NCBI GenBank assembly: GCA_977030845.1
Contig: OZ365110.1
Span: 27,032,001 to 27,096,000, forward strand
Direction: 5' to 3'
DNA: 64,000 nucleotides
Origin: Fimbriosthenelais zetlandica
Taxonomy: Eukaryota
Shown here: in pieces, positions 1-64,000 of the stretch
Position numbering within the stretch: the stretch's first letter is position 1
Layout: every line of letters begins with the position of its first letter
Program-made: the position numbers and the translations under genes
Notes under the pieces: model-generated
The model's database searches: none
What the model was told of the DNA's origin: nothing
Seen by the model: the letters and a program-made list of their open reading frames with translations, nothing else

Positions 1-1300
1 GGTGTATCCCTTATGATTAAAAGGTCAGTATTTTAGGTCTATGCACTATATGGTAATCTCTTTAATGGACATATAAGGGATTCACTTGTCATATCTTGGC
101 GGAGCCTTTATTTGGCCGTAATATATGTATCGCTGCCCTATTAGGATTTAATTTTCCTGTTGGGATTCATTTGCACGTGACAGAGATGAATGATATTGAT
201 GGCCTTTTTTACGTAAAGAAAGCTTCATTAATTATCACAGAGGACGGTGGAAACGAGGAAGGGATGAGAATGGGATTGGATGTGAAATCCATGCTAAATC
301 TCTCTCAATAGTCTCATGTAAATGTTGCCGTCAGCCCCTACCCCTTCACAGTGCGCTGTGCAGCACTCATAATATATACACGCACATCCTCAGTACAGAT
401 TGTTATTTGACACCTTATACGACCAACAACCTTTTTGCAATCATTTAAAAACAACTTTTAATGAACCAAAATACAAATGGTTATTAGACCATATGTTGAG
501 CAATATTGCTATGGACAGGTCAGACCTGCGAAATAGAATAATTTCCATCCGTTGGCTTTTTTTTTAAATGAAGTAATTTCCAGGAGCATGAGAACGCATC
601 ATATTACTTGCCTGTGAACGATAATAAGCAACAGTTGTTCTATTATGGAAGTAGTATATTCAAAGGTGGTATGGAAAGATACATACATGTACACTTTTCA
701 GTTCATTTTAGATATTAAAATCATGGAAATTGTTGTCCTTGATGCTCAGAGACGCTTTCGGCAAACCCCTTTTTCTCATAGCTGCAGTAAAAAACAGGCC
801 CATGTTTTGAATCGAAAGGGTCACTTTATTTTTCCCTCGCAGAAAATGGGAAATGACATTTGGAATTGCAAGATCAAAGGCCCCTTAGAAGCTGGGGGGA
901 GTCTTTCAAAATTCTCACTTCCATATTTCACAGTGGATGTCAGGGAGGCGATGGCATATTAAATTAATCTACTTCGTTATATCGTTCATTAGTTGGAGCG
1001 GCCAGCCGTGAGAATTACATCCAACCTGCATCTCTCTCAATGCCTTCATTTCTCCCAGGCATCCTACGGCCAAATCTAATTTCTGATTACTTTAATTTTT
1101 TGTCACAGCAGATATAGGTCTATATTTTCGTCTCGCCCTCTCTTTCCACTCAGCCGAGCCATTTCTGCATTCCATGCACCATCATCGTACACACACATAT
1201 ATATAGGCACACCGCGAGGACTAAAATTTTCTGATCATTTCCCAGTCCATTTCCACTTTGGCAAACACTTCGCCGAGGCAAACTGGATCTTTCAATTGAG

Positions 1301-1314
1301 TGAACTACTGACCT
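1301..1314 (-). promoter_or_regulatory. nuclear-receptor DR2 element
   Basis: Minus strand AGGTCA-gt-AGTTCA, both half-sites match RGKTCA. Confidence 0.3.
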
Positions 1315-3120
1315 CGTTAGCTTGTGTTCCGCGGGTCGGTCCTTCGTTTAGGGAGCACTCCTTTCCATATCAATTTGCAATAGCCTGAAGACAAAATTAA
1401 TAATTTAAAATCCAGTACCGGTAAGGGTGCCTATTTCCACTTATTACCCACCCACATTCTTCCCCAAACCTTCATTTATAAAATTAAATGGTCTCCTCCA
1501 TCTAATAGGGTTTACTTCTCTTTAATTTGCCAGCCATTAATGACTTAAAAATAAAACTAAGTCTCTGATTCATCAGCATTCACTAACTTTGCTGAGCTCC
1601 GGAATGGAAAACGATGCAGAGATGGCCGAGTCTATGGAGAGACTTAAAACCAGATCTGATGAAGTTACTTTTGTATTCTTATCACATTTCTTCGGTCTTT
1701 GAAACTCAGTCTGCTGTCAGTGTCCAGTCCAGGAAATCTGAGTAGCCCAGACCTGCTCCTAACAATGAGAGCTGCTCCCTCTTCTCCGATTTCAACAAGA
1801 TAGGAGGATCTCTGCATGGCCGAATTTATGATGGTACAGCACACGACGTGTACCTGATAACCATTTATATATTCTTTAACGTGAATAGATCCCAAATAAA
1901 AATGTCTATATTCTATTCTTAAAGATATTCCCCGTGTAGGCCCTAGTTAAATTATAAATGTTAACAGTTCGTTTGTGACATCTTATAAATTAGTTTGTGA
2001 AATATGTGAATTATTATGAACTTCAAGCTTAATTATGAGAGATATACTAAATAACTGACTCTGATATAGTTAGATTTGATTTGTTCTGCCCATGGGCTTT
2101 ACACAGGCTGGAGGCTGTGATAGAAAAATTACAGGCTGTATACAAGTATAAGAACCACTTGTCAGAACATGAACTGGCGCCAGGCAATTAGTGATGGAAA
2201 TTTAGTGGAAAAGCACCATAATTTGACGCTAATGGAAGTGTGTTCCTGTGCATTTTAAGCGAGTTCAGATGTGCCTAAAGGCTCGTGGACTGTCGTTGCT
2301 TGATAGCCGAGAGCCTATCGTTTGGAATATGCCAAATAACTATGATTGTCAAGCTGCATTTACGTTGACAACAAGTTGTAATTGTCTCTACTTACATTGA
2401 GAGATAGAGAGAGATAAGGGATGTATTTATTCAGTGCTTAATACTGCCATCTCTATATAGTGCTGAGGAGGGCCAGGCTGGAGGATGACAACAATATAAT
2501 GATGATAATGGTTGAGATAATGGTAGGCCTACAATTGAAGCAGGTCCTTCATTTAATTGTCCGGTATTTGCATTGGTTGTTAGTCTCCCCTGGCAAATAT
2601 TGATGAGTTATATATAAAGATGCACTAGCCCAGGAAAGTGGCAATATATGGGCATATGGCCTTGCCGCTGATATGTTTATGTTATACATTAAAATTATGT
2701 TTCCCTATATGCAGGGAAGGGAAGAGTAGCTGAAGCAATTAAGCTTAAAATAGCCTGGATTGCTACATATGACTATCTTGATCCATATTACCCTGGCATG
2801 TTTGCCAAAGTTTTAAGCATAATGCCTTCAACCCCTTTTGCTCTTTTCCTTCCAAACGTCTTCATCTATTTGAATGCAAACATTTTGGATTTCAAAAGGC
2901 CCCATTTTGCAATATTCCATCAAATCAATCTCCAACGTAAACAGCAATTCCAAACTCTCTTTCTTTAAGATCACTTTAATGGATGGTTTAAAAAGGCAAT
3001 TGTTATTATTGAGGCATTATCGGAGATGTTCTTCAACGAGAGTCCTTCTGAGTGGAAGGTAAAAATATTATGAAAATGGCTTGGATGCATTAAGCTAATT
3101 CAAGCAAATTCTCCCCTCAC

Positions 3121-3140
3121 GCCACTTCCCGCCATCTTCC
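3121..3140 (-). promoter_or_regulatory. YY1 + ETS motif
   Basis: Minus strand GGAAGATGGCGGGAAGTGGC: perfect YY1 core AAGATGGCGG (3129-3138) overlapping GGAAGT. Confidence 0.3.
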
Positions 3141-3267
3141 TGTAGCCTGTATCAGGGGAGATAATTGCTGTAGCGAGGCATTTCTCACTGGAGTCTGCAT
3201 GTTTATCATTGTGTGTGAGTCCTGCAGGCCCGAACATGAGGAGCGGGGGGAAGGAAACTGTCCGTAA

Positions 3268-3282
3268 CCCCCCCCCCCCCCC
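3268..3282. repeat. C15 homopolymer
   Basis: Seen directly. Confidence 0.9.
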
Positions 3283-5190
3283 ATTCTCCCCCCCACACAC
3301 CCCGTCTCTTTCTCTTCCACATCCTCCAGGAAGGCAGAAAATGGAAGGTGGGAAGCATGGCCGTGTTGATCTAAAAATCATGGGTCAGTGACAGAGTATG
3401 ACTGGGGATTCTACATCCAATTGGATGTTATACTTAAGTTCACGGGTTGCACTATAGGGAAGCACCCTGGATCCTTATTTTGTATAAAATGTCTTACTAT
3501 AAACCTTGCATTCCTTATGGGATAATACATGACTGTGTATGTACAGAAATTGGTGCTGATATGCAATACAGTGTAATTTAACACCATTTCATTATTGAAA
3601 ATGAAGATGGTTGAAAGGGTTTTGATAATATGAGACTTCAGCCTCAAATTATCATCCTTGTGTTTGTAATCTTCCCTAATCAGTGCTTTTGCAATTTACC
3701 AAGGCCCATTTAGAGACTTTCCTATCCATTATATATGTGAGAAACGTCTTTAGTGTTGGTATGGTAGTTGTCTTCTTGATGATTTCCTATACCTATGACT
3801 ATAGCTACAAATCATTTGCGCAGGTGTGCCAATTAAGAAGGATTATGACAAATTAAGGCGACAAAATACATGCTGCCTTCATTGATTTCTCCCGGCAGGC
3901 ACCCTTTATATGAGACGTTTTTGGTTTATGGTTATAGCTCAGAGAATCACTGGAGGCACATAAATAAAAAAACTACTCTTTTGTCGCAAAACAGAGGACT
4001 GAGCAAAATCATTGTATTATACAATGTAGTGCCAAGAATTATAACGTAATTTAAGCGTCATTGCTTAACTCTAACAAGGCTTAGGCTAACATCTCTTTGG
4101 GACTTTGACACTGATTTCTGGGTCATGAAAGGCAGTGCAATGTACATGAACTTGGGGAGGACCTTCTTTGTCAATATGTCCAGGTTCCATTGTCCGTGAG
4201 ACATGACATTGAAAGCCTCATTAATGTCCACACGTATACCCGCTCAACTCCAGGGACCTGTTTCATAAGGAAGATGTGCTACATTAGCCCAAAGCCTTAT
4301 CATCCGCTAATGTGCCACATCCGGGCTTTGATTGTGCTGACCTAAACCTTGATCCCTTTTACCACACATGAAGCAGGAACAATCGCCTGCTCTTCTGGCT
4401 TTTCCTATCTATTGCTTATGTCATCCCCTGATCAAGCTATAAACATAATAAGGCCCAATTTACAATAATTTGTTCAAGAATCCTCATGGCAATTGATGGC
4501 CAAGCATTTTCTTGGGCTAAGCCTCATTAGCTGCTCGGCATGACCGTTTTACGTGGCATTCACCAGTGAGGAGGTTATATCATAAATTGACCACCATGTG
4601 ATATGGAAATGTCAGACTATGATGCCCCCTTCTACCTGTCTGTCCTTGACTTTAATTGTAACTGACCTGATATGTAGTCATTATGGGAAATGCTGGGAGG
4701 CGTTAATACTCTTTAAGTGAAGAAACTCATTGTCCACTTATAGGCCTATATATACATAGACAATAACCGGAGACAGTAGTCTACAGGTGAACGGCTCCAT
4801 GACACCTGAAGCTAATCATTCTCTCTACATCCTCATCTCTTGCCTCAAGCTAAATTGATCAACTCTACTGGGACTTGCTTGCCTTCCGCAGGCCATCTGT
4901 GAGAAACCAATTTGTGTTGATTTACAAGTTCAACTCGGGGTTCAGTGTTGCTCACCCAGTTCAATTTGTCATGGCAAACTCAGGAAACCATTGAAACTCC
5001 TGGAAAACAATAGAAATTTCAGTTATAAATTATTTCTGGCTCGATAATCATGCTGATAAATCATATTCATATTAAGATAATTGTATTTGCCTTCAAATGT
5101 TACCTGCGTGCAAATCTTGTGGATTCATACTATAATATGATTATAACTGAGATGTTAGTAGAACGATTTTTCCAAGACACCCAGAAATAA

Positions 5191-5203
5191 TGCCACCTGT
5201 TGG
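5191..5203 (-). promoter_or_regulatory. CTCF-like motif
   Basis: Minus strand CCAACAGGTGGCA vs core CCASYAGRKGGCR. Confidence 0.25.
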
Positions 5204-8200
5204 TTTACTCGGCAGAGTTGGATGACTAAGTACTAAACAGAATGATGTTCCCTGTTAACGAACTTTGACACTTACCACCTAGCCACCATTGTCACTTTCC
5301 CATAAAACCCATTATCATTACTATGTAAGTGTCATTTTTTATGACGTGCCGAACAAAAGCATGTCAAGTATTGATGACAGGTTACTATTGTGATTTTATA
5401 AGAAAGTCTTGACACAAATCAGTGAGTCTCCCCTACTTATCCTTTATGTACCTAACCCGGGTCTTCTGGGGAAGCAGAGTACCACTAATAGGCCGAGTAT
5501 GGAACAGTGATGAATTTTTCATTATTTTCTATGGGGAAACCTTGGGGAAATTATGGTCACCATTTTCCCTGTGAACTCACGAGCCATGAATAGCATACAG
5601 AATGCAGGAGGAGGTGGATGGAGAGAGGAAGGCAGGAGAGGCTGAGGCTGACAGAGCCCGTTTCTCATTATTCCCTATGAGGTCTTAACACCAGACTTCC
5701 GTTTGGGCCCATGGCAGCCTTTTGGAGCTTTAATCCCCCATCATCTCAGCTAGGAGGCGGGTAAAGCCGAGCACCTCAAGAGGAGAATAGAGCAACTCAC
5801 AACCCTCAGAGGGATGCACTATGTCTCTTACCAATCAGCAGGCTGGGCTGGCTTACGGCTAGAAATACCTTGGAATTGAGACTTGGCCATGAGCCGGGCT
5901 GATCATTATTAGAATGGCATGAAGGATCAACCTGGCAGCTGTGTATCAGCATAACCCCCAGCACAGTTACATTGACAGTATGAAGTCCGCCCAGGTCTAT
6001 TGGCTGGCTTTAAGCGCGAGCTGTACTGGGACCTTGGCCACCAATGATTAATCATGAGGAAATAGATTCTGAACATGGCATCAGATAAAGGTGTCATCTT
6101 CAACTACACCATGACCTTAATTTAGCTGGCCATCTGAAGGTTCCATCTCCATAAATTACCCCATATAATACCTGGCTTATGGGTCTAGATAGTATATAAA
6201 ACACCTTCCCTGCCTCAGCTGCACAACAGTGTACTGACGATCACCTCATAATATGACAGGTGCTTGTAAATTCTATTAGTATCTGGCTTCCTTTACGATT
6301 GCTCGTGGGGCCCGGCCATTTGTCAACAGGGACCACATGTCCACATACGTCCCAGTTCAGCTGGCATGGGGCTAGAAATCACATCTAAAATGCCATCTTG
6401 AGACGTATAACAAGGCATGAGTCAGCCTTGGTGGTATTCACACAGCTTTCAGAGCAGCTTTAAGTAGACACAGGCCCTGACTTTGCTCCGGTCCGCCATC
6501 ACAATTCATTAAATTCCAGCCTGCAGAGTTGTGCAGGATAAGGTGACTAGCCAAGGCTTCTCCCCTGCTGGGGCCTGGACTTACGGTCTTCTCAGGAGGC
6601 ATCTGAGGGGTCAGGGAGTAATGGTCCTGTCGCTGTACCTCCACAGCCAATCCTACCCCCATCCTGTTTACCCATGCCGGTCAGACTAACTGCATATTCA
6701 GGGGTTGTTAGTGCTCTGTGCAGTAGGACATAAAGTCTGGGCTTGGCTATAGCTCCTCTTGAACAACTTCAGCCTCTCTCCAAGATAATAGCTTCCAACT
6801 ACCATGACTATTTTCCACTGATCAGATGGACTAATTGAACATTTTCTTGCTAGTTTTTGTATAAATTTTATATAGGTATTCTTGAGAAAACACATTATTT
6901 AAATTAATATTTGCACCTGCATTATGAATCTAAAACAACCATTCTATTTTGTGCTGAGTGAACTTGAAACCGAATTAATAATACCTGTCAACTATATATA
7001 GTCCTCAATGAGTGGTATCGCTGAGTAATAGTAGTAGGAATCCTGGCATTAGACATGAAACACTAGAGCCGTCATATATGTCATTCCATCTTATGATGCT
7101 ATAGTAACATTTAAATATAAGGTTCTTGGAAAATGAGTTAATTCTGACAATTACATGTCTGACAAGATAAAAAGAGATGCGTGAGTCTTTAATTCTTATT
7201 ATAGCTTTGGAAAGATGAGTTGAGCGTTTTTGGAACTAAAGAGATCCTGAAAATTGCATATGAAAAATATATATAGGCTGATTATTTTGTTTCCTTCCAT
7301 GAAGTCTTCACTGAAGATTACCTGGAAGTCATTCTGAAATGACATCAAGTTTTAAATAAGGACACGTCGTTAAAGACAAGTAATTCACATCTAATTTCAG
7401 CCTGTATTTGCCGTAATTAAACTTATTTAACTTCCGCTAACATAACAAATGAGCAGTGAAGTTGCCTCAAATACATCACTTTCCTTACAGTAATTACATA
7501 CCCAAAGGAAAAACCAAGTGGGAATGTTGCAATTGGGAAGATAATTGATTATGTAATTGGAATAATTACAAGGTTTCATTAATCGGATGAGATTGGAGGG
7601 GCATTTTATCTAATGTATACTTAGCATAAAAGTGGGGCATCAGAAATAATTTAACCAACCTGAAGGCTCCTCCCTTTTCTGTCAGGGAGTAATTCTTTCA
7701 TCTTGCAGTGGCTTCTGACTTTTTAAAAGCCTTTGAACTCAGTGTGAACGCATGGAGAGGACTCGTCTCCGGTTAGAGGCCGGCACAGCCACGTGCTGCT
7801 TTTAACTTTTGTATGCAGCACGATTAGTGGAATGGTGTTCCTATGGACTGCAAGGAAGTTGGAGGGGTCTGAATGATGTCGTTTTATAATCGCTTCGATA
7901 GGAGTCTAGTCAACCAGAATTACGTGATTAGCGCGGTCGTAATTTGGCTGGAGTAACAGCAGGGTGGGAGATCAGAGAGAGACAGATCTGAAACGATGCT
8001 TGCTTCTCATCATGGGGAGAGCCTGAAAGCACGCCACGGAAGGAATTACAAAGGTACACATTGAAAGACTTGAATCAGGTGAATCTAGGGGAAGGAAAGG
8101 AGGGTGGAGGTGGTCTGGGTGACTTGAGGCGTTGGGCTGCTATATTATCAGAATCAGAAGAAATAATGCTTACTCATCTTGGCAATGTCCCCCTAGGGCC

Positions 8201-11200
8201 CTGCTTGGAGGTTGGGGCTTGTCATAAGAGTCTTCCTTTGCTGACATGTTACACACATCAAAATGTCCTTTAATGACCATATTTCTTGTACTAATGGTCC
8301 CTATCTTACCAATCTCCCTCTAATTAACGTCCATCTGCCCAGGGAAAAATGGCCGCAGCTCTTTAAGGTACAGATAAAGGTATGCCTCCAATATGGATAA
8401 ACCTACTCTCAGCAACACTTACTAACAGCATTGGTTATAAATTTCATGAGAATGACATTGGAATGCATAATCACATAATAAGCATGCCTAGATAATTATG
8501 TCAGATTCAGATATCAATTCACCCCCTCCAAACAGGGCGATGATAGAACATTCGGGATGAAAGAGACACCTCCCATTCAACCATTTAAAAAATCATTCTC
8601 AAAGACCAGATACACGTGCTTTCACTCGAGGCTGTCTTTCTATGCGTCTTTCTCGACATCTCTGCTTTGCTTTGTAAACACTTCCATCTTTTAAGTTGGA
8701 AGGGAAGGAAGAAAAAAAATAAAATGAAATAAAATATAATAGCTGCCACATTCCATGCATAACAAGTTGAGAAAGATGTCACCAACTGAGAGATGAAGTA
8801 TGTGTGAGGCTTGGACGTTTGGATGATTACACTTGCCACTGCTTCAGGCCATAAAATCCATAGAGCAACTCAAGTCAAAGCAAAGCTTTCAGTAGGCCTT
8901 TTGAAACCTGTCCTTTTCCTACCTCTATATAACACTCTGGAAAATGTCTTGCTTATTCTTTAATGTACTGAACTAATGTTAAAACAATGTCATCAAGAAA
9001 CTCTGATGGATTGATGAAGGAAATATAATGTAAAACTTCTTTGTTCTATCACCTTAGTTGAAGGCATATCCAAAAATGTTACGTTTTTGACAGAGAATGC
9101 AAATGTTTTTTTGCCTTCCATTTTAACAAAAGGTTGTAGACCTTTGTTAGAACTACTAATCCTGTTGGATATAGGAGACACGTTTTCCCAACTATATCTG
9201 ACCTTTAGGTCTGTACAACTTTAGGGTTTACCTGGCGCATACAAAGGCATTTTAATCCCCTTGAAACATTGATGCTTTACTGCAGAACCCTCTGCACATT
9301 CAGCCATGATGTAGGCTAGTCAAGCCTTCAAATAGCGCTTAGTTTGGGTTCAAGTTCTCTTCCTGCTTGTATTTGAGATGGTGACAGTTTACTCTGGCAC
9401 ATGACAGCTTCCCACTTCCTGTCTCAGGTTAGAATTTGCATTAAACCTAAGGTCATACATTGAAAAAAGCCATCAACTATGCCGATACAACAATACGCCG
9501 ACAGGCTACATTGAAAAGGGATTTTTGTTACTTTTATGAATATTGCATCCCTTGTCACTCAGTGAAATAAAACATTGCTCAAGATAAAGTTTCTTTACAT
9601 GTGAGTAAGAGGAATATCCTATAAACTATTAGAAGCATGAACAGTTTTTATAAGTTATAGGTTTCTTGAGTTTAAATCTTCTGACTGCTGCTATACCGTT
9701 CATTTTCTCAGCTTTGATCTGTTATCTCAAGGCATTGCTTTAACAAAAAAAATGTTACAATATATCATAAATTACGATCATGTACACAGTATATACTTTG
9801 ATTTTGATGTAGACATATCCCATTCAAGTCTGATGAAACCTATATAGCTCATTTTCATAACTATAAATTTCTAAATTACATTACTGTTTTCTTTTGTATC
9901 ACTTAGATTATTAGCAATATTTATAATACAAAGATATCTGATTAACAACCTCTTAAGAAGCAATATTACTTTAATATTGATTTTGCAGATGTTATTTTCT
10001 TAGAAAGTAACTGAATATTGAGGACAAATAATTGTTACATGTATCCTGTGTGTTAAATAATATTATGTAGGCCAAACAGGAGATCAGGTTCTCTGTATGT
10101 ACTCTGGCCAGACTGGCAGTTCTGTCCCATCATATTCCGTGACAGTGTCTGTGAGGGGTCAGGTGTGGGTAGTTTTGGCCATCATCAGTAGGATTAGATA
10201 GGCCTGAATGTACACACACATCCGCCCAGGCCAACACCCAACCTGCCAATTAATGAGACAGCCTGAGATCTCAGCAATTCATTCACACCCCACCCCTCCT
10301 ACCAATGTAGCCAAGGCTGGAGGCTCATTTGTCAGTCGGACTGACATTTGAAAAAAGAAATCACTTTACCAAAAAGAAACGTATAGGCCTAGACTTACAA
10401 GGAAATGTATTATATTTATTCCCTATAATGACATGCTAAAATAGTACGTAATTTCTTTAAAATGTCTTCAGCTCGCGAATGAAAATTTCCTCTTAAGATG
10501 GCAACAAAATTTTAGCGAGATTCATAAAATTGACTGAGCATTCCGAGAGCAACTATTTCCCGAGTGAGATCAAAACACTTAAAAAGGAAATTCATAAAAA
10601 GGACAAATTGCCTGGCTAATGTTTGTGTTTAAGTCAGACTACCATGTTGATTTTTCATGAGTGAGAGGCAGGTGCCTCTCCCCAGTCGTGTGATAACAAT
10701 ATTGTGGACAGCAGCTGGTGGACTGAGGCTCCGCTTAACACAATTCAGCCTCCCGCCGATCCAGAGCAACGATCCCAATCTCATCTCCCCTCGTCTCCAT
10801 CACATAAGAACCAGAGCGAAAGAAAATGATTAAACCTTGCGACAGATGGCAACGATCATTCACCTATCTGAACATGGACCATTTTTTCTCGCGATTAGAT
10901 GGATTTAATTCTTGCATAATATAAAGAATATGGATGATTGTCAGCAAGGGTGAAATGAGAGGAGCATAAGGAAGTGAGAGAAGTGGAGTTTTTGAGAGGA
11001 AGAGAAGAGTTTTGGTTTTGGGGAGGAAGAATTCATGGGTGAGATGTACCTAACATCAGTTATTATAGGACGAGGCCTGTTCATATAAAGTTTGGGTATC
11101 GTCTGGAGAATGCATTTAGCCATTCCCAAAGACGAAAATGCGGACCAGAGTGACTATAATCTGTATAAGTGGTATTAGAATATGCTCATTACAAGTTGAG

Positions 11201-12061
11201 TTGGATAATCGAGAATCACTCATTCTATTCACCTTCGTTTTTGTTTAGCTGATAGACAGTGTTCCCCCTATCCATTAACGACACGCAAGATCAATCGTTC
11301 TTCACAGTATTTCTGTATGAACGATGAAAATACGAAGAGATAATTTTATTACAGCTTGGTAAAGAATCAATTAGAGAAGGGCTTTTCTTACTCCCTGTTT
11401 GCTGGATGTCAGAATCAAACATTAATCAATATCCCTCTCCCTGTTTTCCCCTTCTCCCTTTTTGAGCTCTCAATTTATCACAGGCACCAAGTGTTCCGGA
11501 GGAGTGTCAAACTCTGCTTGCAATTGCCCAAAAGGCCCCACCCCTTCATAAATCCACAATGTGTGACTGGCTGACAAAGGTTTATGTGGGATACAATATG
11601 TTTTCTATAGCCATCCCAGCCTTTGGCCTCCAATGATCGCTCCCTCTCACATGTTCCGATCATTGGCAGAGACCTCTGCTGTTTAATTAAATCTTTGTCT
11701 CCAGTGGTCGTGCGCGCAGTTTTTTTTATCCTCTCGTGGCTGATGTTGAGCTGGAGATGGGAATGGCACCGCTGAGATTTGAGATGATAATGAGAGCTGA
11801 TGATTGGGCGTCTGTGGACGCAGCTTTATGCTCGGGGGTGATAATGAATCGCTGCGGAGAAATCTGACAGTTCTAATGGCACTGCTAAGAGCCATTTCCG
11901 GCTAAGGCGTGTATCATCAAATGTTAGCCGCACACAATGCTTTCCATACACCAAGAGCATTGTTCCCATATTATCTTGTTTTTGTGGTCATGGTTATCAT
12001 CTATATTTGGAACCCTCTCCATGTGTTACCTTTTAATAAATGATAAATGGTTATGCTTCAT

Positions 12062-12075
12062 AGTTCATGAGTTCA
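12062..12075 (+). promoter_or_regulatory. nuclear-receptor DR2 element
   Basis: AGTTCA-tg-AGTTCA. Also explicable as an 8-bp tandem duplication. Confidence 0.2.
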
Positions 12076-15000
12076 TGACAGATTTGATTGAATTGAATTA
12101 CAGATGTAGTACCTATAGCCTTCTAACACTAAATACATATGAAATGGAAAATGATGTGGCAATCCGTCTTTTGGTATGGCCATGAGAACGATTTGATTAT
12201 TGACCTCCTTAATGTTCCTAATCATTAATCAAGCCATTGTTTATTTTCAACGGTTCACAGATCTGACTTTTGGTTGCTGTTTGCAGTGTGCTGTTCTTTA
12301 CAGCTGCTCCGGCATTCTTCCGGAGTCAAACGTCTGTTCTCGAGGTTCTAGCCCACTTTCTCGTGTAAAAAAAAATCTGCAGATTAATTCATTTTCTGGA
12401 ACAATGAATGAAGACATGATGTATGGGATAGAGGGAAAAGCAGGCCTGGCCATGGTAATGAAGTGGGTCGGCCTGTGTTGGAGTCCTTGGATGATGGTGG
12501 AGCAGCGTGAAATAATGAAGTATTGAAGCAGTACCAGGACTCGAGAAATGTCATATTAATACCCATCTTCCCATATTATTGTACTACATGCACCTGTCAT
12601 TCTCTCCCACCCAGGTCTACATGTATACCTGTCAATTCCTTCCACTCAAATTAATTACAAAGCAAATCTTACCGACCAATCAATTGTGCGATTATTGGAA
12701 CGTTATATAAATATTGTACAGTATCATCAATGATTCTAGGTTTATATTAGGTAAATATTAGGTTTCATAAATTTACGTCACATTAATACTACCCTAAGTC
12801 CTTAATAATGCATCTTTTCAAAGCTCACCCCTTACCCTTTTAACGATAAAATACATTATACCCCTACCGTCTATGAACATCTTCTTTGGCCAGAGTAGAT
12901 GCTTCTCGATTGCCCCAGGGTTCTCTCTATACTGGGAGAGATCTCCTCCCTTGGTGACCCTGCATGGCCAGAGACAAGAGAGGTAAATACCTTAGCAATA
13001 GAGCCCCAGTGAAAATGAGACGGGCAGACATGATGCCCAATGACACTGACTGATATCATCTCCGAGCCAACCTGATAGATGGCGCTTCAAATGACCTCAG
13101 GAAGCTATATAAATGCCAAGGTCACGAAGGGAATATGATAAGGTCAGATCGAGTTGAAGTGGAGGTAACACCACCCTCCCACCCAACTACCATCTTGGTA
13201 CAGTGTGCATACCATATTCAACATCACTCTAAATCTCTTAAGCTCTCTCCACTATAGTTCACCAAGTATCTCCATTGCCTAATGATATTTAATGGCCTCA
13301 GGTACTCGTATATAATACTCTAAGATCCTTCCGCAGATAAACCATAGAAGCTGGTTGTGAAACATACTGAATTTCATTAATATTTTTATCCCAGCAATTC
13401 CATCTTGGTCTACCCTTGCAGCAAGCCTGGGGGTTGTGCGTACATGTACAGTCCAGTCAGCTCAACATTATTTTTTCAATCCCATTGGTTTAACATCCTT
13501 TCCGTGGAATGATTTTGCCTAATGACTCCTCGCTGGTGGCCTCCGTTCCACACCAAGTGACCGGCCATTACATTAGGTAGACAATGGTAAATCTAATATT
13601 GAGGGTCATAATCACTGGCTGGCAGACCTTCTACCATCGATCCCAGCTCTGACCCTCTAAGGATCCCCCAGGGCAACTCATCTCTTTTTTGCCTCTATCC
13701 CACCTCAGATGTTGGCTCTCTGGGGGACATTGAAGCCTTATTTGGCTGGCCCAAAGGACTGAATCTGTCCTCAGGTGATATGTGTTCTTTTTTTTTCTTG
13801 AGTGGTTGCAGTGCAGTACACAACTGTGAGCTATGCTCCAATTCACCTCAATCATTGGCTCTGTATACAAACAACTAATTGATAATCGATTCTACCTGTC
13901 CCTTCTCTCTCTTTTGCTTCTCCAAACCCACATCATCCTTACATCTTAATTCCTCCCTTTAACCCTCATTTGAGTTAATTTAGAGCCTTTGCTCGATTTT
14001 ATTACCCACTTTTTGAAATTGAAAAGATTGAGGAGTTTTAACTTCATTTTAGCTAATAATTGCCATGCAGGCCCAATGCAAAATTTAATATTTGATTTTT
14101 GGGGGATATAAATGAATGCAAATATCGATCCAAGTGTGAATGAGTCTGATATGAACGAGGCCTAAAAGAGGCAGTACCAGCCACTCTAGCATGGAAAACA
14201 CACGCAGACATATCGCCTTTGATCTGGCGGCATATCATCTTGGTGAAAGGAAGATAATAGCGGATCTAGAAGGCAGATTGATTGAGTGACCTTCTAGGCG
14301 TGTAGAGTCTGGTCAATGACGACAGCTCATACACAGACAAATATCTTCTCCCTATCCACACTGAATCAATATACCTCAACTTATATCAACACAAATACTT
14401 TCATCAAGTATTGCCTGCCAATCATCGTAGTCTTCCTCATTTTTTTTATGAAATAATTCATCCTTTATTCATAAAGAAATGTGTTCATCCATGTACATTT
14501 TACTTGGTTGCAACAAAATATTTTCACGATGTTACTGTTCAGTTTCACAACCATATACATTGATCTATGTATTGTATTCTGAGCCGGCTAAATTTACTCT
14601 GGCAAGCGAGTATGCTTCAATAATTAATGTGTATGTAGGAGTCGTTTCATTACTTTGCGCGTGATTAAAACAAGTGCAAAAAGGCTAGTGTTATCAAATG
14701 AACCTCCATGTGGTGAATGAGGAATGGTTGGGACGAGAACATACATACAATGTGTCACAAGTTCAAGGACGAAGCCTTAATTGCTGAAAATACTTCATTA
14801 AATATAGCTCACGGGACATTAGGGGATAAAGAAAGTTTACCAGATGATTAATTAAAGGGCTATATAATGCTCCACTAATTAACAAGCCCTACCTTTAATG
14901 ATAAGTATTTTTTCATCATCTTATTTGTCCGTGTTAACTCTTGCCTGCAGTCTTTCATCAGACAGGATATTAAATGATTACTAACACAAGATATGGATAT

Positions 15001-16172
15001 AACATATCCTCCTTTCGAGTCAAGCCCCTGGATTCCCTGATTAGGTCCCGAAGTGAAAAACACTCGTCTGAATTGCTAAATTCAGTTTCAAAATTTTAAC
15101 GATCGCCGCCGCATCGATGGCAGAGTGGAGTCCCATTTGATACACGTTATAGTAGAAGCACTAGAGGCCAGCATTCAATAAAAGTCTGATAAATAACATG
15201 AGCATGATTTATGATGGGGATAGATTAATCGTTAGGCAGAGGGCTGAAATGCCAGCACTATAGCTAATACCTCCAACCAGATCCCTACTACCTCTCTCCA
15301 CCAAATTTAGATAATCTCGTTTAGCAGCAATGTGCTGGGGCAAGGGTAGCAGTTAACCCTGCTTTCACCCAACTCACATACATAGCATATACAGGGACCT
15401 TTGGAAAATTTTAAAATACACAAAGTCAAAGGCAGATGGTTACTGGAAACACTCCTATCAAAGTCTTATAGACGCTTAAGGCGTAACCTCTTGAATCAGT
15501 ATAAATAAGGGCAAAAAACTTACATTTAAAACTCTTTTTCATGACCATGATGAATAGGCCTTCACGAGAAATATACTATGCATTTAAAAAAATGCAATAA
15601 AACCTGGGTGGCAAGAGGTTAATTTTGGGAATAAGCATTTCTAAGGACTACTTGTTAAGCTTTCTGTACTGCTAATTGGACTACAGTATGATTTATTGCT
15701 GTAGCTAAACAGTCTGCTGCACTATGTGAGTTCTGATGGATCAGGCCTTTTTTTGTCTTTTCTGGACGCGCTCTCTGTGTTCAGGGCTAGACACTGCTTT
15801 GGTAGACACTAGGGAAGAATTTAGTTGGTACTATCCATCTTCTACCTCATTATTTCACCGCCCTACACGATTTATCCATTTTATGAAATTTGACCTGGAA
15901 AGCCCAAAGAAGAGGAGCTGCATGCTGTGGTAGTGTGCGGAAATCCACCCATCCCTGTCCACCAACCCACCCACCCTCTCCTACATTCGCCATAAAGTGC
16001 CTCAAGGAACACTTCCAACAACACAAAAATGTGCTTTTTGCACAATAGATATCAGGCATATCTATGCATAGGTGATGGTGCCTTCATCAATCACCCGGCC
16101 GAGCATTCAGTGATTAGAATGAGATGACATCTGAACAATGCCTTTGCCTCTGGGGCGATAACGATGCTAGTG

Positions 16173-16186
16173 ATTACCATGGTAAC
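16173..16186. promoter_or_regulatory. RFX X-box-like site
   Basis: ATTACCATGGTAAC, one mismatch from the palindrome GTTACCATGGTAAC. Confidence 0.3.
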
Positions 16187-17400
16187 CGGCAAGTAGAACG
16201 GGGGATGAGCCTATGAGCTGGCTAGAGCTTTGTCAGGCCCGGCCTTGCATGCATGACTGGGCCGCGTTGTCACTGCCTAAACACTCGGCAAATGTTCTGG
16301 CATCCGATCAAAGCTGGACTGGCCCATGTTGGGCCTTGTCTCTCCGTTAGAACATCGTCTATCGGCTTTGACAGTGTTCACTCATATTGTGCCCCACCAG
16401 CTCTAACGTCTGGGCCACGTGCTTCCGGTCCTTGAGGTCTCACAATGCTGATTTCGCTACAGCAAATGCAATGTTTCCTTTCTAAATAAGCAAAATAGCT
16501 GAAGGATCATCTGGATGACTCATTTCTCCTTTCCGTGCTATTGAAGATGTATCTTCTTTGTCTCAGGGGCCGTAAAATGGAAATTGATTCTGTATTGATC
16601 AGGGAAGCTGCCAGACTTGCTCCACTTAAGAAGTAATTCCTTTGTGGGGTTTTGTGGCCGGAAAATGGTAAAGGAAATGCTTCTATAGCCGGTTCAAACA
16701 TTCAGAGCCTCCTTGAAGAGATAAAATCACTGGCAGCCAATAGATAAAGACATGGAATATTGTACTTATGATTAACGATGTTATCTCTGAGGGGCCATAA
16801 GGCCCAAGTCGCCACCTTAATATCTCTCAATATGCCCATTGATAATAATGCGAAGATTCTCCTGCGATACCAGACATCCTATATCTGATCTGTATAAGGC
16901 TGGTAGTAGTTCATTAATGCATCTTTATCGTTTAGCATTTTAGATGTAGCCCTCTTCATTAATATACTGTAATAGATTCTAAAAAACCACACTGCTTGAT
17001 CCGGAAAAACTCCTAGCTGAAGGGATGATGTTAATAATGATCACAGTATTATAGTCCTGTAGTCTGTTAAGGCAGTTTATAAATATTGAGTTACATTGCA
17101 ATTATGGTTTAATCTGGATCAGCAAAAAGCCCAATGATTGATTGTTTAACAATGTCTTCAGTGTGATGGATAAATAACGTTTAAGGATATATCGTTATAG
17201 AAGGACATTATAGAAAGGATGACTCCTAACCGTGGTATTTGCTATGTAGTCGAAATGTAGTCTATTCGAGATTGAAGACGATTGTCTGCCGATTTTCCTT
17301 TAAAACATTTGTGCACATTCAATATACTTTAACTCATAAAAACAATTATAATCTGGAAAATATATTTTAGGCATTTGCTTTTCATTTCTGCGAATGTAAG

Positions 17401-17482
17401 ACTCGAATATTGTATGCTTAAATGTTACTCACTTGTTGCAAAAACTCAATCTTGTTCTTTTTTTATTTTTTCAGGTGAGTGA
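17401..17482 (+). other. candidate recursive splice site RS1 (3'ss fused to 5'ss, zero-length exon)
   Basis: AG-free 17401-17472, branch-like TACTCAC 17426-17432, tract CTTGTTCTTTTTTTATTTTTT, then CAG (17472-17474) directly followed by GTGAGTGA (17475-17482). Confidence 0.75.
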
Positions 17483-20067
17483 TTGATACACATACGTGGA
17501 AGTGGTCTAGGGTAATACTATTAGGTTATCCCACCCACCAGCTAAGTCTTTTCATCAGCCTTATGCTTTATGGACTAGGGCCTATCATATATGAGCTTTG
17601 GGTACGAGAGGGGCGGGGGAAAGGGCTGGATTATACGGCCAATATAGTGTCTTTTCTCTATAGCCTTGATTACACATACTATCCCATTTAGCAACCTTGA
17701 GAGGCCACATTATTTCAGCGTTAATCCATAGATACGTGGGTACATTTTCCCGCAGACGAAATTGCCTCGTCCATGACCCCCCGAATCTTGGTCTATCCCT
17801 TGGTATCCCATAATTGATAGAGTTTTCCGTTGCTTGATCCCATCGGAGATTGGTCCATATGCTCCATGGAATGAATGATTTAGCTCTGACTTTGTCCATT
17901 GCACTGCTCCGCCTATACTGTTTCATTGGGCTCCGGAACCATCCATTCCTATTTGCCTCCCAACGATATCTCTTCTTCAATTTAACTGCTGTCACCCCAA
18001 TGGGAAATCTATGGTACTTGCTTCTGTAGTTTAGTAGGTTGTTGCTCGTCCATTCCAGTCTAGGGTTACCATAAATGTTTTGTTCCTCCACTGAAATATC
18101 CACTTTTTTAAGAGAGAGAAAAAAATCTAGTGGGTGAATCTTTTTGGAAGGCTGTCATCACACTGAGGGTGAATGGTTGGAGTGCCTTTGGGGAGTTGAT
18201 GAGGGAAGGGTTGGTGGGAGGAGTATATAGGGAGGGGATGGGAGGTGCTAGGGGATATGGTTGTAGTACTAGTGAGAGGGGTGAGGATGTGGGATTGGCT
18301 TTGCTTGTATCATGTGTTAATGTAGTGGCATGGCGTGGATCTATAATGGGCCCTTATCATGTCCGCCCATGCCAGCTTTTACCGGCCTCAGGAGGGACCG
18401 TTCACCGTACGTCTATCCCAATAAAAGATAGCCAGGAGGGAAAGGCAGAGCAACTCCTGCTGTTACTCTTACTCCCGCCTCTACTTCCACCTTCAGGAGC
18501 TCCTCCTCTAGCTCAGGCTTCATGTACACCCAGGTTTGATTTCTACTGACAACCTGAAAATACCTAGACTAGAGTGCCCCGTCATGACCTTTTATGTAGG
18601 GTAACAGATCACCCTTTAAGAAGTGGTTCTTGAGATGGATGGACAGGCCATGCTGGCTGGTCCATTACCTTGTATCGTGACTCATGACTCATGGCTTTTA
18701 TGCGTACATGTTCATTACATAAAGGATGACAGCTTAATTGTTTTAATATAGACCTGTGCTTAATAGTTATTGATACCGGACTATCGGAATCATAAACATA
18801 CATATTATAATAAATATTTTCAGTATACAGGTCTGTACAAACAGTTGTAGGCCTGTAATAAAAAAATAACCAGTCTGTTCCACATATCATAGTGCAGTCA
18901 TCTGTCATCATGTACTGCATGAGTAGCTCTTGACAATAGGGAACAGCATGTGGACCATTCTAACATTAACTAGGTTCATGACTGGATTTACATTAAATTG
19001 ACTGATCACTATACACGCCTGAATTTTATTAGGTGAATGGGTTCATTGCGTTTTCCTTGCGGGGTCCTATTCTAAAGAATAGCTTAGCCGTCTTGAGTAA
19101 TTGACGAGTGAATTGGACTGGCGTATACTGCAGAGACAATGATGGACATCTGCCAAGGTTGCCAAGGACAAAGCGCTTAGGCATAAAGAAGATTTGGGAC
19201 TCAGGTGGTCTCGAAATTATTAGACTTTATAGTCGCGGGGTACTTGGTCCCCGGGTCAGTGTGGGGTTGATGTGAGGTCGAAAGTATTAGGCCAGGGTGG
19301 TGTGGCTGAGCCAAGTCATTCTCATTGTCCTGTAGGGCTTATAGGCTGGATAGGACGAGAAATGGGTGGTTGGGAGGAAGGGGATTGGTGAGAGGAGACA
19401 GGGATATTTAACGCTTTGTTTTCTGTGGCTATTAAGGCAGACAAATAGGGTATAAAATCAACTAAAACGATAGACCTACATCCCGGGAGCTTGTCTACGC
19501 CGGGTCTGGGCTGTCAGTGGCAGGCAAAGAGGATTACATCCAGATACCAACCTCTAATTGCTGTGCCTGGGGCTCTGGCTGGAAACAAGAGAAAACACAA
19601 GGGAATAAAGTCATCATTTTCTATCCTAGACCTCCCAGAGACTCTACAGTCCTGCCAGCCGACCCCAAATTAAATGCTTTGATGGCTGTCGCAAGAAACA
19701 AAAATCTTCACGTGCCACCCTCTTTTGAAACAGTAGAGTTTGCTTGGTGAAGGGTTCAAAATGAGATTTCCTTCTTATCGTCATGAAAACATGCAATGTG
19801 TTTTGTCTCCTTCCAAAGGAAAGGAAATGGAAGGGGGAGGCTTTTAAAGTCATTCCCACGAGAGTGTTTTCAGATGTGCTTTGAAGAGGGGGGTCAAGGA
19901 AGGGTGGGGCACGTGGACTAGAGATTCTCTCTCACTCCCCTTCTCTCCTTCTTTCTCCCTCTCCCCATGTCGTCCATCAAAATGGTAGGGTTGGATCTCA
20001 ATGTGTGTGAATGAATATAAGAGCGTGGGTGATTGTATGGGCAGTGTAATCAGCGCCTCCCAGAAAA

Positions 20068-20110
20068 GGGGTGGGGGTGGGGGGCTCACACTGGGGGGCG
20101 GAGAAAGGGG
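20068..20110 (+). other. G-quadruplex-forming sequence
   Basis: Five G runs (G4, G5, G6, G6, G4), the first three separated by single-T loops. Confidence 0.55.
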
Positions 20111-22312
20111 AGGACAAGGCAGGTGGGTGGACCATATTTAACATGCCCGGGGCTGTTGCAAGACTATGACCATTGGCAGTGGCTGGCAAGTGTAGCCGGG
20201 CATTCAGATCCGCCCCTTTGTCATTCGCTGCACAACCCCATGTCGACACGAGGAGTAAAAATGGCTGCCGTGATCGATAATCCCCAGATAAGGGCAGGCC
20301 TAACTAGAATAAAACCTCAAGGTATTAGGTGTAGAAGAAACAGATCGCCAGGAATGGAGGTTCCAGGAGGCGTGCTTTGTGTTTCATGGGTCTTCTTATA
20401 CTGGTGGGAGGTCCAAGCTTTTCTCATACAAAATCCTGCTTCATTCAAAGCTGACCCTGCTTGTACACGATTTTCAGCCTTAAATCTTTGGTTTGAGGTC
20501 ACTTCTAGAATCTAGATCCTGTATACTGAAATTTACTAGTCCCCTGGTAGGAGTTCGTTCACTGTGAAAAATCTAATTAAGCTATATATAAGAACGTCTG
20601 AAAAGTATGTTGATCCTTAGACTTAATTAAATTGTATTAAGTAAGACTATAATAAGTAGTCCACAAGGGAGTGAAGCAATCATGATCTGATCAACAGAGA
20701 ATCTAGCTCATACAAGTGTATAAAATAGTCGACACAATTTACAGCTGTCTGTATGCAGGGGGTTATATATCCTATGATACAGGTGTTATGTGAGAGGTTG
20801 ATTTGACAGTCATGAGATACTAATGGTATGGAAGTATCAGCGAGCCCTAATCCAGGCCCAGCCTTGTGTAAAGGCACAAGGTCCAGGGGGCACATACAGC
20901 AGGCTGCCACTCACCCCACCCCACCAACCACCCTCATCCACCCTCTCCCTCCCTTACCCCACTAGCAATATCTGCTAGTGGCAAATGCTGTCACCACAAC
21001 ACCAAGAATCGATCTAACCTTGACTTCCCCCCCCCCCACTTACCTCCCCTCTCTCTATAAGGTGGGGGTGTAGAGAGGTACTACTAGATGTGGGCTAGTC
21101 AAGGCTCAACTGTGAATTCCCCACATCTTGGGTCAACTCCCTCACCACTCAGACCTCACTGCGTGGCTACGAATGTTGCCTTTCATAGCCAGACTCGCAT
21201 TGCTTTTCAATATGCCTCCGCGGTGCTAGCTCATTGACCTTGGTTCAATGGATATAGATCTCATATACAGGTTTTAATTGAAGGCAGTTGTCAGCTGGAA
21301 TCAATGGTCAACATTTCTCTGGTTTCATTAGGGTTAGATTGTGTTGTTAACCTTTACCGTCCGTTTAGCCATATATAAGGCTACGCTTAGTAGAGGTAGT
21401 ATATGGAAAGTGGGCTCATAGAATGGCAAGCACCTGACGTGTAGTATATGAAAAAATGGCATTGCTTCTGGAATCTTACACAGTCAATGTCCTATGGTAT
21501 AGTCTTCCTCAATGGAATAGGTTTTTTTCTCTACTGCTGATCCTGTTCTAAATTGTAAGCCTGTTTGAGATGGTGAGCGTTCTAGCAGCATCATGACGGC
21601 TGTCAGCTAGTGAGGAATTGTCTTAGCCTAAAAAGCTATGATAAATCATGGATTACCCATGGCAAAGCCGTCCGCTGTCTCCCTAATCCCTGTAGATTTC
21701 ACTGCTTCTCTTCTTATGCCATCTACTTACCTCCCCATGTACCACTCTCCCAAGTGTCTGTCAAAATATTGATTAAGCAAGCTTCCAAATATCATTATTA
21801 CCCTATTCTCTGTATTGGTGCATGGTACATACGTGTTTTGCCCTCATCCAGCGAGTTGTTTATTTCCCCTACACACTTCTACACATGTCATTCTGCCACC
21901 CATGTCTTGGTGGGCACTTAATATCAGTGCAAGTTGTGATTACACGACCTAGTGAGTGAGGTGTTAGCACCGTGAAATTAGCGCCTGGCCGAAGGGCGTA
22001 GGCAATGTATGTATATGGAGTGGGAGATTCTCTGCCTGAGAGATCTACGGTATCATATGCTTCACTGTACTCACTTTACTACATGGCTGACTGCAAAGAC
22101 GAGGATATGACATATCGTGTTCTCTCCCTCTATGCATGTAGAAATTGCAAACCCAGAACTAATCATTTGTGAAGTATCATGAGTATGTATGCGTATGCAT
22201 ATATTTTTTATGTATTTTTTATGTACACTGCAAATTATGTCCGGTATAGTTTACAGGGGGGTTCTGTAATTCCTATTGAGGAATTTTACATGGTTGCAGT
22301 AGGTCTACTTTA

Positions 22313-22342
22313 ACCCTGGATTGGCTACCCTGGATTGGCTAC
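22313..22342. repeat. 2 x 14-bp tandem repeat ACCCTGGATTGGCT
   Basis: Exact tandem copies, each with an ATTGG. Confidence 0.85.
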
Positions 22343-24214
22343 AAAGCAGTTCCTGTATTGGAAGTAATTAAAAATGGATTTCTTAATATTAAATTAGTTA
22401 TAGTATGTACCTTCAATTCAGAATTATTATGGTTTACTGGTACAAGGTTTGTGAGATATAGATTAGTATATTTACTTGAACACAACCCAGATGCTGTCAG
22501 CCTCCTATGACAGTCTAGAACTAGACTTTGCCTCTATATAGAACTATAGTCATGTCTATATACTCTCTGTAAGGTGTCTGTCTTTATACCAAAGGAAATA
22601 AGGGGAGAGGGGAGATGTAAAAAGTGAGATAAGAGATATAAACTAAAGAGTTCATTAAGAAAGTACCACGGCAGTGTCAGCACCTCAGCCTTCCCATCGT
22701 GGGAAAGTGATTTTTCTTAGCAGGGCCTTCTATTCATAGTGTAAGTGTCTAATTCCATGCATGCCAGGCTGAGCCTCTTGAGGTAATGAATTGAGAAAGC
22801 CTGTGACTAAAGCCCAGGCACTGAGCTATAACCAAAGCATATGGGTCCCATGCATATCCTCCCTGCTGTCTCTCTCACACCGCCATTGTCTCTCTTCGCT
22901 TGCAAAACAATTAGTACAGAAAGCACGCTGCTGCTTTTTCTTACTGCCTAATTGAATCAGAGGGACAGGTCTTTCAGGAAAATCTGTGTCAGGTCTGATG
23001 GAAATGAGTGTGTTCAATCTCCTATCGAGGCGAATAAATCAAACCAGATTTGGCAACACCCAGTGTCTCCGCAGACCAGCCTGTGTTTGCTTACCAATGA
23101 GCATCCCCTGCACGGTCTCCCACTCTTCCCACAACTCTTCAAATTGGACAATTTGAGGTACAAAAGAAACCCACTATTGTTTGACCTGAGAAAAAACCAC
23201 GATTCCTGACATTTGCTAAATGGAAATCCTGAGTATTTTTAGAGGCGCTTCTGTATTTGCCATTCGGCGAGGAACAAATGTGGTGTCGATTTGTTCACAT
23301 TATCCGTAAAAAGGATAATCTGAAGCTTATGGTGGAGAACAAAGATTGCGTTTTATTCATTGTGTCATCTGACCATGGGATCAGGAAAGTTACTTTGAAA
23401 TAACACGCTGGCACATACAAGGCTTTTTCTATCCAAGTGAGCTCGGGTCGTGAATGGCGGGGATATCTGTGTTAATTCAATAGATGCTAGTAGCAGTGGC
23501 CCTCGTCACCCTACATTCTGATGGCTGATTCAGATGCCATGTTGCCTAGCAGAGATTTGAATGGACGAAGGAAGGCTTTCCTAGAGATAAAGTACAAAGG
23601 AGGCCTATCCATCCATGAGGAAGAATTTAGAGGCTATAAACAATGGGGTCTGGGAAGGCGGTGCGTGCTAATGTCTTTCTTGTGTAATGGGAGAGGATAT
23701 GGAGTTAATCAATACGTCTTGAAAGCTATTTTCCCCCTTTGAACAACCTAGCATCATACATTAAATTCCCGGGCTCATTAGCTCTACGTCTGCAACGTCA
23801 ACACAAATAAGTCTTCCTGTCGTTTTTCCTCTTCAATGTGCAGAAGAATACAAAACTTCAATGAAGGTTGCTCTCACCTCCTCTTCCCCATTCCCTCTCT
23901 GACTTCCCTCTCTTTCTGGATGCCTTCCTGACGACAGGCCTTGTAGTGAGAGCCGAATGAAATGTCACAAATCATTGAAAACGAAATTAATGCGTCCTAA
24001 TGTATTTAGTCTACTGGTACTGTGTGATCTCATTTTACATAATCCATAACTTTAATTCACTTTTCCACAGGGACATTTTAAATTCCTTTGTCCGCAGCAT
24101 TTCTGCTCTGGAGGTCTTCATCTCTCTTTTTTCCTGACTCCTTAATCAGTTTTAAAATCATGTGTTCATGAAATTTCCATGAGTTGCGAACAGACAGTTT
24201 TTGCTTCCTATTGG

Positions 24215-24260
24215 ACTCACCTACAACAAACGCCAAATGAAAGTCAGCATAAGAGTGTCA
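24215..24260 (-). other. weaker minus-strand fused 3'ss/5'ss site
   Basis: Minus strand reads GCTGACTTTCATTTGGCGTTTGTTGTAG|GTGAGT with about 44 nt free of AG. The tract is interrupted by G. Confidence 0.25.
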
Positions 24261-26059
24261 GAAACTGGAGGCCCTTGTTAATCCAATGTGGCAGCTCCGA
24301 TAGGATTCTAATCCCCTACTACATGAAGAGTCTTTGTTCGCAAACGCGCTGTCTTTTGTATGGCAAAGCATTTGGCTCACGATGAATGTCACTCTTTGAT
24401 AGGTGACTCCCAAGCCGTTCGAAAGGGAGCGATCCAAGTAGGGTATGATTTATTTATTTGTATCTTTCAAGGCTTGCAGTCAGGAAACTGGGCTTTAATC
24501 CCATCCCGGAAATGCAAGGCATTGTCTGATCCTTAAGAGTCCCGTCTGAAAAGTGATTTCAGATCGCCCCACATTGCTATTGCCTTTCAGCCTTGAATCA
24601 TTTGTCTGCTTCACACATAAATGCTGAATCATTGCTATTCACTTCGTCTTGCTTTAGAAGCATAGAGCAGTATATTAAATAATTGTTATTCCACTTTTAT
24701 TAACATGGTTAATTCTGATAAATTCCTCAATGAACTATTATTGCCTTTTAATGCTAGTTATGTACCGAAGACATGACTGTGTTTACTTGTCTATGCTACT
24801 GAGTTGGACTGGACATAGAGGGCTTGATTGGCGAGTCTTTACTTGCCAAGGATGAATAAAAGTTCAGCCCAGGGCCATTACAAAATCCTTTGAAGGCTAA
24901 ATACTACATTGCAAGGCATTAATCATTGCAAACATCTTCTCTCCCTCCACTTTCCAACAAGATTTATGCCTTCCTCCAGCCTATACATAGAGGTTTAAAG
25001 CTTTGAATCCTGTATTATAGAGGCCCTTGAACCATTCCCAAACGCCGGTTCATTCAAAAGACTAACATGTTTTACGAGACTCGGAAATTGATGCAGCTAG
25101 GTAAAAATCTGCACGTTGAAAGGTTGACCGATCTATATTTGTTGCACGATTGAAGCCCGGGATAAAGACCCCTGTCCAGCCAGAGGGTCAAAAGAGAACA
25201 CACTGCTCCCAAATGGAACAATCTGATAGGCAGATGAAGGATAGCCTTATTCCTGAAATTGGATTGCCTCTAAGTCTTGGAAAAGGAGCAGATGCTTTTA
25301 TGCTTCCTTTTTTCAATTTTTGTTCCCCACTTAAATATCTCAGGTGTTTGTAGATGGAATAGAAGGCTGGGATGATGTAGGGCTGGGACCTGTTGCTTGT
25401 TTTACACGTACTTGCGCTATAAAGGTTCTATAAAGGACGGTGTGTATGACAGTCAAGCTCCTTTTTCCTGCCCTGATTGGCTTGGCCTCTCTCTACTTTT
25501 GACGTCTAACCGCCCATAAAGCTGATCTATGTTTTGCAGCAACAGTTTTAAAACTTTTTCGTTGTCAGCATTATTTAAAGAAATGACTGTAAGAAAAAGT
25601 TTAGCTGGGTTGTGCATGGATCATGTACATAAAAGTGATTGACTCTCCTTGCTTCCTTTTGGTTTATTATTTCAGTTTTAGTTATTACTCGAACCCTTTA
25701 AGTGTGTGAAATTTGTATCGATGGATTTTTGCCTTGAAATTCTACCAAGAGAACACTCCCAAAGTGAATCTATTACGTGTTGTATTCAATTTAGTGCCAA
25801 ACGAGGTCACCGGCCAGCCACCCAATCGATGCTTATCAGATTAAAGTTTTTTTTCTAACCAAGGTTCTTTCTCCTCTGCTCTGATGTCAGCATGAACCTC
25901 CTGCCTACCTCCCAAATAGAAGCCTTATTGACGGGTATGACACGATTACAGCCAAATCTCGGCCTACCACGTGCTCACAGCTCCCCACGAGATTTGGAAC
26001 CGAAGCGTGGCGGTGAAATTTGGGTGGCAAATGCTGTCCTCTGGTGGATGAAAGTGGAG

Positions 26060-26285
26060 GATGGTATTAAGGGGGAATGATGGCGGAGCGCGTCAGCTAA
26101 GCGTCTCTCGATTTATGGCTCACGAGCCTCCGCGGAAACGTCCAATTAAGGCAAAGGTCAGAGAAGGTCACGTGACCAACGAGGATTGATGACGCCAACC
26201 TCTGACCTGTAAATGCACTGTCACCGATGCTGATTGGACGATTAGTTACTATGGCAACAGGTCACGACCAATGAGGCTCGTCAAC
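26060..26285. promoter_or_regulatory. CpG-rich enhancer/promoter-like motif cluster (DR4, E-box, RFX X-box, two CCAAT boxes)
   Basis: AGGTCAgagaAGGTCA 26155-26170, GGTCACGTGACC 26166-26177, GTTACTATGGCAAC 26245-26258, ATTGG 26233-26237, CCAAT 26268-26272. Confidence 0.5.
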
Positions 26286-29189
26286 TTTGTCCTGTTTATG
26301 AAGGCTGAATGTCAAAAGGCCATCGCAATATTGGCCTACTGATCACTATCTTTAGTTCTTTGGGCAGAAGTAATGAAATGGTTATGATAGAAGTCTCCCT
26401 GAAGTAGGCCCAATTTGGGAGAAAATATCTGCGGCGTGGGAAGAATAGCAATTCCAAACACGATGTATAAAATATTGACTTAAAACAATACAATGAATGA
26501 CCTGTGAGAAAAGGTCGTGAGGGGGCCTTTCTGGACGCCTGCCAACACATGAGATAAATCAGGAGTAGAGTAGAGGAAATGGCCGCAGAGAAGAACTGTT
26601 GGAAATTTGAGTGTGTTAAACTAATGGGACTTTAAGAGTCAGCTGATTGGCATGTCTCTCCAAATCTCCACCCCAATTTGTCAGCCCTTTCTGTAACCTC
26701 TCTCTGCCTGTCTTTCTCTGCCTCTGCCCTCCCCTGCCATCTCAAGCCCCTCAACTACAAGGCACCGGTCACTTTCTGCTCGAGCACCTCCTAAGGTCCG
26801 GTGAAGAAAAGGCGCGTTTCTTTCTGTCCACGCTTCCTACACACTGACTTGAAATGGGAAGCTGAGGAATTATTCAGTCTCTCTGAATGTTCCTACCGCA
26901 TTCAACTGAAAATGCCTACCGATGAATTGAATTCCATACAGTCTTAATATGGGGGGAAACAATGAGTGTATGGTAATCAATCCACCAAAAGAAGACAATA
27001 GAAATTGACTTCTATGTTTCTATAGGCTGTGCTATAGCGGAAACAGACCATTTATTTTTTGGCCTGAGGCTGGAGAGGAGCTGCTCGCTTGACTGCTCGC
27101 CGTGAGTGTTATGACTCGTCCGAACACTCCAGCCTTTGAGGAACATCAAAGTATCTGACAGAGCGATAACATCAGAGTCCACTCTCATTCCTAATACAAA
27201 AAAATACTCCTCGGGCTAAAGGGCAACGGCACCCTGTTTGTCTGGCTCTTGTCTCTTATAAAGTATTGTCAACACGACTGGCCTTTATATATTAGGGACT
27301 ATTTTATATTATGAATTGTCTCATACATAATATAGGCCTAGTATATAAGTCACAGGCAGATTTTTCAGTAGGAAATTACAATCTGGAATTATCTGTTTCT
27401 TGTGCATCAGGTTCATCAATGATTTATTCCAACAGACAAAAAATATGGTAGGCAACCCACTCTGTTATTCTAAGCCAGACTAAATTGTCTTCACGTTTGC
27501 AAAAAACTGCAGAAGGTGCCACTGATTATGGCATCGTATATATTCCAGGGGAGAGATCGAGGCAGGTGCAGAAGCTAGCATTGCTTCTCGCTGCAGCTTT
27601 CTCTCGAGCAAATATAATTCAATTTAGGACAGGGTGAAAACGCTGCGCATACATCATCTGTGGCTATGAGTCAGTCTTTGTATACCGGTACATGTGTGGG
27701 AATATATGCATACTTGCCCTGCATTGTTTGCATACACGGCTGTATTTTATCTAGCTGCATTCTTACAAGTGTTGATACAATGATTCGAAGTACTGTACTA
27801 AATCATCCATCGATCTTTTAGGCAGTATAGTATATCATATAAATGTATAGTTTATGCAAAAAAAGGATCCATATATGTATATGCATCATACATATTGGCA
27901 TAATTTTGTTCATAATTTTTATCAGTATCAGTAACATAAGTCACTCAAGTCAAAATAAATCACCCAAATGTCAGGCGCTGTCCTTGAATGATGTCATTCG
28001 GTTCCATCCGCCTACATTGAACACGAATACAGACTGCGAAGAAGCTCATTATCCAGTGTTATCTGGAAACTTTTTGCAGGCTTTGTTGAAAACCAGGTGT
28101 CTTGTTGTACAGAAGGTGGGGTTAATCGATATATGCATTTATTCCAAGCGGCAAAATCAGAAGAGAGCATTAACCCCCTGGTAGGGTCCTCTGTCTCCTG
28201 TCAAGTGTTCTGGACGCGATGCCTTTTGGGAGATGTCACACTTGTGGGGAACACTCACCTTTATGGATAGGTACAGCACTGCGGAACTGGGAAAGACCAG
28301 CACAACTACACAAGACAGTAAGGGAGTGCCCTCCGTGGCTGTTAGTTGTGGGTGTCTTGTCCTTGTCTTTGTGCTTGCCATCCTACCTGTATCTCCATTT
28401 TCTACCTGTACAGCCATCAACTTTGATCTTTCTTTCCGAAGATTGTCACGAGTGACAAAGGATATTTCCCAGTGTCTAAAACAAGAAACATCCATAGCTC
28501 ATCATCTATTTAGCTGCACGCAGCTAGTTTATTTCGTGTTTATTTCGTGCCTTATCCTGAAAACTTATATAGGCCCATTCAACAAACTGGGCCTTCTTAT
28601 AGTAATAAACCCTTCCTTTTTGTTCTATATTAGTACTAATATTTCCCATTCCATTTTCTTTCTCCTTCCCTTATACTACTCACCCTGTCCCCATTCCCCT
28701 GCTTTCTAAATGCCTTTCATCTCTCTGGCCTTGCTCTGCCTTTCAGTTTGTTCCCTTTGTCACATCTCGTGTTGAAAGCTCACACTAAGTCCCCCTCCCG
28801 CTGACCACTTCTCTGTATCTTTAGGTGATATAGGACATCAAGGAATACCTCCTACTGCTCGCCTACACCAGCCTATAACCTCTGCCCATTATAACTAATA
28901 TCCGGCCCGCTAATCCCACTGAAGTGTGCCTAAACTTGGACCTCCTAAGACCCGCACCTTATTTCAGTATTAATCTGTCGAGATGTCACAATATGGCCGT
29001 TAGCTTTGATATGGGAACATAATCCTGATCAGTAAATGCATGCTGCCTGTCGGGCACAGGATGTCCCGCGACAATCAGGCCTCCTCCTCTCCGGGCACCT
29101 TAGTCTCTGTGATAGAGAAAACAAAGGAATCGGGAAATATTAGAGAAGGGCGATAATTACAGCTGTCTCCCCACCCAATGGGGTTTTAA

Positions 29190-29550
29190 TGAAAACGGAG
29201 CGCGTGCGCACGTCCAACATCAAACCTGATTGGTCGGGAGGATTCACGTGGCCGGAAGTCCCGGCGGGAGGGAAGTAACCTCAGAAGGTCAGGATAAATG
29301 AGGGGGATGATAGTGAGAGGTCGGCGCTAAGGCTTGTTGATGGAGGGGTCAGGCTTGTTCTTTGTGAGGAGAAACAAAGCCCGCTGTGCTCTGCCTCACT
29401 TGGTAGGCCCCCTAGCGGGCCCTCGACCACAGCCAATCACAGTGCTTCTAACGATCACGTGCATGGCTACAAGGTGCTCAGCTAAGAAGACAGAGAACGT
29501 CTGCTCTCAGCCGTCAGGCCTCATCCGGCGTGTTGCCATAGCAACGGGAA
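29190..29550. promoter_or_regulatory. CpG-rich promoter-like island (NRF1, NF-Y, E-box, ETS, RFX X-box)
   Basis: GCGCGTGCGCA 29200-29210, ATTGG 29229-29233, CACGTG 29245-29250, CCGGAAGT 29252-29259, a CCAAT near 29433, perfect X-box GTTGCCATAGCAAC 29532-29545. Confidence 0.5.
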
Positions 29551-32500
29551 AAAGACATCCACGTAATTGTCAGAGTGCATATTGCCTTTTTTCACTTTCC
29601 ATCGAAATTGCAGAAGGAGAAGAATGGAAGGAGGGTCTGGCTGGGAGGTTTGGGGGGATGAGAGAGGGGTAGATGGTGGTTTGATCAGGGGGAATAGACG
29701 CCCAATGTGTTGACAGGAACAACACACTGTCCTGATTATTGCTCATTACCGAAACTGCTTCTATCAGAGCTGCTTCCCCCAAGGTTAACTACTGTGTGGT
29801 CACTTACTGAGCTGTTCCCATTTTATGACACCCAGATCTAGTGGTCGTATGGCCCTGTTTGAACGTTTCATATTGAGGTATGATCTAAGGGGGCATTCTA
29901 AAGCCACATAGATGAAGTAGGCTACATGTGCACAAAATATTCTTATCTTTGCTGTACATTTGCTGCATTAATCACGCTCCATATATATGATGCATTTTTA
30001 CATCACTGTATCATTAAAAAGCGCCTGCAACAATATGGCCGACATTGCAATCTAACATGAACTGCGCTGGAATTAGCAGATCGCCCCTGTCTTCAATTCC
30101 CGCCACAAGTCGTTAGGGAAAAGAACAGCTTGATTAGTCACGCATCGTTAAGGGGACATTTACATTACAAAAAATGGCTGTACGTGTGTTATTTGTGTGC
30201 CTTGTGTTTGCCGAGGTAAGATAGAAAGCATCATTTGAGGGGATAAAGACACGTTAATTCAGCTAAAAAGGCACTGTATCAAAGGGCTAGGGAATACTTA
30301 TCACTGTCTTGGGAAGACTTTTTCAAACCCTTAACTGATGCTTTCTTCAACTCCAATACTTCGCTTAGCTAGTACAGTGAGGTGCGCATTGCGGAATTCA
30401 GAATACACTTACATTATATCATTCTTTTATTGTTATATAGGTTCGGGGTTTGTTCTTGATGTTGTGCGGGACATGCACTAGGGCTAACAGTGCAGGGCGT
30501 GCAGTGCATCGAAAAACTACTCATTTTTTCATATGACGAATACACACGAAACTGCCGTTGACAAATCTAGTAGCATTACAGGACCATTCACATTGTAATA
30601 ACCCATGAACACCCCAAGGAAAATCCAATATTAACTCCTCAATAGGAATAAGATGATTACACGACGTGAGTTTGAAGAATTGAGTGATTGGGTATAGATT
30701 CTTCCACCCATGTATTGATATAGATGACCTATAGTGGTCTGTATAGGCCTAACCTCCGGAGGAAATAATGAATGATTGATCCCCTATTCCCTGATAAATC
30801 AAGATATTGATCAGATGAAGGATGATTTTCGCCCTTGACAAGATGTTTGTTAGGCATGCATTATTGAATGGGGTTCTCATCCATAACTTGGCGTGTCCTT
30901 CTCCATGAATGAGGCCTTGTCTCAGACCATAGCTGACCCAAACTCCAGCGGTAGGCGGCTGGCTGTATTTATCTAGCTGGAGGTATCGATCAATTCCCCC
31001 TCCTTATTGTGTAAAGAAATGGTCACTCACTCCGACCAAGCTTGCTTTAATCTCCAGGGTATGAAAAAAAGACTTCCCTTTGCAAAAGATCCTCATTTGA
31101 CTTGTTATTCAATTTCTTGCTGGATTTTTCTTGCCGTGCTTGTCATTGCCGGTGTCTTGCACCAATTTGGTGTGATCTTGATTGGAGATACTTGATGTGC
31201 AGGCCATAATGTATTGTGTTCGCCTATAACAAATTGCTCTCATTGCAGTGTACGCATAATTTAATCTTAGATGTAATTATTTCTCAATAATTCCAGAGAG
31301 TTGGTGACTAATATATATCTTGAGCACGAGAGGAGTCCCTGAATTCTTGGCGGCATGGCTAATTGGCCAATTGATGAGAAAAGTAATAGCACCTGCAGGA
31401 CATGCTTAGTGCTTAACCTTTCCTAAACTGCACTGGACTTTCCTTTAACACTGTCCTTGAAGCAGTACCTACTTTATATTTTTTCTATCTTTAACACACA
31501 ATGGGGAGGTTGTATAAGGGACAGTGTCTCCGAGACACTCTGGATGATAAAGCATCCCACAGGAAATTTAGACCCGGCTACTGGCCTTCCCCGGAGGAAG
31601 CTGTAGACTGAAGGTCCATTTATAATAGATGAGGGCCTAACTTAGGTCCTCAGCCCAATGTCGCTGGCCCTACATGAACAATAGTCAACGAGCAGCCTAA
31701 GGAGGGGTGTCCATCTTATACCTCCCTGCCCGAAACTCTTAAACCATCCTCCTCACGAGTACTCTTTCGTGTAAGTACCGTAAGAAATCAAGAAAAATAA
31801 CCAAAAAATTGACTTCGTTAAGCGCTTTCCTTGACCTGACGGGTTGGAAATGAAATTGTCAGGAGTTTAGTTTAAAGTTTGTGGGAAAATGCGTCGAAAC
31901 CTCCGGTTGGTTGTTCTTTTTTTACAGGCAATGCTTTGACATTTAGAAACAACTAATACACTTATGGGAAAAAAGGAACCTGGGAGGTGGAAAAACTATA
32001 CCTTGTCCATTTCTCCATTTTGGGGAAATGGGATTAATCTGAGGATGGTGTCTGAGCTGTCCAAGAAACGTAATGCGATAATTGGATACTTTAATGAGTT
32101 AAACGCATTGACAATCCATTCATAATGTTGAGGGGAGGCTCAGAGTCAGGATATTAATTTGTTAGATGAACAAAATATGTTGGTAGTAGACCTATTATAA
32201 GGCTGTCTTATAACGATACAAGTAATAGAGAAAGCATCCAAGTAATGGATATGTAAAAAGTAATTTCAATGGGAGAAAAGTGTCGGGAGCTGTGATGGAG
32301 GAGAGAGATTGGGTTCCAGATTTCCTGTCCATGGAAAATGTATTATTAGAATGATGAAGTAAAACAAGATCTAAATGGCTTCATGTACACATGTGCTAAC
32401 ACCTGGACATTTTATTAGAGCATTTTAGAAGTCAGTGGTAGAGTGAATTTCCTCTATAATTTAGAGGAACAAAATAAGGGATTCCTCATATATTGATAGC

Positions 32501-32699
32501 CATGTCTAATTCGGACATGTTGTACATAGATCACTGTGTCCATGGATTGTTTAGAGAGTGGGACAAGATGAAACTGAAAGGAAAGGGGATCGATGGGAAA
32601 GACACTGGGGATCGAATTAAGGAAGAGAATAGTCAGGTAATTGGATGCATAATTTAGAGAAAGGTATAATAATTACTGGAGGACATACAGTCCCTTAAG

Positions 32700-32870
32700 A
32701 GAGGTGGGGAAAGATTGAGACAGGAAGCGAGAGAGAGAGAGAGAGGGAGAGTGAGAAATTAGAGAAGATGAGTACAGGAGAGATGGCATGAAAGGGGACT
32801 AGATGAGAAAGGGGAGAGTATAAGAGGAGGTGAGATGTGCAGGGATGAGAGGTGGGGAGAAGAAATGGCG
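32700..32870 (+). repeat. GA-rich polypurine low-complexity tract
   Basis: (GA)n core near 32727-32752 in a purine-dominated stretch. Boundaries approximate. Confidence 0.7.
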
Positions 32871-35786
32871 GGGATTCCTGATCTCCAGTCCAGACCCTGT
32901 CTTCAGAATGGCTGATGGATCACCTGTGATTCCTGGCTACTAACTTCTGGCAGAGATCTTGTCTGCTGACCCTGACTCGTGTCTAGCCTCCTCTGACTAC
33001 TGGCTGACAATCATACACATGGGAGCTGAGAGCTCTCATTTGTAATTGAGCTATCTGTTTGTCAGATGTGGGTATTTTCTCCTTTATGCACCCTGCTCGG
33101 ACAGGAGCGTGAAATCGTATCCAAGCCATGCACTCACTTTATTGCTGGAGACCCTTTCTGTACAAATTATGCTGCTTGTCACACATCCCATACCTCTGAC
33201 ATGCATGCTAAAATGTCTTAAACGGAATAAGTCTTTTTTCACGTTGTGTGATTTGAACTTATACCGGCTAGATATTACATACTGAATTATATGTATATAA
33301 TTTACGAAATCTATATATAAATTGATATTGCTTTTTAATTAAAAACATAACATGTGTGAAACTATCTATTTAGAAAACATCCTTATCGGCAAAGGAATAC
33401 ATGGAAAGTTATCCCCCTACCTTGATCGAAGAGATTCTTTATTGTTGTATGTTGCAGGGCCCCTTACAACATCGTAAATCTCCCTGAGTAGGCCTAAGCC
33501 CAACCACGAGTACTCACGAAAATATTATAATTGCATATCATCAAGGAAAGGATTACATTCATATTTCATATTTATATAAATGTCAGTTGACATGCAGGAC
33601 CAACAGAAGTACATTGCCTCAGCTGCAGGATATTACACGAAGATGGTATTTGTCTTCTCCAAATTATAGACAATCTAATACATAAACATGGAGGATGTCA
33701 GAAGCGGTTTAGGTTAAATGTCCCGGATACTAGGTGCATCAAGGTGCATTCTGGTATGCACACGTAACGCGTTGCCATGACTATATGCCAGGAGACGGCT
33801 CGTCTACGGTAAGCACCAGAGGCTGGGATTGATGAAGGTACCTTTATAAGGTCCTAGAGCCTTCCTATGAAGGTTCCAAGCAAATCAGGTCTAGCGAAGA
33901 GCAGCTAACGAAGTAGCCTGGGGCGGTTGGTGTGAGAATAATGGAATGAGATGGCTGGGGATTCACTACTATGATGCTTTTGCCTTGGTGACGGTGGGTG
34001 AACGCAGCCATGAGCCGACCCCCTGCCTGCCTCGCCTAATCTAGAAAGTAGAGCAACTCGAGCGCTGAGCAGATTTGCCGTTGACAGGTGCAGGAAATTA
34101 CTTATTCTAAATTATCTCTTTCCATGGGTCCATTCTGACATTATCCTTTATCCCCTGCTGTCAGAATGCCCTGATTATTTCTTAGATGGAAAATCTTCAG
34201 GGCATGTGGTCATTTGAACTGCTGTGGGCTCCACATCCAGGAGTCATTTCCACCGAGCCCCAGCCGAAGTAATTTGCCTCTCCGCCGGCTGAATAGTCAC
34301 TGATTTATAACTTTGAAAAAAGTAAGGTGGATTCACTTATCTCTGGCATCAAAGGGGTTTTGGTTAGCGGAAGGGTACTCCTAACGAACAGCTTTGTTAA
34401 GGAGACGGGAGTGTGGGATATGCGTTGATTGGTTTTAAGGCAAAGATGGGACATCATGGATCCATGGACTCAATAGAGAAACATCAAGCTGTGCTTTGCT
34501 TCCCTCCAGGCTTAGTAGCCGCAGAAAGCTGTATCCGTTTGAATCCCAACAGATTGTTCGCAGTTCAATATTTGCTGAGCATTTTACCAAGCATGTTGTT
34601 TGTCCTGAATACCTCCCGGTGGAATAGGATTGATTTCAAATTCACCAGCTGGTTACTTCTTTTTCATGTCTTATGGCTCCACCCAATTAAGCTGTGTTGA
34701 GGGTTCAAGAAATGGCCAAGGCAAAGGGGAATCCCATTTCGGTAACTTAAAGGCTTGGTTTCACATTCCCAAATGGTATATAAAGGGGATTTGAGTTTGA
34801 TCTTGGATGTCTAAGTTAGTTTGTGCTTCCAGATCCTATGGTATTTATCAATTGCTTTTTCCTATGTTACATGTATGATGTTAGTGCAAATCCATTAGTA
34901 GACTTCCATTTAGTTTGAATACAATAATACTTTTATTATCTGGTACGACCAGGAGCTACAGTAGATCTGCTAAAATGTTATAACGTATAGGTTATATCTG
35001 GACTTCAATAAAAGATGCCATACAGCTGCATTTCTTCTAAAAGCATCCTGAGCGCTTCCCCACCACTTTCAGTACTTCTGTATAATAATACAATACCCCA
35101 CTGCTCTTTCCTCCTCCTCAATCCAGGGGTGTCTGTCCGCCAATCAATCAACGCTCCTGGTTTGAGGACATATTTACGAGCTCCTCCGAGTCGTTGAGCT
35201 TGTGGGCGGATATGCTGTTGGTGGGTGATAGCAATGACTCGTGGCTGACAAAGCTTCTGACAAAAGGCTGGAGCTACCACCCCCACCCCTCTCCCAGACG
35301 CTGGTTGCGTCGTGATGTGCCAGGGACTAGATAGAGGGACATTTATCATGCTAGGCTTTCAACGGAGGGCCAGAAGCCCGCCTATTGCCGACTTCATGAG
35401 TCGTCACTGTCAACCCCGCCGCAGGTCCCCTCTTTCTCAGTGAATTCTCTCAATTTTGATGCCGTAGACAGACACTTGGGGGTGTTGTGAGGGTCCATTA
35501 GACCAGAGGGAGAACCCCTCCAGGTATGACCCGAGGGCAATTTCATAACAATTTCGAGAGAAATTGATTCAAATTTAACTGAAGTAACCTTGGTTTATGT
35601 CGCCAAGGAAGAATGAAAAGGGAATAAATTAAGGCACACAGAAAATGACGTAGTCAAAGGGAAAGGTATGGCTAGCAATTCCATGCCAACATGGCATAGG
35701 CCTAATTATTGCTTGGCGGGTTGTTTGCCTTTACTTTCAATATGGTGCCCTTGCAAGAATATTATAGATGTATCTGAATAGCCTAG

Positions 35787-35891
35787 CCTAATGTTAATGG
35801 CACAATTTACATTATACATTGTACATTTTACATTGTGAAATGACACATTTTACAATACTGATTTTATTCTTTTTCCTTTTCAGGTGAGTGA
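35787..35891 (+). other. candidate recursive splice site RS2
   Basis: AG-free 35787-35881, branch-like TACTGAT 35856-35862, tract TTTTATTCTTTTTCCTTTT, CAG (35881-35883) + GTGAGTGA (35884-35891). Confidence 0.78.
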
Positions 35892-36895
35892 CCTCTTTGT
35901 TAAAAATGATCCCAAGGCATCAATTGATAAGTATTGAACTCCTTGGATATGCAGTAGGTTACACTGCCTATAAAATTTTACACTTTAGACGCCTAATGCT
36001 CCTGGCATGCATGTAGATGTTCTGTGTGATAATCAGTCACACGTAAGACCTTGCCACTCGATAGGACTGGATATCTTTTACATTTCTACAATAAGTAGGC
36101 CTAGAATTTAGCTCACAGACTGGGGATAAATTTAATTAAGGCCATTACCCACAGAAGTATTGCACGTGAGTTGTTCTGCCATGGACGCTTTGATATCTGG
36201 ATACAAAGTCGGGCCTAACTTCCTCCGACCAGGGTGTCAGAGAAGCCGGTACGTGTTACGAAGGGAAATCCTCTCTTCTGTACCTCCTCATATTTACGGC
36301 ATTTGAGCATAACGAGCGGAAAATTAGAAAGCTAAATATGGAATCAGTATTATGTGTCGTCAGGTTTTTATAATACAATGAAAGTCATGTCAAGTCCATG
36401 AAGTCGGCAGGCCGAGCATTCTGTCAAAGTTAAGCGATCATAATTATTAGCAACACAGAAATCTTGAAGTAGGTCTATGTCAATGATGTGTAGTATTGAA
36501 CGAAGGTTGGGTATTTTTAGGTTATGAACATCCCCCTGATGTATCAGCCCCTAAAGGTTAAAAGAAATGAAGGACAACCATAAAATCTGTTCCCACTGCC
36601 AATGACAGATAAAATGCTTGCCCTTAGTTTTTGTTTTATCACCTTCATAAGCTTTTAGGGAAACTCGCGTGAATGGGTATTAAGTGATGGGATTTGAAAT
36701 GCATTAGTCAAATTGTTTTAAATGCCCTTACACAATCCAACTATAACTCCATTCAGAAGAATGACTCTTTTTGTGTCATTTCCGTTGAAATTGCACTCAG
36801 GAAAGGAGAATAAGCTATTTAGCGTAAATGTCCCGTGGGACTGAATTTTAGGGATAATGTTGAGTTTTAAAAGTAAATGTTCACATGGTTACGAA

Positions 36896-36917
36896 AATAT
36901 TATAGATCTATAATATT
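36896..36917. repeat. perfect 22-bp AT-rich palindrome
   Basis: AATATTATAGATCTATAATATT is its own reverse complement. Confidence 0.9.
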
Positions 36918-37399
36918 ATTCTCGAATTGTCACGAATTGTCTTATCATGCATGTAAGTCCTTTATACAAATGCAAATAAGCAACTGTTTCTATTTTCTAA
37001 TCTATTTTCTCATCTTTCACTCGGAGATCAAATTATAAATCTCGGATGACAGATGACCTAAGTCTGATATGTCCCTGCCCAAGCTATTTGGTAAGCAGAG
37101 AGAGGCTGATCTCCTGGGTCGAATTAATATCAGATCTGTATCTGAACCATATGACCAGGCATCTCCCATCTCTCATCTCTATCCAGACAGAGACGGTATT
37201 AATCTGATGCTAATTTTTCCTGACGTCTGAACAAAACACCTCCTGGCTTGGCTGCCCCAGGCATGGCCTTAGGGTCACGTGTTACAATGACCGGGATACC
37301 CGAAACTGATTAAAAGAACGGCGATACCCATTGCTCGCCCCCTACACTCCATTTCCCTGATTGCAAATAATGAGGCGCCAGGTAAATGCCCACCTGTCT

Positions 37400-37505
37400 G
37401 GATGGACCAATCAGAGCCCTGGGATGATGGCCCAATGGGAATCACGGGAGTAGCTGCAGCTCACCTCGCCACTCTATATGGGGCTTCCATGTGCTCGACC
37501 AATAG
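37400..37505 (+). promoter_or_regulatory. three co-oriented NF-Y-type CCAAT boxes
   Basis: GACCAATCAG (CCAAT 37407-37411), GCCCAATGGG (37432-37436), GACCAATAGG (37499-37503). Confidence 0.3.
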
Positions 37506-37514
37506 GAAATTGGA

Positions 37515-37735
37515 AATGGAGAGGAAGAATATTATGTGTAAAATTGTAGGGAGAGGATAACTTTTAGGGACAGGGTAAATGTGAATAGGAAGAGAAGGAG
37601 AAAAGGGTTGTGGTGCAATTGGTGATCAGGGAATAGGAAGAACTGAAAAAGGAGAAGGGAAACAAAGAATGGGAAGAGCAGAAGCTGGGACATGAGGGGA
37701 CACAGTGAGCTTTATGGGAGGGAGACCATGAAGAG
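37515..37735 (+). repeat. GA-rich polypurine low-complexity tract
   Basis: Purine-dominated stretch. Boundaries approximate. Confidence 0.6.
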
Positions 37736-40008
37736 GGACATTGCCAATTATCCGGAGTGAACACTTAGGTAAATTGCGAAATGAAATGGAAGCCCTTCCG
37801 GTACTGAGGGTGGAGGCCTGAGCGAGTGAATTAGGTCGATGGTCACTCGCTGATTTGTGTGGTCTGAATGGTAAAGAAGTCCACAGCCACCCCTCCACAA
37901 CCTGAACCTGACGGTTAAAAGTTCTTTAAGGCTCACCCATGGGTCTACTTTTAACAAAATTAATTCGGTCGCCCACGATTACTGAGTGAGATTTTGTCCT
38001 ACATGAAGGGTCCTTGAAGCGCAGTTGAAAACTTCTCTATAGCATTTTCGCTGAAATTACATTCAGAAGTAATTATTTCTTATACATGGACTGTTATTAT
38101 TAACTAGTGGTTGATGCGTTTCTATATTGGAGGGCCAAATCAATGAGGATCCCTTAGGACCAATTAGAGGACCCTTATTTTGTAAATTTGAGACATGTAT
38201 AGGGCATGAGGTGTCTGGCGAAGAGATGAAGCTGGGTCGGTGAACATGTATAGGTAGGTGTGCGATATTGTGGATAATGCAATATTGCTTGATTCGTCCA
38301 GGTACATACAGTGCTCGCATGTTCCCCACCATAAATTTCTAATCTCAGAAAAAAATACGTCTGTAAACACCTCTCTCCTCACTTTCCCTGCGACTTGCAT
38401 TACTTGATGAAGATTGTTATTGTAATTTTCCTGCAATAACTCTTCATATATTGGAATCCCTCAAGAGGCTATTATGTTTCTTAATGAAAATCTTGAATGG
38501 AACATTGGGCGAGATTTTAATAGGCCCTCGCTAATAACTTCCTACGTCTGACATCACGTATAGATGAGGACATGAGACTTGATGAAAGCTGATGCCATCT
38601 CTTCTTTAATGTAGGTAATGATTCGCAGCAGCAAGAGATGGCTTTCATAATTATAAGACCAACTCTACATTTACAAGAATCCTCCCAGATAATCTCTGTC
38701 TGTGGGGCATATCATGACCCTGTACCTGACTAATGAGGAAGCAATCTATTCCTGTATTATAAATCCTCATACCTCCTCTAGACTATATATTATGTTCAGT
38801 TGAGGACATCCAATCATGCTGCTTGATATATAAACTGCGGGGCTATTTCGGCGGTACTAAATTTTGCTTGCGACAAAGTTGATTCTTACATGTGTCGCAA
38901 TAGAATTTATCAATTGTGGTTAAAGTATCCAGACCTGCCTTCCACTGGTACACATTTAATCGGGACAACATCAATTTTGCATCAATTTTGTTGCTGTATT
39001 GTCGCTAACAAATCGCAGCAGTGGAGTGGGCCTACTGAATATATTATTTTATTGAATTTCATTAGTTTTCCCATCACATGGTAAGATCTAACTGGGAAAC
39101 TTCGTGGATCGCTTTTCATTCGCCAATGCTGTCAAATCATTCTCTATTATATCGACAAGGTGATAGCATGGAACACCTCTGTTGTGAACTCGCTCTTGAA
39201 CCATATTATATTGAGCTCAATATGTTATGCGAGTCAATTGGATTCAGTTTGAACTGGTGAAAGGCTATGATGTGGATGATGAGCCCCACTTTGAAACTAT
39301 CAATGAGCATCTGGGAGTGACTCACGGCGGTGCCCACCACCTCATTGACCATCACTCCCACCTCCTCCTCTCCACTGAGATATAGCCAATTGCTGGCAGA
39401 TGGAGCCACTTGTGGGGCTGTAGATGCACTGTGATAAGATGATCATGTCGACAGCTTGTTAGCAGCGATTGCCTCACGCCTACTATTACATTCCCTATTG
39501 ACTAATTACTAACATTCCTCCATCCCCCAGATATCTCATTCATATTGCCTTCTCCTTCTCGATGAAACCTCTTAATGTCCATCATATTCTAGAAAGCCTT
39601 TTAGAAATAATATTGCATCCTTTTCGTGCCACAATGATATTTCCTGAGCTGCGATTTAAATCATTCTCAAAAATCAAACCGTTTTTTCTCCCGGTTAGTA
39701 GATGTTTTGATAGGCTGCATTGACATTTGCTGAGGTGACTTAGACGAGGAAAAATTGCCCAAACTCAGAATTATTCAAAAAACCCAAAACTTCAGATCAA
39801 AAGAAAGCATGTTAATACTGGCAAATGGACGGTTGCATGGTTACTTGTCGAGAAGACGAAAAACATGCATGTTTGTGTTCAGCTAAAAATTAGGCCACAC
39901 TTGACAAACCAACACTTTATTTCCTGCACTTAAAGGTGTCCGAAAAACGTGAAGGCTGGTGTCTGATGTACTCTCATGCCGCCTGCCTCCGCGTGCTAAA
40001 AATTCCCC

Positions 40009-40044
40009 ACACCTCGGACGGAAGTGTTTGTTTTCCCGCCAAAA
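40009..40044. promoter_or_regulatory. ETS + E2F motif pair
   Basis: CGGAAGTG 40019-40026 and TTTTCCCGCCAAAA 40031-40044 in a short CpG-rich patch. Confidence 0.3.
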
Positions 40045-43000
40045 AGGGAGTCAGATCACGAAGCCATTGAAGGCAGGGGTCCAACTAGCCTGACTGTGCA
40101 TTAGGAAGTGAAGAAGGGTGACGGGCAGAAGGAAATCTTGCCTGTTCATAAATTTTTAGGGCTCAGGTAGTTGTTGGGATTTGTTGGGCAAGGGTGGACA
40201 CACATATACTTGAGATAGGCAGTGAATAAGGGTCTGATATTTACTGGGTACATATATATGCAATATGGTTCTGGGCCATGTCAAGGTCCCTAGGCAGGTA
40301 TGTAAATGAGTATGAACTGATTTATTTTCACACTTGGGTCATGAAGCAGCCTGGTTATGTCCTGTATTTTCATAGGAGGCATTACTGCCTGCCAATGGGC
40401 TTCAAATAGAGGCAGTTATGTGAAAAATGTTACGGTATGTTTGGGAGTTTTAGCCCTACTCTGGTACGAGCCTTTGTCACCCCATGCAAGGCCCTAGATT
40501 AGCAAAAGCCTGTTCATGACAAGCCGGGGACAAAAATCGAAGGCCTTGTTTTTGGACAAGATCTTTAGGAGCAGATAGGAGCAGCTGGAGGCCACGACAA
40601 GAGCAGCTCACTAGCTGCATGTAGACCAAGGCACTAATCACTCGGTGGCACACCTTACCCTTTCACTTCCCCTGACAGCTCTCTGCCAGACAACCCCTCC
40701 CCCTTACTGCTCCCAACCCAACACTTACAAGCCTTACAAGCGACCCTTCACCTCCCCCACCACCTACTGTTGATTTCCTAATACCACCCTGCCACCAACA
40801 CTCCCTGTACTGTACAAGCCCCGTATTATCACTACAGTCACGACAGGATGTGGGGAGAAAATGGTCGGATAATTCACCCCACTCCCTTCCTTATAATTCC
40901 CCCATTCTACCCGCGGTTTCATTATGGAAATGCCATGAGGATTCATTCGCAGATTATTCAATCCAGTTTCAATCATTTGGCTCGGATATTTGGCTGGAAA
41001 TTCAATATAACCACAGTATTTAATCACAATCTGGTTGGGACGCAGTTCTATGACTCATACAGCATCCATTGTTCGTTGTGAATTCTCATTTCTGCCCACC
41101 CCCCTCCCCTGCCCTTTTTCTTCTCTCATCGAAAAATATCCAGGCGCTGTCTCCTAATATTACATGTTTCCACGCTACAGCTGTCATTTTGGGCAAGGAC
41201 GACTTTTTCTGTTCGTGCATTTGGCTATTTTCCTCGCTGTAGTTGGGAAGCTAATTTCCACATTGCAAAAAATGTTCAGTCACGATTTTGTCAGAATTTA
41301 GCCAAAATATCGGGAAAATATCACGCAGTCGAAAGTCAGCAAAATACACTGCACAAATTGATAGGAGGTGGTTGTTTCGTGGAAGTATATGATATTAAGA
41401 ACTGTTCGTGATTTGGTGGCTAATGTGATTGTTTGGTCATGTAACCTGCCATAAATGACCTAAATGCCCTCAGGCTGGTTGGACCTTTCCACTCGGTTTC
41501 TGTAGGGTTAAGACCTTGTCAGAGCTGTGACACCTGATTACCTGCTACACACTCAGGCCAGCACCAATCATCAGGTCACTACTGGTCATCAGGCCTTCAC
41601 CATGCAACAATATATGTATACATGGCAACTTGCTGGCTGCTACACTGACAAAATACACTGCATATTGCAGACGTAGCTCACATTGTCTACCCCCGAGATC
41701 AACTGGGGCTTACTGAACCTAAGGTTCCCAAAATGTAAAAATAATTATTGTACTGAAATTTGTAGCCTTCAGTAAATTATGGAACCTATTACATTTGACC
41801 TGTTTTTACTACCACAGATAGATACTGGTTATTCATAATTCATCTATATACATTTTATCATTGGAGCTTTTATATAAAATATGTTTTTCCAATAGACGCT
41901 TGCAGAATTAGTTTATAGAAAGGATAAATTGCGTGTATTCCCAGTTTCCCTCATTGCAGGATGTTTTACAGTGTATACATCCCTGTGGGAAGTCATGAGG
42001 TGGCTTCCGGAAAAAGCTAATACCATTGGGAATAGGATGCGGGCAGTGGGGTCATTGAAAGTGGGCAGGGACATGGGTGATGATCTGCCTCCGAAATGTA
42101 CAGACAGATCGAGTCAGTATTACTATTTTCAACCAATATGCTCTAAATATAAATCTAACATTACATAAAAGCAGGACTTTCATAACTGAAATTAGTCAAT
42201 TTGCATCAGCATACAATCTATTTGATTGGGTCTTGTCTCTGTTGTGCGTGAGTCAGTAGTTATGATGCATAAATATTTTCTCAGACGTCAGCGAAGAAAG
42301 GTTATCTTCCTTGAGGCAACCCTGTGCATGTCAGAGCAAATATGAGATTGGCTCATTGTGCTCAGGGTCCATCTTTGATTTAACTTGACTAATGTGTAGT
42401 CAGGGGGTAGGGCTGGGAGAAGAACATGCAGGCGAAAGGGAACGTCAGAAATCAAGGCAGATGTCCAGGTTTCCCACTCACTGACAAGCCATATCCTTCC
42501 TGTCAGATTTATGCCATTTATTTCCGATCAGGTTGCAAACTGGGAATTTTCCTGCAGTGTGTCCAACTAGTTTACCGATTCTTTTGTAACACTGCTCTTA
42601 CCGACTCGTTGTAACCATTCACGAATTATGCAGAAATATTTCATTCAATCTGATCTATCTCGGGGCCTGTTTAGTGCATATCCACAGGAGAGAAAATCAA
42701 TCCATGCAGAATATTTCTCTTCTCCTGGAAATATCAATACACATGATAATTAGTTTCCAAATATCCGCAGTGGGACGCTATAGAGGCTCATGATAGACCT
42801 GCACGAAACTGCAGGCATAAAAATGGCAGCTGCTAAATGAATGGTCTCACATTACTCTCTCATATTCGCTGGAGGCTCATTCACTCCCTTCCAAAAGCCT
42901 AATATAGCATGTCTAGAGGTTACATGACTAAAAGCAGCAAAAACTACCTTCCTGCCTCAAAGGGTCGGGTAAACAAAACATTCATGTTTCTATCGGGATA

Positions 43001-43423
43001 GTCGCTGTCATGACATTCCCCTGCCAAAGCCCACAATACTTATTCATTTTATCAGCAATGTATCAGTCCAAAATGGACCTAATTGTGATACATATATCAC
43101 AAAGAATGATTCTATACCAATGTATGGTGTGCAAAATTTTACAAAATATTGGCTATACATAGAATTGAATCTCTCCATTAGTCATCTCGCTTAGCAAAAG
43201 AAATTTCTGTACACTTTCCATTTCCTTTGTTATGCGTATAATTGGATGAGAAATGTTGGACGGGAATTAATCAGCAAGACGCATAAAATATTGACATTTG
43301 TCTGGATATAATTCATGTATTTCAGTTCGAATCACAAAGGCATTGCTTTTGATGATAATTCGAAGATGCAATACTTTGAAAGTCAAAGGGGAATCTGTGG
43401 AAGTGAAATGCCAAAGGCAGAGA

Positions 43424-43985
43424 GGCAGAGACAGAAAGGGAGAGAGATAGAGACAGAATGAGAGAGGGGTAGGGGAGAGATCTGCCTCCAGAAGAAGAAA
43501 ATTTTCAAGGCACGTGAGGCTTTATTCAATTACAGAGGATGGAAAACAAAGAAGGTGGAATTAGTTAGGGTCACGCAGGAGGCAGACGAGTGGTGCGTGT
43601 GATACATTCCACTAACTGTGCCTAACATTGTACATGTCTTGATTCTGCATGTTTGAGATAGACTACGTGATAGAGATTGTGGGTTGTAGGGGATAATTAG
43701 GCATCAGAGGAAGCTATTACATATAGGTTCGCGACATAGAGAAGAAAAGAGAGGAGAGCAAGATTACATCTAGAAAGAATTAGAGAAAGGTTGGATAAAT
43801 GTAGTTTAGAAAGAAAGCAAAAATTTAACTTCAGAGAACAAAAGTAAAATGAGGCAGATAGACTGATAGGGAGAGGAGGGGAAAGATGAGACATTATAGT
43901 GACAGGGAGAGAGAGAAAGAAAGAGACGCGTAGACGAGTTGGGAAAATAGACAGATGAAGGTCCAAGGTAAAGTCAGAGACGGAA
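43424..43985 (+). repeat. two GA-rich polypurine low-complexity tracts (about 43424-43500 and 43730-43985)
   Basis: AGAG/GAGA-rich degenerate microsatellite. Boundaries approximate. Confidence 0.7.
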
Positions 43986-46900
43986 CATTATAATTCTTTA
44001 AGATAAAAATTGGCCAAAGAATCCCTGAAAACCGAAAGAAACTGGCACAGCATACCTGCAAAATCTATAAGGAGTTTTACCTGAGAGTGATTTTTACAGC
44101 TTCCTTTCTCAGCGTACAGAAACAGGTACAAATATGGGCGGGGTATCATAATATTTTACTTAGCATACTCTTCTTATGTCTCAAAGCCTGCAGTGAAATT
44201 TGAGGGGAAGTATAGAACATTCTAGTGTATCTTAGCACACCATATATTATATTCGGTTTCGCATATAGATCTCAAATATAGAAGATGAAACGAGGGATGT
44301 ATTGATATAGTGGGGAGGTGAGTGGGGTCTCTACTTTGTCTCCTGCTCAAGGAATTGGCAAGGGAGAGTGGCGCCCACATGGTCGCCATCTTGTGGACCT
44401 TGTCATCACTAAAAGTGAGCCAGTTGTCAGAGGAATGCACCTGTAACTGGCAGAGTGATATGAGTAGAGATCAAGGACATTTCTGACATCAATATATCTT
44501 CTTTCTCCTTGAGATATTTCTTCTCTTTTAGGATAATATAGTAAGCAGAGGAGTTATTTTCAAGTTTTATGTCAGGGCTTTGGCATAAATATATCTAACG
44601 TTGATTTATGGATATCCCCCAGGTTATCCAAGGTTTTCCTCAGTAGAATGGAATGAAGTTATGTATCTTCTTTTATTAAACCGAAATTCGTGAATAATAG
44701 GAAGATTTTATTACGGTAAAACTAATACTATATTTATTAGATACGTTACGATTCAAACTGCAACCTTTCTTGGCATGACTATATTACCATACTTGACTTG
44801 AAGAGCAATGAAGGCCTACATAATCTGAACACATACTGATTAAACATCCTAGAATATTTTTTTGGCACTGATATAAACTACATGGTCTACACGATGTAAT
44901 ATGTTTACACAGTACATGACGTTCATTGCAAATAACGCTCGCACATTTTGTTACCATAGCAGTAGACCAAGTGTTCCCAATAGGCCTTCCCTGAAGAGTT
45001 ATTATAGCCCTGTGAACTTCATCTGATTTGAATAAAATGGTATTATAATAGAATAAAAATAGTATCATTACTATAGGTATACATCGAACCTTTTACTAAG
45101 GGAAGCTTTTCCAGCTTGTATAAGAAATGTCTTACCATTAACTTCAAAGAGACCTGTAATGACTGACATAGGGAGACATGACTTCCTTCTGGGAATGTAC
45201 ATTCATCTCCGACCAATTCTACATCTCTCTCAGGATAATTGAGTAGCAGGGATCAGGAGTTTCTCCTCATTTAAACATGTACGTGGGAAATTGTGTGTCT
45301 CTGAGTCTATTATCGTTACTTTGATCTTTTCTTTTCATCTTGTGACGAGCAGTACCATAAAACGTCTGTACATCCCGCTACTCTCATCAGTGTGCTAAAT
45401 GTTTCTTTTAGATGACTCAAATCTGGGAAGGCATCTTTAAAAAGTATACATGAGCCACGCAGCATCGGATTTGGACTGTAGATAATTATGTAATTATGTA
45501 TAAATGTCATACGTTGTATTTCATCTGATTTAATTAATATTTTTGTTGGGTTACTCCGTTCTATATGAAACTCGCAGACAACACCAAGGTGATTGGTGTC
45601 AGTCCCATGCAAGACAGCTGCAGCTGTCAACTATCTGTCACTCCAATTCTGGATCACTGTCATATTTAGTCGAGTGTGGGATTGGTGCAATTGGGTGCTA
45701 GATGCAGTCCTTTCACCCAAGACACTCAAAATGTTAGTTTACGATTAGAATATAACAGTGCAGAAGTGAATAATGTACAATTTGTGAGATTGCTCCATAA
45801 AGGGTGCCTCCACCAACCACGACACATTTCCGACACAATATATTTGTGTCGGGAGTATGTACTTGACGTCACTAAATGAACTATTAAACCTAGTTCTTGT
45901 CAATTATGATTCAGGCATAATATAAGTTTTCTGCATGGGTTTTAGCAATGGTTCTATGGTTGATACTAGGCTGTCTAATATAACTGTACGCTCTCCTCCC
46001 ACTGACTGTGTGTGGTTTTACATTGAGAAGTGGAGGAGAAAATTCACCATTGTTCCCTGATTGATCAGCACCAGGCGGGCCCCGTTATAGAGGCAGCTTT
46101 CAATGGAGCGGAAAGAACACTTCATGTTGCTTAAACTACATCCTGCAGCCAGCGCTCCTGCATTGAAATCTCCTTTGTTTCTCGCCCTATCAATAAAAGC
46201 TCAGCTCATGGCTTTTATATTGCAAATAAATTAGCCATCAGTGAAGTATGATGAAGTGATGGCTTCATTAATGCACGCTGGGTTGTATTTTACAGTCCCT
46301 CTGAAAAATAACTCAATCCAGGCCTTGTTATATAGATTTGGGTGATAATGTGATTAATTTTACCCACAACTAAAGATTTGCTAAAATTTAATGGAACTGG
46401 ACCTGTTTCTTTTGAATTAAACCTTAGTTTAGTGGGAACAGCTCGTTCATAAATTTCCCTTATTGAATCCTTTTCCATGTCAATGCCTTGCAATCTTGTA
46501 GTCATTTTCAGGAATAATTTATGTTTTATTGGGGTTGTTCTCTGAAATGCTTTATTATGAGGTTTATAGGATTTCAATGGCAAGAGGAAAAGCCATGGGA
46601 ACAGGGAATGAGATATGGAGAATTGTAAAGAGAATGGAAATGCTCAGGCCCCAGGTGTTTGGTGGTGGAAGAAAATTCAAAATCCAGTGCCAGCTACTTT
46701 CAATTCATCCAGGGCTTTCTCCGTCTCTTGCCTAAGCCCACACCTCCTCTTCCCCTGTCGCTGAAAGGAAGATTTAGCTTCAGTGGGAGGGTGTGAAGAC
46801 ATTTCCCCCTCCCCCAAGAGGATCCATCCACTGATCCTTTGCCCGAGTTTCCAACGGCAGGCGACTGAAAATCGCCCCAAGGCGCGAGAATTAGATGGGA

Positions 46901-47929
46901 CCAAATAAACCCGCCCGGCATGAATATCTCATTTCACCACAAACAAAGGCAGCTCCCATTTGTGCCAAGAAAAGCCGCGCAGAAACTGTTATCCGGTAAT
47001 AGGGAAGAATGGAAAACAAAGGACATGATTGCTGGAGTCCACTTTTTGAAATTTTCAAGTGGCGAAAAAACATTGCAAGCTTAAAAAAGGACTGAGGGTG
47101 AGAGTGACTTTTACAATGTGGTGGCTTCACGTCTGGGGGTTATTTTATCGCTGCCAAGAATTAAATAATCTTCTGGTTCCTGGAAATTCGAGTCAGGCAA
47201 ATTTAAAAATTGCAGGGCATACAGTTATTTCTGGAAATATAAAATGATCTAATATGTTCCAGGAAATATATTATGGGTAATCCATCGGTACTTGTTTGTC
47301 ACTCATTGTTAATGAAACATAAGCTCAGTCCTTGCTTTCTCTGTGATATGTAGCTCCCATGTAGCACCATCATTCATTACATTAATGTTCACCTCACATG
47401 ATATATCACCACTTCAAAGCTGCTGGCTTATTATATATTTATACACATCCTGAGTTTCCTTGTCTGGGATTTTAATACTGGATATAGCCCATCCATCCCT
47501 GTCACTTTATCCCATGCCTCTCTTTATCACAAGCTCTCCCTTAGTCCTAAAAATAAGTACCTTGCCTTTATGTTATCCTTCAACACATTCATTTTTTTCG
47601 AATTCCTCCATGTAATTTACAAAGATATACAAAAAAATCTTATTTCCACATTATTTTCAGTTTTTTGCCACACTTCCCTTCCCTCGATGCAAATACTTGA
47701 TGAAGCAATCTCAATCATATAATCAAATGCTATTTAAAATGTGTTAAGTAAAGTACATCCATCCATTAACTCATTAAGAGGGATTAACAATTTTCTGATT
47801 AAAGCTGACAGGAATTATCTTAGTGAGTGACAGCGGTTGGGAAGTACATTCATGGCGAGCATTCAAAAATGCTTCAATCATTTTAATGGCGTTCCTCTGG
47901 ATGTAATGCAAAGGGGAGTTGTTGCAAAT

Positions 47930-47944
47930 GGGGGGGGGGGGGGG
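47930..47944. repeat. G15 homopolymer
   Basis: Seen directly. Confidence 0.9.
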
Positions 47945-48519
47945 AAATCCAGTATTATTTCTCTCCAAGCCGGAGATGTGTGGTCCAGGGGTTACTTGTG
48001 TATTTTGCTCTGGCTTATAGAATGTGTACCTCACACGTAAGCTTTTGTTACTTGAGGGGATACCACATCCATGTGACACCTCTCCTCATTTGGTAAATGG
48101 TTACCCCCTAAATCCTGTCTTTCCTCTCTCTTGCTCTTGGTTCATTAGGACCCTGGCTATCTGCAGCCCTAAGTATCTCGCCTCTTTGTGTTCCCGTGTT
48201 TATAGCATGGGCAAAAGAAGGTAGTCCAACATATATCCATTGTCCACTCTTATTGTATATACACTTCTTACTGAATATTGTCATGCTTGCACTAGGTGAT
48301 GGTTGGGAAGCAGGGTCACATTGGTAGGCTGGGTAACGTATATTTCTGTAATTAATTTCTGGGAAATCGGTCTGCTATAGAAGGGGGAGGTGGGTCCCAC
48401 CTCCATGTGGTTAAAGGAAAACCGTGGTGAATTTGTAAATTGGAGTCATTCACAAGCATATATATTTACTAACGTTTCATGGCAGTCATATTAAAACATT
48501 CCCTATCGTATATAAGCAT

Positions 48520-48672
48520 TCGCCACCCGCCAAAAGAAAATCGCATGATTTTTCCCTCTCAAACAGAGCTGACATCTTCCCGGAAGTCCCGGCGCTCAAA
48601 CACCTCGGAAGTTTTCATGGGGGGTACAAAAGAGCGGCCTCTCTTCAACTGCGCATGCGCTAGCGGAAGTTT
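48520..48672. promoter_or_regulatory. housekeeping-type promoter-like island (E2F, three ETS, NRF1)
   Basis: CCCGCCAAAA 48526-48535, CCGGAAGT 48580-48587, CGGAAGT 48606-48612 and 48664-48670, TGCGCATGCGC 48650-48660. Confidence 0.5.
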
Positions 48673-49106
48673 TGATTTTAGTGGGTCACACATGTGCTAT
48701 AGCCCTAGAGCACATTTACACACAGATCTCACTCTTCTTACTTTTTAATTTTATGCTTAGACTCACCTGCATTTGCTGGAGCAGCAAGCTCCTTAGTTTT
48801 CACGTGCTCCAGCATCGGTACTCTTTATCTTCCTTAATTAAGCCATAAGCAATCACAATTAATGCACTGACGTCTGAGTCTGTGCCTGTGGTGCCGAGTG
48901 TGAGTCTCCCCTCAAGTCAACAATGCGTCTGGTGCTCTCCACACCTACACAGTACTCTCAGTTTCCGAACTGGATTCCATGTCCTCCTCACCTTCCAACT
49001 CCTCTCCTTCTCCTACACTGCCCGTAGGTTCATATAGATAAAGCACAAATGCCGAGGAGTGGCATGAAAAATCAGAATCGCTATCACTATCCAAATATGT
49101 ATCACA

Positions 49107-49150
49107 GGTAGCCATGTTGGTTTGTTTTGGTAGCCACGTTGGTTTGTTTT
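49107..49150. repeat. 2 x 22-bp tandem repeat GGTAGCCAYGTTGGTTTGTTTT
   Basis: Units 49107-49128 and 49129-49150 differ at one base. Unit 1 carries a YY1-like GCCATGTTG. Followed by ETS sites at 49171-49177 and 49234-49246. Confidence 0.85.
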
Positions 49151-49251
49151 GGTGGCGGGGAGGTGTTTAACGGAAGTTCATTTCTTTTGTACCTCCCAGC
49201 ATTGGGTAATGAAGACTTCTGAGGTGTTTGTGAGCCGGACTTCCGGAAATA

Positions 49252-49275
49252 TTTTTTTTTTTTTTTTTTTTTTTT
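49252..49275 (-). repeat. poly(A) tail of the LINE (T24 on + strand)
   Basis: 24 consecutive T at the 3' end of the minus-strand element, with AATAAA overlapping the start of the tail on the minus strand. Confidence 0.9.
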
Positions 49276-49667
49276 ATTTATCTATATTTATACAGGAGGG
49301 GTAGAATACATGTATCCATTGAGTCCGCAAACACAGTCGGGCCGGGACCCGTTCTTCCCTGTGCTTCCTGTCCACAAACAATAAACAATAACTCGCTACT
49401 CGAGAACACAACCCCTAATATCCCATTAAATTAAATTATATACAGAATGATTTATGAGAAAATTTAAACAAAATGAGCAGAACAAACTAAAAGAAAACAA
49501 ACTTAAGAACTAAATGAACTAAAAAAAAGGACACATAAACGCGGACTAATACAGGAGACATATGAAGCTACAGAAATACAGGACGGAGAAGAAAGGTAGA
49601 AATTAATCAAAAACTAAAGGTGTACACGAAAAGTAATATGAGTCAGACAAATAATATTCAGGGGATT

Positions 49668-50906
49668 CTAATCAGGGAAAGACGAAGATTGGAGAAGAGC
49701 TCTCAGAGACCGTTTAAATCTTGGTGAATCACTAATAGACCTAAGTCCTGGGGAGAGCTTATTCCAAAAATTAACTATACTATAAATTAATGAATTTTGC
49801 GTTTTTTTAAGTTTAGGAATTGGCAATCTAATAAATGGAGCTTGTAGTGCTCTAGTTGAATGTGTAGGATTAACTATGTATGGATTTAAAAGATTAGAGT
49901 GATGTACTATCCAATGCCCCAACTTTCCCAATATGAAATCTTGCCTCACATCTAACTGCATTACATTACAGTCTTTGTATAGGGACATGACATTCGATCT
50001 TACTTCCCTTTTGAGGACAGTCCTGAGAGCTCTGTTAACCAGTCTTCCCAACTTAGTAAAGGATTTTTGTGAGACAGCAGTGTAACAATAGAGACTATAA
50101 TCGATCAGTGGAAGTATATAACTTTTGAAAAGCTGGATTGCAATGTCAGTATTAATAAACTTGCGAACCAGACACAGGAGATATACCTTGTCATTCACCT
50201 TGGATACAGTATCATTAAGGGATTGTTCAAAAGTGAGCATATTATCCAACCTAACTCCCAAGTAGTTAAAACTAGTTACCCAATTGATCAAGGTACCTGA
50301 CAGTCTAAGCTCAAAGTCTTTTAAATTCAACCCTTTTAGCAAAGAGGGAATACCAAATACCATCGCCTCTGTCTTCTTAGTATTAACGGTAAGCCTATTT
50401 TGAACTGACCAATTATATACTTTCTGAAGGTCATTTTGTAACACAGAAACTAATTGAGATGCATCATTCCCAGAGTGTACTAAAGCCACATCATCCGCAT
50501 AAAGCACAAGATCACATTCACAGTCAGTGTTAGTTATAATATCATTAACAAATAAGCTAAATAAGGTCGGCCCCAACGAGGACCCCTGCGGTACGCCGTA
50601 GGAAACGGGTGCTAACTTAGAGTATGTATCTGGTGCAATCTTAACTTGCTGTTGCCGATTAGAAAGGTAACTCTCAAAAATTTTGTAAGAAGAATCATCA
50701 AAACACAAAGTCTTAATTTTTTTAAGCAATACATTATGAGAAACGCTATCAAAAGCTTTTCTGAAGTCAATAAAACAACAGAAAGTTAACTTTGACTCGG
50801 CTTGTGACAAGTTAATCTTAGACAGCAGATGCGTAATTGCATTAACAGTACCCCTGCCTTTTCTAAAACCATATTGTGCGTTAGCGAGGATATTATTAGA
50901 CTCCAT
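49668..50906 (-). CDS. LINE ORF2 fragment: reverse transcriptase domain plus C-terminal region (no endonuclease, N-terminally truncated)
   Basis: 412-aa uninterrupted ORF with non-LTR RT motifs QYGFRKGRGT, FIDFRKAFDSVSH, GVPQGSSLGPTLF, LYADD and FNYLGV. The C-terminal FWNKLSPGLR..S..RFKRSL is typical of CR1-group elements. The start Met is probably internal to the original ORF2. Confidence 0.9.
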   Translation of the reverse strand: MESNNILANAQYGFRKGRGTVNAITHLLSKINLSQAESKLTFCCFIDFRKAFDSVSHNVLLKKIKTLCFDDSSYKIFESYLSNRQQQVKIAPDTYSKLAPVSYGVPQGSSLGPTLFSLFVNDIITNTDCECDLVLYADDVALVHSGNDASQLVSVLQNDLQKVYNWSVQNRLTVNTKKTEAMVFGIPSLLKGLNLKDFELRLSGTLINWVTSFNYLGVRLDNMLTFEQSLNDTVSKVNDKVYLLCLVRKFINTDIAIQLFKSYILPLIDYSLYCYTAVSQKSFTKLGRLVNRALRTVLKREVRSNVMSLYKDCNVMQLDVRQDFILGKLGHWIVHHSNLLNPYIVNPTHSTRALQAPFIRLPIPKLKKTQNSLIYSIVNFWNKLSPGLRSISDSPRFKRSLRALLQSSSFPD

Positions 50907-53900
50907 ATACTTCGTGAGTTGAGAGTTAAGAATTTTTTCAATGATCTTACCAGGAATTGGAAGAATATGTCCGCCTCAATGCAGCGGAAAAAATCACGCG
51001 ATTTTCTTTTGGAATGTGGCGATTGTTTAAATACGATATGGAGTGTTTTAATGTGACTGCCATGAAAGGTTAGTATATATATGCTTGTGAATGACTCCAA
51101 TTTACTAATTCACTAAGGTTTTCCTTTAAGAGAAATGGGCCTTGTGGCCTACAGCGGCCATTGTGCTTGTCTGGAGAATGGTAGGGGTATATATGGACAA
51201 CTGTTACAGTGGTTGTAATTTTTTTTTTTTACGTTTTTACTATTTTAGATTTTTAAGCAGTAAGGTATACATCAAAAGTACATTAGTAGTATATCAGCTT
51301 TGGAGGTGTGTAATAGAACGGCTATGGGAGTTTATTCTAAGATTTCTCATGCCATGTATTATGGCCTCATAGCCCCTATAAGTTCCACATATAAAATGCC
51401 CTGCTGGGCTTTTACATTAAGCCCCATCTCATTGCCAGCAGGATAAGGTTCCCTGCAAACATTACCACTTTTGAAATACTACTTCACCACGCCATCCCCA
51501 AAGACATTTTTCTTTATACTACTCACTATGATAAAGCAGGCCTATTCCTTACCATGCTCGCTCTCTCTGTCTTAGAAATAAAAGCCTTGAAGATGGCCAT
51601 AGATTTTCTCTGCCAACTCCCTAACGTGCGATAAATGGGGATCAGCATTTTTCTTGTTAATGCTGTCACAAGGGGGTGATAGAAGTCAAGTACAGGATGG
51701 TTGTCACTGCTGGGCCGGGGCGCAGGATGCTAACAGAAGACAGCTTTGGCGCGTGTGGTCTATGAATGTGAGCGGCTCATATATTGCCATTACAGCGTCC
51801 AAATAGCAGCGGGGTGCTGGTAGGTGCCCCTCACTGCTCTGTCAAATAGGTACAAAGAGTGGTCTACTGGTGGCCCCTGACCAGCCATGATTATGCCTTC
51901 GTTCCTGGTGTTAAAACTGGGGGTCTATCTCCACTACGCATCAGTTTGTTTCCATTTTTCTTTCGCAGAACAAACCTCTCTGGGAGTTGAGGATGATCTG
52001 AGTGACAGTTAATTTAAGGAAGGCCATATATTTAACGCTCTGCCTTTTCCCCAGCAGAGACTGCTATCTAAGCCAATATGTAGCATGTACTCAACACAAC
52101 AATATATTATTTTCACGTTTTTAAATATTTTGGTTTGAGATCTGAACTGAATTATTAATAAAACGCACGAAGTTACCATGTGTTTAATTATAGGCCTACT
52201 TATTTCTGGGGATTAGCTTTTTCGGGATTTTATCGGGACTCGACTTGTTTTCCATCTTCTCAATGTGAATTATACAGGAAGGCTTTCTGTCATTGTGGAT
52301 TTAATGGCCATGAAGAAGAATTTAAGCGTCATTACGCTTACAGAGCAAATCCCTTTTACCAGTAATCACTTTTCATTGCCAGGTTTGGCATTTCGCCCAG
52401 GCACTTACTGCATCGGACAAAGACAAGACAACGCCTTTGATTTGTCACACTGTTCTCATTGTATTTTAATTGTTACAAATAGTTGGGAGGAATTTGATTC
52501 AAGTTTATCACCTTTGAAATTGTTGATCTGTGGAAACTTTTTTAATGGAAGAATGATGTCCTGCAGTGTTGTTACATGATGGAACTACTTGAGGGGGGAT
52601 TCTGTATTTATAAATGCCTTGCTAACAATGAATGTCCATTTTAAGCGTTGCTGCTGGGTGTGTTTGCGTGCAGATATGGGGTACCACTGTAAAGTGAGCC
52701 ACTTAGCTCTGTCCCCTCGTCCTTTCCAGCAATTTGCCCACTCGACCTGGTCATCTTGTACGATCCCCTTCTTTAATATATTTATCCTTTCATTGTCCTT
52801 CAAAAATGGGACCTTCCCTCCCATCTCTGTGAAGATTGATGTCAATCTATTATTCAAAAACCTTGATTTATCGCCCGTTTGTTTATTAAACAGGCAGGCA
52901 TGGCGGTGGTTTGTTGGTTGGCACTTTATCATGGGGAGCGGGCATGCGTCCGCATCAGGTTCAGGTATTCACTCACCATTGGACCTTTTTCAACCCACCA
53001 AGGCTGATGAATGGCACTAAATCTTGCCCCAGAGGTCACCGGTCAGGCCTGCACTACTTTCACGCTACAACAGCGCCCATACTTCCGGTTAAGGTTGTCA
53101 TTTGCGCTGTGTGACGGTCACACTCTCCAGCCTCCATATCCCTCCGCCTCCGACTTAGAAACAACCTCTGTCCATGAAACCGTTATTCCATTCAGAAGCA
53201 GCCCCATCATATCTTTCAATAGGGGTTCTATTTTGCCTATTACCGTATATTTTTGGCGGCCCATAACTATTATATACTGACAAATTTAAATGTGTTAATT
53301 TCATATATGATTAGGAGAAAAAATGATGAAAATAGTGCACTTCAAAAATTAATGAAACAGAAACTGACGTCAACTCCACGCTGTTCTCCCGGCCATCTTG
53401 AATGAACTGTGTGTGAAGTGAATGGAGAGAGAGAGAGGGAGGGAGTTGTAGGGAGTTTCTCTATGGAAATGACCTGACTTAACTCGGGTTGGGCCAAAAA
53501 ATAAGACAGCTTAAGCTGAGCTCTGCCCAGGATAGATCCAACCACTCCCGTAGGGGAACTACCGCCTATCCTGCTTTCCATATACAATCCGATCATAAGA
53601 CCATCAGCAGGACGGGGCTCTAAGCGATTATATATAGTCATTTCGAAGGTGATTTCAGTGGAATACCTTCGTCAAAACAAACAATTTCAATAGAAACATT
53701 TCGGCAATTGTTTTTTTTGCCACAGGCCCGTGGGGAAATGTAGGAGATGGAGGTCAAGGAATGACCCTTAAAAGAAGTGCATTACACGCAACGTTTTTTG
53801 CCCGTTGTTTTTTTCTGGCTCGTATGATTGGAGTATTATTGAAGGAAATGGAGGTTCTTCTTTAATTCATATTGGACAGATACCAGAAGTATCATGGAAG

Positions 53901-54299
53901 TATCAAATGGCATTGCGTGCATGCAATGTGATATCCATTCGGGGTCAGACAAGTTAACATGGTCATCAACCATGCATACGTGACTCTTTAAGTACATATT
54001 ATAACTTTAAAATATTTGGATCCATGCTTGAAAATGAATGCCAAATCCAGATGTCAGTTTTCATGTGATAAAGGGAACCTTGCCAAGTTAATTAACACAT
54101 CTCTCTGACCCTGACTATTGCAATTAGGTTCCCATGCATCTGCCAGACGTGCCGTACACAGCTGTGGCAGCAATGCAATAATTTGAGCGAATAATCAGGA
54201 GGAGTGCCTGGTGAGTTGAGTCCAACAAGTATGCTTATCTTTTTCAGGGACTTCAGTGATAATTATCATTAGGACGCAATAAGCACTGCGGAACATGGG

Positions 54300-54562
54300 C
54301 AATGGATGGTTGGCAGGTTTTAAGGGGAAGAAGGAAAGCGGGAGAGAGTCAGTGGGGAAGGCAGTAGGAGGGGTAATCAATAAGAGGAAGTACATGAGAA
54401 TTGGAAAAGAATCAAATCGAGCAGAATGGGGATGTATATACGGAAGGGAAGCGATCTATGATGTAGAGGAAGTTTCCAGAAGTAGAAGGAGTAAGAGCAG
54501 AAGGAAACAAAGATGGGGAGGGGGGGGGGGGGCGAAGAGAAGGACAAAAGCAGCAGAAGGAA
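54300..54562 (+). repeat. GA-rich polypurine tract including a G13 run (54520-54532)
   Basis: Purine-dominated stretch. Boundaries approximate. Confidence 0.65.
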
Positions 54563-55390
54563 AAGTTTGAGGGGGTAGAAGTAGGCCATTTTCACACCAG
54601 CTGCACACCTCAGCCCCACCAGCTTATCAGCTGCTGGCTTGTGAGGTGCGAAACCAAGGAATGATTACTCCATCACGAGTGACAAACCCAAACTGACAGC
54701 TGCTAATTGCCCTCATTTCTCCCTCCAGGCCTTCAGTTTCCTTCCAACTCTCAACCAACCTCTTTCTCAAACTACTACCGAGTTTTTTGTAACTACTTCT
54801 GTGAAACTACTGTGAAAGATCCGAATGGTCGATTTCTGTACATGTATGTAAGATACATGGCATTCAAACTTCTCACTATACATTCAGAAACAATGTTATT
54901 TTCCACTCGATGAATTATCACATTCTCATTACATGTACTACACTTGCATCGAGATAATTTAAAATCAACTCCAATCTAATATAATATGATGTATTGCATT
55001 TATTGATGTTTTCCTCCTGATGGGTTGCTGTCAATATTAATCATTTTTCATCTATTTTTATAGACACAGAGAATGTTTATTACTGATTAATATATTCCAT
55101 CTATCAGGAATTATTCATACCTCTATATCAGAACCATCAATTGACTCATCCATTGAATGTGGATGAAAATGGGATTAATGCATTTGGAATTCTTGGCCTT
55201 CATATAAATCATTATAAGTATGTTAGCTCCTTTCCCTATCGAGCGTTTATTACCATTTAGGACCATTGCAATAAGCTAACAGATATTCCTCTAATGCATA
55301 TCCTGCAAATGAAAATTCGCGTAATTGGATCTTGGGAACTCGTATAGGCTATTTATACTTGTCTTATTTCTCTCCTAATATTCTTGTTAG

Positions 55391-55494
55391 CTCAAATGTT
55401 CTGTATGTTTAACTTTATTTTTGTTATGTCTGTTTTTGTGACAAAATATTTTTTACTATAATATATCTTTATAATTTCTTTTCCAGGTGAGTGA
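55391..55494 (+). other. candidate recursive splice site RS3
   Basis: AG-free 55391-55484, T-rich tract ending ATAATTTCTTTTC, CAG (55484-55486) + GTGAGTGA (55487-55494). Branch point less obvious than at RS1/RS2. Confidence 0.75.
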
Positions 55495-56362
55495 TTTGCC
55501 GCTTATGTTATATACACACGAGAAATGTGATAAGTACAATTTAAACTAAACTTTCCCAGCTTCAGCGAAAATAATAAGAATGTTAGTAGGCTGCATCTCG
55601 TGAATCATGAAGCAAATAGTTGTCAGGAATGCAATGTTAGATTTGACAAACGATCTGAAATGACTGCTTATTTCCCTGTAAAATGTGTCAGTCAATATCT
55701 GAAGAGTAGTTGTTGGCCAGTAGTTGGAATTCACTGGGCAAACTAGCTGGGGTTTCAACCCATAGCCAACCCATGTTTAGGACCACCTTACCAGGGTTCA
55801 ATACCCCTGGGTAATGAGGGTTGCTTTCCACTTCCATATCCCTGGACATGTGATAGGGTCAAATATGTGACCTCATTCCAGATTTGACCTCAGCGGGGGC
55901 TTTTTCTGGGCATGGGTTAGGGGAGGGTGCTGAAAGGTAGGGAGAGGAACCCCACTGGTAATACCGAGATTCAGCGGATGAAAAGTAGGCCCAAATATTA
56001 CATACATTGTCCATTATTAAAGGATTTGCTGATGATCATAAAGATGGATTAAAATATTGGAGAAATACATTTGTTGATGCCTGGAATCATAAAGTCATTG
56101 ACAACTTTCTTAAAATTCAAATAAATGGCAAATAAACATGGTCTGAAAGTTCCTAAAGAGACATGATCCATATTCTACACCCACCCGTCCCTCACCCCCA
56201 CAATTCTCATTCGCCTTTCCTTTCTCAATCAGTGGCTTTAACCCTGGCCCTTGCCTGCCCCCAAATCCTCAACTTCCAACCCCGCAGTCCCACTGACCCC
56301 CACACTGGCGCGTGTAGCTCCTCAATTTTCAGCGGGTGGGCCTTCAGCGAGCACTTGTGAGC

Positions 56363-56379
56363 AGGTCAGAGCGGGGTCA
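56363..56379 (+). promoter_or_regulatory. nuclear-receptor DR5 (RARE-type) element
   Basis: AGGTCA-gagcg-GGGTCA, a perfect RGKTCA-N5-RGKTCA. Confidence 0.35.
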
Positions 56380-57579
56380 GCTCATGGCTGACACCTCATT
56401 GATTAAGTGACATGACACGAACAGAATCCCATTAATTCCCCTTTCATGAAGATTTCGGCCACGGGCAGTCCGTCTTACCTCCGCTAATGGCCATCGTTGT
56501 GGCCAAGGCGAGACTTTTTTTAAACGACCAGCGAGCGTTCTGGTGGTTTGTCCCGTGATGTTTTGTGTAATTAGAAGCAGCAGAAGTGTTACCTCGAATC
56601 TGGGGTCCACAATCGGACACAAATTAATGCTTTCAAAAATGATAAAGGAGAATGAGTTGGTTTTTGTTGATTAATCCTTCAAGCCGAGTCAATTATAGGC
56701 CTACATAGATATGGCACATCCCTGGAAGAACAAAGGAGATAATCTAATCATTTGAATTTAGGTAAATTATTAATATGATTAAATTGCCATGGAAATTTCA
56801 ATGGCAGCAATGCAGGCCGACATGAAAGTTGAAATTGAACAAATCAGATTATATTTCAGCCAGAAGAATGGTAGGAAAAACACTAAAGATCCCAATAGGA
56901 TCTTGCCAATAAACATGTCCTTATGTGAGGAATTTGCTGAGGCAATACTCTGATAAACCTGATCAAACATCATTATCATCTAACATCACCTTCTGCATGA
57001 GACTGAGACCTTCAAACACTAGCCATGCCCTGAACATGTCCTTGACAAATGAGTCAGGAGTGTGTTGTATTTCCATACCTAATCCTCCAGTCACGATAGG
57101 CCATTCTCTCCGGGCTAATGCCAAGCACGTCTATTCTAGCCATGTGCTCAGGAATAAGTTGAGGGGACAAAGGCTGGGTGGATGCAGGCAAGGTCATCCC
57201 CAGCCCGGGTCATTCATCCACAGGACTCTCATATAAGACGTGCCTTCTATTCTTTTCTGGTTCCCTCTTGGTTACTTTTCATCGAATCATTTCTTAAAAT
57301 ACTTGTTCCTCCACTATAATATGTGATAGAAGAATTCCTCAACCATTTGCTTTATTATAGATTTTCACTAAAGTTTGGTTGAAAATCGAGAATTTAGAAT
57401 TTAAAAATGGCTGCAATTATGGCCTACTAAAAGTTAAAAACAATGTCATGCTGACTGTTTTTCTACTTTTTATGATTATTAATTAAGTAATGCATATCAA
57501 AGATAAAATATAGGTTACCTTTCCATCGGTACAAGGATGAAATATTACATTTTAGACTGCGTGCTGTTATTTTTGATTG

Positions 57580-57844
57580 CGGGATTCCTGTTTCGGCCAC
57601 GTTTCATGAGAACGGACCATTTATGTAAAACTAGGAGCTGGTTAACTTCATCCAGCCGCTCGCCTCCATATTGAACTGAATCAGCAGGACGTGATTAGAG
57701 TCAATTTGAGCTGAGCCCCCTCTCCTCTCACATGCTCATTTTAGGAGGAGCGAAAAAACGAAAATATTTTACGAGCTGCCATTTAATTGATTAGGTAGGA
57801 TCATGTAAATGGCTGACAAACTGATATGGCAGATCAAATATTTG
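57580..57844. repeat. duplicated segment A, copy 1 (265 bp)
   Basis: Identical by eye to 59539-59803. Confidence 0.95.
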
Positions 57845-58639
57845 AATGCCCTGAGTGATTGGGAGGGAGTCTGGTTTTAAACCCATTGCAGTGAAGTGTC
57901 CATAGCGTCCCGTTTTGTCCAGACTTTTTATATTTAATCTATTAGAACTCCATTCCGTAAAACAAAATGTATGCACGTGGATACAGTTTTTTCATCCTCC
58001 CAGGCTTTAAAAATGTAGGAAATGAAGTACCTCAGATATGCCGGAGGCAAAAGCAAATATTTTTGACAATTCCTTTTCTTTATTTTCATTTCATTATCAC
58101 CATAATGTATACGGCAAAAAGAAGTAAGAAAATTTATAGAAAGATGTTACGGGTATTATATATATCTGCTTCTAGCAAAGGTTTCCTTACACAGGTATAA
58201 TATACAATCAGACTTTGCACCTGTAATTTGCCATTATTATATTACCTGAGATCCAAGAACCTCGTGCTTAACCTACATGTTGTTTTCCTGGACTAGCTCG
58301 GCCATCTGATCTGGTGTCATTTTTAGAATAATGTCCAAGCAATTCAGATAAGTGTTAAGAGGTCATTGGAGAACAGGCGATGATGGGATCCAGTGGCAAA
58401 CAGGTATGATATTTCCAGGGAGTTGCTATACCGTTTGTGCCTCAGAAATGAGATAAAACAGTCTTTATTATCTGATACAGTACTTCCCTTATGGTTTTAT
58501 AATTTTCACTGCAACTTTCAATCGTCTCAATACATATGTGACGGGCCCTCTGATAAACAAAACGTTAATATAAGCACTAGGTTTTTCAACTCATTACTGC
58601 AGACGGTTTTTATTAGTTTACTTGTGTTAATAAGTTATA

Positions 58640-59540
58640 TGTGGTCCAAGTGCTATTGGAAATTCAGGAAGGAGTAATTAGTTGACTCTTATCCTACCAG
58701 ATGGCGATAGGAGCTGAGCTGGTGAGCTGCTCTTTGAGTATCAGGAGCAATCTGATATCACCAACTCTTAGCTAGGATTCACACCATAGTCGCTCTAGGC
58801 TTCCCTCAGGCAAATTGTGCTTAATAAAACCAGTAAATTTATACAGATCTCCCGTAGGCAAATCTCCAAGCAAGACTTAAAAGTATCAGCATAGTCAGGC
58901 AATGTAATGTAATGAGCCCAAGCAGACATGATTGTACGCTATTATGGAATGAAATGTGATGACCATCCATTGCATAATGACATGGCCGTCCGAAAAATTA
59001 TCTAAACTTTATATGATATGTACAGTGTGAATCAGCTTTCCATTTTAATGAATATGATTATTTTTAAATTCTATAAAATATATGTTATTTTCAGTAAAGC
59101 AGCTGTGATGGAAATAAAACCTAGGGATAAATGTAATTTAACTGAAATAAATAGGAACTACCCTTTATTATTGACCTAGCCGATAAAATTACTATTGAAA
59201 CCCATAATTTATAATTCACTCCATCCATGATCATTTTGTTGGTGAATGAAGTAAAAAATGCCTCAGCAGCCTATGAAATCATTGCATGGCTGACTTAAAT
59301 CAATTTGTCTTAGAAATCCTGAGAGCCGAGTAAAGTTTACAAAGTGCACGAGACAATGCTTGTCGGAGTAAATTGGTCATGTAACCTTTAAATAGAGAAG
59401 ACTAATTTCTCCTCGAGCTGCACGGAAGGGGCGGGGAATTTCTCTTAAATAACCATTGAAAGAGTTTTACTAAAAACGGTTTTTTAATTCAACTTTTTTT
59501 CCCTTGAGACTTCCTTTGTACCAAATCGAAGAATAATTCG
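58640..59540. repeat. duplicated segment C, copy 1 (901 bp)
   Basis: Direct repeat of 59802-60702. One mismatch seen (T59483 vs G60645). Confidence 0.95.
58694..58707 (+). promoter_or_regulatory. CTCF-like motif (second copy at 59856-59869)
   Basis: CTACCAGATGGCGA vs core CCASYAGRKGGCRS. Lies in duplicated segment C. Confidence 0.22.
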
Positions 59541-59803
59541 GGATTCCTGTTTCGGCCACGTTTCATGAGAACGGACCATTTATGTAAAACTAGGAGCTGG
59601 TTAACTTCATCCAGCCGCTCGCCTCCATATTGAACTGAATCAGCAGGACGTGATTAGAGTCAATTTGAGCTGAGCCCCCTCTCCTCTCACATGCTCATTT
59701 TAGGAGGAGCGAAAAAACGAAAATATTTTACGAGCTGCCATTTAATTGATTAGGTAGGATCATGTAAATGGCTGACAAACTGATATGGCAGATCAAATAT
59801 TTG
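59539..59803. repeat. duplicated segment A, copy 2 (265 bp)
   Basis: Direct repeat of 57580-57844. Confidence 0.95.
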
Positions 59804-60702
59804 TGGTCCAAGTGCTATTGGAAATTCAGGAAGGAGTAATTAGTTGACTCTTATCCTACCAGATGGCGATAGGAGCTGAGCTGGTGAGCTGCTCTTTGAG
59901 TATCAGGAGCAATCTGATATCACCAACTCTTAGCTAGGATTCACACCATAGTCGCTCTAGGCTTCCCTCAGGCAAATTGTGCTTAATAAAACCAGTAAAT
60001 TTATACAGATCTCCCGTAGGCAAATCTCCAAGCAAGACTTAAAAGTATCAGCATAGTCAGGCAATGTAATGTAATGAGCCCAAGCAGACATGATTGTACG
60101 CTATTATGGAATGAAATGTGATGACCATCCATTGCATAATGACATGGCCGTCCGAAAAATTATCTAAACTTTATATGATATGTACAGTGTGAATCAGCTT
60201 TCCATTTTAATGAATATGATTATTTTTAAATTCTATAAAATATATGTTATTTTCAGTAAAGCAGCTGTGATGGAAATAAAACCTAGGGATAAATGTAATT
60301 TAACTGAAATAAATAGGAACTACCCTTTATTATTGACCTAGCCGATAAAATTACTATTGAAACCCATAATTTATAATTCACTCCATCCATGATCATTTTG
60401 TTGGTGAATGAAGTAAAAAATGCCTCAGCAGCCTATGAAATCATTGCATGGCTGACTTAAATCAATTTGTCTTAGAAATCCTGAGAGCCGAGTAAAGTTT
60501 ACAAAGTGCACGAGACAATGCTTGTCGGAGTAAATTGGTCATGTAACCTTTAAATAGAGAAGACTAATTTCTCCTCGAGCTGCACGGAAGGGGCGGGGAA
60601 TTTCTCTTAAATAACCATTGAAAGAGTTTTACTAAAAACGGTTTGTTAATTCAACTTTTTTTCCCTTGAGACTTCCTTTGTACCAAATCGAAGAATAATT
60701 CG
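59802..60702. repeat. duplicated segment C, copy 2 (901 bp)
   Basis: Direct repeat of 58640-59540. Confidence 0.95.
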
Positions 60703-63700
60703 AACCAAACTATTGCTTCAGAGTTATGCATAAAATTATGCTCTTCTTTGTCAATTGTTTGCAACAACTTTACAAAAAAGTGTTTATTCCTGCACCTTGA
60801 TTGAAGTCTTTGAACATTCTTTACATTCCTTTATGAAACCGCTTTTACAAAAAAGTTCATATTTCTTTTCCGTTTAGATGTTCTGTTTGATGGTAAAATG
60901 CATGTACAAAACCATGGATTCTCTAAATCGACTATAATTCCGCTTTCTAAAAAATGACTTTAATTGAAAAGATTTCAATCCCTTCTGGGAACACAGCGCA
61001 AGTCCTGACTAGAAAACCGAAAGGATCAGCTGACAGGGCTGTTTTATTTTTCATTTCCCCATCCGTATGAATGCATCAAACTTAACGTGAACATTTGTGT
61101 GGATTCATAAGGGAAAAACAAATCCATTACAAGATAATCGATCGGCAGGCGGAACACCAGCCTCCCCATGCAGCGATTACAATACGTATGAAAGCCATTC
61201 TTCTCGCTCCCCTCTGTTGACAAACACTTAAACTTTAAAGCCTTACGTCAACATTTCATTACACGCCCGTTCTGGAAGGTGAGGGTAAAAAATCTGATTG
61301 CCCCCCGCCTGGATGTTTGCGAGAGATCAAACAAGCCGGTAGGGCATAGAATGAGCTAGAGTTGGGGGTAAATAGGTGGGGTGCACTCGGTAAATAGAGG
61401 GGAGCATATGGTGCGGCTCTGCTGCAGCACCCGGGGTGAGAAAGGCAATGTCAGGAGATGATATTATTCTATGGGTGCTACTCAAATCTTCTGTTATAAC
61501 CATTATATCGCCACAACAATGCCTCTATTGAGCCCCAGCCTTATGATCCCTCTGGATTCTGGTCTCATGATGGGGCAGGTATGAGATTTAATTGTTCTGG
61601 GACTTGAAGGAAGCTCGCAGGGGGAGCTCGTGAGGCCCCGGTCCATACGGGGCTGATCCAAAGCCTGGCTGAATTCAAGTCGGCCTCCAGAGCCTAAACC
61701 TGCAGAGGGCACTGAGCGATGATTTAAAACAAACAATGGGAGATTGTTGCGAAAGCTGTGTTCTATGGGGGGCTGCAACACTCTCAGTGTTGTATCTGTG
61801 GAGATCTAGGTAGGAGCTGCTCCTCTGGGACCTGCTCCTGCTCCTGCTGCTCCCTGCCTGGTGCCTCACCAGCTCACTAGGCGGCAGTAGGGCTCTTATT
61901 TCTTCACTTCACAGCTGGCCGTCGCCGTGAGATGGCGCACCTGTGGTATCTTATCAGTTAGGAGCTGTAATCACCCATGTGTTGCGCCTACCATTTAAAC
62001 AGACCTGTCATCCAGCACTGCTTCTTCTCCTAAAACATTCTACTTCAATGCAAACACACCCCAGGCAGTGCGCGTATGCAGAAAACGTGTGCTGGAATTG
62101 ATAAGCTAGGCTTCCATGGCAAGGGACTATCCTAGACATAAACCTGTAGACGAATACATGTATTTACGATTATATATTATCTTGAATCTGAAATTACAAG
62201 ATTGTTATTTCGAGAATCATGATATGTCTATGTCCATTGCATTATAGATTCTGATGTTTCAATGTCTCAAACAAAGGAGTTATAGACCTACAGACTTATA
62301 TTTCACCATCTCATATTAATATATTTAGTTACATTTATTAATGAGGAATTAATGGTCAACTTTCATACAGTTCTTTAACTGAATATTATTCCCATTTATT
62401 ATTGCATTCATAGAAATCTGTGTGACATTTATGACTGAAAAAGATGGAAATGTATGGAAGGCATCTGATACAGTGTACTGGAGGCGTAACTTTAATCCCC
62501 GTGTAACGCTATATCTGCGGGCTAATGAATCACACTGAATGCTGATAGGACATGAAATATTTATCCGATTAAATGAGGCACGGTGACCGTGATTTATAAA
62601 ATGCTACAGGAGGCCTTTATATGGCTGGCCTTCAGTTATTTATAGCCAGAGTCAGCCTATAGGAAGCCAGGACTTGGCAGGCGTCCTCCATGCTATGACA
62701 TGGACAGACGATCACCCCCCTACACAGGTCAGCCCCCCTGACATAACCTTCACCCTAAAGTGTGTTTGAGGTCAGGGAAGTTTCAGACAGCGCTGGTCGC
62801 ACGTGAGGCAAAGGCCGGCCATACTGTATTTGCCGGCCACAAAAAAGATTTACCTCTGAGAGTTGGGAGTTCTTAGAATGGCAAACTTCTTAAGTTCCTT
62901 CCTCCAGCTCTTCTTATTTCCTAGATGTACTCGCTGCTTACTCTTGATACCAGGCACACATGCCACCCATTTGCCATGATGGCAAGCGAAAAACATGCTT
63001 TGTCATCTCGTCCTTGGCAGACGACATTTGTGCCAGGAAGTCTGCTGAGGACTACAAAATATCGTGTAATACCGGACGGGTTTTGTCCTTGTGTTGACAG
63101 TGTGGGCCTGTTGGGACGGAGCACTAAGCCTCCAGTGAAGCGAGTGGAGGCCGGCGGCAAATCACAATTTATGAGAGGGCCTGAATGGGAGGCGGGAAAC
63201 AGCCGGGGGTGGTACAGGCTCTGATAGCCCACAGCGACATGGCTAATATGGCCCCAGGTTTACTAATGGTCAGTGAATATACATGCCATCACCCCGGGCC
63301 AAGCTCCCATCAGGGTTTCCCATAGGTCGGTCCTGGACTTGCCTATTGGATCCATCACAAGTTCATATTATCTCTGGCTTTGACAGATGAGATACCATGA
63401 ATGACCTCTGGGCTTTGCTGGCGTCTTGCCCATAGAACACCAATGTGGGAATTTCACTAATAAAATCTCGGTTTGTGAGTTCAATATATATCGGTTTGGA
63501 ACTTAATACTATGCCATGTAATGTAATGCCTACTTTATATATACTACTTATACAGATTCCTGGCTATACGTCCAATTTCCATATACTACTATTTCAAAAT
63601 AAGTATTTCAGGAATAATGTTAAGCTTTGATGAACATTGTTTTTTCGTCTTTTGTTTGAAAACAAACAATGTGATTGTTTTATTGGCTCGACAAACTTCA

Positions 63701-64000
63701 TCTTTAATCTGAGATTTGAGAATTCTCCTTATTCCCCTGAATGCGAGCCTTAAGGAGAAATAATGGCCCAAAATATCATAGAGGTTGCTGGTGTGGATGC
63801 ACGATCATGAAAGATTCCAGTTGTCATAGATATGGCTGTTATTTCCTGTTTAAACCACGCCATGATGAAACCAAATTGACCCCATTACTAGATCCCCCCT
63901 CACTTAGCCCGCCTCACTGCTTATCGTTAACTCAAATCTGGAATTCATATGGGCTACACCCTGCAGGCGAAGCAGGGCAGTAAATCTCTATTTGCCATAC

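Follow-up and report, generated by a model that had tools for sequence, protein, structure and literature searches.

Three sites on the + strand of the window, the 64-kb stretch of DNA analysed here, join a strong 3' splice site directly to a near-perfect 5' splice site, and they are probably recursive splice sites of a giant + strand intron, where each may be a ratchet point or mark the 5' end of a short cryptic RS-exon. It can be read directly from the sequence that the sites are fused and of high quality, that they share one strand and are independent of repeats, and that stop codons occur in all frames. The interpretation as recursive splice sites, put forward in a sequence-only reading of this DNA, has passed all the sequence tests able to refute it; beyond this, we infer that the + strand is transcribed, that one intron encloses the sites and that re-splicing takes place.

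Anatomy and strength of the fused splice sites

The exact 11-mer CAGGTGAGTGA occurs three times in the 64-kb window, at 17472, 35881 and 55484, always on the + strand; neither strand has a further copy, and 0.03 occurrences are expected by chance. Each copy forms the end of a longer element, in which an AG-free zone and a pyrimidine tract lead up to CAG|GTGAGTGA. The sites and their candidate branch sites are as follows.

17401..17482, + strand: site 1; 72-nt AG-free zone, T-rich tract and CAG|GTGAGTGA; junction 17474/17475
17426-17432, + strand: candidate branch site of site 1, TACTCAC; its A, at 17431, precedes the junction by 44 nt
35787..35891, + strand: site 2; 95-nt AG-free zone, pyrimidine tract and CAG|GTGAGTGA; junction 35883/35884
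35856-35862, + strand: candidate branch site of site 2, TACTGAT; its A, at 35861, precedes the junction by 23 nt
55391..55494, + strand: site 3; 94-nt AG-free zone, pyrimidine tract and CAG|GTGAGTGA; junction 55486/55487
55454-55460, + strand: candidate branch region of site 3, containing TACT; branch point at about 55458

Pyrimidines account for 18, 17 and 15 of the 20 nt upstream of sites 1, 2 and 3, respectively, counts by which the tracts are rated on their own. TT is found at positions -5/-6 in all three. The sequence-only reading had named the same three 11-mers, AG-free zones and tracts, and had stated that no other site combines a strong tract with GTRAGT. All of this is borne out by our scan: the only other AGGTRAGT on the + strand (44316) is without a tract, and at the five - strand copies the tract is weak. 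No RNA structure common to the surroundings of the three sites was detected (z-scores -0.5, -1.6 and +1.1).

The acceptors score 15.0, 14.7 and 11.7 bits at sites 1, 2 and 3, and the donor scores 12.9 bits at each, which adds up to 27.9, 27.6 and 24.6 bits for the fused sites. The runner-up on the + strand reaches 19.0 bits and the best candidate on the - strand 17.9 bits. In 60 simulations the maximum fused score averaged 18.9 bits and never exceeded 25.0; two of the three sites thus score above every simulated maximum. An AG-free gap of at least 72 nt is found at 1.4% of AGs. When the features are combined in a joint filter (YAG|GTRAGT with 14 or more pyrimidines in 20 nt and an AG-free zone of 40 nt or longer), three strong + strand sites are retained, compared with 0.013 expected per window on both strands. 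The three sites are far beyond chance, and the real signal is the joint quality of the splice sites rather than the count of the 11-mer. The latter carries little weight, given that seven dispersed 11-mers reach three or more copies on the + strand of the window, and the triple was accordingly dropped as proof by itself.

A weaker site at 24220 on the - strand also passes this looser joint filter.

The region downstream of the junctions

Reading frames are closed soon after each junction. GTGAGTGA carries TGA in two frames within its 8 nt, and the third frame ends at nt 10, 52 and 61; at site 1, all three frames are stopped no more than 12 nt past the junction. The TGA at +6 to +8 would be read in frame if the upstream exon contributed one base of the split codon. 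GT donors of at least 7 bits are absent within 250 nt of the junctions, and the weak ones that do occur downstream score 4.7 bits at +37, 4.1 bits at +70 and 3.0 bits at +40. The absence of a strong competitor is expected for ratchet points, since in the donor-competition model the ratchet donor must beat the downstream donor (PMC8605326). We also considered coding exons opening at the sites (VSD...), which were rejected on account of the stop codons and the missing donors; an open reading frame running from the acceptor to a functional GT donor, as in an ordinary coding cassette exon, is not found.

Instead of a competitive GT donor, elements that resemble a donor but lack its G are located behind the sites.

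17512, + strand: weak GT donor of site 1, AGG|GTAATA, 37 nt past the junction
17539-17549, + strand: G-less donor-like element of site 1, CAG|CTAAGT, 67 nt past the junction; 9/11 to the U1-complementary consensus
35925..35933, + strand: G-less donor-like element of site 2, TGATAAGTA, 43 nt past the junction
55528..55536, + strand: G-less donor-like element of site 3, TGATAAGTA, 43 nt past the junction, at the same offset as in site 2

At site 2, TGATAAGTA reads TTG|ATAAGTAT, matching the U1-complementary consensus at 8/11 positions, with A in place of the invariant G of the donor. At site 3 it overlaps the weak GT donor AAT|GTGATA at +40. A shared run of at least 9 bases at equal offset has a probability of 0.00135 per random pair. 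A donor-like xTAAGT without the invariant G is thus present behind each site, between +43 and +67. The cassette CAGGTGAGTGA-N33-TGATAAGTA was also sought in metagenomes, with no match.

Alternatively, the sites could be conventional 3' splice sites, each opening a short cassette exon (non-coding, UTR or 'poison') that starts with GTGAGTGA and is sometimes included in the transcript, whether the host is protein-coding or a long non-coding RNA, with GTGAGT left unused for re-splicing. Very strong acceptors followed by weak GT donors 37-70 nt downstream would suit such exons, and there are precedents both for expressed RS-exons and for cassette exons that begin with a donor (PMC8605326; PMC6224609). 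Nevertheless, we regard this explanation as unlikely. It is hard to see why the same 8 bases, amounting to a near-perfect donor, should open three unrelated exons unless the donor is used; the downstream GT donors reach only 3-4.7 bits against 12.9 at the junction, a situation in which the published competition model favours the junction donor; and stops are encountered in every frame.

Host gene, strand and intron context

No coding exons were found in the 64 kb. A Pfam search of the 111 ORFs of at least 75 aa detected a LINE reverse transcriptase as the sole domain, and the ten best splice-flanked candidates, among which alone ORFs shorter than 75 aa were covered, gave no Pfam matches. An Rfam search for intronic RNAs, made in the hunt for host-gene exons, returned nothing, so that the LINE reverse transcriptase was the only find overall. 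Exon-like acceptor-donor pairs are equally rare on the two strands (14 vs 12). The CpG observed/expected ratio lies between 0.40 and 0.58 in each 4-kb bin, and there is no CpG island.

If small exons between the sites have been missed, the sites could lie in separate introns or transcripts, each still recursive or cryptic, and would not constitute a single ratchet array. Short exons could indeed have escaped the screens, given the restricted coverage of ORFs below 75 aa. We consider this arrangement quite improbable: apart from the LINE, a Pfam signal is found nowhere, exon-like candidates are as common on the - strand as on the + strand, and CpG is uniformly depleted with no island. A single giant intron enclosing all three sites would be consistent with the same data.

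The strong sites themselves are divided three to none between the + and - strands, plus the marginal one at 24220 on the - strand. The sense strand is otherwise indicated only weakly, by the poly(A) signal hexamers (80 on + vs 114 on -, p=0.018) and by the antisense LINE, and a + strand transcript is what these weak asymmetries suggest. An asymmetry of T-runs was rejected as a strand indicator because it turned out to be an artefact of overlapping counts, with 100 vs 61 becoming 137 vs 125. A reading on the - strand, in which the motif would be an E-box (CACCTG) and poly(A) signals would lie in the A-rich complement, was dropped since it leaves the AG-free zones and the exact donor unexplained.

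Spacing of the sites and the inserted LINE

The sites are separated by 18,409 and 19,603 nt, as given in the sequence-only reading, and both segments fall inside the range of 2.6-64 kb observed for fly ratchet points. Two gaps so alike would arise by chance with a probability of about 0.03; accordingly, the claim that the sites are evenly spaced is only weakly supported. The LINE that had been noted in the window is real: it is 1,716 nt long, 5'-truncated and on the - strand, antisense to the + strand, and the closest protein match to its reverse transcriptase ORF is 36% identical.

48411-51129: foldback element of 2.7 kb, containing the LINE
about 49252-49276, - strand: poly(A) of the LINE
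49671-50975, - strand: LINE reverse transcriptase ORF with the Pfam domain

Because the LINE is nested in the 2.7-kb foldback element, any 'pre-insertion spacing' hinges on what is subtracted. The nearly even spacing before insertion that had been proposed is obtained only if the LINE is subtracted but its carrier, the foldback element, is left in, and it cannot be maintained.

Independence from repeats and duplication

Alignment of the flanks of the three sites revealed nothing in common apart from the 11-mer and the T tract, and self-blastn of the intervals gave no match between them. A repeat family or a tandem segmental duplication was therefore rejected as the origin of the sites and their spacing, the flanks being unalignable and the intervals dissimilar; a dispersed repeat family had been named earlier as a point to be checked. 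Chance matches or relics of dispersed repeats without splicing function are very improbable, for although a triple 11-mer is not rare in this window (seven dispersed 11-mers reach at least three copies), the joint filter finds three sites where 0.013 are expected, two of them exceed all simulated maxima, and the three share one strand while their flanks are dissimilar.

Discussion

We propose that the exons of the host gene lie outside the 64-kb window. As the polymerase passes a site, the long T-rich tract, the distant branch site and the CAG would serve the upstream exon as a 3' splice site. The first splicing step would place this exon directly before GTGAGTGA and thereby re-create a near-perfect 5' splice site, which would then remove the next ~18-19 kb. 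The intron would thus leave in steps of ~18 kb, and the mRNA would keep nothing of the sites. The donor-like xTAAGT at +43 to +67 probably aids the spliceosome in recognising each site as a tiny exon, although this step is speculative.

A more specific role of these elements can be imagined, which we think improbable: a U1-complementary decoy, itself unspliceable, might define each ratchet point as a tiny exon in place of a real downstream donor. The putative decoys would be CAG|CTAAGT at +67 in site 1 and TG|ATAAGTA at exactly +43 in sites 2 and 3. If this were true, the 3' splice site would gain exon definition while inclusion of a cryptic exon in the mRNA would be impossible, and such a decoy would be safer than the competition between donors in flies and vertebrates.

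To our knowledge, recursive splicing has been proven experimentally in Drosophila and vertebrates only, and fully skipped intronic sites differ in commonness between the two. The intronic ratchet points of Drosophila were reportedly described by Hatton in 1998 and Burnette in 2005. They are also treated by Duff et al. (bioRxiv 10.1101/006163) and by Joseph and Lai (PMC8605326). In flies, they occur in introns over about 11 kb, the recursive segments have a mean length of 17,953 bp, and TT at -5/-6 is found in 99.5% of them. The sites described here resemble them in the juxtaposed (Y)nNCAG|GTRAGT, in the unusually strong pyrimidine tract with TT at -5/-6, and in the presence of several sites on the same strand that delimit segments of ~18 kb. 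In both cases, the junction donor is far stronger than the downstream donors, and stops close the short region after the junction. They differ in the donor, which is GTAAGT in Drosophila and GTGAGTGA here, and in the downstream region: whereas flies need a cryptic RS-exon of ~50 nt with a GT donor, such an exon is not clearly present here, and the G-less element at +43 to +67 is found instead. In addition, the present array is predicted from the sequence.

RS-exons of long neuronal genes in vertebrates (Sibley 2015, as presented in PMC8605326; Blazquez 2018, PMC6224609) likewise place a 3' splice site ahead of a 5' splice site that is reconstituted, within a very long intron, and their stop-containing region, like that behind our sites, would trigger decay if included in the mRNA. 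However, the RS sites of vertebrates require a well-defined RS-exon whose GT donor competes, whereas no competitive GT donor is evident here, and the fully skipped intronic sites known from vertebrates are no more than a handful.

A published precedent outside insects is the computational prediction of Shepard et al. (2009; PMC2773006), which covered the giant introns of non-Drosophila insects and also those of the sea urchin. Ratchet-type sites were found to be 8.2-fold enriched on the sense strand of sea urchin introns >50 kb, with 0.54 sites/100 kb on the sense strand vs 0.066 on the antisense strand (PMC2773006). Since this enrichment has been published, recursive splicing beyond insects is already implied, and the earlier suggestion that the present sites make a new phylogenetic instance was overstated. 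That prediction and ours are of the same motif-based kind and both concern a non-insect invertebrate. The sea urchin data, however, are genome-wide counts without loci, arrays or site anatomy, and the density observed here, about 4.7/100 kb, is ~9x the sea urchin average. Nor do we follow the suggestion that GTGAGTGA represents a consensus of its own: it is drawn from three sites, and three are too few for a consensus or a spacing rule.

The G-less element, if it recurs at other sites, would bear on how a 'zero-length exon' gets recognised. A clean array of three sites from a non-insect invertebrate supplies specific coordinates at which junction reads, a sawtooth and lariat reads can be sought, and such coordinates would help settle whether bilaterians ancestrally had ratchet points of the fly type.

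Candidate fused splice sites on the + strand

A search of both strands of the window places the 11-mer CAGGTGAGTGA at 17472, 35881 and 55484, exclusively on the + strand; shuffled sequences give an expectation of 0.03. Each copy lies in a fused site, i.e. an acceptor ending in AG joined directly to a GTRAGT donor: a long T-rich tract leads to CAG, which is immediately followed by GTGAGTGA. The junctions (17474|17475, 35883|35884 and 55486|55487 for sites 1, 2 and 3) are preceded by AG-free zones of 72, 95 and 94 nt, with 18/20, 17/20 and 15/20 pyrimidines in the 20 nt upstream, and the sites are spaced 18,409 and 19,603 nt apart. The sequence-only reading had described them as an evenly spaced array of recursive splice sites (ratchet points) in a giant + strand intron, and its figures for 11-mer position, strand, AG-free zone and spacing were all reproduced on recomputation. 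Within the AG-free zone of each site, a candidate branch site can be placed that pairs well with U2.

Candidate branch sites, with offsets relative to the junction
Site 1, + strand: TACTCAC, A at -44
Site 2, + strand: TACTGAT, A at -23
Site 3, + strand: TACT-containing candidate region

The triple occurrence of the 11-mer is not significant by itself, because seven dispersed, non-simple 11-mers are present in at least three copies on the + strand of the window; the signal is the identity of the 11-mer plus what precedes it. When all AG|GT junctions (235 on +, 242 on -) were scored with generic acceptor and donor weight matrices, sites 1, 2 and 3 reached combined values of 27.9, 27.6 and 24.6 bits, versus 19.0 bits for the runner-up on the + strand and 17.9 bits for the top junction on the - strand. 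Across 60 Markov simulations of the window, the highest score had a mean of 18.9 bits and reached 25.0 bits at most. Sites 1-3 and a single marginal - strand site passed a joint filter (YAG|GTRAGT; pyrimidines, 14/20 or more; AG-free zone, 40 nt or longer), for which 150 second-order simulations covering both strands gave a mean of 0.013 passing sites; AG-free gaps of at least 72 nt are found at 1.4% of AGs. The three sites are real, strongly non-random, mutually independent and all on one strand.

The - strand site at 24220 is a weaker fused site, ttgttgtag|GTGAGTCC, with 14/20 pyrimidines; its AG-free zone spans 42 nt, and its acceptor and donor score 6.3 and 10.7 bits, respectively. It may be a chance occurrence or part of an antisense transcript.

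Ratchet points or exon starts

A repeat origin of the sites, which the sequence-only reading had named as evidence that would count against it, was rejected: the 300 nt around each site show no alignment beyond the tract and the 11-mer, the two inter-site intervals share no similarity in sensitive self-blastn, and a repeat search of the window returned just a foldback element and a local duplication, both away from the sites. The sites were likewise rejected as coding exon starts, since GTGAGTGA contains TGA in two frames and a stop ends the third at nt 10, 52 and 61, so that no frame stays open.

As the main alternative, sites 1-3 would each be the acceptor of a short exon, either non-coding or of the poison type. 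No GT donor of at least 7 bits lies within 250 nt of any of them, and the junction donor scores 12.9 bits, versus 3.0-4.7 bits for the best GT donors downstream.

Best downstream GT donors, with offsets relative to the junction
Site 1, + strand, +37: AGG|GTAATA, 4.7 bits
Site 2, + strand, +70: GCA|GTAGGT, 4.1 bits
Site 3, + strand, +40: AAT|GTGATA, 3.0 bits

A published model has the ratchet donor win over the donor that ends a short (~50 nt) cryptic exon, whose content shows no conservation and is typically out of frame (PMC8605326). The relation of donor strengths seen here fits this competition, whereas the donor of the cryptic exon is poorly defined. Among the hallmarks of ratchet points, the sites show a fused strong acceptor and donor, a prominent pyrimidine tract and TT at -5/-6.

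The 9-mer TGATAAGTA is common to sites 2 and 3 and lies at an identical offset in both, 43 nt past the junction; the probability of a same-offset shared run of at least 9 bases within +/-150 nt is 0.00135 per random pair. Read as a donor, TG|ATAAGTA, it fits the U1-complementary consensus save for A in place of the invariant G, and site 1 carries at +67 CAG|CTAAGT, which has 9/11 matches and likewise lacks that G. TAAGT has only 47 copies on the + strand, giving a chance of 0.033 of finding one at +30 to +75 from a random position. The window contains 4 copies of the 9-mer (0.74 expected), and the two away from sites 2 and 3, at 14899-14907 (+) and 30295-30303 (-), adjoin no fused splice site. 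The stretches between junction and donor-like element are unrelated among the sites, and no common RNA fold was found at the three. This G-less element could be an exon-definition signal of the cryptic exon, although three sites are too few to establish it.

Spacing and the inserted elements

The second interval contains a nested insertion.

Inserted elements
48411-51129: foldback element, terminal inverted repeats 48411-48592 and 50950-51129 (~180 nt, 83% identical), ends TTAAAGG...
About 49252-50967, - strand: 5'-truncated LINE nested in the foldback element, poly(A) tail at ~49252-49276
49671-50975, - strand: intact reverse transcriptase ORF of the LINE, 412 aa, with Pfam domain

The poly(A) tail and the ORF fit the 1,716-nt LINE previously proposed; in the protein collection, its reverse transcriptase had only distant matches (the best at 36% identity). 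Three points placed at random would yield two gaps this similar with a probability of ~0.03. The suggestion that spacing was nearly even before insertion depends on what is subtracted: 17,887 nt remain without the LINE alone and 16,884 nt without the whole foldback insertion, so the argument is soft.

Surrounding sequence and possible transcription

Only 1 of 111 stop-to-stop ORFs of at least 75 aa, that of the LINE reverse transcriptase, contains a Pfam domain, and an Rfam search of the window gave no matches. Exon-like pairs (acceptor of at least 7 bits, open frame, donor of at least 7 bits) are at noise level, 14 on + vs 12 on -, and the ten best have no Pfam match. Given these results, the window looks like a single long non-coding stretch.

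A near-identical local duplication occupies 57580-60702: 58636-59540 equals 59798-60702 (905 nt, 99.8%) and 57580-57844 equals 59539-59803 (265 nt, 100%), the pieces adjoining in the second copy and lying 791 nt apart in the first. The arrangement suggests either that a segment was duplicated in tandem very recently, with an indel, or that the assembly placed two haplotypes one after the other. Elsewhere, a long C-run and C-rich tract (3266-3300) precedes an acceptor-like CAG at 3329, which is unconvincing as a splice site in this low-complexity sequence.

Observed/expected CpG is 0.49 overall and 0.40-0.58 across all 4-kb bins; TpG and CpA are overrepresented, and the window has no CpG island. 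Where animal genomes are mosaically methylated, gene bodies typically show this pattern, and the uniform depletion suggests germline methylation over all 64 kb. The hexamers AATAAA and ATTAAA total 80 on + vs 114 on - (p=0.018; + lower in 7/8 bins), the LINE is antisense to the + strand, and T exceeds A in 14/16 bins. Together with the CpG pattern, these are indirect signs of a putative + strand transcription unit, none of them strong. An asymmetry of T-runs was dropped as a strand sign when it vanished under non-overlapping counts. Across the window GTAAGT occurs 4 times on + vs 12 on -, and GGTAAGT 0 vs 3; strong cryptic donors are possibly depleted on the presumed sense strand, with counts too small for significance.

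Relation to known recursive splicing

Drosophila ratchet points carry TT at -5/-6 in 99.5% of cases, and recursive segments there have a mean of 17,953 bp and a median of 16,368 bp (Duff et al., bioRxiv 10.1101/006163). All three sites here likewise have TT at -5/-6, with segments of 18.4 and 19.6 kb compared with that mean. The private consensus claimed for the array is overstated, as is its presentation as a new phylogenetic instance: a literature search found no experimental evidence for recursive splicing in an echinoderm, but Shepard et al. (2009), scoring fused sites in introns >50 kb, had reported 0.54/100 kb sense vs 0.066/100 kb antisense in sea urchin, an 8.2-fold excess, compared with 21.7-fold in fruit fly and ~1 in vertebrates (PMC2773006). 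The prediction that recursive splicing extends outside insects thus dates back to 2009. In Fimbriosthenelais zetlandica, we consider it probable that a giant + strand intron would be recursively spliced at sites 1-3.
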